In this document: in pieces, positions 1 through 64,000 of the stretch | Layout: the number at the start of each line of letters is the position of its first letter | How positions within the stretch are numbered: the first letter of the stretch is position 1 | Source of the DNA: a virus | Virus record (IMG/VR): IMGVR_UViG_3300025030_000039 | Span: 124,878-188,877 of that record | Strand: one strand, 5' to 3' | DNA: 64,000 nt | Program-made: the position numbers and the translations under genes | Notes under the pieces: generated by a model | What the model was told of the DNA's origin: nothing | What the model saw: only the letters and a program-made list of their open reading frames with translations | Database searches by the model: none

Positions 1-10
1 TAAATTTTTT

Positions 11-616
11 ATGAAATATATTAAAGACTATAACGATTTTATTAATGAAGCTAAATTACCTGATGTAAATTTAAATCCATTATATTTAGAAGCTAAAGAA
101 AGTAAAAGATATAAAGAGTTAATTGAATTAGAAGTAAAAGATATATCTACATTACAACAATAAAAGAATGGTTCATTTCAATTTTCTCCATTATTTAGAA
201 TCAAAGAAGTTCAAACATTAAAAGATAATCCTTTGGTTAAAAAGCAACCTAAAGAAAAAATTTTAGATTATGATTTAATTTTAAATAATGAATTTAATAA
301 ATTTGAAATTTTTCAATGTCGTAAAAAAAGTGTTAGATTAAAACATGGATCTGGAACATATGCAGGTTTAAATATTGGAAAAATTGGAAAAAAATATACT
401 AACTATAATGATGCTTTGGAATTTATAATAAATACTATAAAAAAAGATAAAAAGAATGTTGAAGATATTGTAAAATATTGGAAACAAGAAATAAAAAATA
501 ATATGTCAGTTATTAGTATAGTTAGAAAAATATTTGAACTTGAATTTATTAAAAAATATTTTAATATACCAGATCATTTAATTAATGCTGATGATTTTGG
601 ATTCTTAGATAATTAA
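11..616 (+). pseudogene. MKYIK-N-terminal / ADDFGF-C-terminal family gene interrupted by a single in-frame TAA (161-163); N-part 11-163, C-part 164-616
   Basis: ATG at 11 encodes MKYIKDYNDFINE...STLQQ then TAA. The same frame stays open through the track ORF 233-616, which the track starts at an internal TTG. That ORF ends ...INADDFGFLDN, matching the C-terminus of the LRR paralogue at 9476-10165. Confidence 0.5.
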
Positions 617-631
617 AAATAAAATATTGAT

Positions 632-1015
632 ATGAAATACATAAAAGAGTATAGTGAATTTGTTAATGAATCAGTCGGAACTCCATTGACATTATATACA
701 GCAAGAGCTTCTAGTTATTTATCTCAACAATTAAAAATAGTTAAGGCTATTGAAGATAAAAAAACTCTTATGAATAAACCTAATACGGATAACGAAACAC
801 GAAAAACATTACAGGAGCATATAGCAGTCTTAAAAGAAAAGGAGGAAAAGATTAAACTGAATCTTGATAAGGCTATAGAAAAAGCTAGTGAAAAAGTTAA
901 AAAATTACCACAAGCTAAAAGAAATGCTTTAATGAAAATGGGAGAATCTGAAAAAGAAAAGGTTGATAAAATTAAAGAACAAATAATAGAGCTAAAACAA
1001 ATAAAGAGGAATTAA
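632..1015 (+). CDS. MKYIK-N-terminal family protein, Lys/Glu-rich and probably coiled-coil
   Basis: N-terminus MKYIKEYSEFVNES is shared with the ORFs at 11, 9476-10165(-), 47133 and 47553. Confidence 0.55.
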   Translation: MKYIKEYSEFVNESVGTPLTLYTARASSYLSQQLKIVKAIEDKKTLMNKPNTDNETRKTLQEHIAVLKEKEEKIKLNLDKAIEKASEKVKKLPQAKRNALMKMGESEKEKVDKIKEQIIELKQIKRN

Positions 1016-1029
1016 TTCCTCTTTATTTT

Positions 1030-1227
1030 TTAATTTTGTGACTCATCTTTAAATACAGGCCATTGAGCTCCATCTATTCGCATTTTTAAATAAGTAATAT
1101 GTTCCTTTAACATTTGATTAATTAATTCTAATTCTTGAAATTTATTACTTAAATGTTCATAGCCTTTTTCAACAACTAATAAACGCATTTCTAATCCTTT
1201 AATATGTTTAATATCCATTTCACTCAT
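1030..1227 (-). CDS. hypothetical small protein (65 aa)
   Basis: ORF abuts the S1-like gene on the same strand. Confidence 0.3.
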   Translation of the reverse strand: MSEMDIKHIKGLEMRLLVVEKGYEHLSNKFQELELINQMLKEHITYLKMRIDGAQWPVFKDESQN

Positions 1228-1229
1228 AA

Positions 1230-2399
1230 TTAAACTTTTTTAAATTCTATTTTTTTATTATCTATATCTATTTTAGAAATAATTACTTCTATTTCTTCAT
1301 TTTCTTTTAATTCAATACCTTCAAATTCTGATATATGAAGTAAACCTACAATGCTTTTTTCTAATTCGATAAATGCACCATAGTTTTTAATTGATGTTAT
1401 TCTACCTTTTGCTTTGCTTAAAGGTGGATATTTTTTATCTATATCTACCCATAAATCTTTTTGTAATTGAGTTAAAATTATTTTATTTTCATTTATAATA
1501 TCTTTAACTAAAAATTTAACTTTATCTCCAGCTTTAATACTTCTATTATTGAATTTATTTAACCATTCATCATTTAATTCATTCATAGGAATTAAACCAG
1601 TTAAACAACCAAATTGCGCAAATATTCCAAATTTTGTAGTTCCAGTAATAAATCCTTCATATTCATCATTAATATTATCTCTAATTTTATCTAAATTATT
1701 TCCAACTTGTGTTTTTAGATATTCTCTATGAGATACTACTATAGTACCTTTTTCTTTAGAATAATTTATAGGCATTACAATTAATTCTTTTCCTATAAGA
1801 GAATTAAAATCAATTAATTTATTCATTCCACCTAAAGATCCTGGCATAAATACTTCTATACTGTCAATTTTTAAAAGATAACCACCGTGAATTAATTCTT
1901 TTACTATTGCTTTATATGCAACAGGTTTTCCTACTGAATCTAAAATTTCTTGGAATTTATTATCTTTAATAGCATCTGAAAATGATGCTCTAAAATCATT
2001 ACTATTATTTTTTGAAATTTTTACTTTAATTTCATTACCTACTTGTAAAAGATCAGAATATTTTTTATCTTCTTTTTTAAGGTTTAACGTTACTGTATGT
2101 TTACTGTCTACTTCTAAGCAAGCATCTTCTTTATTAATTGAAACTATCTTTGCTGTTATCGTACTTCCATTTTGCAATTCAGTATATTCAAAGTCATTAT
2201 TAGGACCATTTGTATATAACTCATATGCTTCTTTTACATAAGATTCATCACTAAAGATTTTTGTTTTTCTTGGGATTTCTAATTCTACGAATTCTTCTTC
2301 GAATGGATTGTGTACGTTAGTTTTAATTTTTACTTTTGTTAACATTTTAAAAATAATTAAGGGTTGATAATGGATTAATCTAGGTGCATTTGGATGCAT
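1230..2399 (-). CDS. ribosomal protein S1-like protein with about four S1 RNA-binding domains
   Basis: S1 signatures GRITSIKNYGAFIELEKSIVGLLHISEF and GFITGTTKFGIFAQFGCLTGLIPMNEL. The segment GGYLLKIDSIEVFMPGSL...GKELIVMPINYSKEKGTIVVSHREYL aligns with Firmicute-type 4-domain RpsA. Confidence 0.65.
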   Translation of the reverse strand: MHPNAPRLIHYQPLIIFKMLTKVKIKTNVHNPFEEEFVELEIPRKTKIFSDESYVKEAYELYTNGPNNDFEYTELQNGSTITAKIVSINKEDACLEVDSKHTVTLNLKKEDKKYSDLLQVGNEIKVKISKNNSNDFRASFSDAIKDNKFQEILDSVGKPVAYKAIVKELIHGGYLLKIDSIEVFMPGSLGGMNKLIDFNSLIGKELIVMPINYSKEKGTIVVSHREYLKTQVGNNLDKIRDNINDEYEGFITGTTKFGIFAQFGCLTGLIPMNELNDEWLNKFNNRSIKAGDKVKFLVKDIINENKIILTQLQKDLWVDIDKKYPPLSKAKGRITSIKNYGAFIELEKSIVGLLHISEFEGIELKENEEIEVIISKIDIDNKKIEFKKV

Positions 2400-2542
2400 C
2401 CTATTAAATCTAATTTATTAATATAATAGGTACTATTATTTGCAATATGCGTTAAATAAGAGTGTACGTTTAATTTCGTTGTAACATTCATTAATGTTTA
2501 AATTAAAGGATTAAAAAATATATATCATAGGGACTTTTAAAA

Positions 2543-3817
2543 TTATTTAGCTTCACCTTCTCCAGTTTCATCGTCAGTACCATTAGATGGATCAGTTTTA
2601 AGTATTATAGTATCTCCAGAAGCAGATAATATTTCAGCTGTTAATTTTGTTCCTAAATCAGCATGAAAAAATTCTATTTGATTTCCAACTTTAAATGCCT
2701 TAGAAGGATCTGCTTTTTCATTATCTAATTTTAATGCTTTACTAGATGCTACATATCCTAAAACTTTAAATGGTGGTTGAGATGGAACACCAGCTGGAAA
2801 AAATAAACCTAAAATAGTTTCAGGTTTCAATAATCCAATCATCCATTTTATTATACATTGAACTAACAATAAAAAAGATATTATTTTATCAAATCCTGGA
2901 TATGATACTGCCATATCCATTAATTCATCTATTGTTAATTTAGGTGCTCCTATTTTAAATATTCTATCAAAAAATGCTTGAACACCTGCTGCTATACCAC
3001 TTATATCTACAACAGGAGGTGCAAATGATTTAGCTATTTCAGCTATAACGGGACCTAATATATCACCAATCATTCCTAATACAAATCCAACAGGGTCAGA
3101 TGCAATTTCAGTTAATTTATTTACTGCTGCTATAATATCAGTAGTTAAATCTTTTACAATATCTACTACAGCTTTAATAAGTCCTATTGCAAATTTAATA
3201 GGTAAAAATATTATTCCAATTATCTTAACATAAGGTATAAGATCAGTTAATAATTTACCAAATCCATCTATAGGAATATTCAATAATTGCATTACTTGAT
3301 CAATAATTTCTTGACCTAATGCTTGCAATGTATCTGGTATTAAAAGCTTAGCCTCATCTAACCATTTTTTCCAATCTATATCTGTTAATGTTAATGTATT
3401 TACTATTATATCTATTATAGCATCACCACTTGGAATAGGAACCATTAAAAAATCAAAAGGTTTTAATAATTTTGAAATTATAAATTCAACAACACTCATT
3501 GGTAAATTTGCTAATAAATCACTAATAGCACTTACAAGAGCAGCTACTTTACCGGCAAATTCAGCAGGAGCTTCTATACCAGCTTTTAATGCTTCTGTTA
3601 CAGCAGAAACTAAACCTATTAAAGGTTCATACGGAGTAGTAATACCTTTTTCAAAACTTCTTATTATAGTTTTTACTAAAGCACCCATACCTGGCTTTTC
3701 TGTATTCATATCTATTTCTAAACCTGAATCTTTTAAACAACTACCCAAGTCATCTATCATTTGTTGTAATTGTGAATCTTGTATCAATACTGGGTTTAAA
3801 CCAAAATCTGCTGCCAT
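2543..3817 (-). CDS. hydrophobic alpha-helical protein immediately downstream of the spike gene (tape-measure-like or membrane-active; function unknown)
   Basis: 424 aa rich in I/L/A/G/V with amphipathic stretches such as LIPYVKIIGIIFLPIKFAIGLIKAVVDIVKDL; sits 3 nt after the spike ORF. Confidence 0.4.
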   Translation of the reverse strand: MAADFGLNPVLIQDSQLQQMIDDLGSCLKDSGLEIDMNTEKPGMGALVKTIIRSFEKGITTPYEPLIGLVSAVTEALKAGIEAPAEFAGKVAALVSAISDLLANLPMSVVEFIISKLLKPFDFLMVPIPSGDAIIDIIVNTLTLTDIDWKKWLDEAKLLIPDTLQALGQEIIDQVMQLLNIPIDGFGKLLTDLIPYVKIIGIIFLPIKFAIGLIKAVVDIVKDLTTDIIAAVNKLTEIASDPVGFVLGMIGDILGPVIAEIAKSFAPPVVDISGIAAGVQAFFDRIFKIGAPKLTIDELMDMAVSYPGFDKIISFLLLVQCIIKWMIGLLKPETILGLFFPAGVPSQPPFKVLGYVASSKALKLDNEKADPSKAFKVGNQIEFFHADLGTKLTAEILSASGDTIILKTDPSNGTDDETGEGEAK

Positions 3818-3820
3818 AAT

Positions 3821-4603
3821 TTATTCTGTAAAAGATTTAGTACTTAATGGTGTTTCAAAGCCCATAGATATAGGGGTACCTGTGGGCGAACCTAAATTTC
3901 CGATGTGACAGTGCCCGTCAAATATAGGTTTAAAGCTCGTTCCTTGTACAAGAGCTTCTGCTGCAGCTGCCCCTAATTTTATTTTAGTTGCTTCTACTTC
4001 AGCTGTTCCAGATACTGTTAATGTTGCATCACCAGAACATTCACCTACTATGTTAACGCATTTAACGTTTATGTCAGCAGCTACTTCTAAGTTAACTGTG
4101 CCATCTGCTAATATTTCAAATAAATCTCCATTAGGATTTGTAATATGAAAGTTATTGTCAGGATCTAAATTAATTATAGTTTCTTTATAATCTATACTTA
4201 ATCCTTTTCCTTGTGTAAAATAAATTTTTAAAGCTTCATCTGTATCAAATATTAAAGAATGAAAATTTATAGGATCTGTTTTAATTTCTTCTTTTAATTC
4301 ATCAGAAATTCTTTGATGAAAAAAGTATTCAGGATGATAAATATTACCATTATCAAATTTAATTGATACTATAGATCCAACTCTTGGAACTGAATAATAA
4401 CCACCACCTGTTATTGATCCAGCTGTAGTATTATTAGCAGGATAAGCCCATGGAATATGTTCATTCGATAAATTATCAAATTTACCATATACTTTTACTT
4501 TTATTCTTCCTTCATATTGAGGATCTTCATTAACAACTACTTCACCTAACCAAGTAGATGTTGTTAAATTGTCACTATAATATTCTTCTTGTGTTAGTCT
4601 CAT
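3821..4603 (-). CDS. baseplate central spike, gpV/gp5(VgrG)-type N-terminal OB-fold with a C-terminal beta-helix and HxH apex
   Basis: LGEVVVNEDPQYEGRIKVKV...IPWAYP...TAGSITGGGYYSVPRVGSIVSIKFDNGNIYHPEYF matches the conserved gpV / phage baseplate assembly V pattern. The C-terminal GHCHIGNLGSPTGTP resembles the metal-binding HxH tip of P2 gpV-type spikes. Confidence 0.7.
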   Translation of the reverse strand: MRLTQEEYYSDNLTTSTWLGEVVVNEDPQYEGRIKVKVYGKFDNLSNEHIPWAYPANNTTAGSITGGGYYSVPRVGSIVSIKFDNGNIYHPEYFFHQRISDELKEEIKTDPINFHSLIFDTDEALKIYFTQGKGLSIDYKETIINLDPDNNFHITNPNGDLFEILADGTVNLEVAADINVKCVNIVGECSGDATLTVSGTAEVEATKIKLGAAAAEALVQGTSFKPIFDGHCHIGNLGSPTGTPISMGFETPLSTKSFTE

Positions 4604-4605
4604 AA

Positions 4606-6285
4606 TTAATTGTATACATTTTCATTATTAATTGAACCATGATTTAATGTTCCATCTGGAAATATAACTATTTTGTTTATAATTAAATCTTTATTTAAAG
4701 TATTATCGGGCAAAATATCTATATTTCCTAAATTTAAAGAAATAGGTCTATGTTGAAAAATATTCATAGGGTTAAAATTATCATTGGTAGCTAAATGTTT
4801 ACCTGAAAATATATTATCAGTATCTGCAGGTTTATAACTTTCAGTTCCATCTGGTAAAATAGATAATTTAAATGGCCTATTTGTATTAATACTATTAGGA
4901 AAAATATTATCTTTATCTACAGCATTATAGCTTTTAGTTCCAACTGGTAATAAAGGTTCTGTATTAGATTTAATATAACTAGCAGTTCCATCTTTAAGTA
5001 TAGGTTCTTCATTTAAATCAAATGTTCCGTGTGTTATATTTTGATATATTTTAACTTGGTTCATTTTAAATTTAGACACATCTATACCATGAAGTCCTTT
5101 ATAAATATTATCACTCATTCCAAATAAACCTTTAGCAAATTTAGTAACTCCACTTTCAATTGCACCACTTACTTTATCAATAGCTCCATTAATAACAGCC
5201 ATTCCTTTTCTTAAATATTTATTACTAGGCATATGAATGCCTGAATCCATTTGTATAAATCTTTTTCTTTTAGATTTATCTATAGTACCTTCTATTTTAT
5301 CTTTAGGTGTACCATTTTTAAGCATAGGATGATCTGTAATAATACTAGAATACCAAAGTGGAGCAGAATCTATTTCAAGTACTTGATATTCAAAAACTAA
5401 TTGTTGTTTAGTAGGTTCTGGTCTAACATTAGTAATATTTTCCCAGAATGCAGTACTCTCCATAGTATTGAATTCGCATTTTTTCGCAATAATAACATAT
5501 TGAGTTAAATTTTTCATTAATCTTCTAGCTGGATTATCACTATTATCACTACCTACATTATGACTTCTTGGTGCTAAATCTAAACCACTTAAAAGAGGAG
5601 TTGTATTATCAGCTTTCTTTTCTTTTATAAAATCTGTTTTACTATGAAATGGTCTAATATCTTGTATAAGAATTGTTACATTAAATTTTACAAGATTAGC
5701 AGGTATTATTTCCCTAACGAATTTAGAATCATAAGTAGCTGCTCTATATAAATCAAGTAATCCTGTTATAGCAAAATCCATAGATTCTAAACAATCAATA
5801 GATATTTTAGCATCATCACCTCCAGCAAAAGTAGAAAAATGATTATTATAAGTTTGCCATAATCTATCTAATCCAGTAATTCCTTGCCAATACCAAGGTT
5901 GATTTTGATTAATATATTGTAATCTGTTATAAAATTCTTGTAAATATTCTAATCTTATAGTTTCATTTTGTCTATATAAATATCCAGCTGCGCTATCTGC
6001 TGGATATGAAGGCTGTCCACTGCCTCCACTTCCACCCTGAAGACCTTTAAATAATGGGCTATCATACCAATCAAATAATAATTTAAATCCAAGATATGTA
6101 GGTTCACTGTATCTGCTATAGTCATGTGCAGTTCCTTTTTTAAATGCATTAACATCTGCAGACCAAAAAGTAGTACCTTTATTATCTATATCAGCATGAT
6201 ACATGATAGTTTTAGGATAATTACCTTTCAATAATCCTCCAACTGCGCCTTTTGCGGCATTCATTCCATCTTCTACTAATCCCAT
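4606..6285 (-). CDS. large tail/baseplate-associated protein (559 aa; hub- or wedge-like, unassigned)
   Basis: Lies directly upstream, in transcription order, of the spike. C-terminal repeats have the form [IL]P[DV]GTxSYxxxDxDNIF. Confidence 0.35.
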   Translation of the reverse strand: MGLVEDGMNAAKGAVGGLLKGNYPKTIMYHADIDNKGTTFWSADVNAFKKGTAHDYSRYSEPTYLGFKLLFDWYDSPLFKGLQGGSGGSGQPSYPADSAAGYLYRQNETIRLEYLQEFYNRLQYINQNQPWYWQGITGLDRLWQTYNNHFSTFAGGDDAKISIDCLESMDFAITGLLDLYRAATYDSKFVREIIPANLVKFNVTILIQDIRPFHSKTDFIKEKKADNTTPLLSGLDLAPRSHNVGSDNSDNPARRLMKNLTQYVIIAKKCEFNTMESTAFWENITNVRPEPTKQQLVFEYQVLEIDSAPLWYSSIITDHPMLKNGTPKDKIEGTIDKSKRKRFIQMDSGIHMPSNKYLRKGMAVINGAIDKVSGAIESGVTKFAKGLFGMSDNIYKGLHGIDVSKFKMNQVKIYQNITHGTFDLNEEPILKDGTASYIKSNTEPLLPVGTKSYNAVDKDNIFPNSINTNRPFKLSILPDGTESYKPADTDNIFSGKHLATNDNFNPMNIFQHRPISLNLGNIDILPDNTLNKDLIINKIVIFPDGTLNHGSINNENVYN

Positions 6286-6289
6286 TTTC

Positions 6290-7556
6290 TATATTTTATT
6301 TTGATGCGATGTAGTTTAATTTAAAATTAGAGGGACCACATACTCCTCTATGTAAAATATTCACTGCTGCATTATAATCTGCATCAATCTCTATTTTACA
6401 GCTTGAACATAAATAAACTTCACCTTTACGACTCTCTTTATCTATATTCGCGCATTTTGAACAAGTCTGGCTAGTATACGCTGGATTCACCTGCTTAATA
6501 AAGAAACCTTCTTCCTCGGCCAATAAATTTAATCTAGCATACACCTTTGGATAACTCCATCGCTGTATCTTATTCATTATTTTGTTATTTATATATTTGT
6601 TTGAATTATATTTAACATTTTTTAATTCTTCAATAATCAATTGATCGGGACTTTCATTTCTTATAAACTCTTTAACAGTTACATTAATTAACTCATCTCT
6701 TTCAATCAATGCTCTTTTAAATGATTTACTACCTTGCTCTTTTCTAGCTATCTTATAATAAATATTAAATAATTCTTTTCCATAATGTTCTCCTGAACTA
6801 GAAGATATTAATTTTTTATATCCTGTATCTATTCCTATAGACTTAATTATTTCTTTCTTTTTAGGTTCTTTCTTTTCCCATATTAAATCTATAAAAAATT
6901 TATCATCTTTTTTTCTTAATATTATTGTATTCTTTCTGTTCCAATTTTCGTTTATAAACCTATTACTTTGTCTATAATGCTTAATAGGAATATTAATTTT
7001 AACTGATAAATGTTTATTATCTTGAAAATAAGGAGTTTTAATTCTAATAAATTCATCAAATATATTTCCTTTTTTAATATCAAATAATCTATTATCAATA
7101 TACAATGAAACATTTTTAATTTGAATTTTTGGAATTCTTTTGATATAATTTATGTTTAATTCACTAAATCTTTTAGATGTAAAGTTTTGATGAATATTAT
7201 TTTTTATACATTTAGAATAAAGATATTTATATTTTTTATAAACTTTATTTTTAGATTTTTCTGTAGTACTTTTAATTATTTCAATTGCTTGTTTATATAT
7301 AATATGTTTCCATTGAGAGTGTTTAAAAATATAATTTGGTAAAATTTTAGATGATATAAATTTTTCAAAAGGTAAAGTTTTGTTTAAAATTAGATCGATA
7401 TAATATTGAAGCATTAGTTTATAATCATTATAGAATTGATCTATAATATTTAATTTTTCTTTATTTGAAAAACTTAAAACATGCTTACTCGTTCTTATCA
7501 TAATATATTTTCTTTAATAAATAAAAATTTTAATCAAATTGATGCGATGTACTCTC
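6290..7556 (-). mobile_element. IS1341-type (tnpB-only) insertion sequence, copy A, flanked by the 13-bp direct repeat TTGATGCGATGTA (6304-6316 and 7542-7554)
   Basis: About 90% aa identity to copy B. DNA identity to copy B ends right after GGTCCCTCTAATT at the 3' end on the minus strand. Confidence 0.55.
6296..7501 (-). CDS. tnpB: TnpB (IS200/IS605-family OrfB, RuvC-like nuclease with Zn finger), copy A
   Basis: RuvC-I SIGIDTGY, RuvC-II IIEELKNV, Zn finger CSKCANIDKESRKGEVYLCSSC, RuvC-III EIDADYNAAVNILHRG. Confidence 0.85.
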   Translation of the reverse strand: MIRTSKHVLSFSNKEKLNIIDQFYNDYKLMLQYYIDLILNKTLPFEKFISSKILPNYIFKHSQWKHIIYKQAIEIIKSTTEKSKNKVYKKYKYLYSKCIKNNIHQNFTSKRFSELNINYIKRIPKIQIKNVSLYIDNRLFDIKKGNIFDEFIRIKTPYFQDNKHLSVKINIPIKHYRQSNRFINENWNRKNTIILRKKDDKFFIDLIWEKKEPKKKEIIKSIGIDTGYKKLISSSSGEHYGKELFNIYYKIARKEQGSKSFKRALIERDELINVTVKEFIRNESPDQLIIEELKNVKYNSNKYINNKIMNKIQRWSYPKVYARLNLLAEEEGFFIKQVNPAYTSQTCSKCANIDKESRKGEVYLCSSCKIEIDADYNAAVNILHRGVCGPSNFKLNYIASK

Positions 7557-8940
7557 TTTTAAGAAGAGTTAATCTTTGTTTAATTGGTCCTGGAAAATTA
7601 TAAAAATATGTTATATCCGCAATAACATAATCACCACTTAAAAAATCATTTTTTAAAGGTGTTTTATCTAATGAATTTACTGTCTCTTCTTTCTGTATAC
7701 TTTTAGCAGTTTCTTCATAATTAAAAATAAATATAGGAACACTCTGAAATTTAGTTAATGTCATATCTGCAGATTCTAAAACTATATTCATTCCCATTTT
7801 AAATATTTCAGTTTTGTTTTGAAAGTTTAATACTTCAGAATATTTAAAATTTTCATGAACATTACCATCTGTTCTAGAATCTTGTTTTCCTAAATATTTA
7901 TATTTAACATGAGTATCAGAAACACCTTCAGGTACAAAATTATCCCCTTGTTTAATTAATCTTCCTTTTAAATGAACCATATTTTCAGAACCTTCAGTTG
8001 TTAATGGATCAACAAATTCACTTACATATTGATCTCCATCTACTTCAAAAAATTGCGCGTATCTTTTATATCCATTCATAAGAAATATTGTTCCACTATT
8101 ATTAAACATTTGATAATCAGTAATATATTTAGAAGTCCCTTCGAATGTAACATGATTAGTTAACATTAAAGGAGCTTTTTGAATATCTTTTTTTAATTCA
8201 TCAGGTGATACAGTATATCTAGCATCATTAACTCTATAAATTTCTGATTCAGTTATTTCAGAATCAATAGAAAATTGTTTATTAATATTTATAAAACATA
8301 AATTATAATACGAGTCAATATATGATGTAAAAAAACTCGTATCATCTTTATATACATTTGATAAAGAATCCTTTAAAAACTTTATTGTTGTATCTAATGG
8401 ATTAATCCATTTCATTTTATCATTAGTATTTTCTTCATTAGTGGCAAATCCTAATTCTAATTTTTGAGAAATTTCTAAAAATAAATCATAACTACTCATG
8501 TCATAAGATTCACAAAATTCAGTTAATAGATTTGGTACTTTCATTTGACCATAAATAGTAAATAATGTAGGTAACTTAGAAGATTTATCTCTAAATTGTG
8601 GACTAACGGATAAAATATCAAAATCTATTCTTATTTGTTTAAATACTTCTTCATTATTAGATCTTATTAAAAAGTTAATAACATCACCATCTCTTGGAAA
8701 AAATCTGGACATAAAGTTCATACTTTTATCTTGAACATTAACTCTAATTGTTGGTAAAAATGATGTTAAATTTAATTCAAATGAACCTAATTCTTTTATA
8801 TCAAATTCATAACCATTTATTTTAATTAATGGGAGATGTATACCTCCAAAATCTGAAGCATCACTTTCAGGAATAGCCATTTCATCAATAGTTATGGTTT
8901 TTTCAGTTATATTTAATATTGTATTTTCTAAATTTGCCAT
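7534..8940 (-). CDS. tail/baseplate-associated hypothetical protein (468 aa)
   Basis: Lies between the LysM gene and the spike region; its C-terminus ...EYIASI shares the 13-bp repeat with the IS flank. Confidence 0.3.
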   Translation of the reverse strand: MANLENTILNITEKTITIDEMAIPESDASDFGGIHLPLIKINGYEFDIKELGSFELNLTSFLPTIRVNVQDKSMNFMSRFFPRDGDVINFLIRSNNEEVFKQIRIDFDILSVSPQFRDKSSKLPTLFTIYGQMKVPNLLTEFCESYDMSSYDLFLEISQKLELGFATNEENTNDKMKWINPLDTTIKFLKDSLSNVYKDDTSFFTSYIDSYYNLCFININKQFSIDSEITESEIYRVNDARYTVSPDELKKDIQKAPLMLTNHVTFEGTSKYITDYQMFNNSGTIFLMNGYKRYAQFFEVDGDQYVSEFVDPLTTEGSENMVHLKGRLIKQGDNFVPEGVSDTHVKYKYLGKQDSRTDGNVHENFKYSEVLNFQNKTEIFKMGMNIVLESADMTLTKFQSVPIFIFNYEETAKSIQKEETVNSLDKTPLKNDFLSGDYVIADITYFYNFPGPIKQRLTLLKREYIASI

Positions 8941-8943
8941 TTA

Positions 8944-9549
8944 TTATTGTTTAATAGTTTTAAAATTTGCATCAAATGTTATTTTACCGTTTTTTATAAT
9001 AGTTCCTTTTTCTCCAGGTTGTAAATAATTAGTTGGTAATACTTCTTTAACAGCTCCTTTTTTTCCTTTAGCTTTTTCTTTTAATCTATCTATTCTATTC
9101 TGATCTTTTTCTGTTAATCTATCTATATCAACATATTGAGATCTTAAATCTTTTGCAACAGGTTCACCTGGAGTTTCATATACATCAGAAGCATTATCTA
9201 CTTTTGGTATAACTAAAATATCTCCAACATTAATACTAAATGGATTATAAATCGCATTAGCTTTACAAATCAAATCAATATATTCAGTACTACCATAATA
9301 TGTTAATGCTATTAAATCCATTCTCATAGCAGTCTCTTCAGTAACATAATAAATAGCCATGGTTTTAAGATCAATATCATGCTTAATTGATTGAGATGAT
9401 AAATCTAAATATTTATCTCCATCTTCATCAGTAAGAGTTTTTTTATTTTGTAAAGATTTAATATTCATATTTATTTTATTTTTTAAATCCAAAAAATCCA
9501 AAATCATCTGCATTATACAAAAGATCATACTTCTTTCTAACCCAATCAC
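8944..9549 (-). CDS. LysM-domain tail protein (gpX-like); the true start is probably the internal Met at about 9468, which would remove the overlap with the LRR gene
   Basis: YYVTEETAMRMDLIALTYYGSTEYIDLICKANAIYNPFSINVGDILVIPK fits the LysM consensus. Confidence 0.55.
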   Translation of the reverse strand: MIGLERSMIFCIMQMILDFLDLKNKINMNIKSLQNKKTLTDEDGDKYLDLSSQSIKHDIDLKTMAIYYVTEETAMRMDLIALTYYGSTEYIDLICKANAIYNPFSINVGDILVIPKVDNASDVYETPGEPVAKDLRSQYVDIDRLTEKDQNRIDRLKEKAKGKKGAVKEVLPTNYLQPGEKGTIIKNGKITFDANFKTIKQ

Positions 9550-10165
9550 TCACCTTTAACTTTCTTATTAACTCATACTTTATATATAAACTAGAATCTT
9601 GACTTAACCAATTATCAACTATATAATCTATATTATTTATATTTAATATTTTTAAATTTAAATCTAATAATTCTATAGGTAATATTGATGATTCATTATT
9701 TTTAAAATTAATTGATATATCTAATATATTTAAATTTTTTAATTTTAGCAATATAGTTGGAAAAGTAATAAAATTATTTTTAGATAAATATAAACCTCCT
9801 AAATTTTTTAAATTACCTATTTCCTTCGGCAACTCAGTTAATTGATTATCATGCAAATATAAATCTTTTAATTTTTCTAATTTTCCTATTTCTTTAGGTA
9901 ACTCCTTTAAATTATTATTAAATGCAGTTAATATTTTTAAATTTTTTAAATTACCTATCTCTTTTGGTAATTGTGTTAATTTATTGTTATATAAAAATAA
10001 ACGTTCTAAATTTTTCAATTTACCTATTTCTTTAGGTAAGTCATTTATATTTTTATCATTTAATCCTAAATCTTTTATATTTAAATCTTTTAATATTAAA
10101 TTTAAAATTTTTTCACTTTGCTTTGATTCATTTAAAAAATCCTTATATTTTTTAATATATTTCAT
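9476..10165 (-). CDS. leucine-rich repeat protein with MKYIK-type N-terminus and ADDFGF C-terminus
   Basis: About six 23-aa repeats of the form LPKEIGxLKNLxxLxLxxNxLxx. N-terminus MKYIKKYKDFLNES; C-terminus LLYNADDFGFFGFKK. Confidence 0.8.
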   Translation of the reverse strand: MKYIKKYKDFLNESKQSEKILNLILKDLNIKDLGLNDKNINDLPKEIGKLKNLERLFLYNNKLTQLPKEIGNLKNLKILTAFNNNLKELPKEIGKLEKLKDLYLHDNQLTELPKEIGNLKNLGGLYLSKNNFITFPTILLKLKNLNILDISINFKNNESSILPIELLDLNLKILNINNIDYIVDNWLSQDSSLYIKYELIRKLKVSDWVRKKYDLLYNADDFGFFGFKK

Positions 10166-10173
10166 AGTTAATT

Positions 10174-11997
10174 TTATGTATGTATCATTCCTTCATTTGA
10201 TAAAATTAAATTTTTAACTTTATTTGTTGTCCACTTTGTAAAATGAACAGAATTTTGAGCTGCTTTTTCTTGATTTTCTTGACTTATACCTATATCAGTT
10301 GCTCCATATCTTAATGCAGTTTCTGCATCTCCAGGTGTAAGTATACTACCATCTTGCCCAGAACCTTTACTGCCAGATGCAGTATGACCGCCTTTACCTT
10401 GTATTGCACCATATACTTCAATATCTTTTCCTTCTAAATTTAATATATCTGGAAAACTATCAGCTGATGCATATAATCTACCCATACCGGCGTTAAAAGC
10501 ACTTTCAAAATCTGATTTATCTCTAGGTCTTGCATGACTTAAATTACATTTTAATTGTATAATACTAGGAAAATCATCATATCCTAAAGGACCTTTAAAA
10601 GATATATTAGAATCTTTTAATATTAAATTACCAAACATTGCAATTGGATTCATAGGATTACCAACAGTTAAATGCCAGTTACCAGTAGGTTCACCAGTTA
10701 TTAAAGCTTTAACTGCTTGATATGCTGGTGCAGCACCAATTTGAGAATTTAAAAATCCCCCTAACATATTTCCTAGAAATGTTCCTCCGACTTTTTCTAA
10801 TCCATCTAAAACAGAATCGAATGTAAATGTACCTCCAGCTGTTCCAAATGTATTTTTAAAACCTCCTGATAAATCTGTAACAACACTACCTAAATATCCT
10901 TTAAAATCTCCACTTATTAATTTTTGTATATCTCCGAACTGACTAGCAATATATCCATTTCCTCCATAAAATCTATTAGCACCCCCCCAGAAATTAGCAT
11001 TACTATAAGTAAGCACTAATAAATTAGCAAATATATCTAACATTGCAATTCTAGGATTTAAATCACTATATGCTCTTAATTCATATTCAAAGTTAACTTC
11101 AATATCATGAGTAAAATTTAAACCTATATCTCTGGTCTGCATTTTATTTATAACATTAACTGGACCAATAACAAAATTTTCATATGTTTCCATTAATGGA
11201 TCATGACCAGCCATTCTTTCTCTTCTATATTTTTCCCCTGGACTAATACCTTTCATAGTATCAAATACTGCTCTACTTATATTACCAAGTTTAGAATAAA
11301 ATGGTTGTGCAGTATATCCTTCATTTTGTGATTGATACGTATTTGTTTCGCCAGTTTGTTCTTTCCAATTATATCCATACCCAAATGATAATATATCTGT
11401 TAAATCATTACCTGTGATATCACTCATCCATGTTAAAGCTCTAGCTAAGTCAGGAACAGTTACATTTTGTATATCTCCTAGTTGATTTTCATTTTTAGAA
11501 GTTGTTCTTCTAACGTCATAAATATTATCTTCACATGGCATAGCAAATCTTCTTAATGTTAGCATATAGTTATTTGCTATTTTATCATTATATTTAGCCC
11601 ATAAAAAATCAGACCAAGCATATTCTATACCTCCATATCTTTCATTAAAAAATTCTATTATATTTTGTGGAGTAGGATCTCTAGAAAAAGCAGGAGCTGT
11701 TAATGGATTATAACTATTATTAACATCATCTCTATAATATTTATATACTTCACCTTTCGGCATTCCATGTAAACCAAACCATGTAAATAAAGAATATCTA
11801 TTAGCTAAAGATAATGGAGCAGTATCAGATAAACTGGTAGCTCTTAATGTTTTTTGAGCTACTGTATATGCATAATTTAAATAAGCTACTTTATCAGTAG
11901 GATCAATTGTCATTAATTTTCTAACTTGTTCATAATCTGCTTGATTGAAATCTTGCTGAACAGGGACATTTAATCCAGTTGTAGTTTTATCTCCCAT
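10174..11997 (-). CDS. large structural-module protein (607 aa, Gly-rich C-terminal half), function unknown
   Basis: Co-directional and tightly spaced within the tail-like module. Confidence 0.3.
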   Translation of the reverse strand: MGDKTTTGLNVPVQQDFNQADYEQVRKLMTIDPTDKVAYLNYAYTVAQKTLRATSLSDTAPLSLANRYSLFTWFGLHGMPKGEVYKYYRDDVNNSYNPLTAPAFSRDPTPQNIIEFFNERYGGIEYAWSDFLWAKYNDKIANNYMLTLRRFAMPCEDNIYDVRRTTSKNENQLGDIQNVTVPDLARALTWMSDITGNDLTDILSFGYGYNWKEQTGETNTYQSQNEGYTAQPFYSKLGNISRAVFDTMKGISPGEKYRRERMAGHDPLMETYENFVIGPVNVINKMQTRDIGLNFTHDIEVNFEYELRAYSDLNPRIAMLDIFANLLVLTYSNANFWGGANRFYGGNGYIASQFGDIQKLISGDFKGYLGSVVTDLSGGFKNTFGTAGGTFTFDSVLDGLEKVGGTFLGNMLGGFLNSQIGAAPAYQAVKALITGEPTGNWHLTVGNPMNPIAMFGNLILKDSNISFKGPLGYDDFPSIIQLKCNLSHARPRDKSDFESAFNAGMGRLYASADSFPDILNLEGKDIEVYGAIQGKGGHTASGSKGSGQDGSILTPGDAETALRYGATDIGISQENQEKAAQNSVHFTKWTTNKVKNLILSNEGMIHT

Positions 11998-12019
11998 AAA
12001 TTATATTACTTTTATTTAT

Positions 12020-13225
12020 ATAGTTATTTTTTAATTAGAGGGACCATATACTCCTCTATGTAAAATATTCACTGCTGCATTATAATCTGCATCAATCTCT
12101 ATTTTACAACTTGAACATAAATAAACTTCACCTTTACGACTCTCTTTATCTATATTCCCGCATTCTGAACAAGTCTGGCTAGTATACGCTGGATTCACCT
12201 GCTTAATAAAGAAACCTTCTTCCTCGGCCAATAAATTTAATCTAGCATACACCTTTGGATAACTCCATCGCTGTATCTTGCTCATTATTTTGTTATTTAT
12301 ATATTTGTTTGATTTATGCTTAACATTTTTTAATTCCTCAATAATCAACTGATCAGGACTTTCATTTTTTATAAACTCTTTAACAGTTACATTAATTAAT
12401 TCATCTCTTTCAATCAATGCTCTTTTAAATGATTTACTACCTTGCTCTTTTCTAGCTATCTTAGCATAAATTTCAAATAAATTTCTTCCATAATACTCTC
12501 CTGAACTAGAAGATATTAATTTTTTATATCCTGCATCTATTCCTACCGATTTAATTATTTCTTTCTTTTTAGGTTCTTTCTTTTCCCATATTAAATCTAT
12601 AAAAAATTTATTATCTTTTTTTCTTAATATTATTGTATTCTTTCTTTTCCAGTTTTCGTTTATAAACCTATTACTATACATATGATATTTAATTGGAATA
12701 TTAATTTTAACTGATCTATATTTATTATCTTGAAAATATGGAGTATATAATTTTATAAATTCATCAAATTTATATCCTTTTTCAATATTAAATAATCTAT
12801 TATCAATATGCAATGAAATATTTTTAATCTGAATTTTTGGAATTCTTTTTATATAATTAATATTTAATTCATTAAATCTTTTAGATGTAAAATTTTGATG
12901 AATATTGTTTTTTATGCATTTAGAATAAAGATATTTATATTTTTTATAAACTTTATTTTTAGATTTTTCTGTAGTACTTTTAATTATTTCAATTGCCTGT
13001 TTATATACTATTTGTTTCCATACAGAATGATTAAAAATATAATTTGGAAGTTCTTTAGATGACAGAAATTTTTCAAAAGATAAAGTTTTGTTTAAAATTA
13101 GATCGATATAATATTGAAGCATTAGTTTATAATCATTATAGAATTGATCTATAATATTTAATTTTTCTTTATTTGAAAAACTTAAAACATGCTTACTTGT
13201 TCTTATCATATAATATATATTTGAA
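12020..13225 (-). mobile_element. IS1341-type insertion sequence, copy B, intergenic
   Basis: Ends inferred from where similarity to copy A stops. Confidence 0.5.
12031..13209 (-). CDS. tnpB: TnpB (IS200/IS605-family OrfB), copy B
   Basis: The first 40 aa are identical to copy A. Zn finger CSECGNIDKESRKGEVYLCSSC and all three RuvC motifs are present. Confidence 0.85.
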   Translation of the reverse strand: MIRTSKHVLSFSNKEKLNIIDQFYNDYKLMLQYYIDLILNKTLSFEKFLSSKELPNYIFNHSVWKQIVYKQAIEIIKSTTEKSKNKVYKKYKYLYSKCIKNNIHQNFTSKRFNELNINYIKRIPKIQIKNISLHIDNRLFNIEKGYKFDEFIKLYTPYFQDNKYRSVKINIPIKYHMYSNRFINENWKRKNTIILRKKDNKFFIDLIWEKKEPKKKEIIKSVGIDAGYKKLISSSSGEYYGRNLFEIYAKIARKEQGSKSFKRALIERDELINVTVKEFIKNESPDQLIIEELKNVKHKSNKYINNKIMSKIQRWSYPKVYARLNLLAEEEGFFIKQVNPAYTSQTCSECGNIDKESRKGEVYLCSSCKIEIDADYNAAVNILHRGVYGPSN

Positions 13226-13259
13226 ATTAAAAGGTTTATAATTTATCCCTTTAAACATA

Positions 13260-13841
13260 TCAGAAGGTTTTTATAAATTGATTATAATCTTCTTTATATA
13301 AATCAAATTTATCTCCAATATATTTATGAAATCTTTTCTTAAATTCTAATTCAGAATCTAATCTAAATAAACCTTTATAGAATCCTCGTGTAGATAATTC
13401 TTGAAGCTCAGCTATTTTTCTTACTATTAAAAAGTATTGTATATTATTAAATAATATTTGAAGATCAGCCTTTGTTTTTGTAGCCATAATAGAATCAATA
13501 ATTAGATAAAATCTTGATTCATCTTCTTGATTTAATCTTTTTTCTAGATCATTTACATTTTTAATAATTTCTGATTTTAGGCTTATTTTTCTAGCAAGAC
13601 CATCATAAGTGTTACAAAAATTCATGTCAAAAAAATATTTTTTTAAAAAATTTATTTGATCATAAAATTTTAATATCTTAATTTTATATAAGGGATTAAT
13701 AGGATCCCATTTAGTTTCTTTAATAAGACACTTTATAGGTATCAATATATTAGGATGATTAAACGAGGAAAGGAGAGCATGACACTGTTCTCCCTTTGAA
13801 AAAATTCTATGCTTAGTAGAACCATATTTTTTATTTGTCAT
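13260..13841 (-). CDS. hypothetical protein (193 aa)
   Basis: ORF in a tight co-directional array (13841/13845 spacing). Confidence 0.4.
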   Translation of the reverse strand: MTNKKYGSTKHRIFSKGEQCHALLSSFNHPNILIPIKCLIKETKWDPINPLYKIKILKFYDQINFLKKYFFDMNFCNTYDGLARKISLKSEIIKNVNDLEKRLNQEDESRFYLIIDSIMATKTKADLQILFNNIQYFLIVRKIAELQELSTRGFYKGLFRLDSELEFKKRFHKYIGDKFDLYKEDYNQFIKTF

Positions 13842-13844
13842 ATC

Positions 13845-14222
13845 TTATATTAATTCAAAAACTTCATCAAATATAGAATGTACTTCATTATAACATTCTT
13901 TTTCTTTTATAATAGCATTAAATTTAAAATTATTCAACGATAATTTTTTAACGTATTTTTTAATATTATTTATTATAACAGGATCTAAACAACTAAGTAC
14001 ATAATAAATATTTACATTTTCTTTATCAACTATAGATTTTTCTAAATATTTTATTATATAGGAACCTATAATTACATCAGATGGTTCTTTAGAATATATA
14101 TCATTCTTTGTAAGCTTATTAGCTATATCCATATAATTTATAACATCATCATTATCAATATCCTTTAGATATTTTTTAACAACTAATGCTTCTTTTGCAA
14201 AAATACAATAAAAATTTACCAT
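13845..14222 (-). CDS. hypothetical protein (125 aa)
   Basis: ORF in array. Confidence 0.4.
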   Translation of the reverse strand: MVNFYCIFAKEALVVKKYLKDIDNDDVINYMDIANKLTKNDIYSKEPSDVIIGSYIIKYLEKSIVDKENVNIYYVLSCLDPVIINNIKKYVKKLSLNNFKFNAIIKEKECYNEVHSIFDEVFELI

Positions 14223-14225
14223 GAT

Positions 14226-14561
14226 TTATTTAATGTCGTCTAATAATTCTTCTAATATAATTAATTCATCTTTTAGGGAATTTATTTTATTTTCGATATC
14301 ATCTTTAGTCGGTTTAAAACTTATTCCCCAATCAGTTGAAATTTGTAAATTAATTTTAGAAAATTTATTACCAGTATATACTCCTAAATCTTTTAGAACA
14401 TCTTTAACAAAATTAATAGTATTTTTAAATTCGTTAATTTCATCATCTTCTAAAATATATGCTGTTTTTAATTCATATTTATCACCAGCGCCATTTGCAT
14501 TATTATCTAAAATTTTTTTAACAATACCGTTTGATACACATTCTAATTCAATACTTACCAT
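14226..14561 (-). CDS. hypothetical acidic protein (111 aa)
   Basis: Preferred over the antisense ORF 14221-14604 because it fits the array spacing (14222/14226 and 14561/14564) and has a protein-like composition. Confidence 0.45.
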   Translation of the reverse strand: MVSIELECVSNGIVKKILDNNANGAGDKYELKTAYILEDDEINEFKNTINFVKDVLKDLGVYTGNKFSKINLQISTDWGISFKPTKDDIENKINSLKDELIILEELLDDIK

Positions 14562-14563
14562 AA

Positions 14564-14956
14564 TTAAAGAACTTTATCATACCAATTTTCAATTAAATCA
14601 TTGATATATTTATCATCTTTACCTATTTTCTTAAATGTATCTCTTATATTTTTTTCTTTCCAATGAAAGAAATTTTCAGTATTTGTTCTCCATATTCTTT
14701 CATTATTAGTATGTAATTCTTTACCTTTTTCAATATTATCAGCAACTACATCTAGCCACGCAGGTAAAGATCTATTCATTAATGATCTTTTTTGTTTATG
14801 ATATTTGTGTCTATTTAAATGAGATCTTCTTTCTCTTCTATTAAATATTTTATCATTTGATCTATTAGAAAATTCATTATTGGTTATTGTTGTTGCTTCA
14901 TTATTTATTTCTTTATTCTCTGCTGCTTCTGCCGAATTTTTTAAAATGTCTTCCAT
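14564..14956 (-). CDS. hypothetical basic protein (130 aa), possibly nucleic-acid binding
   Basis: Arg/Lys/His-rich segment RRERRSHLNRHKYHKQKRS. Confidence 0.35.
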   Translation of the reverse strand: MEDILKNSAEAAENKEINNEATTITNNEFSNRSNDKIFNRRERRSHLNRHKYHKQKRSLMNRSLPAWLDVVADNIEKGKELHTNNERIWRTNTENFFHWKEKNIRDTFKKIGKDDKYINDLIENWYDKVL

Positions 14957-14978
14957 GTTATTTAAATTTAAATTGTAA

Positions 14979-15533
14979 TTATTCTGCGTAATATTTTTTA
15001 ATAGAATCTTTAATTGATTCTTCTAAATTCTTCTTGTCTATCGATTCTTCTAATACCATAGATATTAGTTCATCTTCTAATTCATCGGGAAATGAATCCT
15101 TTAATATATTAAATATTTCTTTTTTAGGTAATTCAACTATTATTCCAACTGATATAGCTTCTTTGGAATTAATTGATTGTTTTTCTAATAATATTCTAAT
15201 AGGAGATTTTTGTTTTTTTATAGTTTTATTTGAATTATTCTCATTAATTTGAGAATTTTGCTTAGTACTAATATCATCTTTGATATTTAAAATATCAGAA
15301 TCATCATAAATTCTGTATAAAAATTCGTTTAATAAATCTTTATTAACTCTATTTCCACTTTTAAAATAAATCCAATGTACTCCATTGATATCTTCTGTAT
15401 GATCTACTATCTCAACATTTCCTGCTTTTTCACCTTTAATCCATTGATATTGTTCGATAGGACTATTAGTAGAATCAGTAGTAGTTTTTTCTTCTATAAT
15501 TACTTCTTTTTCTTCTACTTTTTTATTTTTCAT
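14979..15533 (-). CDS. hypothetical protein (184 aa)
   Basis: ORF in array. Confidence 0.4.
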   Translation of the reverse strand: MKNKKVEEKEVIIEEKTTTDSTNSPIEQYQWIKGEKAGNVEIVDHTEDINGVHWIYFKSGNRVNKDLLNEFLYRIYDDSDILNIKDDISTKQNSQINENNSNKTIKKQKSPIRILLEKQSINSKEAISVGIIVELPKKEIFNILKDSFPDELEDELISMVLEESIDKKNLEESIKDSIKKYYAE

Positions 15534-15603
15534 TTTTGTATTGTTTAAAAATTGTATACAAACTTAAACATTGTTTTATGTTATATGTAAATAAAAAAAA
15601 ATG

Positions 15604-16299
15604 TTACGATTCTTTCTCAAAAATTTTATCAAGAGCTCCATTAAACGATTTAAAAGTCTTTTCAACAGATAACAAAGTTGCATCAAGTGCTGATTGATGT
15701 GTATTTAATATAGCCCATAATTTTTCAACATTATTATCATAAATAGAACTATTACAAATAGATTGAATTAAACTTTGTGAATATGTAATTGTTTGAATAT
15801 GCCATTGATTAAATCCTTTTTCTCCATCTATTACATATTCATAAATATCTTTAGAAAATTCTTCTTTAAAAGATTTATTATATAATCTTATCATAGTAGA
15901 AAGATTATTCATAACATAGGATTCAAATTCTTGCATTGACATTTTTTCTAAATCTTCTTTAGAAACTAAATCAATTGTTTTTTCTTTAATAATATCAAAT
16001 TTTATTGCAAGCATTTTTCTAAATAATGCATTTCTTCTAACGTCACCGAATTGTAAACTATATATTTTGGTTGTATTCCAATATTCAAATCTTGAAAATA
16101 TTTGATGATTTTTTAATTGTTCTTTTTTATTTAAAGAATTTTTATTTTTCTTTTCCAATAAGTGTTTAATTAGAGGCCAACCATATTTAACAGCTATAGA
16201 TAATAAAATTAATACTAGTGCACCTTCTATAAAATATCTTGCCCATACATCAAATTGTGACCATAATTCTTTAATTATCTCAAATAGGGTCTTCTCCAT
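15604..16299 (-). CDS. hypothetical membrane-anchored protein (231 aa, N-terminal transmembrane helix)
   Basis: Hydrophobic segment ALVLILLSIAVKYGWPLI near the N-terminus. Confidence 0.4.
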   Translation of the reverse strand: MEKTLFEIIKELWSQFDVWARYFIEGALVLILLSIAVKYGWPLIKHLLEKKNKNSLNKKEQLKNHQIFSRFEYWNTTKIYSLQFGDVRRNALFRKMLAIKFDIIKEKTIDLVSKEDLEKMSMQEFESYVMNNLSTMIRLYNKSFKEEFSKDIYEYVIDGEKGFNQWHIQTITYSQSLIQSICNSSIYDNNVEKLWAILNTHQSALDATLLSVEKTFKSFNGALDKIFEKES

Positions 16300-16378
16300 A
16301 TTAATACTTTTTTATATTTTATTATATATTTGTATCGTTTATAAAACAGAGGTATCTAATAACTTTTTTATAAAAAAT

Positions 16379-16420
16379 AAAGCACAAACATTATTAAAAG
16401 TTGTGCTTTGTTTTAAATTT
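16379..16420 (-). terminator. hairpin plus T-tract, candidate intrinsic terminator (folds on both strands)
   Basis: AAAGCACAA-13 nt loop-TTGTGCTTT, followed by T-runs on both strands; lies 3' of the gene 16438-16767. Confidence 0.5.
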
Positions 16421-16437
16421 ATTTATATTTAAATGAA

Positions 16438-16767
16438 TTAAGCTTCTATAATTAGATTAGCTTCTAACCAAGTTGGTTGTAGTTCTAATAATTTAGCTAC
16501 TAATGAATCGGAAATCTTTTGAAAAAGATCACCTTGATTAAAATCAGCAGTAAAATTAATATTCATTCCGCTAGGAATTTCATCAATTGTAATAGTCCAT
16601 CCTTCATTTAAATCATGTTTAGCTTTACTTTCATAAATATTTACAGCATAAAATGCTTGTAAATTAGAAATTTGATCTACTGCTACTCTTGTTATTTTTA
16701 AATAACAACTAGCTAAAGTTGAACCTTGAAAGGTAACTGATTCATTAATTTGTACGTTTTTATACAT
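16438..16767 (-). CDS. hypothetical protein (109 aa) preceding the fibre cassette
   Basis: ORF. Confidence 0.4.
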   Translation of the reverse strand: MYKNVQINESVTFQGSTLASCYLKITRVAVDQISNLQAFYAVNIYESKAKHDLNEGWTITIDEIPSGMNINFTADFNQGDLFQKISDSLVAKLLELQPTWLEANLIIEA

Positions 16768-16824
16768 AATATTCTTTTTATTTTATTTATTTATTTTTCT
16801 ATGAGAAATTATGAAATAGTTTCA

Positions 16825-17979
16825 TTAAATTCCTCCTGCATCATTTATTGTCCAATTTTTAGTTCCTATTAAATATGTTCTTGATGCTTCAGCATCACCT
16901 CCTAATGTATATGTTTTTCCATTAGCTCCTAATGTAACATTTGATTGAACTAATTTAGTAGGAGATCCTCCACTCCATCCTGTCCATCCTATTAATAATG
17001 CATCATAATTTGTAGTATTTATTCCAGAACTTACAAACATATTTATCATAGTAGTAACTAAAGATATATCCCAATTTCCTATATTTTGGTTGAATGCAAC
17101 ACAATTTTCAAACATATAATCCATATTAATAACAGATGATGTATCCCATGCTCCAATAGGTTGATTAAACGAAGTATTATTTTTAAACATATAATCCATA
17201 TTAATAACAGATGAAGTATCCCATATACTTATATTCTGATTAAAAGAAGTATTATAAAACATACTACGCATATCATTAACATTTAAAGTATTCCATATAC
17301 TTATGTTCTGATTAAATAATGTAGCTCCATAAAACATATTTTGCATACTAATAACACTTGAAGTATCCCATAAACTTATATCTTGATTAAAAGAAGAAGC
17401 ATTATAAAATAATTGTGACATAGTAGTAACATTTGAAGTATCCCATAAACTTATATCTTGATTAAAAGAAGAAGCTTCTCTAAACATTGCACTTATATTT
17501 GTAATATTTGAAATATTCCATAAACTTATATCTCCATTAAAAGAAGAAGCTCCCAAAAACATATTTGCTAAAATAGTAACACTTTCTAAATTTGGATTAT
17601 CTGTAAAATTACCTGTTAAATTACTACAACCATTAAAAGCAGATAAAAATGTTTTCCATTTAATGCTACCCCATTGTTCAATAGTTAATATTTTTAATCT
17701 ATCGCCAGTATTATTAAAATATATAGATTCACATATTCCAGTTATTTTAATAGTATATGTTCCTATACTAGAATATGTGTGAGTAGTTTCTGCTTGATTA
17801 TAAGCAGTAATTTTATTTCTAATACCATCACCCCAATCAACAATACATGAATAAATATATCCAGATATAAATGGTAATTTAAATTGATTATTTGATGAAG
17901 AACCCGTACTTAAATTATCAGTTTTAACTGTTATAATAAAAGGACTTCCTTTTTTTATTAATTTATAATAATAACTCAT
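16825..17979 (-). CDS. DUF285 / BspA-like repeat protein
   Basis: At least eight ~26-aa repeats of the form SFNQDISLWDTSNVTTMSQLFYNAS. Confidence 0.7.
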   Translation of the reverse strand: MSYYYKLIKKGSPFIITVKTDNLSTGSSSNNQFKLPFISGYIYSCIVDWGDGIRNKITAYNQAETTHTYSSIGTYTIKITGICESIYFNNTGDRLKILTIEQWGSIKWKTFLSAFNGCSNLTGNFTDNPNLESVTILANMFLGASSFNGDISLWNISNITNISAMFREASSFNQDISLWDTSNVTTMSQLFYNASSFNQDISLWDTSSVISMQNMFYGATLFNQNISIWNTLNVNDMRSMFYNTSFNQNISIWDTSSVINMDYMFKNNTSFNQPIGAWDTSSVINMDYMFENCVAFNQNIGNWDISLVTTMINMFVSSGINTTNYDALLIGWTGWSGGSPTKLVQSNVTLGANGKTYTLGGDAEASRTYLIGTKNWTINDAGGI

Positions 17980-17990
17980 TTAATTAAATT

Positions 17991-20876
17991 TTATTGTTCT
18001 TGTACTATCCAATATTCTACTCTTGTTCCAGATGTCCATTCTGCATAAATTATATTCAATACATTTATAACATAAACACCAGTTCCTAATAATACCCAGC
18101 CTGCTGGAACTGTAGGAGTACTTGAATCATTATGATATATTTTTTGTACAACACCTAATTTAGCACTCATTAAATTGTCTATGATATTTCCAGTAGCTGG
18201 AGATGTATCCGTATTAAATATTTGTCTAGATACAAAATTTACAACAGTTCCAGTATTAGGAGTAACTTTATCTAATTCATTTATACTAATAGGTACCCAC
18301 ATTGGATCAGTTGCTCCATTATAATAAAGAACATCACCTTCTTGTAATCCAGTTAAATCTACGTCTAATATATCTCCTATACTATTTACTGTTGAAGAAT
18401 CCGATCCCCATATTAAATCTCCACTAGCATCAACCTTAAGAATCTGATTAAGTGTTCCAGTAGTTGATGGAAAAGCGTATCCTGTTCCGCTTGGAATTCC
18501 TATTTGGAATGTTCCGTTTATTCTTAATATTGAATTATCAAACTCGCCATAAATTAATGGATTTGCTGTACTAGAATTAGAAATATAGAGTTTATTAGAA
18601 CTTGTTTCGTTGTAACCTGCTTCATATCCTATGCATACATTAGATGAACCAATTAAATTTAAGAATCCTGCTCTAGCACCACAATATGTATTATAATTGA
18701 CTGTTGTACTAGTAACACCTGCTTGTGAGCCAACAAAGGTATTATATTCACCAGTTGTTTTAGATAATCCTGCATTAGTACCTAAAGCCACATTCCAGTC
18801 ACCATTACTATTTGCTAATGAACCTGTCCCAACAGCTGTATTATAAAAACCTCCTATATTATTATATAAAGAACCCGAACCTATTGCTGTATTCTGGTTT
18901 CCTGTATTTAGTCTTAACGTGTTATTTCCAATTGCAGTATTATATTCGCCTGAGATATTAGAATATAATGATTCAGAACCAATAGCAGTATTATAACCAC
19001 CTGTTGTATTTGAATAGGCTGCCATATATCCTATTGCTATAATTTTATTAGCTGTAGTTAAATTATATCCTGCCTGATAACCTACTAAGAAATTATCTGT
19101 TCCTGTAGTTAAATTATAACCTGTTCTATAACCTAAACCAATATTATGATTTCCTGTTAAACCTAAAACATTATGACCTTTTAATGCATCTTCTCCAATT
19201 GCAATTGAATTTGATGCTGTTGATATATATTGCGCAGAATTTTTACCTATAAGAACATTATTTTGTCCTGTAGTTAAATTATATCCTGCCTGATAACCAA
19301 TACCAACATTATAACTAATATCTGTTGTTGATGCATCACCATTTAAACAAGCATATCCTAATGCAACATTATATGAACCAGCCAATGATTGACCCATAGG
19401 TTGTCTACCAATTGCAACATTTCTTGTACCTGAAACATGTAAACCCATTGAGAAATAACCTAATATTACATTATCGTTACTTGAAATTAATGACTTACCT
19501 GCTTCTCTACCTAAAATAACATTTGAAGTACCATCAGTTAAAGCATATCCAGATTGATAACCTTGTAAAATATTATAAACGCCTGTTGTTAAATTAAATC
19601 CAGCCAAATTTCCAATACCAATATTCTGACTACCTGTTAAACCTAAAACATTATGACCTTTTAATGCTTCTTCACCAATTGCAATTGAATTTGATGCTGT
19701 AGTTAAATTACCACCCGCTTGATAACCTGCCACATAATTATTAGAACCAGTAGTAATATTAGAACCAGCTTGATAACCAAAAATACTGTTGTAATTACCT
19801 GATGATAAACTATAACCAGCAGCAAAACCTATTAAAGCATTTCCTGTGCCATTTGTTAAACTAAAACCCGCACTATTACCTATACCTATGTTATTATTAG
19901 CAGTTAAAGAATTACTTCCTAAGGCATAATAACCTAATCCTATATTATAAGAACCTGTTGTCACTGTATATCCCGCAAAATGGCCATTAAAAGTGTTACC
20001 CACACCACTACTAATACTATTACCCGCATAATAACCTATTGAGTTATTAAAAGTTGTTTGACTTGCGTTTATTAATATAGCAGTAATATTACCATTGTCA
20101 TAAATTTTAAATATAGATTGTGATGTTGAACTTTGTAAATCAAGTGTAGTAGTAGCACCAGCAAAACCATCACCTTTAATAGACACTTTACCAGTTCTGA
20201 TAGTGTTTATCCCTATTAATACTTCACCATTACCTTCTACCTTAAATACTTGTTGATAAGCTGGTGTTGATAAAGTTTGAGTGTAAATGCTAAAAGCATT
20301 GTTATCTGAATTTTGATAACCTGTATATAAATAAAGTCCTTTACCATCAATATCAAAAATTAATTTTTGTTTTTTCTGTGTTGAATAATCTAATTCCCAA
20401 CTAGAGTATAATCCTAAATTACCTGTTTTTGCTACTAATGATACATTTTGGTCAAGTGAATGACCTAATGACCAACCTCTAAATACTCTAGTATAATCTA
20501 AGTAAGTTTCGGGGTCATCTCCTACAATTTTTAATATACCATTAGGATTAGCTATAGAAATAGTTTTACTTGTATTATTCCAAGTAAAATTAGCATTTCC
20601 AGTAATCGCTGAACTTGAATTACCAAAAGCAACTTGTGTATCTGCTATTGAACCAGCAATTCCTTCAATATCATTTTGCCAAGTAACATTACCGCTTCCA
20701 TCAGTTTTAAGAATTTGATTAATTGTACCTCTTGTATTAGGCAAAATATATCCAGTTAATATTGATCCTATATTTATAATTCCATTTATATAAATATCAT
20801 TAATATTAATTAAATTTTGACTATTAATATCGAAATTTTCACTAACTTCTATTTGTTTATTCTGAATTTTTGACAT
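17991..20876 (-). CDS. long tail-fibre-like protein (961 aa) with Gly-rich GYQAG..NLTTG repeats and the shared N-terminal anchor
   Basis: N-terminus MSKIQNKQIEVSENFDINSQNLININD; an internal repeat block is duplicated at about 19141-19215 and 19621-19695. Confidence 0.65.
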   Translation of the reverse strand: MSKIQNKQIEVSENFDINSQNLININDIYINGIINIGSILTGYILPNTRGTINQILKTDGSGNVTWQNDIEGIAGSIADTQVAFGNSSSAITGNANFTWNNTSKTISIANPNGILKIVGDDPETYLDYTRVFRGWSLGHSLDQNVSLVAKTGNLGLYSSWELDYSTQKKQKLIFDIDGKGLYLYTGYQNSDNNAFSIYTQTLSTPAYQQVFKVEGNGEVLIGINTIRTGKVSIKGDGFAGATTTLDLQSSTSQSIFKIYDNGNITAILINASQTTFNNSIGYYAGNSISSGVGNTFNGHFAGYTVTTGSYNIGLGYYALGSNSLTANNNIGIGNSAGFSLTNGTGNALIGFAAGYSLSSGNYNSIFGYQAGSNITTGSNNYVAGYQAGGNLTTASNSIAIGEEALKGHNVLGLTGSQNIGIGNLAGFNLTTGVYNILQGYQSGYALTDGTSNVILGREAGKSLISSNDNVILGYFSMGLHVSGTRNVAIGRQPMGQSLAGSYNVALGYACLNGDASTTDISYNVGIGYQAGYNLTTGQNNVLIGKNSAQYISTASNSIAIGEDALKGHNVLGLTGNHNIGLGYRTGYNLTTGTDNFLVGYQAGYNLTTANKIIAIGYMAAYSNTTGGYNTAIGSESLYSNISGEYNTAIGNNTLRLNTGNQNTAIGSGSLYNNIGGFYNTAVGTGSLANSNGDWNVALGTNAGLSKTTGEYNTFVGSQAGVTSTTVNYNTYCGARAGFLNLIGSSNVCIGYEAGYNETSSNKLYISNSSTANPLIYGEFDNSILRINGTFQIGIPSGTGYAFPSTTGTLNQILKVDASGDLIWGSDSSTVNSIGDILDVDLTGLQEGDVLYYNGATDPMWVPISINELDKVTPNTGTVVNFVSRQIFNTDTSPATGNIIDNLMSAKLGVVQKIYHNDSSTPTVPAGWVLLGTGVYVINVLNIIYAEWTSGTRVEYWIVQEQ

Positions 20877-20926
20877 TATTAACTATTTTTAAATATATAT
20901 CACGAACTGAATTAATTATAAAAATA

Positions 20927-20951
20927 AAGGTCTAATTTTTAGTTAGACCTT
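20927..20951 (-). terminator. hairpin AAGGTCTAA-loop-TTAGACCTT followed by a T-run on the minus strand
   Basis: Lies between the 296-aa gene stop and the 961-aa gene start. Confidence 0.4.
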
Positions 20952-20973
20952 CAATATTAAAATTTTTAATTTT

Positions 20974-21864
20974 TTATGTTGTTAGATATTCAAAATCTAA
21001 TCTATCATCAGTTTCTAATTGATATCCAGCAACTGAACCATTCCAATGTAAAGTATCTCCTTGTTGTTCATCGCCAGAAGTTCTTTCGTTAAAAGGAGTA
21101 GATCCATTTTTGAATACGCATTCTTTTCCAGGTCCTACATCTACTTCAACTCCATTTAAAATTACTTTTACTCTAGAATCTTGTACTGTAGCATCTGTTA
21201 TAGTTTGATTAGTAGCTAAATCACCGTCTAATACTGTTACTAAAGCGGTTAATTCTGTATCAGCTAATGATATTTTACCAGAAGCAGCTTCTAATTCAGT
21301 AATAGTATCTGTTAAATATTTACCAATATAAACATATAAAATTATACTAGCTGGGGTAGATCCTAATGCAGTTTCTTGTCTAAAATATACTCCAGGTTGA
21401 TATTGATATATCCATAAAGACGTATCACCAGGAGCAATTAAACTACCCGTACCACCAGCACCTGTATATGGTTTACTTTCAAATCCTGCACCATATGCTG
21501 AAGATATAGAATTTCTAACTCTATCACCAGCAACTATTCCAACTAATGATCCAGCTCCATAAGCAAAAGCTGCTAATGTTTGTGGATCAGTTCCTGTTGG
21601 CGGAGTTACTGGCCATTCTGCGAAGTATGCGTGACTGTTTGATGTATTATCTAATGTCATATCAGCTATTACTTGAACAGCAACTCCATCACTTACAGCA
21701 GTAACAGGATTTGAATTTATAGATTCCGTAAAAATTGTAGTTTTATCGACATTAAAAAATGAACCTTCTGCTTCATTACCTAATTCTTTAAGACTATCTG
21801 TCATCGCTTTATTAAGAAGATTCTTAAAAGCGGTTATTGCTTTATTATCTGTACTAAATGCCAT
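20974..21864 (-). CDS. hypothetical fibre-associated protein (296 aa)
   Basis: ORF within the fibre cassette. Confidence 0.4.
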   Translation of the reverse strand: MAFSTDNKAITAFKNLLNKAMTDSLKELGNEAEGSFFNVDKTTIFTESINSNPVTAVSDGVAVQVIADMTLDNTSNSHAYFAEWPVTPPTGTDPQTLAAFAYGAGSLVGIVAGDRVRNSISSAYGAGFESKPYTGAGGTGSLIAPGDTSLWIYQYQPGVYFRQETALGSTPASIILYVYIGKYLTDTITELEAASGKISLADTELTALVTVLDGDLATNQTITDATVQDSRVKVILNGVEVDVGPGKECVFKNGSTPFNERTSGDEQQGDTLHWNGSVAGYQLETDDRLDFEYLTT

Positions 21865-21890
21865 TGTTTATTTTTATTTTTATTTATCTA

Positions 21891-23813
21891 TTATCCAAAA
21901 CTAAATGTTATTCCTGTAAGTATACCGGCAAATGAATCACCTACACTAACTCTTACTAAAATATATCCATTAGTATTAGCAGTACTTTTTGTACCTATAG
22001 TTAATCCCCATGCTGTACCAAAGGCTCTACCTACACCGCCTGCTGCATTTCTAGCTCCATCTCCATCAGCCCATTGTCCTGTTGCAAAATCTTGATATGC
22101 ATCCATCCAACCTGTTTCAGCTGCTGCTAAACCAGGAGCTTTAATATGAACATGAATATTATTACCTGTTAATGCAGTAAGATCTGATACAAATGTTCCA
22201 GTTGATCCTGCTATGTTTAATACAAAGTTTCCAACTGTTGGAGCAACTTGTCTAAACCATCTATAGTAGTATCTAGTACCTGTACAGTTAGCTCCTGAAT
22301 AATCTGGATTACCTCCAGGTCCATTTGTTATACCAGCAAAGTTTGCAGGATAAGCAGTATTACCAGGATAAACTAATTCACTACCTATTACTTGTAAGCC
22401 ATCATTATAACCAGCAGATCCTGCATCTGCTATTGTATTTGTAGATGTCCACATTCCAGTACCTAAAGATCCATAAGTATTATATGAACTATTAGAAGGC
22501 ATTCTATATGTTTCTGCATGATTAAAATCTTCAAATACTAATGATGAAGCTGTACCTACATCATCCATCAAAATATTAGCAATACTACTAGATGAGCTAG
22601 TTTGAGTTCCTTGTAATGTTCTAAGTACTCTAGTGTTAACTGTTATTGATTCATCCAATAATCTAATGCCACTTGTTATTGTTGCAGTCTTAAGACCTAA
22701 TTGAGAAGCTGTATATTGAATACTGCTTGTATAATCTACTAAAGATGCATGAGATCCTATTGCTGGAATACTAACTGAAGGTATTGCACAGTTAGAAGCA
22801 CCTGGATGACTAATTGCAGAACCAGAAGAACTATAAGTATTTAAATAAGCATTATTAATTGTTATTTGATATTTAGCAGTTCCTCCTGTATAGTATTGAA
22901 CTCCTGAAAGATATTTAGATCCAGTCATTGCTAAAGTATCTAAAACTGGAGCAGTAAATGTAGTTATTGTTGTATCATGATCTACTATAAATTGAAATCT
23001 AGCTAAAGTAGTATCAACTGCATTTAAAGTTCTAATTGCATGTACCCAGTTATATCCTCTTTGTATATTAGTATCATCATATTTTACTAACCAAGTTCCT
23101 GTTCTATGTTTAAATACATCTAAAGGAGTTAAATCTGGAAAATGAGCATCATCTGCTGCACTTAAAATAAAACCACTTACAGTATTTCCTGATGTATTAT
23201 CAATAGCAGCAGTTGTTGATGATAATGTTACAGTAGATACTAATGTTCCATTAACATATAGTCTAATAGTTCCTTCAGTTGCATTACCAAATGAGTTTGC
23301 TGGATAATTTACACCATCTGCAACTACATCATCGTTTAAAACACCTGTAATATCATTAGTTGCGGCTTCTGCTATAATACCAAAGCCCATAGCAATACCA
23401 TTTACTCCTATTCCGGGATTATAACCACCTTGAGATACATCGGCTAATGCATATCCTCCTATTGTATATCCAGTACCAAAACTTAATTTACCAGCAGTTG
23501 CTGATAATGCACCAGTCCATTGATCTAATAAAGGAGCTGGTCCAGGAGCTAAAGCTTTTAATATTTCATTAAATCTATCAATTGCTGTTCCTGTTGGAGT
23601 TAAAGGATTAAAGTCTGTAAATAATCCATCAACATAACCTGCAGTATCTTCTGCAGCTCCAATTACACCACCAGTTGTAGATATTTGACTATCAACATAA
23701 ATTTTTGTGGCTGCGTCCTGATCATCAATTGGATCATTAACATTTATTAAATTTTGACTATTTATATCAAAATTCTCGCTAACTTCTATTTGTTTATTTT
23801 GAATTCTTGGCAT
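21891..23813 (-). CDS. tail-fibre-like protein (640 aa) with the shared N-terminal anchor
   Basis: MPRIQNKQIEVSENFDINSQNLINVNDPIDDQDAATKIYVD. Confidence 0.65.
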   Translation of the reverse strand: MPRIQNKQIEVSENFDINSQNLINVNDPIDDQDAATKIYVDSQISTTGGVIGAAEDTAGYVDGLFTDFNPLTPTGTAIDRFNEILKALAPGPAPLLDQWTGALSATAGKLSFGTGYTIGGYALADVSQGGYNPGIGVNGIAMGFGIIAEAATNDITGVLNDDVVADGVNYPANSFGNATEGTIRLYVNGTLVSTVTLSSTTAAIDNTSGNTVSGFILSAADDAHFPDLTPLDVFKHRTGTWLVKYDDTNIQRGYNWVHAIRTLNAVDTTLARFQFIVDHDTTITTFTAPVLDTLAMTGSKYLSGVQYYTGGTAKYQITINNAYLNTYSSSGSAISHPGASNCAIPSVSIPAIGSHASLVDYTSSIQYTASQLGLKTATITSGIRLLDESITVNTRVLRTLQGTQTSSSSSIANILMDDVGTASSLVFEDFNHAETYRMPSNSSYNTYGSLGTGMWTSTNTIADAGSAGYNDGLQVIGSELVYPGNTAYPANFAGITNGPGGNPDYSGANCTGTRYYYRWFRQVAPTVGNFVLNIAGSTGTFVSDLTALTGNNIHVHIKAPGLAAAETGWMDAYQDFATGQWADGDGARNAAGGVGRAFGTAWGLTIGTKSTANTNGYILVRVSVGDSFAGILTGITFSFG

Positions 23814-23832
23814 AATTTATATTTTTATATTT

Positions 23833-24834
23833 TTATTTTATCGTTGAATATGTTAAACTTATAACATCAGTTAATCCTAAATTAAATTGTGCTATAGAAT
23901 AATTAAATATTAATTCACTTCCTGCAACTAAAGAAGCTCTTGATAAAACAGTAGCACCACTATCTGCACTAAAGTAAAATACTGATTCACTTATTGATGT
24001 ATATGAAATAGAATAAGATATACCATTTATATAAACTTCAATATCACTATCTCCAGCTGGAGTAAATGCTAATGTTATTCCAGTAGGTTCATTATCAATT
24101 GATATAGTAAATGCTGTATTAATATTTTCATTCATTTGTCTATATAATGTAGATGCTTTTAATCCTGATGCAGATACACTTACAGAATCACCATCTGGTA
24201 AAATTGTAACTGAATCATTATCTATTGTCATTCCAAATCCTGGAATAACATCTAATATATTACCGTCTTTATCTAATCCATCACCTGCAATAACTTGTCC
24301 TGCTCCAGAAAATTGAGCCCAATCTAAAGAAGTTGTTCCTAATACTATAGTACCATTAGTTGTTAAAACCCAACCACTATCACTAAATAATGTTCCTTCT
24401 TGTATAAATGTAAAATCTCCTCCTTTTACTTCACCATTAGGATTACCATCAAAATCTAAAGGTCTAATAAATTCATCTACACCTGCATCATATAACCAAA
24501 GTCCATTTCCAGGTTTGTCTAGGACATCAGCATCTGTAAATAAAACTCTTTCTTGATCTAATAATGTAACTCCATCAAAAATTGGATTTGGAGAAGTAGC
24601 AATACCTATCCATTTATCATTACCACTATCATATGAATAATCAAGTAACTCTATAAGACCATTAGTTTTAGCTCTACATGCATCTTTAACTATTAAACCT
24701 TCTCTATTATCATCAACATATTTTTTAGTAGCAACATCTTGAGGATTTTGAGGATCTACAACATTTATAATTTTATGCGTATTCATGTCAAAATTACTTG
24801 TGACAATAATTTGTTTATTTTTTATTCTTGGCAT
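23833..24834 (-). CDS. tail-fibre-like protein (333 aa) with the shared N-terminal anchor
   Basis: MPRIKNKQIIVTSNFDMNTHKIINVVDPQNPQDVATKKYVD. The distal part is paralogous to the 407-aa ORF (both have GDFTFIQEG...GW and IYVNGxxxxxSY). Confidence 0.65.
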   Translation of the reverse strand: MPRIKNKQIIVTSNFDMNTHKIINVVDPQNPQDVATKKYVDDNREGLIVKDACRAKTNGLIELLDYSYDSGNDKWIGIATSPNPIFDGVTLLDQERVLFTDADVLDKPGNGLWLYDAGVDEFIRPLDFDGNPNGEVKGGDFTFIQEGTLFSDSGWVLTTNGTIVLGTTSLDWAQFSGAGQVIAGDGLDKDGNILDVIPGFGMTIDNDSVTILPDGDSVSVSASGLKASTLYRQMNENINTAFTISIDNEPTGITLAFTPAGDSDIEVYINGISYSISYTSISESVFYFSADSGATVLSRASLVAGSELIFNYSIAQFNLGLTDVISLTYSTIK

Positions 24835-24867
24835 AATTTATTTTTATTTTTCTTTTATTTTATTTAT

Positions 24868-26040
24868 TTAGGAAAAGTACTGAAACTTTGTATATATTAA
24901 TGAAATTGAATCATCTACAGATAAATTATATTCTGCTGTAATAGAATTAAAAAATAATTCATCACCTGCAACTATATCTGCCTTCATTCTAGATGTTAAT
25001 CCTCCATCATTACTAAAGAAAAATACTCCATCAGTTGTTCCATAAGAAACTCCTTCTATTTTTCCATTAACATAAATTATAATATGAGTATCTGCTAAAG
25101 GATTTGTTCCTATAAATATTCCAGTAGAATATATTGATCCTGTTTCAGGATTTGGAGTTAAATTTTGTTCATCATATAATATACCACCACCATCTTGTCC
25201 ATTTGCAGTGAATTTAACCCATACAATATTATTTACTCCTACTATTCTTACTCCATCTCCAACTATAACCCATCCAGTACCTGCATTTTCTATTCCTTGT
25301 TCTATAAATGTAATATTACCTCCTGATATTTCAGAAGTAGGATTTCCATTATGATCAACAGCTCTACTCCATACTCCATTTAATCCAGTACCTACAAAAT
25401 TAACATAATATATTCCATTTTCTCTAGGATCAATTTGATCTTTTACTAATATTCTACTATGATATGTTACAGCAGTTGCATCAACATAATTAGGAGCATT
25501 AGTAAAATTAATATTTTGTCCAGTAGTAGCTAATCTACAAGATTCTTTATAATCACCACCGCCTGCTACTCTATCAACATATTCTTTATTAGTAACATCA
25601 CTGTTTAATGTAGGTTCTCCGGCATTTCTAATAACAAAACCATCCATTGAAATATCTGCTTCAGCAGGAGCAAATTCACTAATACTTATATTTAAAGGTT
25701 CAACTTTTAATCCAGAAGTACTTTTTACTAAACTATCTCCATCTAATACAAGAGTAAATTCATTACTAGTAGTAATTGTTAAACCTTCATTATCAGCAGT
25801 ATATTCAATACCATCATCTAAATTAACCCATACAAAACCATCGTAACCTTGAAAATGAGTTCCATTCCATTGTATTGTACCTGCATCTAAATCTAATGTT
25901 GCTTCTCCTAATCTTATTGCACCATCTACTTCTAATCTTTGCTTTAATCCGGAAAAAACGCCAATACCAGTATTTAATGAATCAATGAATAATTCATTTA
26001 ATTGTATACCGACATCATTTTGTATTTTGTAAACGGACAT
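24868..26040 (-). CDS. tail-fibre-like protein with an internal copy of the anchor motif (VIRNAGEPTLNSDVTNKEYVD); likely start is the Met at 26040 rather than 26091
   Basis: Paralogous to 23833-24834 over the distal domain. Confidence 0.55.
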   Translation of the reverse strand: MSVYKIQNDVGIQLNELFIDSLNTGIGVFSGLKQRLEVDGAIRLGEATLDLDAGTIQWNGTHFQGYDGFVWVNLDDGIEYTADNEGLTITTSNEFTLVLDGDSLVKSTSGLKVEPLNISISEFAPAEADISMDGFVIRNAGEPTLNSDVTNKEYVDRVAGGGDYKESCRLATTGQNINFTNAPNYVDATAVTYHSRILVKDQIDPRENGIYYVNFVGTGLNGVWSRAVDHNGNPTSEISGGNITFIEQGIENAGTGWVIVGDGVRIVGVNNIVWVKFTANGQDGGGILYDEQNLTPNPETGSIYSTGIFIGTNPLADTHIIIYVNGKIEGVSYGTTDGVFFFSNDGGLTSRMKADIVAGDELFFNSITAEYNLSVDDSISLIYTKFQYFS

Positions 26041-26149
26041 TATTATAATTCTTTTTTTTATATATTTGTGCAATATAGAACATTTAATCATTTTCAGGAA
26101 GTTTAGATGATATATAATTTATATAAAAAAATAATATAAAATTAAAACA

Positions 26150-27352
26150 CTTAAACTTAAAATAAAAAACCTTTCTAAACCTAACTATTCTAAACTTCTA
26201 GAACAATGCAACCATTCGAGAGCCCTTTATAATTCGGCTCTCTATATAGCAAATGAACATTACAAACAAACTCTTTCCTATATCGGCTACAACGACCTCT
26301 ATAAAGAACTTAAAGACAACATCCATTACAACTCACTCAACAAACCAACAGCTCAACAAATCATCAAGCTTGTAGACAAGAACTTTAAATCATTTTTCGC
26401 TCTACTTAAAAAGAAAAAATCCAACATTTCTCTAGGCCAAATTAATTCACCTCAATATAAAAAGTCCGATTCATTATTTAATTTGATTAAGCCAATTCAG
26501 AAAGAGAGTAATTCAATAAGAAAGGGATTTTTAAATATTTATAATTGGCTTAAGATACCATATACGCATGAAATAGACGGAAGCATTAAGCAATTTACAA
26601 TCAAACCTATAAACAATGGTCAGTTTTTTTATTTGTATATTGTTTATGAAGAAAATAAAAAAGAAGAAGTAAAAATAAGTAAAAATAAGTATTTAAGTAT
26701 AGATTTAGGCATTAATAATTTGATGGCTACATTCGATTCAACTGGACGTTCAATAATAATAAACGGTAAACCTCTTAAAGCATATAACAGTTGGTTCAAT
26801 ATAAAGAAATCAAGTATTCAATCCGAGCTAGAAATAAAAAATAAGAAGAAATGGAGTAAAAGATTACAGAATTTAAATGAAGATAGAAAGAATTTTATAA
26901 ATAATTATTTTAATCAGTCAGTAAATAAAATAATTAAGCATTGTATCGTTAATGATATTGGAACAGTAATTGTTGGATATAATAAGAAATGGAAACAGGA
27001 TACCAAAGAGTTAGGTAAAAAATTTAATCGTAAATTCCAACAAATTCCACATTTTATATTGAAAGAGAAGTTGAGTAATAAATGTAGTGATTATGGGATA
27101 GATTTAGTATTTCATGAAGAGAGTTATACTAGTAAGTGCGATGCATTAGCGATAGAGAAATTAAAGAAACAGGATGTTTATTTAGGTAAGAGAATTAAGA
27201 GAGGATTGTTTCAGTCAAGTGTAGGAAAGTTGATAAATGCTGATATAAATGGAGCGATGAATATAATGAGAAAAGTAGTCAGTGATTCTCTTTTTAAAGG
27301 GATAATTGATAACAGGTTAATAGTACAACCTTTAATGATTAACATCTTATAA
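26150..27352 (+). mobile_element. TnpB-like RuvC nuclease gene lacking the Zn finger; the reading frame is open from about 26150 with no ATG before the Met at 26483 (5'-truncated or non-canonical start)
   Basis: The upstream in-frame translation ...LEQCNHSRALYNSALYIANEHYKQ...AQQIIKLVDKNFKSFFALLKKKK is a TnpB N-domain. RuvC-I SIDLGINN, RuvC-II HEESYTSK, RuvC-III INADINGAMNIMRK. No CxxC...CxxC between RuvC-II and RuvC-III. Confidence 0.6.
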
Positions 27353-27371
27353 ATGTACTATATTTGCGGTT

Positions 27372-29783
27372 TTAAAAGTTAAATCTTACGGTTGTAAGTT
27401 CAATAAGTGCTCCCCATCTTATTTGTGTATCAGGAACACCTTGAACTTCTATTTTAATTTTATCATTTACATTATCTGCACTAATAAATGCATTCCATAA
27501 TAATGTATCAGTATCTCTTGCTATAGATATTTCAGTAACTTCAGTTCCCACTAATGAAGTAGTATTAGCAACATTCTTCATTGCACCTACAAATTCTTTT
27601 ACCCAAGAATCTCCAACTACTCCTGTAATACTATCTCCTCCAACTCTTATTCCAGTTATTTTTATTCTAAATGAAACAACACTATCTTCAGGAACATATA
27701 CTTCCTCAGTATTTCCATCTGGTCTAATTTCTACAATATCTCCATTTGAAGTGTATGCTATTCCACTTAACATTTCAACTTGAAAATCTCCAGGTGTTCC
27801 AAAATTAGCTTCATTTAAAATTATTTTATCAGTATCAAATTCACCTCTTAAATGAAGTTTATTTTTAATCATAGTTTCTTCAAATACAAATGTACTATTT
27901 GTATCTAACATTCCTGATCCATTTGAAAATATAACTTCCCCAACATTACCTGGTACTTCTATCATTTCACAAGGTTCCCATACTCCTTGAGATGTATATT
28001 GTAATACTTGTCCAACAGAAGCTCCTCCTGTTGGTATTTCTATTCCATCTATATCTTCTATACTTAAATATAAAGTATCACCTAAAGCTATTTGATGTCC
28101 ATTTAAATTTATCCAATCAAATTCTAAATTAGAATTTAATATTGTTCCAATACTTAATTGATTAGATATATTTTCTACTATTGTAATATCATCTATTTTA
28201 ATTGCAACTCCATTTGTATTAACACTTATAGATTTAGCTAAATTTAAACCTCCTACTATATCAGGCTGTACTCCTACTGTATGTGTTACATCTATACTAC
28301 CATTAAATAATGTTGTATAATTACCAACACTTATTCCGTTAGTACCTAATATTTCATGAGAAAATGGAACTTTTATAACTTCTAATTCATCACCTAATCC
28401 TCCATTATTTTTAATAGTAATATTATCAGCTTTCGCTGTAATAGTTGTATCAGCACTTTCACCAGTACCATTAGCTATTAAAATTCCATTACCTCCAGTA
28501 ATTGATTGTATATAATCTCCTGTTGTATTGGTACCTAAAGTTATAGATAATGAACTAGCAGATACATTTAATTGATAATTACTTGATGTCCAATCTATAG
28601 TAACTGAACCTGTTAAATCTCCAATTAATTCTAAGTCAAATGAATCGACAATAAAATTTAATTTTCCATTCATATCTGTATATGAAACAGATATACCAGT
28701 TTGAGTACTTAATCCTTGAACCATTTCACCTACAAAATCTTCAACTACTTCTTGACTTACTATAGCAGTTGTTAAAGAAACCCAACCTGAAGACATTCTA
28801 CCTTCAAAATCAGTTCCTGACCATCTAATAGAACCTATAGTATTATTATGAGCTGATCCTAATTTAATTGCACCATTAACAGTTAATAATTCTGAAAGTG
28901 TAGTTGTTCCAATACCTATTTTATTAGAATCTTGATATATTATAGAATCATTTAATGAACTTGAATCATTCCATTTTGAAATGTATTTAGCAGTTCCAGA
29001 TCCATATATCATTGATTGTGTAGTATTCCAAATTCCTATATTAGCTTCTCTTTTATCAATATAACCACTAGGATCTGTTATTAATATAAAATTTGTATTT
29101 AATGTGTTATTTAATGTTTCTATTACTAAATCTCCATTTATATGAAGTTTAGCACTAGGCGAGTTTGTTCCTATACCAACATTTTTAGAAAGATCTGCTG
29201 CATATAAATCGGTAGTATTTTCTTCCCAGTAACCTCCGACTAATGGACTTAAATCGACTATTTCATTTCCTAATGATAATTCAAATGATGATATACTTAA
29301 TGTTGGATTTAACAAGGTACTAAATTTAATTAAATTTTTAGAAACATCATGTTCTATTTGTATACCACTACCTTTAGCTATTTCAAATATATCTTCTCCA
29401 ATTGCATTTATAATTGTATTTGATGTTGTACTAAATGTTCCTATAGAAGTACTATTAACTAAAATTTTGTCAAATGCATTTGATATTAAACCAGAAGTAC
29501 TTATAGTTGCTCCTGTTCCAAATATTTCCCATTCATTATCAATAAATATTCCTTTTGTTGTAAATGTTTTTGCAATGAACCAAAATACACCAGTGGTACC
29601 ACCAGTAATAAAACCATTAGTATCTATTGCCTCTGTTTCATTATAAACTATTTCTCCCTTTCTATATGTTCTATTTGGTGACCAGGGATTAGCAACAAAC
29701 TTAAAATTATCATCAACTTCTTTATTTAAAAGTTCTCTATTAAGTTCAGTTCTAAATTTTATTTGTTCTGTAAAATTTATCAT
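27372..29783 (-). CDS. large fibre/receptor-binding-like protein (803 aa)
   Basis: Ser/Thr/Gly/Asn-rich beta-type composition; position in the fibre cassette. Confidence 0.45.
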   Translation of the reverse strand: MINFTEQIKFRTELNRELLNKEVDDNFKFVANPWSPNRTYRKGEIVYNETEAIDTNGFITGGTTGVFWFIAKTFTTKGIFIDNEWEIFGTGATISTSGLISNAFDKILVNSTSIGTFSTTSNTIINAIGEDIFEIAKGSGIQIEHDVSKNLIKFSTLLNPTLSISSFELSLGNEIVDLSPLVGGYWEENTTDLYAADLSKNVGIGTNSPSAKLHINGDLVIETLNNTLNTNFILITDPSGYIDKREANIGIWNTTQSMIYGSGTAKYISKWNDSSSLNDSIIYQDSNKIGIGTTTLSELLTVNGAIKLGSAHNNTIGSIRWSGTDFEGRMSSGWVSLTTAIVSQEVVEDFVGEMVQGLSTQTGISVSYTDMNGKLNFIVDSFDLELIGDLTGSVTIDWTSSNYQLNVSASSLSITLGTNTTGDYIQSITGGNGILIANGTGESADTTITAKADNITIKNNGGLGDELEVIKVPFSHEILGTNGISVGNYTTLFNGSIDVTHTVGVQPDIVGGLNLAKSISVNTNGVAIKIDDITIVENISNQLSIGTILNSNLEFDWINLNGHQIALGDTLYLSIEDIDGIEIPTGGASVGQVLQYTSQGVWEPCEMIEVPGNVGEVIFSNGSGMLDTNSTFVFEETMIKNKLHLRGEFDTDKIILNEANFGTPGDFQVEMLSGIAYTSNGDIVEIRPDGNTEEVYVPEDSVVSFRIKITGIRVGGDSITGVVGDSWVKEFVGAMKNVANTTSLVGTEVTEISIARDTDTLLWNAFISADNVNDKIKIEVQGVPDTQIRWGALIELTTVRFNF

Positions 29784-29789
29784 ATATCA

Positions 29790-30332
29790 TTATAATTTTA
29801 TGGTAAAGGTTTTGTCAGTGTTATAAAATGTATTTCTTAATTCTGCTAATCGTCCTGTTCCCTCACTCCATCCATTTTCTGCGTAACAAGGTGAGTATAC
29901 TCCTGTCGTAAAAATACCTCTTATTTCTGTTTGATAAGTACAATATTGACTTAATAGATCTGTTAATGTATTTTTTAATCTATTTTTTAAAGACTCTCTT
30001 AATAAATTTCTTTCATTATCATAGTCTTTACCTTCTCTAATTTGAGTATTCACACAAGTATTTGTAATCATAAAATTGATTCTAAAATTGTGTAAATTAC
30101 TTTCTGTCGTGAATGAAGATATACCTATAAAATTTCCAATTTTGCATGATTGAAAAATTTTATATTTTGTATTAAAATACGTTTCTAAGTCTTCGAATGT
30201 ATTATAAATGGTAAATGCATATCTTTTACCATTAAATTCTCCAATTTTTATTTTAGTAGGCTCAATCTTAAATTTTCTTAATACTTTAAAGAATTCAACT
30301 GCTAATTTAAATGTTATAGATTCTATTAACAA
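29790..30332 (-). CDS. hypothetical protein (180 aa), possibly fibre-associated
   Basis: Sits 6 nt after the 803-aa gene. Confidence 0.35.
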   Translation of the reverse strand: MLIESITFKLAVEFFKVLRKFKIEPTKIKIGEFNGKRYAFTIYNTFEDLETYFNTKYKIFQSCKIGNFIGISSFTTESNLHNFRINFMITNTCVNTQIREGKDYDNERNLLRESLKNRLKNTLTDLLSQYCTYQTEIRGIFTTGVYSPCYAENGWSEGTGRLAELRNTFYNTDKTFTIKL

Positions 30333-30442
30333 AACTTATACTTATTTTGTTATATATCCATATTACGGAATTAGTTTAAATGATTTTAATTTCCGATTTA
30401 GACCGCCTTAATTTACTTAAATACCATTTCAACGGCCCTTAA

Positions 30443-30468
30443 CTGTAAATTTTATATTGGATTTACAG
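30443..30468. repeat. inverted repeat CTGTAAAT-10 nt-ATTTACAG in a 174-nt non-coding gap
   Basis: Seen directly in the sequence. Confidence 0.4.
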
Positions 30469-30506
30469 TGTAAAGTTTCGATTTCAACTGATTATTTTTA
30501 AAATAT

Positions 30507-30701
30507 TTACTTAATAGTTTTTTTAAATTTTTCTAGTAATATAATACTTTTTTCATCAGAACTCTTTTTAAAGCTTTGTAATACTTCATGAGACATATTA
30601 TCTTCAACATGAAATTTTTTAGATGTAATTGTTTTTTTTAATTCAATAAAACCAACTTCTTCGTAAAGTCTTATTATTTTATAGATAGTTAAATAATCCA
30701 T
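30507..30701 (-). CDS. hypothetical small protein (64 aa)
   Basis: ORF. Confidence 0.3.
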   Translation of the reverse strand: MDYLTIYKIIRLYEEVGFIELKKTITSKKFHVEDNMSHEVLQSFKKSSDEKSIILLEKFKKTIK

Positions 30702-30720
30702 AGATTTATTCGGTTAATTA

Positions 30721-30790
30721 TTTTAATAGCTGTCACATAATAATATGGTATAATATATATTGAGGTTGCTATTAACAAGATTCACGGATT
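30721..30790. repeat. ~70-bp intergenic element, copy 1 (second copy at 51737-51803); contains TGGTATAATATA. A GCTGTCA/TGACAGC inverted pair (30729-30735 and 30842-30848) flanks the region, and TCACGGAT is directly repeated at 30782 and 30803
   Basis: Blocks shared with copy 2: TTTTAATAGCT, AATAATATGGTA(T/C)AATATA and CAAGATTCAC. Confidence 0.5.
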
Positions 30791-30873
30791 ATTAATCTCG
30801 GATCACGGATATAATATCCTAAATAAATATTTTTATTAGCCTGACAGCAAACAAAAATTTTTTAATTGTACAA

Positions 30874-31389
30874 TTAAAAGGTTGAATATTTATCATTTAA
30901 ATACTTTCTAAGATTTTTTCGCCAAGAATGATCCCATAAAAATTGTTTAGGAATTTTACAACTAAATTCTTTGGATTTACCTTTATCTAAATGCTTAGTA
31001 GATAAAATTATATGACTTTTAGTTGTACCTATATTTATATGTTCAGGATCATATATACTCATATCATATTGTTCAATATCATATTGAGATATTATTTTAG
31101 ACATTTTTTGAGATAATACAATTAATTTTCTATGATTATCTAATATATTTAATATTTCATCTTTCTTTAGATCTTTAAACAAAATTGTTCTAATTTTAAA
31201 GGTAACATTTTTTATGTTATCTTTCCAAACACTTAATCTATTATGTTTATCGTCTTTAAAGAAAAAATGAGTTTCTGTTTCTGCTATTACTATGAAATTT
31301 TGTGTATGAGAAGTTTTAAATGTTGTTGCTTCTCCTGCTTTAGATATTTCAGTATTTTTTTCTACTGTTATGATTTTTTGATTATCCAT
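30874..31389 (-). CDS. hypothetical protein (171 aa)
   Basis: ORF. Confidence 0.4.
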   Translation of the reverse strand: MDNQKIITVEKNTEISKAGEATTFKTSHTQNFIVIAETETHFFFKDDKHNRLSVWKDNIKNVTFKIRTILFKDLKKDEILNILDNHRKLIVLSQKMSKIISQYDIEQYDMSIYDPEHINIGTTKSHIILSTKHLDKGKSKEFSCKIPKQFLWDHSWRKNLRKYLNDKYSTF

Positions 31390-31394
31390 GTATT

Positions 31395-31685
31395 TTAAAC
31401 ACCTAAAAATGTTAATGCTTTATAAGGACTCATTCCATTTTCCCAGCATTCATGAAAATGAGTTAAATTTGAATTAATTTCTTCGTCTGTATATAAAAAT
31501 TCAATGTCTACATCAGATTTGAAATCTCTTCGTTCAAAAATGGCTTTCATATATTCATTAAATGATGTTACATTAATTGTAAAATCAGTAATTTTAAATC
31601 CATGTTCTAACATGATATCACATAATTGATTATATGTTTTATCTTTATTATCCGTTTTTATAATTATTCTTAATTTATTTGTCAT
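31395..31685 (-). CDS. hypothetical protein (96 aa)
   Basis: ORF. Confidence 0.4.
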   Translation of the reverse strand: MTNKLRIIIKTDNKDKTYNQLCDIMLEHGFKITDFTINVTSFNEYMKAIFERRDFKSDVDIEFLYTDEEINSNLTHFHECWENGMSPYKALTFLGV

Positions 31686-31922
31686 TTAATTTAATTTAAA
31701 AAAGATTGGGATTATTTAAATCCCAATGCTTTCATACGTCTTATAAGTTCTTCTGAAATTTTTTGTATTATATTATCCTTTGTTTTTTGTCTTTTTTGTA
31801 CGAGAGAATCTATTTGTACTTGAGAATTTATTTCTAGATCTTTATATATTGTTACTGGATCTTTAAAAACTCCTTCAATTGATGTATATGGTTCATATTG
31901 TGGTAATCTATGTGAACCATAA

Positions 31923-31944
31923 GTACCAAAATTAGAAGGGGCCC
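31923..31944 (-). terminator. GC-rich hairpin GAAGGGGC-CCGAAA-GCCCCTTC just 3' of the AAA ATPase gene; candidate terminator or structured RNA
   Basis: The only strongly GC-rich perfect stem-loop in the window; a weak T-run follows on the minus strand. Confidence 0.4.
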
Positions 31945-31974
31945 GAAAGCCCCTTCCAATAGATTCTCTCTTAA

Positions 31975-33453
31975 TTACAAATTTTTGACCTTATGTAAAA
32001 TTTCTTCAACTTTTTCTGGTCCAAATAATGTTATAAAGGTTTCTCCAGTTATTTCAGCTTTAGATTTCTCTTTTTTGCCTTCAGTTAAAGCAATATGTTG
32101 CTTAAATGATTCTGCTGCTACTTCAATATCCTCAGGGGTAAGTTTTGAACTTTTTCCTCCTTCACGATACATAGCATACATTTTAGCTTTGTTAATTACT
32201 TCTGTTGCAAAAGCTGGAACAATACCTGATAATGATTTTGCAGCTATTGAATAATCTTTATCTTGATAGATGATTGATTTACCTTCAGCATTTCTTGCGA
32301 ATTTTTTAATAAATTCTAAAGCTGTATCTTCATCAAGTGCACCCATTAAAATTAAACTGTCGATACGACCGGCACGTAAAAATGCTTTATTGATATTCTC
32401 AAGATGATTTGTTGTAAGAATAGTAATGATTGGTTTATCTTTAGTATCCATTCCATCAAGTGTATTAAGAATGTCATTGATAGCTGCTGTTCTTGTTCCT
32501 TCTGTTGCTTTATCGATATCTTCGGCAAATATTACAGCAGGAGCGTACATTTCAGCAAGTCTTAATGCATTTTTTAATTGAGAGCATTGTTCTAAATAAA
32601 TAAAAGTCCAATTATTTTCAACTGCAATTTTTGATGTTCCTCTTGCTAAGAAAGTTTTTCCGGTACCATAAGGTCCTGCAAGAAGACAACCATGTTTTAA
32701 TGGAATTTTATTTTTGATACATTCGTCAGTTCTTTGAATTCTCAATAATACAGATGAAAAATCTTTTCTTGCTGTTTTAGTTAAAAGAATATCTTCCCAT
32801 TTAACTTTAGATACATCAATAAAATTTGGATTTGGTGGAAAAACATTTGTATTCTCCATAAAACTTAAATCAACTTTAAAAGCTTTTCCTTTATAGATAC
32901 TTTCTTCAGCTAAAATTCTTTGAGTTTCGTCAGCAATTTTTTGAGTAACTTCTTCGAATTTTCTTTTAATTTTTCCGGAAATTTTAAATTCCATTGTTGC
33001 ATTATTGTATTTAGTTTCAAGATATGAATCGCTATCCATACCAGGAAATTGCATACGTCCCCAAGGAACTTTAATATGTGAACCATCAGGAAGTTTAATG
33101 TCAATCATTTCAGGTGGTTCAGCTCCTGAAGGACCATTAACTGAAGTTAAATCGGCAAATCCAAATAAGTTAGTAATTGCTTTGTACATAGCATACGCTC
33201 CATCAAATGGATATGCTTTCATAGAAGCATTAAAATTAACTTGCTGTTCTTCTGATTCTTCTTTTCTTTTCAACCATTTACGAGCATCGTCATATCCCAT
33301 GCCTTCTGGAAGAATAATTTTAGTACCAGAGCGAACAATGTCAACGGATTTAAACTCTACTTTTTTGCTTCCGCCTTTTCCTAAAATTTCATCATAAAGT
33401 TCTTGATGAACTCCAAAAGGTTTTTCTTTTGTTTTTTCGAGTGTGTCATTCAT
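31975..33453 (-). CDS. AAA+ ATPase (single AAA module, ~250-aa N-terminal extension)
   Basis: Walker A GPYGTGKTF, Walker B AVIFAEDIDKA, second region of homology TTNHLENINKAFLRAGRID. Confidence 0.8.
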   Translation of the reverse strand: MNDTLEKTKEKPFGVHQELYDEILGKGGSKKVEFKSVDIVRSGTKIILPEGMGYDDARKWLKRKEESEEQQVNFNASMKAYPFDGAYAMYKAITNLFGFADLTSVNGPSGAEPPEMIDIKLPDGSHIKVPWGRMQFPGMDSDSYLETKYNNATMEFKISGKIKRKFEEVTQKIADETQRILAEESIYKGKAFKVDLSFMENTNVFPPNPNFIDVSKVKWEDILLTKTARKDFSSVLLRIQRTDECIKNKIPLKHGCLLAGPYGTGKTFLARGTSKIAVENNWTFIYLEQCSQLKNALRLAEMYAPAVIFAEDIDKATEGTRTAAINDILNTLDGMDTKDKPIITILTTNHLENINKAFLRAGRIDSLILMGALDEDTALEFIKKFARNAEGKSIIYQDKDYSIAAKSLSGIVPAFATEVINKAKMYAMYREGGKSSKLTPEDIEVAAESFKQHIALTEGKKEKSKAEITGETFITLFGPEKVEEILHKVKNL

Positions 33454-33464
33454 AAAAATAAAAA

Positions 33465-33743
33465 TTAAGTGTTTAATAAAATACTACATTGTGTTATAAT
33501 TTGTTTTAATTCTTGTTCTGTTCCTTCTAAACATGCTATTTTAATTGTATTATTAATAGAATTAAGTATTTCGCATTTATCGCTTTGTTTTATTCCAAAA
33601 TAATATGTACAATAATTACCTTTGTCTTTATCTATCCAAGATTTAGCTTGTGAATATGTACCAATAACATTTTTGCAATGTATTAATACATCATTTTGTA
33701 TTTTTCGTAATTCAATAGGATATCCAGCAAATGTTAAATTCAT
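33465..33743 (-). CDS. hypothetical protein (92 aa)
   Basis: ORF. Confidence 0.35.
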   Translation of the reverse strand: MNLTFAGYPIELRKIQNDVLIHCKNVIGTYSQAKSWIDKDKGNYCTYYFGIKQSDKCEILNSINNTIKIACLEGTEQELKQIITQCSILLNT

Positions 33744-33744
33744 A

Positions 33745-34935
33745 TTAAAATAAACTTACTTGGTTATACTTAGTATTTGATTTTTCTTGCTGCTTAGTAT
33801 TAGATTGTTTTGTATTTGATTCATTATTAGAACCTCCCATTAATTTAATTAATGATGGATCTTTAATAACATTTTTTAGAAAATCTTCATATGTCATTAC
33901 CTGAATTTTACTTCCTTTCTTTTTAAGAGATTCAGCTTTAACCATTTTCGTTGAACCAGAATCCATAGATGCAGTTAATAAATATGCACTATTTTCATCT
34001 AATTTATCTTGTACATATCCATAACTTTTTAAGTAATCAAACCAATCGTTTTTATGCTTTAAATGTCCAATAACGGGAGGTGTTCCAGTCATTTCAATTG
34101 CAATAAGTGATCCATCTACTTCTTGCGGATATTCTACAGTAATGAAATTATCCTTTAATAAAGATAAAAATCTCATTACACGTTGATATTGATTTGAATT
34201 TTTATCAGTTAATTGTGAAATAGCTTCTTTATTTAAATGATTAAAATCATATTCTATACCTGCAATATAATTAGCTAATTGTTCCGAAACAGAAGAACCG
34301 GTATCCTTAAACTTTAGTGATTCAATCACTTGTTTAAGGGATACCGTATCGACTGAATTGACACCATCGATTATTACTTCTAATGCTCTTCCGTTTACGA
34401 ATTTTCCACTTCTTACTAATGATATTTTATTAAATTTCTTTTTATCGAAATAATCTTCAACTGTTTTAATTCCAGCTGCATATAAATCTTTAACAGCTGA
34501 CATTCCAACATCTTTAAAACCGAATATTTTAACAGCAGCTTCTATTTTCTTCAACACTTGTGCAGGACATTCAGGATTAATACACCATAAATGTTTATCA
34601 TCTTCTGTCAATAATTCTCCGCATGATGGACAATTTGTGGGTAGGTTTGTTTTTAAAGTCGATTTAATTACAACTTTATAAATTTGAGGAATAATATCTC
34701 CAGCTTTAGCTACTAACACTTGAGCTCCAGGCCATGCTCCCATTTTATCTATTCTGTCTTTATTAAATAAAGTTGCTCTCTGAACAGTTGTACCATCTAA
34801 TTCAATAGGTTTCATTATTGCTGTAGGTACAACTTCACCAGTAGTTCCAGTATTCCATTCTATATCTATAATTGTTGTTATAGCATCTTTTGGGGGAAAC
34901 TTTATTGCAATTGCCCAGAGTGCTGTTTTTTTCAT
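33745..34935 (-). CDS. ligA: NAD-dependent DNA ligase, C-terminal piece (OB-fold, Zn finger, HhH)
   Basis: Begins MKKTALWAIAIKFPP, equivalent to the RWAVAFKFPA motif of LigA. Zn finger CPSCGELL...CINPECPAQ. Confidence 0.75.
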   Translation of the reverse strand: MKKTALWAIAIKFPPKDAITTIIDIEWNTGTTGEVVPTAIMKPIELDGTTVQRATLFNKDRIDKMGAWPGAQVLVAKAGDIIPQIYKVVIKSTLKTNLPTNCPSCGELLTEDDKHLWCINPECPAQVLKKIEAAVKIFGFKDVGMSAVKDLYAAGIKTVEDYFDKKKFNKISLVRSGKFVNGRALEVIIDGVNSVDTVSLKQVIESLKFKDTGSSVSEQLANYIAGIEYDFNHLNKEAISQLTDKNSNQYQRVMRFLSLLKDNFITVEYPQEVDGSLIAIEMTGTPPVIGHLKHKNDWFDYLKSYGYVQDKLDENSAYLLTASMDSGSTKMVKAESLKKKGSKIQVMTYEDFLKNVIKDPSLIKLMGGSNNESNTKQSNTKQQEKSNTKYNQVSLF

Positions 34936-34936
34936 A

Positions 34937-35950
34937 TTAAAATATTAAAAATTCAAAATTTAAACCTTGTTTAATACATGCATCTCTTTTTAAATAAATA
35001 ACATCAGCATGTAATTTAATACTCCAATTAGATTTAACTTCTACTATTTTATTTTCAGATTTAATATAAATATCTGGAAAATAGCGATGTTTAGAACCAT
35101 CTAATTTATAATAATAAATTCTTCCTATTTCATTTTCTATATCTATTGCTTTTATACATATATCAGATTCTATATAACCATCTTTAAATAATTTATCTAA
35201 AGCTTTATTTTCATAACCTTGAATTTTAATAATACTTCCAGATGGTAAAGTATATGATTTATATTGTAGTGTTTTATTCATTACTTTCATATATTGATCA
35301 CTATTTTGCATTGGATGGTCTGTTCCATATTTTTCTTTCCATTTTTTAAGTATTTTAATTCTTACTTCTGGAATCCACATACCATTATTTACACCATATC
35401 TATTTAATAAAGTATTTTTAATTTTATTTTGTACTTCTGGTATTTGACTTGCATTTTCAACTCCATATAGTTTTAAATATGTATTTTTAATTTTGTCTCT
35501 AATTTCCTTTGATTTCCATTGATGATCTACATTATATAATTTTAAACATGTTTTACGTGATGATTCTAAAATTTTATTTTGTACAACTTTACTTTTTCTA
35601 GGATTATCAACTCCAAATTTTTTAATACAAGTATTTCTAACTGTTTCTCTAAATTCATATGAACTACTTGAACATTTTCTTGAACAAAATTTTCTATAAT
35701 TTCTATTTTTTAAACAAAAACTATTAACTGGTTTTTTACATTCTTTACATATAGGAATATCATAAATATTATTGATTATATGCCATACTCTATGATAAAT
35801 ACTTATTCTTTTAAATTTATCATTTAAAAAATTAGTTTCATTTAAAATAGAATTATACATATTTTTATATTTATTTTGTTTAGTTACTTTATCTAAAATA
35901 TTAGAATTAAACAATTCCATTATAATTATTAAATCTTCTTGTGTTATCAT
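34937..35950 (-). mobile_element. homing-endonuclease-like ORF inserted in ligA: Zn ribbon, three ~33-aa NUMOD-like DNA-binding repeats, and a C-terminal PD-(D/E)xK-like motif
   Basis: Zn ribbon CKECKK...CSRKC. Repeats KKFGVDNPRKSKVVQNKI / YGVENASQIPEVQNKIKNT / YGVNNGMWIPEVRIKI. C-terminal motif YFPDIYIKSENKIVEVKS. The ORF stop sits 1 nt from the ligA C-piece start. Confidence 0.5.
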
Positions 35951-36008
35951 GATATATTTTTATTTTATATATCATGAAAATTTTATAGTAATTACCCATA
36001 CCAATAAT

Positions 36009-36857
36009 TTATCTAAATCCTATAGTATTTCTATACTTTTCATCTCCTTTTATTACCATTCCATCTAATTGAAATGGTGAATATTTTTCTCTATATTCTT
36101 CAAATTCATCATAAATTTTCTTAAATTCTTTAATATCGTTAAAATATTTGACATAAATAGGATATTCTTTATTAAAACCTAAATTTGTTAAAATATCTAT
36201 AGTTTTATTTTTTAGTGGAAATTCAAAACTATTACCTTTATGAATTCTTAATTCGTAAGCAACAAAAACTAAATCTTTTATAATATCTTTATTAATTTCA
36301 TCTCTAGATAATATTCCAGCTACAAAATTTCTAGCATTTTTAAATTTTTTAGCATATTTTTTATCAAATATTTTTATAGGTATAACTACTTCTCCTCTAA
36401 CTTCAATTTTTTCTTGAATTGAAATTTTGTTAGGAACTATAAAAAGCATTTTACTTTTTTGATCAAATCCATTTTCACCGTCTCCTCTTGTTAAAGCATT
36501 TTCTAAAATTCCGTATTCATATACAAGATTCATAGAATTTCCATCAAATTTAGGAGTTACTTCAAATTCATAAACTCCTTTTGATTTAATATTTAATGAC
36601 CAGTTATCAAATTCAGATATTACTTTTTGCATGTCATTACTATCATAAACACTTAATTTACCTAAAGTTCCCATTGGAGATGGATGAAGAAATTTTCCAG
36701 CTTTAACTGATCCAACAATAAAAGGAACAGTTGAACCGGCTTCTTTTAATTTTTCTTCTAAAATATCAAACTCTGCATCAGTCATTATAGGATTACCTGC
36801 ATAGTAAGTATCTTTAGCTTTTAAATATAATGTTTCTTTATCTTTTAAATTAAGCAT
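36009..36857 (-). CDS. ligA: NAD-dependent DNA ligase, N-terminal adenylation piece
   Basis: Motif I KFDG, motif III TRGDG, motif IV IEVRGEV, motif V DGMVIK; the ORF ends ...IGFR exactly where the C-piece resumes. Confidence 0.75.
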   Translation of the reverse strand: MLNLKDKETLYLKAKDTYYAGNPIMTDAEFDILEEKLKEAGSTVPFIVGSVKAGKFLHPSPMGTLGKLSVYDSNDMQKVISEFDNWSLNIKSKGVYEFEVTPKFDGNSMNLVYEYGILENALTRGDGENGFDQKSKMLFIVPNKISIQEKIEVRGEVVIPIKIFDKKYAKKFKNARNFVAGILSRDEINKDIIKDLVFVAYELRIHKGNSFEFPLKNKTIDILTNLGFNKEYPIYVKYFNDIKEFKKIYDEFEEYREKYSPFQLDGMVIKGDEKYRNTIGFR

Positions 36858-36865
36858 ATTCTAAA

Positions 36866-37360
36866 TTATTGTTTAAACATTTTTATAATACTATCTGTAG
36901 GCATATTATAGATTAAATTTATTAAATAATCTTTTCTTGATTTTAAATCTTCAAAAATAAAATCTCCAAAATAAATTTGTATAAGTGTTATATCTTCGTT
37001 ACGATTTAAATCAATTAAAGAATTATTTTTAAATATTTCCATTTTAGAAGAGTTCAAATAATCTTTTAAATAAAAATTTGATTTATATGCATTTGAGTAT
37101 AATGATTCTTTAATAATCAATACAACATCATTTCCTGAATACAAAAAAGTATTATATTTTTTAATTGTATAAACAGCTTCAAATGGAATTTTTATTGTTG
37201 ATGCATCTTTACTTTTAATATTTAAAGTATCACTTATAATACCAAACATATAAATATTTTCTATTCTATTATTTACTGTTGTTTCATGCGAATATTCATA
37301 TATAAGTACTCCAACTATTATAAGAACTAATAAAATACATAAATATAAAAGATATTTCAT
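36866..37360 (-). CDS. hypothetical protein with N-terminal signal/anchor (164 aa)
   Basis: N-terminus MKYLLYLCILLVLIIVGVLIY. Confidence 0.4.
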   Translation of the reverse strand: MKYLLYLCILLVLIIVGVLIYEYSHETTVNNRIENIYMFGIISDTLNIKSKDASTIKIPFEAVYTIKKYNTFLYSGNDVVLIIKESLYSNAYKSNFYLKDYLNSSKMEIFKNNSLIDLNRNEDITLIQIYFGDFIFEDLKSRKDYLINLIYNMPTDSIIKMFKQ

Positions 37361-37375
37361 TTAATTAAAATTTAT

Positions 37376-37400
37376 ATGTAAATATAATAATAAAGGACCT
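37376..37400 (-). promoter_or_regulatory. conserved upstream motif, instance 1 (plus strand TGTAAATATAATAATAAAGG; coding strand ...TTTATTATTATATTTAC, 18 nt before the ATG)
   Basis: One of six near-identical motifs upstream of minus-strand start codons. Confidence 0.45.
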
Positions 37401-37430
37401 AAAATAAAACTATATAAACATTTATTTATG

Positions 37431-37868
37431 TTAGACATTATTTTCTATTAATTCATCTAATTTTTTACAATAATTATCATACCAAATCTTAACATCTTCT
37501 CTATGTTTGTTTACTAATTCATTATAAGCCTCTCTGCAATCATATTCACTCTTAAATAATTTAAGATCATATTCTGTTCTATGATTAAATGTTAATTGTT
37601 TACTAACTATTTTCCCTCTTTTACCAATTGCATTTAAATTTGAATTTTGACGTAATGCATGAAAATTATTAATAGATTTAAATCTAGCAAGATTAGTTTG
37701 CCAACTATCATTTTTAATTTTTATAATAACTTCAGTCGGTTTTATATGTGTATCTGCTGAAGATTTTTGTTGTCGTTTTGAATATTCGCAAATCCAACAA
37801 ATAAATTGACCATCAATATCGTTATTAAAAAAATCTTTAATTTCGTCAAAAGTAATTAATCCATTCAT
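37431..37868 (-). CDS. hypothetical protein (145 aa)
   Basis: ORF. Confidence 0.4.
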   Translation of the reverse strand: MNGLITFDEIKDFFNNDIDGQFICWICEYSKRQQKSSADTHIKPTEVIIKIKNDSWQTNLARFKSINNFHALRQNSNLNAIGKRGKIVSKQLTFNHRTEYDLKLFKSEYDCREAYNELVNKHREDVKIWYDNYCKKLDELIENNV

Positions 37869-37872
37869 ATTT

Positions 37873-38439
37873 TTAAATTTTATTTTTTAATCTTTTTTCT
37901 TCTCCTTTTAAAACATTTACAACTGATTCAAAATCATTAGTTCTTCTAATCTGAGTCTCTAATTTATTTTTAGCTAAGATAGTATCAACAGATAATGAGT
38001 CTGCAAGTCTTAAATAAGAATCTAACTGTTTAAATATTATAGATGGATTTTTTATAACTATGTTAGTTATATTAAAATCATATGTTTGTTTAAGTTCTTC
38101 AGATGATGATTTAATAAAATTATCAATAAAAGTTTTAAATGTTTCATCTGAAATTAAATCATTATATTTTAAGAATGATCCATAATAAATTAATCTATCA
38201 GAAAAAACTTTTTTAACTTTAATTATAGATAATGAATCTGAATCATAAGTAATATTTATGGAAATATTTTTAAATAATAATGAATCTCTAGTTACAAATC
38301 CTAAACTATCAATTAATAATGTTTTAGATTTATTTAATTCAATGTTTTTACTAGTATTATCATTCTTAAAAAAATATAAGTAAATAAGAAAAACCTGTAG
38401 AATTATAACAATAACTAATAATATTTTTATAGTTTTCAT
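37873..38439 (-). CDS. hypothetical membrane-anchored protein (188 aa)
   Basis: N-terminal transmembrane helix ILLVIVIILQVFLIYLYFF. Confidence 0.4.
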   Translation of the reverse strand: MKTIKILLVIVIILQVFLIYLYFFKNDNTSKNIELNKSKTLLIDSLGFVTRDSLLFKNISINITYDSDSLSIIKVKKVFSDRLIYYGSFLKYNDLISDETFKTFIDNFIKSSSEELKQTYDFNITNIVIKNPSIIFKQLDSYLRLADSLSVDTILAKNKLETQIRRTNDFESVVNVLKGEEKRLKNKI

Positions 38440-38709
38440 ATTTTTTCTCTTTCTAATTTTTCATTTATGGCTTCAGCAATCCAATTACCTACTTCATCTT
38501 GATATTTAGCAGCTGCATCCATATCAATATTTCCTTTTTTATCTTTAAACATATTTTGAATATGTCCCAACCTCTCATTTCAGCAAGCATCTGACTACCA
38601 CCTTTAGGCTCATTTATCCAAAAATATTGTCCACCATATTTATCATAAGTAACTTTTCCGTTAATTAAATCTTTTATTTGCATATTATCTAACAGTAATT
38701 TATTGTAAT

Positions 38710-39165
38710 TTATACTATTTCTGTTTCATGTTCTATACCATATTCATCTATGTAAAATAAATCAACGCCTTCAAATACTAAAAATGAATATTCAGTTTCT
38801 GCTTGTACACCTTCATAAAATTCATTTGCAAAATCTATATTATTTTTTCCTAGATATTCTTCTTTATCTTCATATTCAGATTCTTCAAACATTAGTATAG
38901 ATAAAAATTTACAATCATCCTCTGTTATTTGTTTAGCATCAATATGTTTTTTTATTCTATATTTTTCAAGACTTACTCCCCAATGTCCTGGAGTAGGTTG
39001 TAATTTATTCAATAATAAACAATATCGTTCTAAATAAGGATTATCTAAAGATACTATCACTTCTTTTGATGTATTACCATTAGAATCGCCAATCATATAA
39101 TTATATACTAACATATAATATGGATCATTTTTCTTTTTCTTATTTTTCTCTTTAATTTTTATCAT
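38710..39165 (-). CDS. hypothetical acidic protein (151 aa)
   Basis: ORF. Confidence 0.4.
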   Translation of the reverse strand: MIKIKEKNKKKKNDPYYMLVYNYMIGDSNGNTSKEVIVSLDNPYLERYCLLLNKLQPTPGHWGVSLEKYRIKKHIDAKQITEDDCKFLSILMFEESEYEDKEEYLGKNNIDFANEFYEGVQAETEYSFLVFEGVDLFYIDEYGIEHETEIV

Positions 39166-39166
39166 T

Positions 39167-39484
39167 TTATTTTGTGTTTTTTAATAGTTGTGATAATTTT
39201 ATTATTTCATTTTTAGTTTTTATAATTAGTAATTTTTTATTTTCAATTAAAGTTAAAATATCATTCTGATTATTCCATTCTTTAATTGCTGCTATTTTAC
39301 AAGCATTAATTTTTACTTTATTATCGCATTGTTTATTTTTACATTGTGCACTTGATATAAAACCATATTTATCTGCATATTCATAAATATGAATATCATC
39401 ATTTCCACATTTAATACATTTTGCTACATAATGTTCAACTATTTCTTCAGTCGATGGTATTAGTACATTTTGTTTGTATATCAT
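39167..39484 (-). CDS. hypothetical Zn-ribbon protein (105 aa)
   Basis: CIKCGN...CKNKQCDN. Confidence 0.4.
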   Translation of the reverse strand: MIYKQNVLIPSTEEIVEHYVAKCIKCGNDDIHIYEYADKYGFISSAQCKNKQCDNKVKINACKIAAIKEWNNQNDILTLIENKKLLIIKTKNEIIKLSQLLKNTK

Positions 39485-39497
39485 AACTCATTTTTAT

Positions 39498-40394
39498 TTA
39501 ATTTTCACTAATTTCTATAAATATTTCGTTAACTTGTGGAAAATCTTCTTTAATATGTAATTTGATGTGATCAACTGTATCTTCTATTTTGTATCCTCTT
39601 GTAAAATCTCCCACACTTATAGATAATAATAATAAATATTGATTTTTTCCCATAGTCATCGTTTTAATTCTATTAATACGATGAACCTCAACATTATCGT
39701 TAATTATTTCTTTAATTTTATTTCTATCTTCTCTTGGCATACTTTCACCTATTATTAGTTTTCTGAGTTCATTAGTTAGTGAAATAGCAACATAAGCTAA
39801 AATAAGTCCAATTATAATACTACCAATTGCATCAAATATAGGATTAAACAATGAAAGAATTGTACATATTAAAGCAACTATTAAACCAGTCAATGCTGCA
39901 GCATCTTCTAATAATATAACAATTAAATTTATATCTATTGATTTTTTAATTTCTTTAAATAAATTTCCCTTTGAAGTTTTTCTAAATTGATTATATGCAA
40001 CTAAAAAAGTTTTAGATTCAATAATAACTGAAATTCCTAATACTCCAATAGCCCACCAAAAAAATTCAATTGGTTGTGGATTAGCTAATTTATGAAATCC
40101 TTCATATACTGAAAATGTTGCTCCTACGAAGAATAACAAAATAGCTACCATAAAGGCCCAAAAATATTCTTCTCGACCATAACCAAAGGGATGTTGTTCA
40201 TCACTAGGCTTTTTTGATCTTTTACTTCCTATAAGAAGAAATATTTGATTTAAACAATCTGCAGTTGAATGTATTGCTTCGGCCAACATTGATGCACTTT
40301 TTGTAAAAAATGCTGCTACAAATTTGCATATTGCTATTGTTGTATTTCCGACAAGTGCAGTAATTACTGCTTTTGTTGAATTATCATGACTCAT
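39498..40394 (-). CDS. cation diffusion facilitator (CDF) family transporter
   Basis: HSTADCLNQIFLLIG...DEQHPFGYGREEYF signature; six predicted transmembrane segments plus a C-terminal cytoplasmic domain. Confidence 0.7.
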   Translation of the reverse strand: MSHDNSTKAVITALVGNTTIAICKFVAAFFTKSASMLAEAIHSTADCLNQIFLLIGSKRSKKPSDEQHPFGYGREEYFWAFMVAILLFFVGATFSVYEGFHKLANPQPIEFFWWAIGVLGISVIIESKTFLVAYNQFRKTSKGNLFKEIKKSIDINLIVILLEDAAALTGLIVALICTILSLFNPIFDAIGSIIIGLILAYVAISLTNELRKLIIGESMPREDRNKIKEIINDNVEVHRINRIKTMTMGKNQYLLLLSISVGDFTRGYKIEDTVDHIKLHIKEDFPQVNEIFIEISEN

Positions 40395-40404
40395 TTTTAT
40401 TTAA

Positions 40405-41754
40405 TTAAGAATTAGCATCATATTCAGGATTAATATATTTAACAGAAATAGTATTTTCATATTTACTACGAATTACAATACCTTCTATAATTTGATTCGT
40501 ATTCTCTTTTATTTCTTTAAAATAATTATTACATTTTGCAATTAAAGTATCATAATCAAAAATACCTTCAAATAATTCTGATGTATATTCAAAATTATAT
40601 TTTTCACAAAAGTCTTTTAAATTATGAGATTGTCCGTAATGAATTCTAGTTGAATGTCCAGATGATAAATCATCTATACCAAAGAAAATAACTTTAGATT
40701 CCGATAATTTTGCATCAATATTTAATTTATTTCCAGATCCTTTATTTCCAGCACCTATTAATTCTCCTCTAAGTGCTAATTGAACATTATTTTCTTTACA
40801 ATATTCTAAAAGTTTATCTAAATATCCATATTTTTTTGTTGTATCTACCCATGAATCTCTAACTTCTGTTAATATAGATTCAAATTTAATTGAAGCTTCA
40901 TCATTTGTAAAAAATTCATTTGTAATATCATTCATCCAACCTTTTGTAAATTTTTCTTTATCAAAGTGCTGTCTTAGTATAACTCCATCTTCTGTTTTAT
41001 ATCCAGTAACTATTTCTTGATCAAGTTTCTTTTCTTGATTTCTAGTGCATATACCTACTAAATATTCTTCCGGATTTATTGGATTTTTTCTACAATATAA
41101 AGTAATAGAAGATCCATCTCGTTTAATGGTTCCACTAACTATAACAGATTTTTCAAAGGATTTGTTAATATGTTCTTTTAACATTTCTAATCTTGATTCA
41201 TCAGTTTTATACATAAAAGAAGGAAAATCTCCCTTCTGCAATCCGCTATTTTGTGAACCTTCTAATGAATCATCAGCAACATATTTTGTTATATTTAGTT
41301 CTGTTTGTAAATCAAAATTTTCAGGTAATTCATTAATTAAATTAACTGGTAATACAATATGAATTGGTAAAATTATACCATTACTATATATCGGATCAGT
41401 ATTATTTTCAAATCTAAAATTGAATTTTAATGCTCTTATACGACCCTTTTTACCTAGACGAGATTTTTTTAAATCTCCACCTGGTCTCCAATATTCTTTA
41501 AATATATCGGTATCAGGAATACAATAATCAGGTTGAATATAAACAACTTTTTCACCTATTTCATAAAGTCCTTTTCCAACAATAATATTAAATTCACAAC
41601 TATTGCCGTCAGTATCTTTAACTCTAGCAACTTGTATCATATTTGCTTCAATTCCTTCTTTAAATATAGGAATTAATTTTTCAATAATAACAAAATCTAC
41701 AGGTTTCATAACATTTAAAATAAAAAATAGTAAATAAGAATAGGTATAATACAA
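40405..41754 (-). CDS. ATP-dependent nucleotidyltransferase, RNA/DNA-ligase-like (KxDG motif I)
   Basis: GTIKRDGSSITLY is a motif I candidate; GELIGAGNKGSGNK are motif IV/V candidates; assignment is tentative. Confidence 0.35.
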   Translation of the reverse strand: MYYTYSYLLFFILNVMKPVDFVIIEKLIPIFKEGIEANMIQVARVKDTDGNSCEFNIIVGKGLYEIGEKVVYIQPDYCIPDTDIFKEYWRPGGDLKKSRLGKKGRIRALKFNFRFENNTDPIYSNGIILPIHIVLPVNLINELPENFDLQTELNITKYVADDSLEGSQNSGLQKGDFPSFMYKTDESRLEMLKEHINKSFEKSVIVSGTIKRDGSSITLYCRKNPINPEEYLVGICTRNQEKKLDQEIVTGYKTEDGVILRQHFDKEKFTKGWMNDITNEFFTNDEASIKFESILTEVRDSWVDTTKKYGYLDKLLEYCKENNVQLALRGELIGAGNKGSGNKLNIDAKLSESKVIFFGIDDLSSGHSTRIHYGQSHNLKDFCEKYNFEYTSELFEGIFDYDTLIAKCNNYFKEIKENTNQIIEGIVIRSKYENTISVKYINPEYDANS

Positions 41755-42077
41755 CCAACAGTAACTCCAACTACTTCTACCATTAAATGAGTACTTGGTT
41801 TAACTGAAAAACATTTTTCAAAAAGTAATGCTACAAATATTCCAGCAAAAGCTCCAATAATATCTGAAAATGTATTTCCAATCATACTAGATAATAATGG
41901 ATTATCTTCAGGCTTAAGAAAAGGATTAATATCCATTCCTATAGCTAAAAATCCATTATCTATTATTCCAAAAACTGTCATAAATAACATTCCTGCTATA
42001 AAACTTACAACTTTATCTTTTGTAGTTAATCTTATTGTTTTTCTAGTCATATTTTTAAAATAAATAAATGAGCACAA
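41715..42077 (-). CDS. small integral membrane protein (120 aa)
   Basis: About three hydrophobic helices. Confidence 0.4.
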   Translation of the reverse strand: MCSFIYFKNMTRKTIRLTTKDKVVSFIAGMLFMTVFGIIDNGFLAIGMDINPFLKPEDNPLLSSMIGNTFSDIIGAFAGIFVALLFEKCFSVKPSTHLMVEVVGVTVGCIIPILIYYFLF

Positions 42078-42094
42078 ATATTTGTGCTCATTTA
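42067..42094 (-). terminator. perfect hairpin AAATGAGCACAAA-TAT-TTTGTGCTCATTT followed by a T-rich run on the minus strand
   Basis: 13-bp stem; lies 3' of the gene 42103-42474. Confidence 0.55.
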
Positions 42095-42102
42095 AATTTT
42101 GT

Positions 42103-42474
42103 TTATTTTCTCAATTTTTCAAGATCTTCAATTGACATCTCTTCAAGCTTTTTATCTTTTTTACTTGCAATTAAAGCATCAATTTTTTGATTATGAATTT
42201 TAGCTTCTGCTGCATCTCTTGATTCATCTGATTCTTTCTTTTTAGAAAGATAAACGTCTTTTAAAATATCAAAACGAAGTTGATTTTCAACATCTACAAC
42301 TTTTGCATCTTCTAAGAATGATAATTCATCATCATCAGTCTTCTTTAATACTTTTTTAACTGCTTTAATTGAATTTGATAATTCAGTCTGATTTAAATGC
42401 CATAATTGCTCAACACTTAATAGACCTTTACTTGTTTGGAATCTTAATCCTAATTTACTCGCTTGTTTGTACAT
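42103..42474 (-). CDS. hypothetical protein (123 aa)
   Basis: ORF. Confidence 0.4.
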   Translation of the reverse strand: MYKQASKLGLRFQTSKGLLSVEQLWHLNQTELSNSIKAVKKVLKKTDDDELSFLEDAKVVDVENQLRFDILKDVYLSKKKESDESRDAAEAKIHNQKIDALIASKKDKKLEEMSIEDLEKLRK

Positions 42475-42493
42475 AAAATTAATTATTAATCGT

Positions 42494-44617
42494 TTAAAAC
42501 TTTATTTTAATTACTCTTTTAAATGAGCCTTGTAATCTTACAATAAGTTCATCTCGAACTGTTGCATTAAAACCTAAGCCTGATAATTGTTTTTCAGATG
42601 GTTCAATCATTGTTGTATTTCCTAATACTTCAAGAACTTTTCGATGATTTGCTAATTCTGGAATTAAATTTTCTGTATGAAAACTTCTAATAGATGTAGG
42701 AGATTTACAACCATCTAACATGAAAAAGAAATGTTTATTTCCAACTTCATTACCGTCCCAGTGATTAGGACTTAAACATACTAAATTTACTTTATGGAAT
42801 TCATTTGTTTGTAAACCATATAGTTCTTTAGATACAGAATTACCTTCTATTACAGGTAATAAATGTTTAATAGTAAAATATCCATTCTTTAAAGTTACTT
42901 CGGCAATTTGAATTTTTCCTTGAGCGTTTCCTTTATACTCATAAATATAAGATTCTCCTTCAAATTCTATTTCAGCTTTAAATCCTGTATTCTTTCCGGC
43001 ATTAAAATTATGATTAAAGAATTTATAAACACCGTCTTTCATTTTAAATTTATCTATCCATGTAATATTTTCAACTCCTAATGTACGTGGACTGATCATA
43101 TCGATATCTAATTCACCAGACATGGTGGTTAAACCTCCACGTCCTTTTCTATATGAACCATAATATATTTCAGTTCCATTTGGTTCAATAGCATGAACAT
43201 CAAAATCACAAATACTCCTGCCATCTTCATTCCAAGATATAGAACATCTTAATACGGCATCAATTCGACCTCCAGCATCTTTAACAGCTTCTTTAATCAT
43301 AGATTTACCGGCTAAATTTCCATTAAATGTCCAACTATAATTATTTGACCATTTAAATATTGGTTTACTTTCTTTAATATTTGCTGTTGTAAGTGAAGAC
43401 ATATTTCCATTATGATCATTTGATAAATATGCTTCAACTGAAGTACAATTTGGAAGTATATCTTGCATAAATTTATCAATAGATACTTCTTCAATTCCAT
43501 CAAATTCACTTCTTTTATGTCTTGTGGAAGTTGATTTAACAGTATCAAATATAGATACTGCTTTTAATTTTCCATCTCCAACATTAATATGTTTGATTTC
43601 AGAAGCTTTAATATCATCGATATTAGCAAATCTTCTATCAAAAGATTCAGTATATCCATTTTCTTCAACAAAAATACGAGCTTCTTCAATTTGTTTTTTT
43701 GTAATTGGAGCCGTTGTTTTCATGTAATTAACTGGATCAACTCTTTTATTCCATGCTTGACATGCGTCATTTAATTCTTTGCCTTCTGCTAATTCGGAAC
43801 ATAATACACCAATAAGCTCATTTTTAAATTTAGCAAATGGTAATTTATAAGAAGCTGTCCAACACCAATTATTTCTTTTCCCTGAAGGTAATTCATCATA
43901 TTGTTTTTTCAATGGAATGAATTGTTCAATTTTGTATAAATGTGTTTGTCCATCAAGCAAGCTTCCTTGAATGATAAGATCTTTTACCAAATTTAATGTA
44001 TCAATGGAAATTTCTTCCATAGCACGTTGAAATACGTTTTTTGAATCTCGATATTCACCCATAATAGATTCAATAGATTTACTACCCATATCAACAAACT
44101 GCTTAGGTAAAAATAAATGAAAATGATTAAAGGTTCTTATTTCATTTTGTTTAACGACACCATATTTTTCTGCTTCTTCTTTGGTATATCGTTTTACGTT
44201 TTTATCAATACCTAATTTAAATAAAGTATTAGTTTTAGATATACTTTCGTAAGGAAGAGAATTTAATTCATTAAATGTTTCAAAAAATACTTCTGCAACA
44301 TTAGCATTTTTAAGTGCATCTGATATTGCTTTAGCTGATGCAGAATATTCTTCTGAAGCTTCAACATCAAACATTGTAATAATATTATAATCTTCATCGA
44401 TAGATACAATATTACCGTATCTACGAATAAAATTATTACATAAAGTACAATTATGATAAGTACTTTGAGGGTCTCTAAAAATTGGATTATGTTCTTTTGG
44501 GAATGCATTAATATATAAATCCCATACTTGTTGTCCAGATAAAGAACTTCTAAACAACTTTCCAGTAGAACACATTTTTTCAAATTGCTCCTGTATTAAT
44601 TTTTTAAATTCTATCAT
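42494..44617 (-). CDS. large hypothetical protein (707 aa)
   Basis: Long ORF with protein-like composition; no motif recognised. Confidence 0.5.
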   Translation of the reverse strand: MIEFKKLIQEQFEKMCSTGKLFRSSLSGQQVWDLYINAFPKEHNPIFRDPQSTYHNCTLCNNFIRRYGNIVSIDEDYNIITMFDVEASEEYSASAKAISDALKNANVAEVFFETFNELNSLPYESISKTNTLFKLGIDKNVKRYTKEEAEKYGVVKQNEIRTFNHFHLFLPKQFVDMGSKSIESIMGEYRDSKNVFQRAMEEISIDTLNLVKDLIIQGSLLDGQTHLYKIEQFIPLKKQYDELPSGKRNNWCWTASYKLPFAKFKNELIGVLCSELAEGKELNDACQAWNKRVDPVNYMKTTAPITKKQIEEARIFVEENGYTESFDRRFANIDDIKASEIKHINVGDGKLKAVSIFDTVKSTSTRHKRSEFDGIEEVSIDKFMQDILPNCTSVEAYLSNDHNGNMSSLTTANIKESKPIFKWSNNYSWTFNGNLAGKSMIKEAVKDAGGRIDAVLRCSISWNEDGRSICDFDVHAIEPNGTEIYYGSYRKGRGGLTTMSGELDIDMISPRTLGVENITWIDKFKMKDGVYKFFNHNFNAGKNTGFKAEIEFEGESYIYEYKGNAQGKIQIAEVTLKNGYFTIKHLLPVIEGNSVSKELYGLQTNEFHKVNLVCLSPNHWDGNEVGNKHFFFMLDGCKSPTSIRSFHTENLIPELANHRKVLEVLGNTTMIEPSEKQLSGLGFNATVRDELIVRLQGSFKRVIKIKF

Positions 44618-44641
44618 TTTTACTATATTTAATTAATTAAA

Positions 44642-44670
44642 GGTAAATATAATAAAAAAGTTTTAATTAT
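44642..44670 (-). promoter_or_regulatory. conserved upstream motif, instance 2 (GGTAAATATAATAAAAAAGTTTTAATTAT), about 23 nt before the ATG at 44617
   Basis: Motif family. Confidence 0.45.
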
Positions 44671-44969
44671 TATAATTTTTCGAAACATTTTAAAATAATA
44701 GAACATTTTTCATATTCTTCTATTTCAATATAATAGTTCTTTAGTTCTTCCAAAATTATATTCCAATTATTTCTATGACATTTTATTTGCATAAGTTTAG
44801 ATCCTTTTAATTCTAAATAAAAAATAGGCATTAATAAAATATCATTATTTATTCCATAGATAATAGCGTTATATAAATTATTATATAACAAATCTTTATT
44901 AGCAGTTAATTGGCCAAAAGCTTCATTAACTGTATTGCAGTTCATAAGTTTAAAAGTAGATAATTGCAT
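44670..44969 (-). CDS. hypothetical protein (99 aa)
   Basis: ORF. Confidence 0.35.
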   Translation of the reverse strand: MQLSTFKLMNCNTVNEAFGQLTANKDLLYNNLYNAIIYGINNDILLMPIFYLELKGSKLMQIKCHRNNWNIILEELKNYYIEIEEYEKCSIILKCFEKL

Positions 44970-45812
44970 TTATTTTTTTATTTTTTGTAGCTTTTCAAAT
45001 AAAATTCTTTCTTCTTTAGATATAGATTCTGGAATTATTATTTGTACATTTATTATTAAGTCTCCTGTTTGTAAAGGATTTTCCATTAATGGCATTCCTT
45101 TACCATGAATTCTAAATTTTTTATTATTTGGAGTACAAGATGGTATTTTAATTTTTAATTTATTTTCGAATGTTTCTATTTCAACATGGCCCCCTAGTAT
45201 TGCAGTATATAAATCTACCTCTAAATTATAATAAAGATCTAAATTATTAACATTAAAATTTTTATCACTTATAACATGAACTATTACAATTAAATCTCCA
45301 TTATTAGGTGTTCCTTTTCCACCATATCCTTTAAATCTCAATTTGGTATTATCTCTAACACCTTTCTTAATATTAACGGAGTGTTGTTCACCTCCTGCAT
45401 ATACATTTTTATATATACCATTAAAAGCTTCTTTAAGTGTTAAATATACATCTACATGATAATCTTGTCCCTGCCCATTCCAAGCACTAGCAAAAATACT
45501 ATCAAAAATATCAGATGCATTAATATTATCCCATGACTCACGATTATAGAAATCTTTCATGAAATCATCATAAACATAATATCTATTAGCACCTTCAAGA
45601 TCATATTTATTTCTTTTATCTGCATCACTTAATATAGAATATGCTGAAGTAATTTCTTTAAATTTATCTTCAGCTTCTTTATCTTTATTTTTATCGGGAT
45701 GCCATTTAAGAGCTAATTTTCTGTAAGCTTTTTTTATTTCATCTTGGGTTGCATTTTTATCTATCTCTAATATGTCATATAAACTTTTATCCACCCTTCC
45801 TTTATTTTTCAT
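44970..45812 (-). CDS. DnaJ-family co-chaperone, type II (J domain plus DnaJ C-terminal domain, no Zn-finger repeats)
   Basis: [31 protein letters not shown] with the HPD motif. Confidence 0.8.
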
Positions 45813-46080
45813 CGAAATAACATAAAAAATTGTTTCTTACATATACATACTGTATAAAACCTTCTAAATCACTAGCTATAATAAATATAGATTCTTCTAT
45901 TTCTCCGTTTGATTTTTCTTCGGCAACATTCATAAACCATTTATCAGAATTTTCCCACCACAAATGAACAGTATTTCTACCTTTATCTTTTTTGAGATAT
46001 CCTTTTTTAGATTTATTGCCTATATTATTTATGAATTCTCGTTGAGTTCCATTAAACTTTTTCAGATTCGTTAATTTCAT
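45802..46080 (-). CDS. hypothetical protein (92 aa)
   Basis: ORF. Confidence 0.3.
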
Positions 46081-46402
46081 CTTTTATTTCAGTTAGTTCG
46101 TTAATAGGTATAACTTGATTAATAAATTTACTTATTTCTTCTATATGATTTTTAACTTCTTGAATATCAACAAAAGTATATTTACCACTTTTAATATGAC
46201 TTTGAATTTCAGATATATTCATTCCTTCTTTTTTCATTTTTCTGAATTCTAATATATCCTTTTTCTTTTGTGATGTAACATCTTTTTCTTTAAATGCAAT
46301 ATCTTTTTCTAATGCACTAGCTATTCTTTCTAATGCTGTTACTGCTCTAGGGAAATCTGTGTTAAAAAACTTTTCTCCCATTCGTGTTTTGTGAAATTCC
46401 AT
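46052..46402 (-). CDS. hypothetical protein (116 aa)
   Basis: ORF. Confidence 0.35.
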   Translation of the reverse strand: MEFHKTRMGEKFFNTDFPRAVTALERIASALEKDIAFKEKDVTSQKKKDILEFRKMKKEGMNISEIQSHIKSGKYTFVDIQEVKNHIEEISKFINQVIPINELTEIKDEINESEKV

Positions 46403-46415
46403 ATTTTAGATATTT

Positions 46416-46447
46416 AAAATAAATATAATAATAATGTTTTTAAAAAA
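46416..46447. promoter_or_regulatory. conserved upstream motif, instance 3 (AAATAAATATAATAATAATGTTTTTAAAAAATT), in a divergent intergenic region
   Basis: Motif family; 10 nt from the minus-strand ATG at 46402. Confidence 0.4.
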
Positions 46448-46546
46448 TTAATTTTTATATATATCACGGCGAAACTATTTCTGTTTTTCTAATATAAAAT
46501 TTACAGCTTAAGAGTTGGAGTAATGTATATTTAAAGCGGATCTGTT

Positions 46547-47119
46547 ATGGCAATATTAACAAAATCGGAAATATTTAGACTAGGTTTTAAATCTGTTGGA
46601 GAGAATGTTTATATCTCAGACAAAGCTAGTTTTTACGGAACACGAAATATAGAACTAGGTAATAATGTAAGAATTGACGATTTCGTCGTTATCTCAGCTG
46701 GAGAAAAAGGAATTCAAATCGGTAATTATATTCATATAGGTGTTCAATCTTCTTTAATAGGACAAGAACATATTCTATTAAATGATTTTTCTAATATATC
46801 TTCTAAAGTAGCAATTTATAGTTCTAATGACGATTATAGTGGCCAGACTATGAGCAATCCTATGATACCGAACGAATATAAAAATGTTTATCATGCTGGA
46901 GTTTATATTGGAAAACATGTAATAATTGGATGTGGAAGTGTTATATTGCCAGGTTCATATATTGGCGATTCATCAGTTATTGGAGCATTATCTATAGTTA
47001 AAGTAAATAGTAGTATTCCTGATTTAGAAATATGGGCAGGTATTCCAGTTAAATATATTAAGCCTAGAGATAAAAATCATTTATTATTAGAAGAAAAATT
47101 TATGACTTCTAATATATAA
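46547..47119 (+). CDS. hexapeptide-repeat (left-handed beta-helix) acyl/acetyltransferase
   Basis: Isoleucine-patch repeats NVRIDDFVVISAGEKGIQIGNYIHIGVQSSLIG. Confidence 0.7.
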   Translation: MAILTKSEIFRLGFKSVGENVYISDKASFYGTRNIELGNNVRIDDFVVISAGEKGIQIGNYIHIGVQSSLIGQEHILLNDFSNISSKVAIYSSNDDYSGQTMSNPMIPNEYKNVYHAGVYIGKHVIIGCGSVILPGSYIGDSSVIGALSIVKVNSSIPDLEIWAGIPVKYIKPRDKNHLLLEEKFMTSNI

Positions 47120-47132
47120 ATAAAATGTTACA

Positions 47133-47549
47133 GTGAAACATATAAAGGAATATGAAGATTTTGTTTATGAATTTAGATCAACTAGATTAATAAGAAATAC
47201 AGGATCTAAATTTATAAACAAATTTAAAAATAATGTACCAAGTATTAGAGATTTTAATGGAATATCACTTGTTAAAAATCTTATTGATAATTATGAAACA
47301 CGAAATAAAATAACTAAAGTTTTATTAAAAACAGAAGATAAAGATAAAATAAAAGATTTAAAAGACGATTTAAATGATAATAAAGATGAACATACTAAAA
47401 TATCTGATAAAATTAAAACTAATACTGAAAAATTATCTTCATCTAATAAAAAAGTATCCGATAAGGATAAAGATAAAATTACAGAAATGAAAAAGAAAAT
47501 TCAAAAAATACAAGATGAATTTAAAAACATAAAATCTAAAAATAAATAA
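47133..47549 (+). CDS. MKYIK-N-terminal family protein (138 aa, Lys/Asp-rich)
   Basis: N-terminus MKHIKEYEDFVYEF. Confidence 0.5.
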   Translation: MKHIKEYEDFVYEFRSTRLIRNTGSKFINKFKNNVPSIRDFNGISLVKNLIDNYETRNKITKVLLKTEDKDKIKDLKDDLNDNKDEHTKISDKIKTNTEKLSSSNKKVSDKDKDKITEMKKKIQKIQDEFKNIKSKNK

Positions 47550-47552
47550 TAT

Positions 47553-48044
47553 ATGAAATACTTAACAGAGTTTTTTGATTTCATTAATAACGATATTAAT
47601 GAAAATGATATGTTATCTGAATATTTAAAGGAAGAATATTTAAATGAAGATTTTAGTTCTGAGTTTTATAATTTAGAAAATATAAATGAATCTAAAAAAT
47701 TATATGATACTGCTTTATGGAAAGAATATAGAAAAATAAAACCTTTACTAAAAGAAGGAAAACAATATAAAAAAGATACTAAAAGATATTTTGAATTACA
47801 AAAGGAATATATGTCAAAAGTATTAGAAGAAGATAAAGTTAATATTAAATATATGTCTGATCTTTTAATTGAAAAACTTAATTTATTAAATGAAGGAAGT
47901 AGAGATTATACTCTAAATGAAATGAGAAATAATAAAATTAAATTAATAGATAATTATAAGAAAAAACTTAATAGACAAATTAATAAAGACTTAAAAGAAA
48001 TGGAAGCGTTTTTTGATAGTAATCCTAAAATTTTATTGGTTTAA
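47553..48044 (+). CDS. MKYIK-N-terminal family protein (163 aa)
   Basis: N-terminus MKYLTEFFDFINNDINEN. Confidence 0.5.
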   Translation: MKYLTEFFDFINNDINENDMLSEYLKEEYLNEDFSSEFYNLENINESKKLYDTALWKEYRKIKPLLKEGKQYKKDTKRYFELQKEYMSKVLEEDKVNIKYMSDLLIEKLNLLNEGSRDYTLNEMRNNKIKLIDNYKKKLNRQINKDLKEMEAFFDSNPKILLV

Positions 48045-48371
48045 TTTCCATTTTATATAACTTTCACTATAATTTTTAGCAAGATCAAGAGCAAGATTTT
48101 CTATTATTTTTAATTCTTTTAATGAAAGATGTCTCATAAAGAAATCAATATTATTTTTAATTTTTATTTCTTGTGATTTTTCAAAGGTTAATATTTCTGC
48201 TTTCATTCTAATTTAGATAATTTACATTCAGCCTCATATAATAAGTCACGAAGCATTTTATTTTATTTTTCTATTTCAATTAATTCTAATTCGACAAGCC
48301 CAAATGTTCCCATACAAACTTCATCGTGAATAAGCTCCTTAATTTTTATCGTTTTTGCATTCATATTAATT

Positions 48372-48611
48372 TTATTCAGTTATTAATCCTTGTTGAATTG
48401 CCAGTTTCTTAGCTTCATATAATGGTTTAGATCTATTTTCAGTAGCAAACATTAATCCAGACATATAATCTGGACCATTACTACTATATCTTGCTATTAC
48501 AGTAGGTTCATTTTCACAAAAATATAAATCGTATTCTTCATACATACCTAAATATTTACAGATATCACAATCATGTTTAAATCTTGGAGTGTTCATTTTA
48601 TATTTATTCAT
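48372..48611 (-). CDS. hypothetical protein (79 aa)
   Basis: ORF. Confidence 0.35.
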   Translation of the reverse strand: MNKYKMNTPRFKHDCDICKYLGMYEEYDLYFCENEPTVIARYSSNGPDYMSGLMFATENRSKPLYEAKKLAIQQGLITE

Positions 48612-49358
48612 TTATTCAATATCATTTAAGTTATATCCTGAAAATAAACTAATATATTGAAGAACTGTTGTTCCATTTGCATCGCCAGATCCAGCTTCAG
48701 TTCCTTTTGAATCAAAAAAACAAATAGCGTCATCAGGCTTAAGATGAAATGCCATTAATATTCCGGATTCCGAAATATATTTTCCATTAATAGTTGTATT
48801 ATTATATTCATCAATATATTTTTTATAAGCCTTTCTATTTTCTCTTAATAATTGTTTGAATGCACCTATTTGTAATTCTTTATTTTTTAAAAAATCTTCT
48901 TTTGATACTGTTATACCAATTAATTTTAATGTAGATGGAGAAAATTGAAAATAACCCATCATTGTACCATTAGTAATAGTCCATTTATTACCAGATTCCA
49001 TTTTACCTACATCTAATATAAATTGATCAAAAGTTTTTAATTTTACTTTTTTGATATCAATATAAACAGTATCTTTAATTTGAACTTTTTGAACACTAAT
49101 AATAGGTTCAACTAATTTTGTGCTTAAAACATAAAGTAATATTACAACAGTTAAAATATAAAATACTTTAAGTAAAAATTTTTTATAACCATATTTAACA
49201 AATCTTTTAAATTTACCACTAACAATATCTTTTAATAAAGGATATGCAGCCTGAAGTATAAAATTGAATTGTTCTATTTTATTATCTAAATATCTGTTTG
49301 TTGGATAATTGCTATCCTCGGTTTTCTTAAGAGTAGGAATTTTAGTAAATATATTCAT
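48612..49358 (-). CDS. membrane-anchored lytic transglycosylase-like protein (SLT domain)
   Basis: Transmembrane helix FLLKVFYILTVVILLYVL followed by ESGNKWTITNGTMMGYFQFSPSTLKLIG, which resembles the catalytic E-S...GLMQ...TA block of SLT enzymes. Confidence 0.45.
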   Translation of the reverse strand: MNIFTKIPTLKKTEDSNYPTNRYLDNKIEQFNFILQAAYPLLKDIVSGKFKRFVKYGYKKFLLKVFYILTVVILLYVLSTKLVEPIISVQKVQIKDTVYIDIKKVKLKTFDQFILDVGKMESGNKWTITNGTMMGYFQFSPSTLKLIGITVSKEDFLKNKELQIGAFKQLLRENRKAYKKYIDEYNNTTINGKYISESGILMAFHLKPDDAICFFDSKGTEAGSGDANGTTVLQYISLFSGYNLNDIE

Positions 49359-49373
49359 TTAAAATATAATTTA

Positions 49374-49402
49374 AGTAAATATAATAATAAAGTTTTTATA
49401 AA
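49374..49402 (-). promoter_or_regulatory. conserved upstream motif, instance 4 (AGTAAATATAATAATAAAGTTTTTATA), about 17 nt before the ATG at 49358
   Basis: Motif family. Confidence 0.45.
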
Positions 49403-49410
49403 AATAATAT

Positions 49411-49596
49411 TTAAAAATGAAACATTCTAGCTAACTCTTCATGACCTATTGCTTCAAATCTAACTGCTGATACGCAATGACTATGGACGCTTGCCATTCC
49501 GGCTATTCCAAGTTTCAAATAACCTTTACTATTCTCTTTAAGACATAGATGTTTGCCTAATTTTATTTGAAGATTTTTTACTAACTTTTTATTCAT
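49411..49596 (-). CDS. hypothetical protein (61 aa)
   Basis: ORF. Confidence 0.25.
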   Translation of the reverse strand: MNKKLVKNLQIKLGKHLCLKENSKGYLKLGIAGMASVHSHCVSAVRFEAIGHEELARMFHF

Positions 49597-50185
49597 AATT
49601 CATCTTTATAATAATTTTATTTAAATCAATTACATTAGTAGTAGCTGCCTGTTCACAAGCATTAGCAGCAAGAGTAGCACTAGAGTAAGAATTATTAACA
49701 GCAGCAAGAGTAGCAAAATGAGCAGCAGAACTATAATGTTTGATATTAAAAACAACATTACGAATAGCATAATGAGCACTTTCTATTATTCGATCTTCGC
49801 CATTCAACCAATTATCTGCCCATTCATTCCAACGTTCATCTTTGTAAACTTCTTTAACACATAATATACCAAATGTAATTTTTTTTATTAAAGATATTTC
49901 AGGTAACTTTAATTCTTTGATTATTGTCATTATAGTACAACCACCTTTTAAACCATGGTCATCAAGATGAGTTCCTTCTGCTTTAACTTCAAATAGTTTA
50001 GGCATATTAAACCCAGCATGTATTGGATTTAGTAATACTGCAAGTTCAGGACTATGATAATAATGTAAATATCCTTGACTACAAAGTTGATTTGGCAAAC
50101 CTGATACAGTTTTCTTTATGCCTAGTTCCCACTGAAAACCCTTATGAGTTTGAAGATTTTGGTTAGTTAATTTATACTTTTTCAT
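49589..50185 (-). CDS. hypothetical protein (198 aa)
   Basis: ORF. Confidence 0.4.
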   Translation of the reverse strand: MKKYKLTNQNLQTHKGFQWELGIKKTVSGLPNQLCSQGYLHYYHSPELAVLLNPIHAGFNMPKLFEVKAEGTHLDDHGLKGGCTIMTIIKELKLPEISLIKKITFGILCVKEVYKDERWNEWADNWLNGEDRIIESAHYAIRNVVFNIKHYSSAAHFATLAAVNNSYSSATLAANACEQAATTNVIDLNKIIIKMNYE

Positions 50186-50189
50186 TATT

Positions 50190-50663
50190 TTATAATTCGT
50201 TTTTATATTTAGGAACCTTTATAATATCATTATACCATTTTAAATTATCTAAATCTTCATTTTTAAAATTATTTAGCATAATTTCATATTCCAGTCCCGA
50301 TTCATAATAATTTTGCATAAACCATAAAACACGATCTTCATATGATAATTCTTCTCTTATAAATATAGGATCTTCATGCCTTAATGTGGTAATTAATGGA
50401 ATTTGATTCTTTAACTTTTTAAATTCTTCTGATAAATATTTACCAAATTCTCTAATCATATTAATCTTTGTAAGAATATGTAAAATAGAATTAATATTAA
50501 AATCTTTTGTTAAAATATTCCAAGCAGTTCCTTTTGTTATACATTTATTTACTTTACTTATTTCTTTCCAATCAGTAATATTATTTTGTGCGTTAATTAA
50601 CATTTCTAATAATTCTTTATTAGTTATTTTTTCTGCAATTTTTTTAGCTAAAATTTTGTTCAT
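50190..50663 (-). CDS. hypothetical protein (157 aa)
   Basis: ORF. Confidence 0.4.
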   Translation of the reverse strand: MNKILAKKIAEKITNKELLEMLINAQNNITDWKEISKVNKCITKGTAWNILTKDFNINSILHILTKINMIREFGKYLSEEFKKLKNQIPLITTLRHEDPIFIREELSYEDRVLWFMQNYYESGLEYEIMLNNFKNEDLDNLKWYNDIIKVPKYKNEL

Positions 50664-50668
50664 AATAA

Positions 50669-51109
50669 TTATACTAAAGGTGATGATACTAATTTGGGAG
50701 AATAATCATTTATAAATTCAGATTTAGAAAAATATATTCCAAATAAATCGATAAGTTTATATTGATATTCAATTCCTTTCAATAAATTTTCACTATACAT
50801 AACCTTTGTAAAAGCAGTAGGCATGGGTAAATCTGTTTCAGATAAAGGTTTTCCTTTTAATAAACAATAGCATCTTGTTAATAATTCCAATAAAATAAAA
50901 TCTTTATCTAAACTCCAATAATCGCAATATAAACATATCTTCTGTTTCCAAACAGAAGATAAAATTATTTTAAAATCTTCAAATTCAATACAATGTTTAT
51001 TTATCATACCTATATGTTGTTCAATATACATTTTAGGTATAGATATTATTTCATTATTTTTCTTTTTTATAAGTGCTTGTAAATTTTTTAAAAAATCATT
51101 TTCATTCAT
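50669..51109 (-). CDS. hypothetical protein (146 aa)
   Basis: ORF. Confidence 0.4.
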   Translation of the reverse strand: MNENDFLKNLQALIKKKNNEIISIPKMYIEQHIGMINKHCIEFEDFKIILSSVWKQKICLYCDYWSLDKDFILLELLTRCYCLLKGKPLSETDLPMPTAFTKVMYSENLLKGIEYQYKLIDLFGIYFSKSEFINDYSPKLVSSPLV

Positions 51110-51329
51110 AAATATAAGGAATGTAATTAAGTAATTTTGTAACTATTCTATTTTTGTATTCTATAGCTTTATTTTTAGATATCACTCTTTCCGCTTCTGT
51201 TAAATCCCAATCTGAATCTATTTTAGATATGATAGCATTCATTTTATTTTTTAGAGTTTTTAATCGTTTTTCTGATAATTTATTTAATAAGTTATCAGAT
51301 AATTCCGTATAGTTTAAATTTGTTTTCAT
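51102..51329 (-). CDS. hypothetical protein (75 aa)
   Basis: ORF overlapping its neighbours by 4-8 nt (translational coupling). Confidence 0.35.
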   Translation of the reverse strand: MKTNLNYTELSDNLLNKLSEKRLKTLKNKMNAIISKIDSDWDLTEAERVISKNKAIEYKNRIVTKLLNYIPYIYE

Positions 51330-51709
51330 ATAAATTTGTACATATAGTTAATACCTTCCCAATAGTGTTCATATCCTTCTTTAACATAAATATCAATAAG
51401 TGTTTGTTGTCCTATTTCAGAATATGGATCAGGATTTAAAATTATCGTATCTGCCCCCTTTTCTTTCATTATATTTTGAGCTTTATTTATCAAAAGTTTA
51501 AAAATTCCTTTTCTTCTAAATTCAGGATTAACATATAAATTACAAATTATCCATGTATATTTTGTAAGATCATTAAATCCTAAATCTAAATTAGATATTA
51601 TAGTAGAATCAATAAGTCCAATTCTATTATTTAAATAGTTAGCTTTTAAAAAAATTCCTGTATTTGTGTTATATACATATTCTATTTTAACATCTAAAAC
51701 ATTAAACAT
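51326..51709 (-). CDS. GNAT-family N-acetyltransferase
   Basis: Motif A NPEFRRKGIFKLLINKAQNIMKEKGADTIILN. Confidence 0.6.
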   Translation of the reverse strand: MFNVLDVKIEYVYNTNTGIFLKANYLNNRIGLIDSTIISNLDLGFNDLTKYTWIICNLYVNPEFRRKGIFKLLINKAQNIMKEKGADTIILNPDPYSEIGQQTLIDIYVKEGYEHYWEGINYMYKFI

Positions 51710-51736
51710 ATTTAAAAGATTTATACGGTTATTTAT

Positions 51737-51803
51737 TTTAATAGCTAAATTTTAATAATATGGTACAATATAAAAATTAACCGCTAATACCAAGATTCAC
51801 AGT
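51737..51803. repeat. ~70-bp intergenic element, copy 2 (see 30721-30790)
   Basis: TTTTAATAGCT...AATAATATGGTACAATATA...CAAGATTCACAG. Confidence 0.5.
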
Positions 51804-51820
51804 TTATAATAAATAAGGAC

Positions 51821-52030
51821 TTAAGTGTTTAAAAATACCATGAAATTATATATTTTTTTATCGTCATAAAAGGGATCATTTTCAGTATTAGTTATTATGT
51901 CATATATCTCTGGTATCATATCATGTAATGCTAACATATAACTTTGACCTAAACGTAATTCAGTATGAGCATATTCTATAGTTTTTTCTGTTAATTCTAT
52001 CCACTCTGGATCTGTTAATTTTCCTTTCAT
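51821..52030 (-). CDS. hypothetical protein (69 aa)
   Basis: ORF. Confidence 0.3.
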   Translation of the reverse strand: MKGKLTDPEWIELTEKTIEYAHTELRLGQSYMLALHDMIPEIYDIITNTENDPFYDDKKIYNFMVFLNT

Positions 52031-52034
52031 TTAA

Positions 52035-52859
52035 CTAAGATTTTAGCATAACTTCCTTTAATTCATCTATTAAATTTAAATGTCTAGTATCAAATGGTTG
52101 CCATGCTAATCCCATTTCTTTAAGATCAAAATGTTTAACAATTGTACTATAATCTTTTACACCTTCAGGATGTCCTATTACATAAATGCTATCAGCTAAT
52201 TCAACTGCTAATTTAAGGTCATGTGTTGAAAAAATAACAGTATTTAATTCATTACTATTTTTAATTAAATTAAAAGATTCTTTAACATTCTCAATATTAC
52301 CAACGTCTAATCCAGAAAAAGGTTCATCAAAAATCATAAAATATTTTGATGTTAATAATTGTTCAATAATTGCTGTACGCTGACGTTGACCTCCAGATAA
52401 TTCACAAGGATATTTATCTTTATGATCTATAAGACCCCATTTAGATAATTGTTCATTAATAATTTTAATTTTTTCTTGTTTAGTAGATTTATTTTTCTTT
52501 AATGCATATATCATTATTTGCATTACTGTTTTATGTCTAAATAATGTATATTTTTGATCTACAAATCCTACATCTCCTTCTTCTACTTCTTTAGCATCTT
52601 CGACATTTTCTGTACTATTATTGGAAATTAATACCTGACCACTAATAGGTTTAACTAACCGTGTTAAAACTTTAAATAAAGTCGATTTTCCTCTGCCTGA
52701 TCTACCGACTACTGCAATAGTTTGGCCTGTAGCAATATATCCTTCTCTAACAACATCTTTTTCACATAATGTAATATCTTTAAGAATAACTTTATCACCA
52801 TAACCTGCACTAACTTTATCAATATATAATAGTGTTTGTTTTAATTCGTATTTGTTCAT
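52035..52859 (-). CDS. ABC transporter ATP-binding protein (NitT/TauT-like)
   Basis: Walker A GRSGRGKST, signature LSGGQRQR, Walker B MIFDEPFSGLD. Confidence 0.85.
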   Translation of the reverse strand: MNKYELKQTLLYIDKVSAGYGDKVILKDITLCEKDVVREGYIATGQTIAVVGRSGRGKSTLFKVLTRLVKPISGQVLISNNSTENVEDAKEVEEGDVGFVDQKYTLFRHKTVMQIMIYALKKNKSTKQEKIKIINEQLSKWGLIDHKDKYPCELSGGQRQRTAIIEQLLTSKYFMIFDEPFSGLDVGNIENVKESFNLIKNSNELNTVIFSTHDLKLAVELADSIYVIGHPEGVKDYSTIVKHFDLKEMGLAWQPFDTRHLNLIDELKEVMLKS

Positions 52860-52877
52860 AATTAAGGTGTTTAAAGA

Positions 52878-53648
52878 TTAAAATTTAGAATATCTGAATA
52901 ACAATTTACGACTTTTAGTTAATAAAAAGTCTATACATAAACCTATAAGTATAATTATAATTTGTACTGCAACTACTCGGCCCTGATTTCCAAGTTTATC
53001 AGAATTTTTTATAAGTACACCTAGACCACCACTTGCAATTAAAATACTTTCAACTGTAACTATAGATACCCATGCGATTGCTAAATTAGTTCGTATTGCT
53101 TCTATAATATAATCAAATCTTCCTTTAATAATAACTTCCCATAAAATCTCCCATCGTGTACAACCTAACGTTCTAGCATGATCAAATTCTTCACCTGGAA
53201 TATCTTTTAAAATTCCTAAAATTGAAGTTATAAGAAAAGTAGAAACAAAAACTATTAATACATTAATTTGTATAGCTCTTGCATCACTAACTAATATAGC
53301 CATATAAAAAGCTATTCCAGTAAGAGGTAAATATCTAAATTTAGAAATAGTATTAGCTATAGGAGATAATAACGGCAAAGGAGATAAATAACATATTGTT
53401 AACGAAATAATAATTGAAAAGAAAATAGATTGTCCAAATAAAGACAATGTACTAAATATATGAACCATTAATCCTTCTCTCCATAAATCAGATACTCCAA
53501 CTAATACTTGCGATGGAGTAGGAAAAAGATGTGTAGTACTTAATATTGAACTTAATATCCAAACAATAAATATAACAGCTATCCAACCAAATTGTATAAT
53601 ACTTTTTTTGATATTTGTAATCTCTTCAAAGGGTCTTATAATTTTCAT
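52878..53648 (-). CDS. ABC transporter permease (NitT/TauT/SsuC-like)
   Basis: Six transmembrane helices; EAA-like loop ARTLGCTRWEILWEVIIKGRFDYIIEAIRTNLAIAW. Confidence 0.7.
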   Translation of the reverse strand: MKIIRPFEEITNIKKSIIQFGWIAVIFIVWILSSILSTTHLFPTPSQVLVGVSDLWREGLMVHIFSTLSLFGQSIFFSIIISLTICYLSPLPLLSPIANTISKFRYLPLTGIAFYMAILVSDARAIQINVLIVFVSTFLITSILGILKDIPGEEFDHARTLGCTRWEILWEVIIKGRFDYIIEAIRTNLAIAWVSIVTVESILIASGGLGVLIKNSDKLGNQGRVVAVQIIIILIGLCIDFLLTKSRKLLFRYSKF

Positions 53649-53658
53649 AATATAAATT

Positions 53659-53934
53659 CTATTTTTTAATTTCTTCTAAATCATTTTTATCAGCATAAAA
53701 TTTAACGAATGGATCCATTTTAAATGATTTTACAAAATCAAATTGGTCTTTTTTAGGAATTTCATCTAAAATATTTCTTATTTGAGAAGTATCATTAATT
53801 ATAAAACCACCAGTCATAAATTTTTTTCCATCTTTTTCAATTAGAATTAAATTATTTGTTTTATCTATTGCATTTGATATTAATATTGCTTCTTCGTAGC
53901 CGTTTGTTGATGGAGTTATATGTAAAATTTTCAT
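53659..53934 (-). CDS. hypothetical protein (91 aa)
   Basis: ORF. Confidence 0.35.
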   Translation of the reverse strand: MKILHITPSTNGYEEAILISNAIDKTNNLILIEKDGKKFMTGGFIINDTSQIRNILDEIPKKDQFDFVKSFKMDPFVKFYADKNDLEEIKK

Positions 53935-53955
53935 ACGAATATATTTAAAGTTAAT

Positions 53956-53990
53956 TTGTAAAAGTGTCCTAAATTAGGACACTTTTACAA
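53956..53990. promoter_or_regulatory. perfect 15-bp-arm palindrome TTGTAAAAGTGTCCT-AAATT-AGGACACTTTTACAA between the OmpA-fusion gene and the downstream ABC genes; operator or terminator
   Basis: Seen directly in the sequence. Confidence 0.45.
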
Positions 53991-54003
53991 ATTCTTATTT
54001 ATA

Positions 54004-55818
54004 TTATTTTAAAAGTGTTATTTCACTTCTTCTATTTTTAGCTTTACCATTAGAAGTATTGTTATCTGCTATAGGTTCATTTTGACCTTTACCATCTACT
54101 AATTGAAAACGTGATACTGGAATACCTTTGTTCATTAAATAATTTTGTACTGCATTAGCTCTTCCTTTTGATAAAGTTAAGTTAGCATCTGCATTACCAG
54201 TATTATCAGTATGACCAATAATTTTAACTTTAGTATTTTCAGCTTGTATTAGTAAATTATAGATAGTTTCTAAATCTTTAGTTGACCCGGATATTGTTGA
54301 AGAACCTGTTTCAAAATTAATTGACCAATTACCACTAGCTAATACTTCAGTTTTAGTTTCTGTATAATCTGCTTTCTGAGTAACACCTGCATCAATATCA
54401 TTAATAGATTTTAAGAAATATAAATTAACAGCATCATCATAAGGTACTACACCTGTCTTAATCATATCATTAAAACCACAAGGATTAAGTTCTACTAAAT
54501 AAGATGAAATTTGATTATATACTGATTTATATCTATTTACTCCATCAGTAATACCATAGTATTGCATTGCATCTGCATAGTTAAAAACTTTAGAGCCACC
54601 AATATTAAAACTAACTCCTCCTTTTTCGCCCTTTTGACCTTTAAATAAATCATACCAATATTTTGGTGTTTCTAAATTATATGTTTTACATACAGCTTGT
54701 GATGCAAATACTGCCCACTGATCATATTGTTTAATTTGATTACATGCTATATAAGAATTTTTAAGTATGCCTGTAACAATTTTCTCATGTTGTAAAGCCC
54801 ATTCTTTGATAACTACAATAGTTGTTGCCATTTGATTATTAAATTCTTTTGTAGAAACAACATCTGTAAATCCAGTAAGAGCATCAAATGCCATTTTATC
54901 TCCAGGTGTCCATGTTGTAGCTCCATCAATTTTTTTATCAATTGTTTTACCAGTCAATTTTCCATTTTTAACTTCTTTTAAAGGAACTGTAAAACCACTT
55001 AATTGAGATTTAATTAATTCTTTAACAGATGCAATATAATCATCATTTTCAGAAGGAAAGAAATTTACAGCATCAGCATCATAAGTTTTAGGATCCGGAT
55101 TTACAGGTAATTTATTAGCAAATGCATAATTTAAAGCTACTACCCAATCTCCATCTCCAATTACGGATGATATTAAAGATCCAATCATTAATTTAGGATT
55201 ATCTTTCCATTCTTTTGGTCCAATTAATTTATCTTCTCCATTAGACATACCGATAGCACCAATTGCTTGTACATGATATTTTCCTTTACCGAATTTATCA
55301 TCTAATGCTTGTTGTGTTGTTGAAATATAAAATGGAACGCCATCACCCATAATAGATACCGCAAAAGCTCCTTTATCAGATTCTGGATATTCTTTTCCTT
55401 TATCATATTCTTCAACAAATTTAATATGCATATTTCTTAATTCTGAAACCCAATCTTGTCTTATAATTTCTAAATTTATACCAGATATTTCCATTAAAGA
55501 ACCTTTAGTAGGTCTAGGTCCACCATTTGCACTAATCATTCCACTGTTACAATTCCAAGCATATTCTGCGATACGAATTAATGGTTGACTAACTACTGCA
55601 GTTGAAGGCTCTTCTGTTGGAACTGCAAGCATTGTACCTGCTGTAATATTATTTATATTATCAGTGTTTAGTTCTAAACCTGCCAGCTGTTTAGATTCAT
55701 CAACTCTTAATCCAGGAGCAAACCAATATACTCCACCTAAAATTACGACTAAAATAATTGCGACAATAATAGCTTCAAAGCCGGTTGTCAAGTTTTTTGT
55801 TCTTAAAATTTTTCCCAT
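54004..55818 (-). CDS. membrane-anchored periplasmic solute-binding-like protein fused to a C-terminal OmpA-family peptidoglycan-binding domain
   Basis: N-terminal transmembrane helix. C-terminus IIGHTDNTGNADANLTLSKGRANAVQNYL...RRSEI carries the OmpA_C signature. Sits upstream of the ABC ATPase and permease. Confidence 0.6.
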   Translation of the reverse strand: MGKILRTKNLTTGFEAIIVAIILVVILGGVYWFAPGLRVDESKQLAGLELNTDNINNITAGTMLAVPTEEPSTAVVSQPLIRIAEYAWNCNSGMISANGGPRPTKGSLMEISGINLEIIRQDWVSELRNMHIKFVEEYDKGKEYPESDKGAFAVSIMGDGVPFYISTTQQALDDKFGKGKYHVQAIGAIGMSNGEDKLIGPKEWKDNPKLMIGSLISSVIGDGDWVVALNYAFANKLPVNPDPKTYDADAVNFFPSENDDYIASVKELIKSQLSGFTVPLKEVKNGKLTGKTIDKKIDGATTWTPGDKMAFDALTGFTDVVSTKEFNNQMATTIVVIKEWALQHEKIVTGILKNSYIACNQIKQYDQWAVFASQAVCKTYNLETPKYWYDLFKGQKGEKGGVSFNIGGSKVFNYADAMQYYGITDGVNRYKSVYNQISSYLVELNPCGFNDMIKTGVVPYDDAVNLYFLKSINDIDAGVTQKADYTETKTEVLASGNWSINFETGSSTISGSTKDLETIYNLLIQAENTKVKIIGHTDNTGNADANLTLSKGRANAVQNYLMNKGIPVSRFQLVDGKGQNEPIADNNTSNGKAKNRRSEITLLK

Positions 55819-55851
55819 TGTTAATAGAATTTAAAATTAATAAATAAAAGT

Positions 55852-56958
55852 TTAAAATATATCATTAAATCCACCGCTTTTTAATTTATCTTGGTGTGTC
55901 AATTGATATTCAGGATTACTGTATTGTTTAGCATCAGGTAACTCATAACTACCAGTTTTGATATCATTAGCTAAAACATCTAAGTTTGCATATAAAGTAT
56001 CGCTATCTCCATTTAATGCATATTGTGCAGTTAATGAATCAATATCATTAAGATTTCCGGATGTTATAGCAATATCTTGTGCAATAGTAGAAGTAACTAC
56101 ATCTAATGCATATTCAAGTTCCCATGTTTTAGTAAACATCATAGCAGATTTAGCACTTTCAGTAGCTTGTCGGGATTTTTGTGCAAAGTCATAATCTTTT
56201 TTCAAAATTTCAATAGTTGCATCAAAATCAGATACTTTAATATCCATTGTTGTTTCAACCATTATAAGTTTATGACTAAATTTTTTCATAATATTAGCTC
56301 TTGTTCCATATTTTTGAATAAATTCAGTTTCTTGTGTAAGCTTATTACTTATACGAGCACTATCAGATAATAATTTACGAAATTCTGAATCAGTATTAAC
56401 ATATTCATCAGTTCCTTTTGCTGCAGGACCTCCGGTTTTTACCATATCATCTAATTGATCTTTTAATTTTTGTGCTTTTGCTTGTATAGATACAACATCT
56501 GTTTGTAATTTTTTAGCTGTCTTCTCGGACTTATCAGCTTCTATTTCCATTTCATTTTTTAAATTCAAAATCTTTCCTTTTGCTTGTTGAAATTTTTGTT
56601 TATTTTGATACATTAAATCTCTTTGATGATATAATTCTGCAAATGGATCGTGTTTTATAATTGCTTTATGCAAATTTCGAGTTAATACTCTTATTCCTTT
56701 AAGAATAACTGGCATTGCAATTATAAGTCCAAGTAATAATATTCCTGTTGTTGCTACAGCAAGAAATTGACCGATTGCTTGAAAAACTACAGGCAATACA
56801 TATACCCATAAACCATAACCAACAGCTCCTGCTGCTGCTAATTTAATAAAGAAATTTAATCCTTTTTCTCCTTTTCTCCAACTTGTTATATTTTTAGATA
56901 TATCGCTATCTTCAAAATGTTTAAAAATTGGTAAACTTTTTAAATTGCTATTGTCCAT
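55852..56958 (-). CDS. membrane protein with two N-terminal transmembrane helices and a long coiled-coil domain
   Basis: Transmembrane segment LAAAGAVGYGLWVYVLPVVFQAIGQFLAVATTGILLLGLIIAMPVIL, followed by a helical Lys/Glu/Gln-rich region. Confidence 0.45.
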   Translation of the reverse strand: MDNSNLKSLPIFKHFEDSDISKNITSWRKGEKGLNFFIKLAAAGAVGYGLWVYVLPVVFQAIGQFLAVATTGILLLGLIIAMPVILKGIRVLTRNLHKAIIKHDPFAELYHQRDLMYQNKQKFQQAKGKILNLKNEMEIEADKSEKTAKKLQTDVVSIQAKAQKLKDQLDDMVKTGGPAAKGTDEYVNTDSEFRKLLSDSARISNKLTQETEFIQKYGTRANIMKKFSHKLIMVETTMDIKVSDFDATIEILKKDYDFAQKSRQATESAKSAMMFTKTWELEYALDVVTSTIAQDIAITSGNLNDIDSLTAQYALNGDSDTLYANLDVLANDIKTGSYELPDAKQYSNPEYQLTHQDKLKSGGFNDIF

Positions 56959-56962
56959 AATT

Positions 56963-57724
56963 CTATTTTAAATTGTTAATAATTCCATTTTTAACTTTAG
57001 TTATTGATCCCAATATTACATCTTTAGCGTGATCATTTGCCATTAATTTACAATCAATTTCAGTTAATTGAGTTGAATATTTAGAATCAATTTGTGATAA
57101 TAAACTTTCTTTTGACTGTATTTGATTTTTAATACTTTCTAATTGCATTTTTAAATTATCTAATTCTGCAACTAAATTTTTATTTTCATTTTCTTTTTGA
57201 TTAGTTACTTCATTTCTTTTTGTTTGACCTTTATCAACATAAGTTTTATATACTTTATTAATTTCAGTTATATAAAAATCTGATTGTGATAATAATGATT
57301 CTTTAGAAACTGTTTTATCAATTCCTTTAGCCATCATTAAAGCCATATTATAGATTTGTGGATTATCAATACCTGCACTAATAATAGATTGATAATATTC
57401 GAAAAAATCATATCCTGTCATATTTAATCCTTCAAATCCTTGCTCATACATCTTCATTACTGAATCAATATGAGGTTGACATACAGGATTAACTTCAGTT
57501 AGATTAGTATTTATAACAATTTTTTCAATATTAACAGTATTAGGAAAAGTAGTTTTTTGTTGTGTATTAGCAGTATTTGGAAAAGTAGAAGTACTTTTAT
57601 TTGGTTCAATTTTTTTAGATTGTTCCTCTACTTTATCATTAACGAAAAAAAGATCTTTAAAACCCATATTACTATTTTTAAAATTTATAATGTTGAGCAC
57701 GTTTAAACTTAAAACATTTATCAT
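56963..57724 (-). CDS. coiled-coil protein (253 aa)
   Basis: ORF with heptad-like Lys/Glu/Leu/Gln composition in its C-terminal half. Confidence 0.4.
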   Translation of the reverse strand: MINVLSLNVLNIINFKNSNMGFKDLFFVNDKVEEQSKKIEPNKSTSTFPNTANTQQKTTFPNTVNIEKIVINTNLTEVNPVCQPHIDSVMKMYEQGFEGLNMTGYDFFEYYQSIISAGIDNPQIYNMALMMAKGIDKTVSKESLLSQSDFYITEINKVYKTYVDKGQTKRNEVTNQKENENKNLVAELDNLKMQLESIKNQIQSKESLLSQIDSKYSTQLTEIDCKLMANDHAKDVILGSITKVKNGIINNLK

Positions 57725-57899
57725 CTATATCTAAATGATATTCTAATTGATCTAATGAATTTATAAAATTATTAGATATAAAAGTATTAGATAATCTTGC
57801 AATAATATAATCTTTTTTAACATTAAGAGTATAAAATTTATCGCATCCTATAAGAAAATCTAAAAATTCTTTTTCTATATGTTCTATTTTTTCAGCCAT
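57678..57899 (-). CDS. hypothetical protein (73 aa)
   Basis: ORF. Confidence 0.3.
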   Translation of the reverse strand: MAEKIEHIEKEFLDFLIGCDKFYTLNVKKDYIIARLSNTFISNNFINSLDQLEYHLDIDDKCFKFKRAQHYKF

Positions 57900-58069
57900 A
57901 ATATAAATTTAGCGATTAATATTCCAACAACAATAAATATAGCAGCAAGTATAAACATCGAAATACCTATAACAAATTTAAAGATAGTCATTCCAATTAT
58001 ATATGCGCATATAATAATAATAATTATTACTACCGAATATAAAATTAATTTTATTTTATTTTTTATCAT
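57884..58069 (-). CDS. small two-transmembrane membrane protein (61 aa), holin-like topology
   Basis: Two hydrophobic helices and a basic C-terminus KFILWLKK. Preferred over the antisense ORF 57879-58124 because the upstream motif sits at 58120-58150. Confidence 0.35.
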   Translation of the reverse strand: MIKNKIKLILYSVVIIIIIICAYIIGMTIFKFVIGISMFILAAIFIVVGILIAKFILWLKK

Positions 58070-58119
58070 CTTATCTTTTATTAATCGGTTTCTGACGTAT
58101 CCTAATTATTTTAATTATT

Positions 58120-58150
58120 GGTAAATATAATAAAAAAGTTTTTAATTAAA
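58120..58150 (-). promoter_or_regulatory. conserved upstream motif, instance 5 (GGTAAATATAATAAAAAAGTTTTTAATTAAA)
   Basis: Motif family. Confidence 0.45.
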
Positions 58151-58164
58151 ATTTAAAGTTTAAT

Positions 58165-58479
58165 TTATTTCCAGTCGGCATTTGGCTTATTAAATTCTTC
58201 ACTATAATCAGGATCGGGATGAGCTATTTGATCTTTATATTCTTCTTTTAATTTATCTTGTTGTTCTAATAAAGCATTCCAATTATACATTACACCTGAT
58301 CGTTCTTTTATACCAACTTCTGTATAATTAAAATGATCTTTAGATAAAAAATCATTATGCTTAATTTTATTAATGATAGCTTTGCCTCCAGCAAAATCGT
58401 CTTCTCCTCTATATACATAACATGCGCCTGGAACATAAATTTCTTGTCCTTCTATTGGTTCAATTTTTTTATTTTTCAT
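58165..58479 (-). CDS. hypothetical protein (104 aa)
   Basis: ORF. Confidence 0.4.
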   Translation of the reverse strand: MKNKKIEPIEGQEIYVPGACYVYRGEDDFAGGKAIINKIKHNDFLSKDHFNYTEVGIKERSGVMYNWNALLEQQDKLKEEYKDQIAHPDPDYSEEFNKPNADWK

Positions 58480-58589
58480 AATCTAATATTTCTTTTAAAT
58501 TAATTTTTATACCTTCTTTTTGACCATTTAGATGTTCGACGTATAAATTATTACTGTCTAACAGTAATTTGTTATAAATTTAATAATTA

Positions 58590-58620
58590 AAATAAATATA
58601 ATAATAAAGATTTTAATTTA
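58590..58620. promoter_or_regulatory. conserved upstream motif, instance 6 (AAATAAATATAATAATAAAGATTTTAATTTA)
   Basis: Motif family. Confidence 0.4.
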
Positions 58621-58690
58621 AAAATATTACTAAATTTTATATAAAACTATAAAGGCTTAATGATATATAAATAAATTAATATTTTAAACA

Positions 58691-59104
58691 ATGGAAGATT
58701 TTAAGTTACTAAAACTGTCAAGAGCGTGTAAAGAGTTTAATGTTACTAGACAGACTTTATATAATTGGAAGGAAAAGGGTGTGTTGAATTTTGTAAAAAT
58801 CGGTGGTTTGAATTTTATAAAAGAAGAAGATATAAAAGCATTAATTAATAAATAATTGAAGACAATTAAGTTGTCATATAAAACTTATAAAGATAGATTA
58901 AGTAGAATAGGTTTTGATTTTTTAAAAACACTTTTTGAGAAATTTACATGTGAGATAGAAGTTATATCTGAAGTAGGTTCTGCTAAACTTGATTCTGAAG
59001 AAATTTTTGAGGAAATAGTTCATTTACTTCATTGTTATAGTATGAAATTGTACTCAAGCAGACGTAATAAAAATATAGAAGACATATGCAAAGTGGAGAA
59101 CTAA
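58691..59104 (+). pseudogene. tnpA: IS607 TnpA serine recombinase remnant: HTH (58691-58855), in-frame TAA, then a C-terminal fragment (58856-59104); the catalytic core is deleted
   Basis: HTH LKLSRACKEFNVTRQTLYNWKEKGVLNFVKIGG. C-terminal fragment DRLSRIGFDFLKTLFEKFTCEIEVI...EEIVHLLHCYSMKLYSSRRNK matches resolvase C-terminal conservation. There is no YARVSS catalytic Ser region. Confidence 0.55.
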
Positions 59105-60327
59105 CTCAAGTAGAGAAACATATACTTACTTCATCTGAACTTTATGACTTAACATTTAAAGCAAAAAATCTTTATAATGCTGCTTTATGGATCATAAGAC
59201 AATCGTTCTGCAAAACTAAAGAATTAAGACACGAGTCTAAAATGATCTTCTATAACGAACTTTACACTTTGATGAAAGATCATGAAGCATATAAAGCATT
59301 ACCTGCTGTGGCTGCTTAACAAATCTTAAGAACTCTAGACAAGAACTTCAAATCTTATTTCATGTTCATTAAAGATTGGAAGAAAAATCCATCTAAATAT
59401 TTAGGTATGCCAAAGCTTCCTAACTACATGAAGAAAGATGGTCATGCAACTTTTGCAATTCCAGGACAAACTTTTAGAACATTAAAAAATGGATTAACAA
59501 TACCAAAAACTAAAGAAAAGTCATCTAACATAAAAACTAAAGTAACTAAAGAAAAATTAAAAGAAGTAAGAATCATACCACTTTCACAAAAAAATAAAGT
59601 AAAAGTAGAAGTAATATATTCTAAAGAAAAACAAAATCTTAATTTAAATAAAGAAAATGCAATAGGAATTGACATTGGTGTAAATAACTTAATGGCTATA
59701 ACTTCAAATCAGATAGATCCTCTAGTATGTCTAATAAATGGTAGACCATTAAAGTCAATAAATCAATATTTTAACAAAAAATCTACAAAACTTAAGTCAG
59801 CTTTAGAAAAATGTCAAGGAAGAAAAACATCAAGAAAACTTGAGAAATTAAATCAAAAAAGACAAAACAAAATTGATGATTATCTTCATAAAGCAAGTAA
59901 GAAAGTTATTGATTTATGTAAAGAAAATAACATCGGGACTATAGTTATAGGTCATAATAAAGAATGGAAGCAAGAATGCAACTTAGGAAAAGTTAACAAC
60001 CAAAACTTTATTCAGTTGCCTTTCAATAAGTTAATTGGTATGATAACTTACAAAGCAGATTTAATTTCTAATGATGTTAAAGTTTCTGAAGAGTCTTACA
60101 CAAGTAAAATTGATCATCTTGCTAATGAAGAAATGAAAAAACAAGAAACGTATAAAGGCAAAAGAATAAAGAGAGGATTGTTCTTAAGCAGCATTTGTAA
60201 AGTACTTAATGCAGACACAAATGGAAGCATCGGTATCTTAAGAAAAAAGAAAGCAGTTTCTAAAGAGTGGCTTGCCACTGTAGGAAATAGAGGTTGTGTG
60301 TATCAGCCATTTAAAATAAGTTTATAA
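59086..60327 (+). pseudogene. tnpB: IS607-type TnpB with an in-frame TAA (59317-59319) at a conserved Gln position
   Basis: ...YKALPAVAA*QILRTLDKNFKSYF is continuous in a single frame. RuvC-I GIDIGVNN, RuvC-II SEESYTSK, RuvC-III LNADTNGSIGI; no Zn finger. Confidence 0.6.
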
Positions 60328-60416
60328 TTTAAGTAGAACTAAAATAATAGTTTGAATATAAATTTAAAACAAATTTTAATAAAGTTTAACAAAAACGATA
60401 CATAATATTTTCATAA

Positions 60417-60860
60417 TTATCTGTTATACCAAATTATTGTATCAAATTCTTTTCTAATATTTCCTTTTTTAATATCAGATGGATAAATTTCAATATTAGT
60501 TTCTTGATTATCTTTTACGTAATGTCCATATCCGTCATAATTTATAAATCCACCACCTTTACAACAACCTATAAATTTTTTAAGAGACATAACATCACCA
60601 TATGTTGGAAGTTCAGATAATTCAATAGGTCTATTCATGCGTTCAACAATACTTAATTTTCTTAATTCTATTAAAGCATCTCCACATGCAGCATCTTTTT
60701 GTTTATTATATTCTTCGAAATTTTTTAACATATCATTTGGTGCTGCTATATTTAAATTAGCTCCAAACCAATATGAATCAAATTCTTGAATTAACACATC
60801 ACATTTATCATCTAATTCTTCAATGTGTTCTTTAAGTTTTTTGTATTCTTCTATTTCCAT
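60417..60860 (-). CDS. hypothetical protein (147 aa)
   Basis: ORF. Confidence 0.4.
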   Translation of the reverse strand: MEIEEYKKLKEHIEELDDKCDVLIQEFDSYWFGANLNIAAPNDMLKNFEEYNKQKDAACGDALIELRKLSIVERMNRPIELSELPTYGDVMSLKKFIGCCKGGGFINYDGYGHYVKDNQETNIEIYPSDIKKGNIRKEFDTIIWYNR

Positions 60861-60862
60861 TT

Positions 60863-61258
60863 TTATTTTAATTCTTCTATTGTAAAATATTTTTCATCTA
60901 ATAAATAATCTCTTAGTTTCATTAATTCTTTTTTATCCCAAGGTTCATTTTGTTTTTTAAAATGTAATAAACTAAAATTAATAAAATTATCGTCAAATTT
61001 ATAATTACATTGTTTTTCTACATTATCTATAGTATCTATTAAAAATTTCATATGACCATACGATATCATATATTTTAGTCTTGTAAAAATAGCAGTTTTA
61101 GCAGAACCTATATTTTTATATACTTGTGCTCCACCTATATCGAAACGTCTACCTTTTCTATCTTTAATGATATACATTGGAACTCTTCCATACATCATAA
61201 GTTCTACTAAATCATTTAAGAAAATTTTATTTTTTTCTTCTAATAGTTTATGTTTCAT
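60863..61258 (-). CDS. hypothetical protein (131 aa)
   Basis: ORF. Confidence 0.4.
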   Translation of the reverse strand: MKHKLLEEKNKIFLNDLVELMMYGRVPMYIIKDRKGRRFDIGGAQVYKNIGSAKTAIFTRLKYMISYGHMKFLIDTIDNVEKQCNYKFDDNFINFSLLHFKKQNEPWDKKELMKLRDYLLDEKYFTIEELK

Positions 61259-61719
61259 TACTTTATTATTTTATTAATAAGTTTTAAATTTTTACAAATT
61301 TTATAATTTAAACCATTCATTTTTAATACTTTAATATCAATATCGCTTAAATAAAAAGCTCTAAATGCCATAATGAAATATATCAAAATTAAAAATTGTC
61401 CAGTTATACTTAATATTATAACAGCAATAATCCAACCAATCAGTGGCATAATTGATATAATTGATCCTAAATAAGAATTAGCACTATATGATATTTGCAT
61501 ATTATATGTAGTTAGTGTATTTCCCTCTATTTTTAAGAAACATAAATTTTTAATTTTAATATCATTTGCTAAAAATATGAATAATAAATGCATGCACTCA
61601 TGAAATATAAAAGCTGGAATTTCATAAATAGCTCTAATTATTTCAAGTGTTACCACTATTCTAGTTCTAATATCAACGCCTGATTTTATAAATAATATAA
61701 GTTCTTTTAATTTAGTCAT
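61258..61719 (-). CDS. small polytopic membrane protein with an HExxH motif (candidate intramembrane metalloprotease)
   Basis: FHECMHLLF lies in or beside a hydrophobic helix; three more transmembrane helices follow. Confidence 0.4.
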   Translation of the reverse strand: MTKLKELILFIKSGVDIRTRIVVTLEIIRAIYEIPAFIFHECMHLLFIFLANDIKIKNLCFLKIEGNTLTTYNMQISYSANSYLGSIISIMPLIGWIIAVIILSITGQFLILIYFIMAFRAFYLSDIDIKVLKMNGLNYKICKNLKLINKIIK

Positions 61720-62533
61720 GATAATTAAACCCTCTTATACAAGATGCACAATTTGAAATAAATGTATTATAAAAAACTTTATTAAATTCTTTAAATCGTT
61801 CGTTGAATCCTCCATTTAAATGATTTTTAATGTTATCGTAATCCCATACTCCAAATCCACATTTATATATTTTTCCTAATTCATCTATAAGAAAACTATA
61901 TTTACGATCAGGTTTATGACAATAGCAAGAAAACGATGAATAAACATTATATTCAAATTTTGCTCTACCAATAGGAACAATAGATTCATCATTGACAATA
62001 TTTTCGTCATCTATATAATAAATAATATTATGATCAGTTAAAATATGTTGAGCATCTTCTATATATCTATTTGTATGAAATTTATCATTAGATAATGCAA
62101 GGTGAATATTTTTAAACTGTGAAATAAATTCAGCGAAAGATTTATCATGTTTAACCCAATCGGAATTAGTTACAATTCTTGTATGTTTTACAGTTGGAAT
62201 TAATTCAGATAAAATTTCTTTATAGCTTGGATTACAAAATATTTCACCACCCATTAAATTAATTTTAGTGATTGATTGATTATTTTTTATGAATATTGCA
62301 ATATTTTTAGCAGTTTCTATAGTCATCATATCATTGCTAATAGGTGAACAACTAAAACAACAATGATTACAACTCTGTGTACATTTAGTTGTTATTCTTA
62401 TAGTAGCAGAAAGACCGGCTCTTTTAGGACATTCATCTTTTAATTTACATATTTCACAATTACATTCACATTCATCATGTTCTGATTTACATTTACATTC
62501 TAAACAAATATCACAAGGTTTAAAGTTACTCAT
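61712..62533 (-). CDS. radical SAM enzyme with an N-terminal Cys-rich extension
   Basis: CTQSCNHC is the CxxxCxxC cluster, and MGGEIFCNP is GGE-type. Eleven further Cys residues lie in the first 35 aa (CDICLECKCKSEHDECECNCEICKLKDEC). Confidence 0.65.
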   Translation of the reverse strand: MSNFKPCDICLECKCKSEHDECECNCEICKLKDECPKRAGLSATIRITTKCTQSCNHCCFSCSPISNDMMTIETAKNIAIFIKNNQSITKINLMGGEIFCNPSYKEILSELIPTVKHTRIVTNSDWVKHDKSFAEFISQFKNIHLALSNDKFHTNRYIEDAQHILTDHNIIYYIDDENIVNDESIVPIGRAKFEYNVYSSFSCYCHKPDRKYSFLIDELGKIYKCGFGVWDYDNIKNHLNGGFNERFKEFNKVFYNTFISNCASCIRGFNYHD

Positions 62534-62599
62534 AATAATTCTTTTAAAGATTCAATATCATTTATAAATAAAGATATTTCATATTTATTTAAAATAATA

Positions 62600-63160
62600 T
62601 TATTTTTTATTTTTTTCTTTCATATATTCCTTTAAATGTTTATGCCTTTTTAACCATTCAGGAGTATCTTCTTCTAACATATTATCTTTATGCTCTTCAC
62701 AATACCATTTATCATTAATATCTTGTGTATAGCATGTTGGTTTATCACATATACAACACTTAGTTGTAGGATCAAATGCTTTTGAATTAAAAAGATTACA
62801 ATGTTTACAAATACCAGCACCGTTTCTATAATGTCTTCTTTCAAATTCATGATTAGTGCAAGACTTTATTTTAATAAATTCATTCCATGCTTGTTCTTCG
62901 GCTTCTTCAATAGATGACCCTTCTCCTCTTATAAATGTTGATGGATCATTTGGAAATGCTTCAAAAAATGCGGTGATATAAGATTTTTTATCAGCTACAG
63001 CTTTTCCTAATTCAGTTAAAGGATCTTCTGATGTTATTGTTTTTTCAAATGATCCACTTGCTAAAACTATTCCATGACCTCCACATTGTACTCCACAATC
63101 TTCAGGCCAATCTTTTTTACAATCGTATTCTTTTCCAAATGATCTTCTTGCTTTTTTCAT
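62600..63160 (-). CDS. Cys-rich hypothetical protein (186 aa)
   Basis: CGVQCGG...CTNHEF...CKHCN...CCICDKPTCY...CEEH. Confidence 0.4.
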   Translation of the reverse strand: MKKARRSFGKEYDCKKDWPEDCGVQCGGHGIVLASGSFEKTITSEDPLTELGKAVADKKSYITAFFEAFPNDPSTFIRGEGSSIEEAEEQAWNEFIKIKSCTNHEFERRHYRNGAGICKHCNLFNSKAFDPTTKCCICDKPTCYTQDINDKWYCEEHKDNMLEEDTPEWLKRHKHLKEYMKEKNKK

Positions 63161-63345
63161 AATATTCCTAATTCTATAAGTATTGAACTAAATCCATGTT
63201 CGCAATGTCCATCAGGTTCTATTCTACAACCATCACTACATACAGAAGGAACTACAGATTGCATTATATATAATTCCATTAATTCATGAGTAGTTTCTAC
63301 ACCTTCGTTTAAAGCCACTTGTTCTATTGCTAATTTTTTCGACAT
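63157..63345 (-). CDS. small Cys/His-rich protein (62 aa), candidate metal-binding protein or peptide
   Basis: CSDGCRIEPDGHCEHG; overlaps the upstream gene by 4 nt. Confidence 0.35.
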   Translation of the reverse strand: MSKKLAIEQVALNEGVETTHELMELYIMQSVVPSVCSDGCRIEPDGHCEHGFSSILIELGIL

Positions 63346-63348
63346 ATT

Positions 63349-64000
63349 TTAAATTTTTTCTTCTAATTCTCGATGTATAAATCTAGTTACTCCTATAAAT
63401 TCTTCAAGATCATCTAAGTCTTCTCCAAATATTAAAAAGCCATGATTCTTTAAATTTATACAAAATAATCCAAGTTCAAGTTCGATATCTTCAAGCCAAG
63501 GTCCTATAATTTCAAATACTGCATCAACTTCGCGTAAATCACCACATGGATAATATTGTTTAGTCATCCATGCACCTTCTATATATGCATGACCATGAAT
63601 AATATATCTCATTGATGGAAATCTTTTATAAAGTTCTATTTGAACAGGAGTATCCACACTTGGCTTTAAATTGCTATCAGTATATAAAATTTCATTATTA
63701 CCTTCATAAGCATATACAAAATCTTCAGGCTTAATAAAATCTTTAGGCATATTTCGTCCAGATACTAAAATTCCATCATCTAACTTTTTAGAAGGAAATG
63801 TAAATGAACATCTAGTAGAAGCATTTCCAAAATATCTTCCACCTCTTTCTTTTTCTATTTTTTGAGCTACTATTTTTACTATATCACAAAATTTTTGTTC
63901 AGGTTTTAAATCTTGATTAAGAAATTTTAGTTTTTCTTGGTCTGATACACTATCAAGCCAATCTACAACATCTCTATTTGGTTTTTTAGTATGAAACCAA
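63349..64000 (-). CDS. class II aldolase/adducin-like protein, partial (the frame is open to the window end, so the true N-terminus lies beyond 64000)
   Basis: YIIHGHAYIEGAW is an HxH metal-site-like motif. The in-frame translation continues upstream of the track start (…GRNMPKDFIKPEDF…). Confidence 0.4.
   Translation of the reverse strand, partial: WFHTKKPNRDVVDWLDSVSDQEKLKFLNQDLKPEQKFCDIVKIVAQKIEKERGGRYFGNASTRCSFTFPSKKLDDGILVSGRNMPKDFIKPEDFVYAYEGNNEILYTDSNLKPSVDTPVQIELYKRFPSMRYIIHGHAYIEGAWMTKQYYPCGDLREVDAVFEIIGPWLEDIELELGLFCINLKNHGFLIFGEDLDDLEEFIGVTRFIHRELEEKI

Follow-up and report, generated by a model that had tools for sequence, protein, structure and literature searches.

Can a DNA ligase gene that is cut in two by an endonuclease gene still give rise to a working enzyme? 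This question is raised by a locus in the 462-kb genome of an uncultured phage with a GC content of 24–26%. The window analyzed here is a 64,000-nt stretch of that genome, in which positions 33745–36857 are occupied by three ORFs on the same (minus) strand: an N-terminal piece of ligA (N-piece, 282 aa, 36009–36857), an ORF of 337 aa (34937–35950) and a C-terminal piece of ligA (C-piece, 396 aa, 33745–34935). The favored reading, to which a probability of about 0.6 is assigned, is that an endonuclease of the Pfam family DUF7487 fractured a single ligA, whose halves come together again as an active NAD+-dependent ligase.

Architecture and authenticity of the locus

The distance from the N-piece stop to the C-piece ATG was 1073 nt, of which only 59 nt are non-coding, namely 58 nt on the 5' side and 1 nt on the 3' side of the 337-aa ORF. 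The two ligA pieces lie in different frames (36857 − 34935 = 1922, i.e., 2 modulo 3). A recheck of the three ORFs, their termini and their motifs upheld the coordinates and sequence claims of the initial annotation throughout, including its insertion of approximately 1.07 kb with a same-strand 337-aa ORF and the frame difference between the ligase pieces.

The source genome was assembled from metagenomic reads, a setting in which a chimeric join or a false frameshift might produce such a split, but the probability of an assembly or sequencing artefact is practically negligible. The exact C-piece is encoded, with the same neighbours, on six contigs from independent assemblies, and a comparison of the window with GenBank LR756500.1 showed them to be two variants of the genome, distinguished by an indel of 1.69 kb outside this locus and identical at the split ligA. 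Moreover, the insert is a complete conserved gene rather than a frameshift.

Two pieces of one LigA and the position of the break

The N-piece combines domain Ia with the NTase motifs I–V, as indicated by Pfam (DNA_ligase_aden, E = 4e-33) and by the PHROG profile. All four motif strings attributed to it earlier (KFDG, TRGDG, EVRGEV and DGMVIK) were found, with the motif I lysine, K103, at 36549–36551, and the residues of motifs I, III, IIIa, IV and V are represented by K103/D105/G106, R124, E152/E156 and D265/G266/K270. The NMN-binding domain Ia aligned over N-piece residues 18–39, where Y18, D27 and D31 were invariant in the alignment. The piece terminates with IGFR-TAA, its last residue corresponding approximately to residue 303 of the E. 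coli LigA, and the tail that it may have gained from the insertion amounts to at most one residue (R).

The C-piece begins with MKKTALWAIAIKFPP, that is, with a new six-residue tail, MKKTAL, followed by the next conserved LigA block, and carries the last NTase strand, the OB fold, a Cys4 Zn finger, HhH and a BRCT-like end. The OB fold was matched by Pfam with E = 1e-23, and the Zn finger with E = 2e-4, which is under the curated cut-off, with all four cysteines conserved; HhH and the BRCT-like end are predicted by profile and structure model, outside any Pfam match, the model giving a helical HhH and a beta/alpha arrangement at the BRCT-like end. The last NTase beta-strand comprises C-piece residues 4–12 (34900–34926), and its K12 (34900–34902) is the equivalent of the E. 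coli LigA K314. The stretch W7...K12-F-P aligned to positions 309–316 of structure 2OWO, which places the terminal NTase strand with its conserved lysine on the other polypeptide.

The description of the locus as a ligase gene in pieces is borne out by the Pfam domains in both ORFs and by the full-length LigA profile PHROG 3869 (656 positions), of which positions 8–292 were covered by the N-piece and 295–654 by the C-piece with neither gap nor overlap. Such tiling of one profile by two pieces is far beyond chance. The product is not a single polypeptide: the TAA after IGFR is followed by the insert and a separate ATG.

The precision of the split point, likewise claimed in the initial annotation, was confirmed against uninterrupted relatives. 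Comparison with 118 uninterrupted homologs placed the break exactly to within one residue, at approximately 303/304 of the E. coli LigA, in a surface loop ahead of the strand carrying K314; in a structure model of the two pieces joined end to end it fell into a helix-strand loop with a local dip in predicted confidence (pLDDT 74). None of these 118 nearest homologs was interrupted at the junction, and the endonuclease was absent from all of them. Downstream, 4 residues separate the break from the 12-residue window of LigA that ranks second in conservation (0.889, the top value being 0.893), and the stretch just downstream of it, WAIAIKFPP, is among the two most conserved in the protein. Six loop codons (TDHHPK in the relatives) were replaced by the insertion, and the conserved DHHP(K) loop is lost. 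A proline invariant in the 118 homologs (P307 in E. coli) is changed to alanine, and the residue before the tryptophan (R308 in E. coli; lysine in 86 of 118 homologs) is leucine, as in a single one of the 118. A few further near-invariant positions have changed, for example PMLS to PMGT.

Two side observations concern this region. The sequence past the N-piece stop reads IIGMGNYYK against IGYTDHHPK in the relatives, a possible remnant of the ancestral loop that is too weak to claim. A 313-aa LigA fragment (P0247/L048) that diverges 10 residues past the junction was dropped as probably chimeric, because its tail is unrelated GC-richer DNA without an intron signal on a contig of 1.5 kb.

The endonuclease inside ligA

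The 337-aa ORF is a free-standing homing-endonuclease-like gene matching Pfam DUF7487 (E = 1.5e-50) and phrog_3339, labelled 'homing endonuclease' (E = 2e-20), and its AlphaFold2 model reached a pLDDT of 94.8. It carries a Cys4 zinc finger (C68, C71, C89 and C93; 35672–35749) in near-invariant cysteine columns, followed by five tandem helical modules of approximately 23 residues with the pattern (Y/F)GVxN...K.K.T (35273–35659; repeat family D1, 69-nt spacing), which are presumed to form a DNA-binding array and are also present in longer paralogs. The C-terminal part is a PD-(D/E)xK nuclease domain (34943–35260) with catalytic residues E247 (35210–35212), D293 (35072–35074), E304 (35039–35041) and K306 (35033–35035), all of which were invariant across 50 DUF7487 family members. 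The assignment to the PD-(D/E)xK superfamily relies on the E...PD...(D/E)xK motif being located on an alpha-beta-beta-beta-alpha-beta core. Since neither an invariant nor a near-invariant histidine was present in the nuclease domain of the 50 aligned members, it is not of the Vsr-like (EDxHD) type. This nuclease, the modular repeats and the PHROGs label agree with the homing-endonuclease-like nature given to the ORF initially.

No significant sequence similarity of the endonuclease to any solved structure was detected; the closest fold match of the modelled nuclease domain was the catalytic domain of Tn7 TnsA. Tn7 TnsA, Vsr, I-Bth0305I and I-Ssp6803I are all restriction-fold nucleases, the last three of them being repair or homing enzymes, and the combination of a Zn finger, five helical repeats and a nuclease is unlike the architecture of either TnsA or I-Ssp6803I. 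A literature search on DUF7487 and on Lys314 returned nothing usable.

The TnsA resemblance, together with a weak Pfam Tn7_TnsA-like_N match and the presence of IS605/TnpB-type elements in the same genome, might suggest a transposon or an IS-type element with a TnsA-like nuclease in place of a homing-type cassette. This is highly improbable, given that the insert ends showed neither terminal inverted repeats nor a target-site duplication and that the insert holds a single ORF with no transposase (TnsB-like) partner. Furthermore, members of the family adjoin or reside in highly conserved genes (capsid, sheath, RNR, ligase), in the manner of free-standing homing endonucleases. Ten members of the family are encoded by the phage genome; they are modular, with swapped nuclease domains, the longer paralogs having a different nuclease (in one of them with a weak REase_MTES_1575 Pfam match under the curated cut-off). 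DUF7487 was found in huge phages and in giant-virus-like contigs, both free-standing and within fractured genes, including two class II RNR genes fractured by split inteins that contain full-length relatives. Hint fragments were seen at the split-intein loci L030 and L033.

Junctions of the insertion

On the 5' side, the insertion contributed a stop codon and a leader with a hairpin over the endonuclease start, and on the 3' side a new start codon and the MKKTAL tail of the downstream half. The leader is an AT-rich spacer of 58 nt between the N-piece stop and the endonuclease start (35951–36008). According to the centroid fold, a perfect 11-bp hairpin (TCATGATATAT, a 9-nt loop and ATATATCATGA; 35947–35977) holds the endonuclease start codon (35948–35950) within its 3' arm. 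Six such hairpins occur in the 64 kb against approximately 0.9 expected, and the one at the endonuclease start is a candidate translational gate. The start-codon hairpins vary among the endonuclease paralogs, so that the hairpin cannot be called a conserved feature of the cassette.

At the 3' junction, the reported single nucleotide between the endonuclease stop and the C-piece ATG was read directly as TAA-T-ATG (34933–34939, the stop being at 34937–34939); gaps of 1 nt are common between genes of this genome, which tempers any conclusion on stop/start coupling. The context of the C-piece start, TTTTAATATG, is identical to that of the next downstream gene and typical of the genome. The start is AU-rich, unstructured and without a Shine-Dalgarno sequence. 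No terminator-like site was present between the three ORFs.

The same junctions are pertinent to the possibility that the insert is a group I or another self-splicing intron with an endonuclease ORF, whose splicing would restore a ligA mRNA (e.g., ...IGF|KKTALW...). Phage introns commonly host endonuclease ORFs, and a junction that is in frame and of plausible length would result from joining a U-ending 5' site (GGA TTT|) to a G-ending 3' site (ATG|AAA). Nevertheless, an intron is hardly credible here. Neither of two Rfam scans of the locus gave an intron match at E ≤ 10, while the ORF-bearing T4 td and nrdB introns were recovered with the same settings (40.3 and 35.7 bits; E = 9e-8 and 2e-6), in line with the absence of an intron core noted initially. 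Where structured non-coding RNA of roughly 200 nt or longer would be expected, only 58 + 1 of the 1073 nt lie outside the ORF; the GC content is 17–23%, and folding at the 3' junction did not exceed that of shuffled controls (z = +0.42). The 3' end of the insert is protein-coding, because the ORF matched the DUF7487 profile through its last position, and the ATG is placed exactly where a start codon is needed. An intein was rejected as well: there was no Hint/Intein match, and the PHROG coverage of the two pieces left no spare residues in either of them.

Probable retention of ligase function

The split gene has kept 122 of 130 near-invariant LigA positions, and the four closest intact relatives miss 6–16 of them. 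Its mean identity to 114 outgroup homologs was 42.6%, compared to 38.4–41.4% in the four intact sisters, with both halves behaving alike, and the 678 codons of the two pieces contained neither stops nor frameshifts. At the sequence level, the pieces are free of decay and evolve no faster than their uninterrupted relatives, and they likely work together as a two-chain ligase. Inactivating changes, which had been named as evidence against a functional pair, were not in excess over those in intact relatives.

An intact second ligA, named in the same sense, was not found either: tblastn with the LigA pieces, T4 gp30 and RnlA and a KxDG motif screen detected no second DNA ligase in the whole 462-kb genome; all that they yielded besides was a pair of PF09414 RNA ligases and a single KxDG ORF that could not be classified.

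The invasion might instead have inactivated ligA recently, in which case the halves would be not-yet-degraded fragments or non-functional products and the phage would use the host LigA. The loss of the DHHPK loop and the altered residues equivalent to P307 and R308 are compatible with this, and the endonuclease, being intact and catalytically complete, suggests that the invasion is relatively recent. Some LigA relatives in the clade carry only NTase and OB, so that LigA modules appear to be dispensable or variable in this clade, and a host LigA could render the phage gene dispensable altogether. No other alleles of the fractured gene came up when IMG/VR was searched for related loci or when IMG/VR and the JGI metagenome contigs were scanned with degenerate patterns, hence no diverged split alleles that would demonstrate long-term maintenance, and an inactivating invasion of very recent date would leave the same picture. 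Still, a recently killed gene is unlikely. At a genomic GC content of 24–26%, an open frame of 678 codons speaks against it, as does conservation of invariant sites equal to or above that of the intact sisters in what is the slowest evolving of the five ingroup sequences. The C-piece start codon is clean and in a genome-typical context, and this is the sole DNA ligase gene detected in a phage that encodes much of its own DNA metabolism.

It is very unlikely that the halves are expressed as two proteins of independent function that do not assemble into a ligase, such as a stand-alone NAD+-dependent adenylyltransferase (N-piece) and a DNA- or clamp-binding factor (C-piece). LigA fragments do keep partial activities, a LigN construct (residues 1–417; domain Ia, adenylation domain and OB) self-adenylating without ligation (PMC1684257), and the NTase+OB-only relatives point in the same direction. 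However, full ligase-specific conservation is present in both halves, and the N-piece alone would hardly fold or adenylylate, since the break leaves it without an integral beta-strand of the NTase fold and without the lysine equivalent to K314.

Proposed origin of the split ligase

In the fractured but active ligase that is favored here, a free-standing DUF7487 homing-endonuclease gene would have invaded the single ligA of the phage in the loop upstream of WAIAIKFPP. The three ORFs would be co-transcribed, with the endonuclease probably translated at a low or delayed level owing to the sequestration of its start codon in the hairpin, and the C-piece would initiate at its own start beside the endonuclease stop. 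The two polypeptides would then associate non-covalently to form an active NAD+-dependent ligase, in which the last beta-strand of the C-piece, with the K314 equivalent, might complete the fold and the active site of the N-piece (K103 and motifs III–V). Such strand donation would make an active site built from two chains, as in NrdA-a/NrdA-b of Aeh1. A more specific formulation has roughly an even chance: an intron- and intein-less ligase, created by DUF7487 as a widespread family of TnsA-like homing endonucleases, in which the NTase fold is completed in trans, with the adenylylated lysine and motifs I–V on one chain and the final strand, the second catalytic lysine and all DNA-binding domains on the other. 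It is speculative that synthesis of the C-piece is coupled to the hairpin-gated endonuclease ORF and thereby times ligase assembly during infection.

Relation to known split genes

The initial annotation had compared the locus with nrdA of the Aeromonas phage Aeh1, split by mobE into nrdA-a and nrdA-b, and had considered a two-subunit ligase plausible. The Aeh1 split is functional, and its tails stem from the inserted sequence (Crona et al., 2011, PMC3045599; also Friedrich et al., 2007). The structural resemblance is substantiated. In both cases a same-strand free-standing homing endonuclease lies inside an essential DNA-metabolism gene at a conserved critical site, there is no intron or intein, short new tails arose where the gene was broken, the endonuclease start lies under a hairpin, and the second half starts in tight linkage with the endonuclease stop; an active site shared by two chains would, by analogy, be a further common trait. 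In contrast to the RNR gene and HNH endonuclease of Aeh1, a LigA and a PD-(D/E)xK DUF7487 protein are involved here, and the tails, at most one residue (R) and six residues (MKKTAL), are far smaller than those in Aeh1. The Aeh1 enzyme was shown to be functional, while the split LigA is known from its sequence.

Gene-fracturing endonucleases with hairpin and coupling features, including an intein-less SbcD-like case, were described by Dassa et al. (2009; PMC2677866), and split phage genes are reviewed in PMC2988022. The fractured genes of Dassa et al. share with the split ligA the hairpin at the endonuclease start and the overlap or coupling with the downstream half, and their split-intein loci are of the type that holds relatives of its endonuclease (class II RNR). 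However, nearly all of them, including a DNA ligase locus, are associated with split inteins, of which the split ligA has none, and their endonucleases are GIY-YIG or Vsr-like (EDxHD) as opposed to the canonical E...PD...ExK without an invariant histidine found here (PMC2677866).

A phage LigA made of two adjacent same-strand genes is also known from the T5-type ligase with subunits A and B (Wang et al., 2005, as cited in PMC1684257), an arrangement that is common, as it has its own PHROGs, 3359 and 3498. T5-type ligases are divided between two domains, the OB fold and the Zn finger, while the present break is inside the NTase domain, approximately 100 residues earlier. In the Vibrio phage VCPH (L001), the OB fold is the last domain of subunit A and the Zn finger the first of subunit B, and the intervening ORF encodes an 80-aa hypothetical protein, in contrast to the endonuclease found here.

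Since split phage LigAs of the T5 type, with another break site, and intein-less fractured genes have already been described, the split ligA is a new example that changes no concept. If the two chains are active together, the locus would provide a naturally occurring split within the LigA catalytic domain that sets the adenylylated lysine apart from the K314 equivalent; the split site could then be informative on the tolerance of the ligase fold to fragmentation and useful for engineering split ligases. DUF7487 gains a functional label as a family of modular PD-(D/E)xK homing endonucleases whose nuclease domains can be swapped, and the 'fractured gene' phenomenon is extended to huge phages.

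Structure of the ligA locus and the break site

The NAD-dependent DNA ligase gene was present as two pieces on the minus strand, an N-piece of 282 aa (36009-36857) and a C-piece of 396 aa (33745-34935), with a 337-aa ORF between them (34937-35950, minus strand), all three exactly as given in the initial annotation. From the N-piece stop to the C-piece ATG the insert measured 1073 nt, and the stop of the middle ORF was 1 nt away from that ATG. By Pfam, the N-piece carried the LigA adenylation domain (E=4e-33) and the C-piece the OB fold (E=1e-23) and Zn finger (E=2e-4). On the full-length phage LigA profile PHROG 3869 (656 positions), the N-piece covered positions 8-292 and the C-piece 295-654; therefore, the pieces tile one ligase without gap, overlap or extra residues. 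The PHROGs label of the middle ORF was "homing endonuclease" (phrog_3339, E=2e-20). The initial observation was confirmed, and the earlier interpretation of a ligA split by an endonuclease-like ORF was supported. We put the probability that the locus is an intron-less, intein-less, endonuclease-fractured ligA at about 90%.

The best 120 database homologs of the concatenated protein (both pieces joined, the middle ORF left out) were single-chain LigAs of about 615-685 aa with 38-56% identity, several of them on contigs of >300 kb; the two exceptions were the C-piece of the window itself and a fragment cut short by its contig. The junction read ...R..IG(Y/F)(T/A)DHHPKWAIAIKFPPKDAIT in the homologs and ...RNTIGFR-stop, then MKKTAL-WAIAIKFPPKDAIT, in the window. 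The DNA homology to uninterrupted relatives stopped after ATA GGA TTT and restarted at the TGG codon. This gap indicates that six loop codons were replaced by the cassette.

C-piece residues 5-109 aligned with residues 307-415 of E. coli LigA (2OWO), W7 corresponding to W309 and K12 to K314, and the N-piece ended at approximately residue 303 in alignment to solved LigA structures. In the AlphaFold2 model of the concatenated protein (mean pLDDT 87), the motif V strand (264-271) was followed by a helix (273-279), a short loop (280-285) holding the break, with a local confidence dip (74), and a strand (286-294, C-piece residues 4-12) leading into the OB fold. Judging from this order of elements, the break lies inside the nucleotidyltransferase domain, splitting motifs I-V from the last, lysine-bearing strand. 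The lysine of this strand is reportedly essential, according to mutagenesis in the Shuman laboratory. The second most conserved 12-residue segment of LigA (ALWAIAIKFPPK, 0.889; top value 0.893) was located four residues downstream of the break, and highly conserved stretches of this kind are typical sites of homing endonucleases, introns and inteins.

Alternative explanations of the insert

ALTERNATIVES tested were an intron, an intein, a transposon and an artefact. When 3.6 kb and 1.2 kb of sequence with the insert were scanned permissively against Rfam, no intron matched at E<=10, while both ORF-bearing T4 introns, used as positive control at the same settings, were recovered (td, 40.3 bits, E=9e-8; nrdB, 35.7 bits, E=2e-6), in agreement with the initial remark that no intron core was evident. 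An intron was further disfavored by the mere 59 non-coding nt of the insert, by the fit of the middle ORF to its protein profile through the last position and by a 3' junction structure no stronger than in shuffled controls. As to an intein, Pfam detected no Hint domain in the ligA pieces, and the PHROG tiling left no room for one. Neither terminal inverted repeats, nor a target-site duplication, nor a transposase partner of a transposon was present at the insert. An artefact was rejected, the exact C-piece being found with the same neighbours on six contigs and the ligA locus being common to two genome variants.

The DUF7487 endonuclease and its relatives

The middle ORF matched Pfam DUF7487 (E=1.5e-50), a family not mentioned in the papers of the literature searched, and weakly a TnsA-like N-terminal nuclease. 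In an alignment of 50 family members Q244-G245-x-E247, D293 (in FPD), E304-x-K306-S307 and K321 were invariant, a set which by sequence corresponds to the canonical PD-(D/E)xK signature; Cys 68, 71, 89 and 93 were near-invariant. The very confident AlphaFold2 model (pLDDT 94.8) included an N-terminal helical region, a zinc-finger region, five helical modules of ~23 residues and a C-terminal alpha/beta domain.

Ten places in the phage genome matched the middle ORF. One of them was a free-standing paralog of full length (401 aa, 37% identity), located immediately upstream of the window. Several longer relatives (537-634 aa) adjoined capsid, portal and sheath genes and had only the DNA-binding half in common with the middle ORF, while the nuclease differed; one of them weakly matched REase_MTES_1575, under the curated cut-off. 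These kept the Zn finger and helical repeats and carried an extra C-terminal domain with a conserved ARKC...NHLQG motif. In stretches of the 462-kb phage record LR756500.1, family members were located at L005 32153-38061 (three in tandem), L006 23125-24924 and 31551-33164, L007 ~800-1300 and ~11660-12220, and L008 18059-19264. The nuclease domains of the family look modularly swapped. Elsewhere, relatives were free-standing beside genes of the major head, neck or sheath. Free-standing phage homing endonucleases typically show such shuffling of modules, many copies and positions beside conserved genes.

In two unrelated IMG/VR contigs (L030 2778-7317; L033 2568-6063), a full-length DUF7487 gene separated the two parts of a class II ribonucleotide reductase gene, whose upstream half ended in a Hint/intein fragment in both; the downstream half in L030 had a second, complete intein with HNH. 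Dassa et al. 2009 (PMC2677866) described this arrangement as a "fractured gene".

Expression signals

A Shine-Dalgarno-like motif was found in 2 of the window's 64 minus-strand genes, gene starts had A/T-rich upstream leaders and many stop-start gaps were 0-11 nt, which together suggests that the host initiates translation independently of SD sites. The C-piece shared its start context (TTTTAATATG, 1-nt gap) with the next gene. A terminator scan detected no terminator-like site between the three ORFs. Elsewhere in the window, three long perfect intergenic hairpins (13-19 bp stems; 999-1028, 42065-42094 and 53953-53993) are possible terminators or regulatory sites outside the reach of such a simple scan.

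A perfect 11-bp hairpin contained the endonuclease start codon in its 3' arm; only six hairpins of this type occurred in the 64 kb, where ~0.9 were expected. Gene-fracturing endonucleases have been reported both with hairpins where their translation begins and with ends that overlap the downstream half or are coupled to it by stop/start (PMC2988022, PMC2677866). A perfect 15-nt direct repeat (AATAATTTATCTAAA; rough chance expectation ~0.03) was present at the N-piece stop-codon junction (36003-36017) and in the conserved endonuclease interior (ALDKLF, 35187-35201), and may be a trace of how the 5' junction formed.

Probable retention of ligase function

The ligA pieces kept 122 of 130 alignment columns conserved at >=90% among 118 homologs; the four closest uninterrupted relatives missed 16, 6, 8 and 12. 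Mean identity to 114 outgroup homologs, used to compare relative rates, was 42.6% for the split protein and lower, at 38.4-41.4%, for its four intact sisters; the same order was obtained with each half separately. The whole phage genome contained neither a second LigA, an intact copy elsewhere, together with inactivating changes in the pieces, being what the initial annotation had named as refuting, nor a T4-gp30-like ligase. A KxDG screen retrieved only two PF09414 RNA ligases (window 40405-41709, minus strand, E=3e-9; LR756500.1 25610-26704, minus strand, E=6e-28) and one unclassified ORF of 421 aa without Pfam match (LR756500.1 267941-269206). By these searches, the split ligA is the only detectable DNA ligase of the phage.

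Counted against function were the loss of the conserved DHHPK loop and two substitutions: Ala at the invariant Pro equivalent to E. coli P307, and, before the Trp, Leu (1 of 118 homologs) at the R308 equivalent, which is Lys in 86 of 118. No diverged allele of the fractured ligA was found for measuring selection, and a very recent invasion would give the same picture. The evidence for continued ligase use is indirect but consistent, and the two chains somewhat probably form a working ligase.

Genome and phage variants

The window matched GenBank LR756500.1 ("uncultured phage", unannotated, 462,018 bp, 24% GC), with the region of interest identical. A 1.69-kb segment of that record (1,693 nt), outside the ligA region, was absent; therefore, the window is another variant of that phage, and the segment is a presence/absence polymorphism between the two. 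The indel site (window ~44874-44920; LR756500.1 367255-368992; L009 17255-18992) had a junction differing by 45 nt, and the segment encoded a 440-aa plus-strand ORF (L009 17551-18873) without Pfam match, which looks superficially TnpB-like. IS605/TnpB-type ORFs were also located at L006 22077-22946 (plus strand; OrfB_IS605, E=6e-21, and a Cas12f1-like TNB domain) and, by eye only, at window 59362-60327 (plus strand). The standard genetic code fitted the window, with 91% covered by long ORFs and TAA as dominant stop. Many otherwise unrelated small or medium ORFs opened with MK(Y/F)(I/L)xxYE(E/D)F (L008 14576-18055 and 20199-20726; L005 30972-32141; LR756500.1 267941-269206), which is a conserved N-terminal tag or a paralog family.

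Proposed origin and relation to known systems

As the sequence shows, an endonuclease cassette replaced a six-codon loop beside the WAIAIKFPP-coding DNA, its 5' end bringing the stop codon and hairpin leader and its 3' end the start codon and MKKTAL tail. The three ORFs would be co-transcribed, translation of the endonuclease would be gated and the C-piece would start either by coupling or on its own. Non-covalent reassembly of the two chains would follow, in which the nucleotidyltransferase sheet and the active site are completed by the first strand of the C-piece. Such reassembly would parallel NrdA-a/NrdA-b of Aeromonas phage Aeh1, an active enzyme that needs the tails derived from the insertion (PMC3045599).

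Phage genes fractured by endonucleases are already well known: Aeh1 nrdA/mobE, T4 genes 39/60 with mobA and phage 25 gene 43 (PMC2988022). Also on record are a split-intein ligase and an SbcD-like gene that is fractured but has no intein (PMC2677866). T5-like phages have split NAD+ ligases (PMC1684257); however, these are broken between domains, after the OB fold, while the break in the window lies inside the catalytic domain. Five relatives on long contigs (P0243, P0246, P0255, P0262 and P0266; e.g. L046 5001-6164) had only adenylation and OB domains (361-411 aa, 35-46% identity to the N-piece), and no Zn/HhH/BRCT gene with a Pfam match adjoined them; these are truncated or differently split LigAs of the same clade. 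What is new is the break site inside the LigA catalytic domain, the endonuclease family, an uncharacterised DUF7487 with a TnsA-like PD-(D/E)xK nuclease, and the setting in a 462-kb phage.

What the first reader, a model, noticed from the sequence alone, without database searches (positions are those of the whole stretch)
37376..58620. Conserved ~25-nt motif immediately upstream of at least six start codons: a dedicated promoter class?
The plus-strand sequence (G)TAAATATAATAAWAAAGTTTTTAATT recurs at 37378, 44642, 46416, 49374, 58120 and 58590. Each copy lies 10-110 nt (mostly 10-25) upstream of a minus-strand ATG. On the coding strand it reads TTAAAAACTTTWTTATTATATTTAC-N(10-25)-ATG. The layout does not fit sigma70 -35/-10 spacing. 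The core TATATTTAC resembles, as far as I recall, the TATATTAC early-promoter core used by the virion RNA polymerase of phiKZ-like jumbo phages. The ~70-bp repeated element (30721-30790 and 51737-51803) contains a related TATATTATACC on the same strand. This suggests a regulon read by a dedicated RNA polymerase or sigma/transcription factor.
Basis: partly seen in the sequence, partly recalled or inferred. Interest (0 to 1): 0.6.

Follow-up and report, generated by a model that had tools for sequence, protein, structure and literature searches.

The report
Early-gene promoters of a giant phage
The repeated AT-rich motif is a real family of about 60-80 promoters that switch on the non-structural genes of a 462-kb T4-like phage of a Bacteroidota-type host, and it looks like an ordinary host-polymerase/sigma-factor promoter of the Bacteroidota kind, not a signal for a phiKZ-like phage polymerase.

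Summary
Six exact copies of TAAATATAATAA lie on the + strand (0.94 expected), all intergenic and all pointing at minus-strand genes. The window is part of uncultured phage LR756500.1 (462 kb, 24% GC). Across that genome a 36-nt matrix finds 80 sites. 71 are intergenic although only 8% of the genome is. Sites sit typically 15-32 nt before an ATG, and also before a tmRNA and tRNAs. None lies in the 182-kb T4-like structural block, whose genes carry a second motif, TGATATATAA.

The full layout is A-TTTTT-A, N9, C-TTT-W, TTAT-TATATTTA-C. This fits the Bacteroidota -33/-7 promoter (TTTG / TAnnTTTG) in geometry, except that A replaces the usually invariant G at -5. The related Prevotella megaphage Lak-A1 has the same architecture with a canonical TATCTTTG box.

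The phage has a gp23-type capsid and no detectable RNA polymerase. It encodes two diverged copies of the Bacteroidota primary sigma factor, and both genes sit behind this motif. The phiKZ reading is therefore not supported. The best reading is an early/middle promoter class read by host core polymerase with a sigma-A-type factor. Whether that factor is the host's or the phage's is unresolved. No transcription start site is mapped.

The parts
37377..37412 (-). Motif-1 promoter copy. Coding strand: TAGTTTTATTTTAGGTCCTTTA TTATTATATTTAC A. The ATG of the 164-aa ORF lies 18 nt after the C. The operon continues into the split NAD-ligase and an AAA ATPase gene.
   Evidence: Matrix score 32.4; sequence; downstream Pfam hits.
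44642..44677 (-). Motif-1 promoter copy, 26 nt before the ATG of the 707-aa phrog_1735 protein.
   Evidence: Score 28.8; PHROG hit E=3.8e-216.
46418..46453 (-). Motif-1 promoter copy (variant ...ACATTA TTATTATATTTAT), 17 nt before the ATG of the 116-aa ORF. It heads a four-gene run, 46402 down to 44670.
   Evidence: Score 23.9; ORF map.
49374..49409 (-). Motif-1 promoter copy, 17 nt before the ATG of the 248-aa ORF.
   Evidence: Score 30.6.
58120..58155 (-). Motif-1 promoter copy, 52 nt before the ATG of the 61-aa ORF (57884-58069). It heads the long minus-strand run down to about 54004.
   Evidence: Score 29.7 and an exact 26-mer match; ORFs.
58591..58626 (-). Motif-1 promoter copy, 113 nt before the ATG of the 104-aa ORF (58165-58479). 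It lies about 35 nt inside the left end of a repeated IS-like element and faces outward.
   Evidence: Score 31.9; three-copy alignment of the element's end, 89% mean column identity.
36866..37360 (-). First gene behind copy 37378 (164 aa, no family hit).
42494..44617 (-). First gene behind copy 44643 (707 aa, phrog_1735, function unknown).
46052..46402 (-). First gene behind copy 46419 (116 aa).
48612..49358 (-). First gene behind copy 49375 (248 aa).
57884..58069 (-). First ORF behind copy 58121 (61 aa; mechanical ORF call only).
58165..58479 (-). First gene behind copy 58592 (104 aa).

Best explanation
The motif is the early/middle-gene promoter class of a 462-kb T4-like ('group 2') megaphage that infects a Bacteroidota-type host.

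Proposed mechanism (inferred). Host core RNA polymerase carrying a sigma-A(Bfr)-type factor binds two elements. The first is the T-tract A-TTTTT-A, which lies 19 nt upstream of the box, at the -33 position. The second is the box TATATTTA (positions -12 to -5), which corresponds to the Bacteroidota -7 element TAnnTTTG. The flanking conserved bases (C-TTT-W-TTAT upstream, C just downstream) lie within the footprint of a sigma-70-type holoenzyme.

Transcription would start about 3-5 nt after the conserved C. This gives leaders of roughly 10-30 nt and a few leaderless mRNAs.

These promoters drive small early ORFs, tRNAs, the tmRNA, ligase and ATPase genes, and both phage sigma genes. Structural genes instead use a T4-late-like box, TGATATATAA.

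Both phage sigma genes themselves sit behind this motif. The two phage sigma-A paralogues may take over or reinforce later.

Shown: the motif's reality, strand and position bias, genome distribution, architecture, the gene content of the phage, and the same architecture in Lak-A1.

Inferred: promoter function, start-site position, temporal class, and the identity of the sigma factor.
For: The window is identical to LR756500.1 apart from one insertion.

Genome-wide there are 80 sites above the best score in a simulated genome. 71 are intergenic against 8.2% intergenic DNA. 51 lie within 60 nt upstream of a same-strand start. Orientation flips with gene strand.

Sites also lie directly before a tmRNA (34 nt), tRNA-Asn (26 nt) and an insert-containing tRNA-like gene (3 nt). 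This argues for a transcription signal, not a translation signal.

There is no credible site between 177 and 359 kb. That block holds the Gp23 capsid, Gp20 portal, sheath, terminase and baseplate genes. Those genes carry ATATATAA boxes: 64 sense, 23 antisense, 5.9 expected.

The published -7 element is T-12 A-11 T-8 T-7 T-6 G-5, with 4-5 nt to the start site (PMC6847099). The box TATATTTA matches 5 of those 6 positions. G occupies the last position in 7% of sites. The T-tract is at a fixed 19-nt distance.

Four ATGs lie only 1-5 nt after the C, followed by a gap to 12 nt. This is as expected if the start site is about 3-5 nt after the C.

Host type: there is no Shine-Dalgarno use (3.2% against 5.8% in random windows), and A is enriched at -3 and at -11 to -13, as in Flavobacterium (PMC6847099). 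The nearest named homologues of the phage sigma are RpoD/SigA of Prevotella and Bacteroidales, at 35-40% identity and the same length. The nearest named phage relatives are the Prevotella Lak megaphages.

Lak-A1's most repeated 12-mer is TGTATCTTTGTA. This is TG plus a canonical TAnnTTTG box, with ATTTTTTTA at the same distance upstream. The two consensus strings align column by column.

A related phage family with smaller contigs (119-176 kb, about 35% GC, capsid 50% identical) has several copies of CTTTTTTATTATATTTACA with the same T-tract before its genes.

Sigma1 has its own motif copy 46 nt upstream. Sigma2 is the fourth gene behind a 33-bit copy.
Against: No transcription start site or expression data exist. 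Promoter function and timing are inferred.

G-5 is described as nearly invariant in Flavobacterium promoters, but here A holds that position in 91% of sites. The canonical TAHHTTTG is not enriched upstream of phage genes (26 sense, 36 antisense, 22.7 expected). The host sigma may therefore read these sites poorly. That would favour a phage sigma.

The -33 position is a T-run without the G of TTTG.

An alternative register is possible: -10 = TATTAT with a start at the A after the C. It is supported by the C/A pyrimidine-purine step and by TG at -15/-14 in one sub-family.

The host is unknown, and so is its promoter consensus.

Several large proteins (1801, 1501, 700 aa and others) have no family hit. 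One protein of 500 aa or more (1231 aa) was not scanned against either library. A very divergent phage polymerase is therefore not strictly excluded.
Confidence: 0.6

Rival explanations
1. Orthogonal phage-sigma promoters. One of the two phage-encoded sigma-A paralogues, not the host sigma, is the specific reader. The A-5/C-4 variant of the box and the T-run at -33 would be the specificity determinants that separate phage promoters from host promoters.
For: There are two sigma-70-family genes with regions 2 and 4. Their promoter-contacting segments differ from the host type. Sigma1 has FITCAVSWIKQCI against FISYAVWWIRQSI, and LTEVMIRKIMRD against LTRERVRQIKEK in region 4.2. Sigma2 also diverges in 4.2. 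The box departs from the host consensus at the 'nearly invariant' G-5 in 91% of sites (PMC6847099). The canonical host box is not enriched upstream of phage genes.
Against: Both sigma genes lie behind motif-1 promoters. A phage sigma cannot start the programme unless it is carried in the virion or the host sigma also reads the sites. Lak-A1 has the same architecture with a fully canonical host-type box and also encodes a sigma-A-like gene. The architecture alone therefore does not require a special sigma. No close orthologue of sigma2 was found in IMG/VR to test co-variation.
Confidence: 0.28
2. Host sigma plus a phage activator, in the manner of T4 MotA middle promoters. The box is read by the host sigma. 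The conserved AAAC-TTTW segment just upstream is the binding site of a phage-encoded activator that replaces a weak -33 contact.
For: Strong extra conservation lies between the box and the T-tract: C at -5 of the matrix in 74% of sites, followed by TTT. Host promoter descriptions do not include this. Two sub-families differ in exactly this segment: CCTTTG in the 435-462 kb and 1-8 kb region, AAACTTTW elsewhere.
Against: No MotA/AsiA-like protein was looked for or found. The same segment is AT-rich in Flavobacterium promoters ('AT-rich motif centred at -18', PMC6847099), so it may be part of normal holoenzyme contact.
Confidence: 0.07
3. Promoters for a phage-encoded RNA polymerase: phiKZ-like virion or non-virion multisubunit enzyme, crAss-like giant polymerase, or T7-like enzyme.
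For: There is a literal resemblance, TATATT-T-AC against phiKZ TATATTAC (PMC7058600). Jumbo-phage early promoters are about 10-nt AT-rich motifs centred near -10 (PMC7598289). Several large proteins remain without any family hit.
Against: No RNA-polymerase Pfam hit was found among 43 of the 44 proteins of 500 aa or more. No RNA-polymerase PHROG hit was found among most of those that Pfam left unannotated. The catalytic DFDGD string occurs once in six frames, in a 421-aa protein with no family hit. The capsid, portal and terminase are T4-type, not phiKZ-type. The phage encodes sigma factors, which RNAP-encoding group 1 jumbo phages lack (PMC7824862). The motif has a second, fixed-distance upstream element typical of sigma-dependent promoters.
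Confidence: 0.03
4. Not a promoter. The motif is an AT-rich low-complexity coincidence, a mobile-element end, or an RNA-level or translation signal.
For: The genome is 24% GC. One window copy (58593) does belong to a repeated IS-like element's end.
Against: Shuffle statistics rule out chance. The 80 sites show strict strand and position bias. Only 3 of the 80 sites are in the IS-like element. Copies precede non-coding RNA genes. Related phages use the motif at non-orthologous positions.
Confidence: 0.02

Closest known systems
Bacteroidota primary-sigma (sigma-ABfr) promoters: -33 TTTG / -7 TAnnTTTG (Bayley 2000; refined to TAHHTTTG in F. johnsoniae, PMC6847099)
   Same: It is a two-part layout with a box TA-nn-TTT-x and an upstream T-rich element 19 nt away. 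AT-rich conservation lies around -18. Leaders are short and lack Shine-Dalgarno sequences. The phage's own sigma genes are homologues of this sigma.
   Different: The last box position is A, not the nearly invariant G, in 91% of sites. The next base, C, is conserved. The -33 element is TTTTT(A) without G. Four further bases (TTAT) before the box and C-TTT upstream are conserved far beyond the host consensus.
Promoter-like repeat of Prevotella megaphage Lak-A1 (ATTTTTTTA-N17-TG-TATCTTTG-TA). It was seen here in 150 kb of MK250015.1. I found no description of it in the held literature.
   Same: The T-tract has the same position and length, the A-rich spacer is the same, and the box is in the same place. 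The phage is a relative (capsid 39% identical, many shared proteins) and also has a sigma-A-like gene.
   Different: The Lak box is the canonical host type (TATCTTTG) preceded by TG. Here the box is TATATTTA preceded by TTAT and followed by C.
T4 temporal promoter classes (early sigma-70 promoters with extended consensus; late TATAAATA read by gp55/gp33/gp45)
   Same: The virion module is T4-like. The motif class is confined to non-structural genes. A separate short A/T box (TGATATATAA) sits 5-30 nt before structural genes.
   Different: The host type and consensus differ. The sigma genes here are full-length RpoD-like, not gp55-like. gp55 was not detected. Timing is not measured.
phiKZ-type early promoters (TATATTAC) read by a virion multisubunit RNA polymerase
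   Same: Both are AT-rich, highly conserved motifs close to the start of early operons of a jumbo phage. The strings are nearly identical, TATATT(T)AC.
   Different: There are no polymerase genes, a T4-type instead of a phiKZ-type capsid, and sigma factors are present. A fixed upstream element is also present.
Phage sigma cascades (SPO1 gp28, gp33/34; phiEco32 gp36) (from my own knowledge)
   Same: The phage encodes sigma-70-family factors and has at least two distinct promoter consensus classes.
   Different: In those systems the phage sigma gene is behind a host-type promoter of a different class. Here both sigma genes are behind the same motif.

Membership tests
phiKZ-like virion-RNAP early promoters | The genome encodes split beta/beta'-like multisubunit RNA polymerase subunits (virion and non-virion sets). 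| tested here: not met
   No RNAP Pfam hit among 43 of the 44 proteins of 500 aa or more, and no RNAP PHROG hit among most of those Pfam left unannotated. DFDGD occurs once in six frames, in a 421-aa protein with no hit. Very divergent enzymes are not strictly excluded.
phiKZ-like virion-RNAP early promoters | Group 1 jumbo-phage background: phiKZ-type capsid and no sigma factor (PMC7824862). | tested here: not met
   Gp23-type capsid, T4 portal and terminase. Two sigma-70-family genes.
phiKZ-like virion-RNAP early promoters | A conserved AT-rich motif of about 10 nt centred near -10 of mapped early transcript starts; in phiKZ, TATATTAC. | tested here: inconclusive
   The string differs by one inserted T (TATATTTAC; PMC7058600). 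No start sites are available.
Bacteroidota sigma-ABfr -33/-7 promoters | -7 element T-12 A-11 n n T-8 T-7 T-6 G-5. | tested here: inconclusive
   Five of six positions are met in over 90% of sites. The sixth is A in 91% and G in 7%. The related Lak-A1 sites meet all six.
Bacteroidota sigma-ABfr -33/-7 promoters | An upstream -33 element (TTTG) 19-21 nt before the -7 element. The literature reports it as weak or dispensable. | tested here: inconclusive
   A T5 run lies at a fixed 19-nt distance (84-92% T per position) but without the G.
Bacteroidota sigma-ABfr -33/-7 promoters | Transcription starts 4-5 nt after the -7 element. | not testable with these tools
   Indirect evidence only. ATGs lie at 1-5 nt after the C in four cases, then none until 12 nt. 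A tRNA-like 5' end lies 3 nt after the C.
Bacteroidota sigma-ABfr -33/-7 promoters | The host is a member of Bacteroidota. | tested here: inconclusive
   No Shine-Dalgarno use, and A at -3 and at -11 to -13 (PMC6847099). Sigma homologues are closest to Prevotella/Bacteroidales RpoD. The nearest named phage relatives are Prevotella Lak phages. There is no direct host link. The one genome-contig scan, with a mobile-element gene, was uninformative.
Group 2 jumbo phages (T4-like, sigma-encoding; PMC7824862) | Gp23-type capsid, no RNAP, phage-encoded sigma factor(s). | tested here: met
   A gp33 orthologue was not searched for. gp55 was not detected.
Phage early-class promoters (T4-early-like) | Present before non-structural or early-type genes and absent from late structural operons. 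| tested here: met
   No credible site in 177-359 kb. Structural genes carry ATATATAA instead. Actual timing was not measured.
Phage-sigma-dependent middle/late promoters (SPO1-like cascade) | The phage sigma gene is expressed from a different, earlier promoter class than the one it reads. | tested here: not met
   Both sigma genes lie behind motif-1 copies.

The most novel reading that the evidence does not exclude
The phage has copied the host's primary sigma factor twice and retuned it. Region 2.3/2.4 and 4.2 residues are changed. One paralogue would read a private version of the Bacteroidota -7 box (TATATTTA-C instead of TAnnTTT-G) that the host sigma reads poorly. This would give the phage an orthogonal regulon of about 80 promoters. 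Even the phage's own IS-like elements carry an outward-facing copy, so that insertions do not silence downstream genes.
Probability: 0.25. Interest if true: 0.55.

Novelty: new member of a known kind. Interest (0 to 1): 0.3.

Why it matters
The result gives an uncultivated 462-kb phage a readable transcription map. There are about 60-80 early/middle promoters and a separate late class, TGATATATAA. This helps to define operons, start codons and temporal classes without culture.

The same two-part architecture is shared with the Prevotella Lak megaphages and with a related family of phage contigs of 119-176 kb. The one systematic difference, A for G at -5, is a concrete and testable candidate for how sigma-A paralogues carried by megaphages could redirect host polymerase.

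For synthetic biology, such sites are candidate strong promoters for AT-rich Bacteroidota. Beyond that, it is an expected kind of feature.

Tried and rejected
- **E. coli-type promoter scan.** A -35/-10 scan of 42-60 kb found 137 sites against 148 in shuffles, so it was uninformative.
- **Rfam.** The whole window gave no family.
- **Orthologous positions.** I tested 73 IMG/VR loci that encode the 707-aa window protein. The motif is absent there; those loci carry a different hairpin-like upstream element.
- **Exact-pattern scans.** Scans of IMG/VR and of metagenome contigs gave mostly single, chance-level matches. None of the returned loci shares DNA similarity with the phage. A looser pattern revealed the related family that shares the motif.
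- **Host identification.** The single genome-contig scan, using the IS-like element's 321-aa gene, gave 33-52% hits scattered over unrelated phyla.
- **T4 gp55.** phmmer and tblastn found no hit. gp44 was found, which serves as a positive control.
- **Sigma2 relatives.** No close relative was found in IMG/VR.
- **Literature.** Searches for the literal motif and for LR756500 found nothing relevant.
- **The 84-nt conserved promoter region** of another phage group had no match in GenBank phages.
- **Downstream TATAAT-like consensus as the real -10.** I considered the weak ATATAAT consensus after the C. I rejected it because ATGs and a tRNA-like 5' end lie only 1-5 nt after the C.
- **The 70-bp repeat as a family member.** Rejected: it has two copies only and no matrix score.

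Full report
**1. Observation**

The 12-mer TAAATATAATAA occurs six times in the window, at 37379, 44644, 46420, 49376, 58122 and 58593. All copies are on the + strand. Dinucleotide-preserving shuffles give a mean of 0.94, and none of 100 reach six. The 17-mer TAAATATAATAAWAAAG with up to 1 mismatch gives the same six sites against 0.16 expected.

All six sites lie between ORFs and read in the sense of the minus-strand genes. On the coding strand they read ...AAACTTTW TTATTATATTTAC/T. The next ATG follows 17-26 nt later in four cases, and 52 and 113 nt later in the other two.

**2. Where the window comes from**

Megablast shows that the window is 100% identical to LR756500.1, an unannotated 462,018-bp 'uncultured phage' record. 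Window position 1 corresponds to record position 322381. The only difference is a 1.7-kb insertion in the record (an HTH gene plus a TnpB-like gene) at window position about 44875.

I fetched the whole record. I called 693 ORFs with a simple greedy caller. This gave 92% coding density with the standard genetic code.

**3. Genome-wide behaviour**

The exact core TTATTATATTTA occurs 56 times in the genome, and almost every copy precedes an ATG in the sense orientation. I refined a 36-nt matrix iteratively. It finds 80 sites above the best score in a Markov-simulated genome of the same size.

- 71 of the 80 sites are intergenic, although only 8.2% of the genome is intergenic.
- 51 sites lie within 60 nt upstream of a same-strand start.
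- Of the 63 sites scoring 22 bits or more, 58 are co-oriented with the next gene and only one lies inside a called ORF.
- Orientation follows gene strand. Sites are on the + strand at 1-8 kb and 389-461 kb, and on the - strand at 20-177 kb and 359-421 kb.
- Copies also precede the phage tmRNA (34 nt), tRNA-Asn (26 nt) and a tRNA-like gene with a roughly 150-nt insert (3 nt). The signal therefore acts on transcription, not translation.

The motif is functional.

**4. Architecture**

Information content is concentrated in three blocks:
- A-TTTTT-A at matrix positions -21 to -15;
- C-TTT-(W/G) at -5 to -1;
- TTATTATATTTA followed by C (54%) or T (28%).

There are two regional flavours. CCTTTG TTATTATATTTAT occurs in the 435-462 kb and 1-8 kb block of small + strand ORFs. 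AAACTTTW TTATTATATTTAC occurs elsewhere, including in the window.

**5. What kind of phage this is**

Pfam and PHROGs identify a Gp23-type major capsid protein, Gp20 portal, T4-type large terminase, tail sheath, prohead protease and baseplate wedge. No RNA-polymerase family is hit. I scanned 43 of the 44 proteins of 500 aa or more against Pfam, and most of those without a Pfam hit against PHROGs as well. One protein of 1231 aa was not scanned against either library.

The catalytic string DFDGD occurs once in six frames, in a 421-aa protein with no family hit.

Two sigma-70-family genes are present, at record 440925-441758 and 75544-76380. Both have regions 2 and 4 and both fall in phrog_351. 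This is the 'group 2' jumbo-phage pattern of Iyer et al. (PMC7824862): gp23-type capsid, no RNAP, own sigma factors. That group includes the Bacteroidetes Lak megaphages. phiKZ-type group 1 phages have polymerases and no sigma factor.

The phiKZ string TATATTAC is correctly recalled (PMC7058600), but the phiKZ mechanism is not supported.

**6. Host type**

Shine-Dalgarno cores are depleted before start codons: 3.2% against 5.8% in random windows. A is enriched at -3 and at -11 to -13. This is the pattern described for Flavobacterium johnsoniae, where A-3, A-6, A-12 and A-13 promote initiation and SD is absent (PMC6847099).

The closest homologues of sigma1 that carry a source name are the roughly 286-aa primary sigma factors of Prevotella, Bacteroidales and Bacteroidetes, at 35-40% identity. 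In the alignment both phage sigmas keep the overall sigma-ABfr layout. They differ in the promoter-contacting segments of regions 2.3/2.4 and 4.2.

At the DNA level, a related phage family matches LR756500.1 best and then the Prevotella Lak phages. A 150-kb sample of Lak-A1 shares 35 proteins with this phage, including a sigma-A-like gene.

**7. Fit to the Bacteroidota promoter**

The published consensus is -33 TTTG and -7 TAnnTTTG. T-12, A-11, T-8, T-7, T-6 and G-5 are nearly invariant, with 4-5 nt to the start site and AT-rich tracts further upstream (PMC6847099).

Matrix positions 4-11 read TATATTTA, which matches five of the six positions. The sixth is A in 91% of sites and G in 7%. The T5 run lies exactly 19 nt upstream of the box, at the -33 position.

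The predicted start, 3-5 nt after the conserved C, agrees with two observations. The ATG lies 1, 3, 4 or 5 nt after the C in four cases (candidate leaderless mRNAs), with no further ATG until 12 nt. A tRNA-like 5' end lies 3 nt after a C.

The canonical TAHHTTTG itself is not enriched upstream of phage genes (26 sense, 36 antisense, 22.7 expected).

**8. Independent comparator**

In Lak-A1 the most repeated 12-mer is TGTATCTTTGTA. Its copies read ATTTTTTTA-N17-TG-TATCTTTG-TA and lie before ORFs. When the two phages are aligned on the box, their consensus strings have the same T-tract position and the same A-rich spacer. The Lak box is the canonical host type.

A family of related phage contigs also carries several copies of TGACATTTTTTTATGTCAGG CTTTTTTATTATATTTACA before its genes. 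These contigs are 119-176 kb and about 35% GC, with capsid 50%, portal 58% and terminase 51% identical to this phage.

The architecture is therefore a clade trait. The exact box sequence varies between lineages. Orthologues of the window's 707-aa gene in 73 more distant phages lack the motif.

**9. Temporal class**

There is no credible copy between 177 and 359 kb, which is the structural block. That block includes the first 37 kb of the window.

Upstream regions there are instead enriched for (T)G-ATATATAA-WAAA: 64 sense, 23 antisense, 5.9 expected. The box sits 5-30 nt before the ATGs of the capsid, protease, sheath and other structural genes. It resembles the T4 late box TATAAATA. T4 gp55 was not detectable by phmmer.

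Motif 1 thus marks early/middle genes and the second motif marks late genes. This is inferred from gene content, not from measured timing.

**10. Which sigma reads the motif**

Sigma1 has its own motif-1 copy 46 nt upstream. Sigma2 is the fourth gene behind a 33-bit copy. A programme that needs a phage sigma to express that same sigma cannot start by itself. I therefore favour reading by the host primary sigma at the onset of infection, with possible later use by the phage paralogues.

Two points keep the 'orthogonal phage sigma' model alive, at about 0.25-0.3: the A-for-G change at -5 and the altered sigma residues. A MotA-like activator acting on the AAACTTTW segment is a minor alternative.

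**11. Details inside the window**

Copy 58593 lies about 35 nt inside the left end of a repeated IS-like element. The genome holds three copies of this end, with 89% mean column identity over about 200 nt. The motif faces outward, while the element's own genes have a TGATATATAA box.

**12. Verdict**

This is a real, sizeable promoter regulon. It is a new sequence member of a known kind: sigma-dependent phage early promoters with Bacteroidota -33/-7 geometry. It is not evidence for a phage polymerase.

Interest is modest. The most interesting open point is whether the G-to-A change in the box is matched to the phage's own sigma-A paralogues.

Noticed in passing
window 44875-44882 (record LR756500.1 367255-368950): The GenBank record carries a 1.7-kb insertion (small HTH gene plus a TnpB-like gene) that the window lacks. 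Seven window bases (AAATTAT) are replaced, so it is not a clean insertion. The window therefore comes from a variant of the deposited genome.
   Followed up: partly
window ~58560-60400 (+ strand); also record 367.2 kb and 430.0 kb: This is an IS-like element whose left end is repeated three times in the genome (89% mean column identity over ~200 nt). Each copy has an outward-facing motif-1 promoter and an inward TGATATATAA box before a small HTH gene. The cargo gene in the window copy (321 aa) has 33-52% relatives scattered over Beggiatoa-like bacteria, archaea and Bacillus.
   Followed up: partly
window 33745-36857 (- strand): The NAD-dependent DNA ligase is split into an adenylation-domain ORF (36009-36857) and an OB/zinc-finger ORF (33745-34935). 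A DUF7487/TnsA-like endonuclease gene (34937-35950) lies between them and has its own TGATATATAA box at 35972. At least ten further DUF7487 genes occur among the large proteins of the genome. The clamp-loader gp44 homologue is also in two pieces (record 208-211 kb).
   Followed up: partly
window 16329, 30357, 35972, 58663(+) and about 60 places in the record: A second promoter-like class, (T)G-ATATATAA-WAAA, lies 5-30 nt before ATGs. It is enriched 11-fold in the sense orientation and marks the T4-like structural genes. It is a likely late promoter, analogous to T4 TATAAATA.
   Followed up: partly
window 30690-30800 and 51708-51803: This is a two-copy repeat (about 80% identical over 65 nt) immediately upstream of two ATGs, with no other copy in the 462-kb genome. 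Its function is unknown and it has no Rfam match.
   Followed up: partly
record LR756500.1 110652-110912 (L004 10652-10912), outside the window: A tRNA-like gene is interrupted by a roughly 150-nt insert. Its acceptor halves GGTTGTA...TACAATC pair, but ARAGORN and Rfam do not call it. It starts 3 nt after a motif-1 copy and is followed by a tRNA with a CUA (amber-suppressor) anticodon. The phage also has 25 tRNAs and a tmRNA (tag GNNAEMRMAA).
   Followed up: partly
L012-L043, ~20-60 nt upstream of the match start; window 58530-58575: Orthologues of the 707-aa phrog_1735 gene in many IMG/VR phages are preceded by a conserved hairpin-like element (for example TCTGATTACGAAAATAGTAGTGTCAGA). A similar TTACTGTTAGACAGTAATAATTTA follows window motif copy 58593. 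It could be a regulatory RNA or an operator.
   Followed up: no
L477-L479 (Prevotella phage Lak-A1, MK250015.1): The most repeated 12-mer is TGTATCTTTGTA. This is TG plus the canonical Bacteroidota -7 box, with ATTTTTTTA 17 nt upstream, and it lies before ORFs. It looks like a promoter class of the Lak megaphages. I did not find it described in the held literature.
   Followed up: partly
window 53953-53993 and 42065-42094: There are long perfect palindromes with 19-bp and 13-bp stems between minus-strand genes. They look like terminators, and the second is bidirectional.
   Followed up: no
window 6596 and 12304 (- strand): Two neighbouring paralogous genes (401 and 392 aa) share an internal stretch ...CAAACAA ATATATAA ATAACAAAATAATGA..AAGATACAGCGATGGAGTTA. 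This is a late-box-like sequence inside the called ORFs, so the ORF starts may be miscalled or an internal promoter may exist.
   Followed up: no
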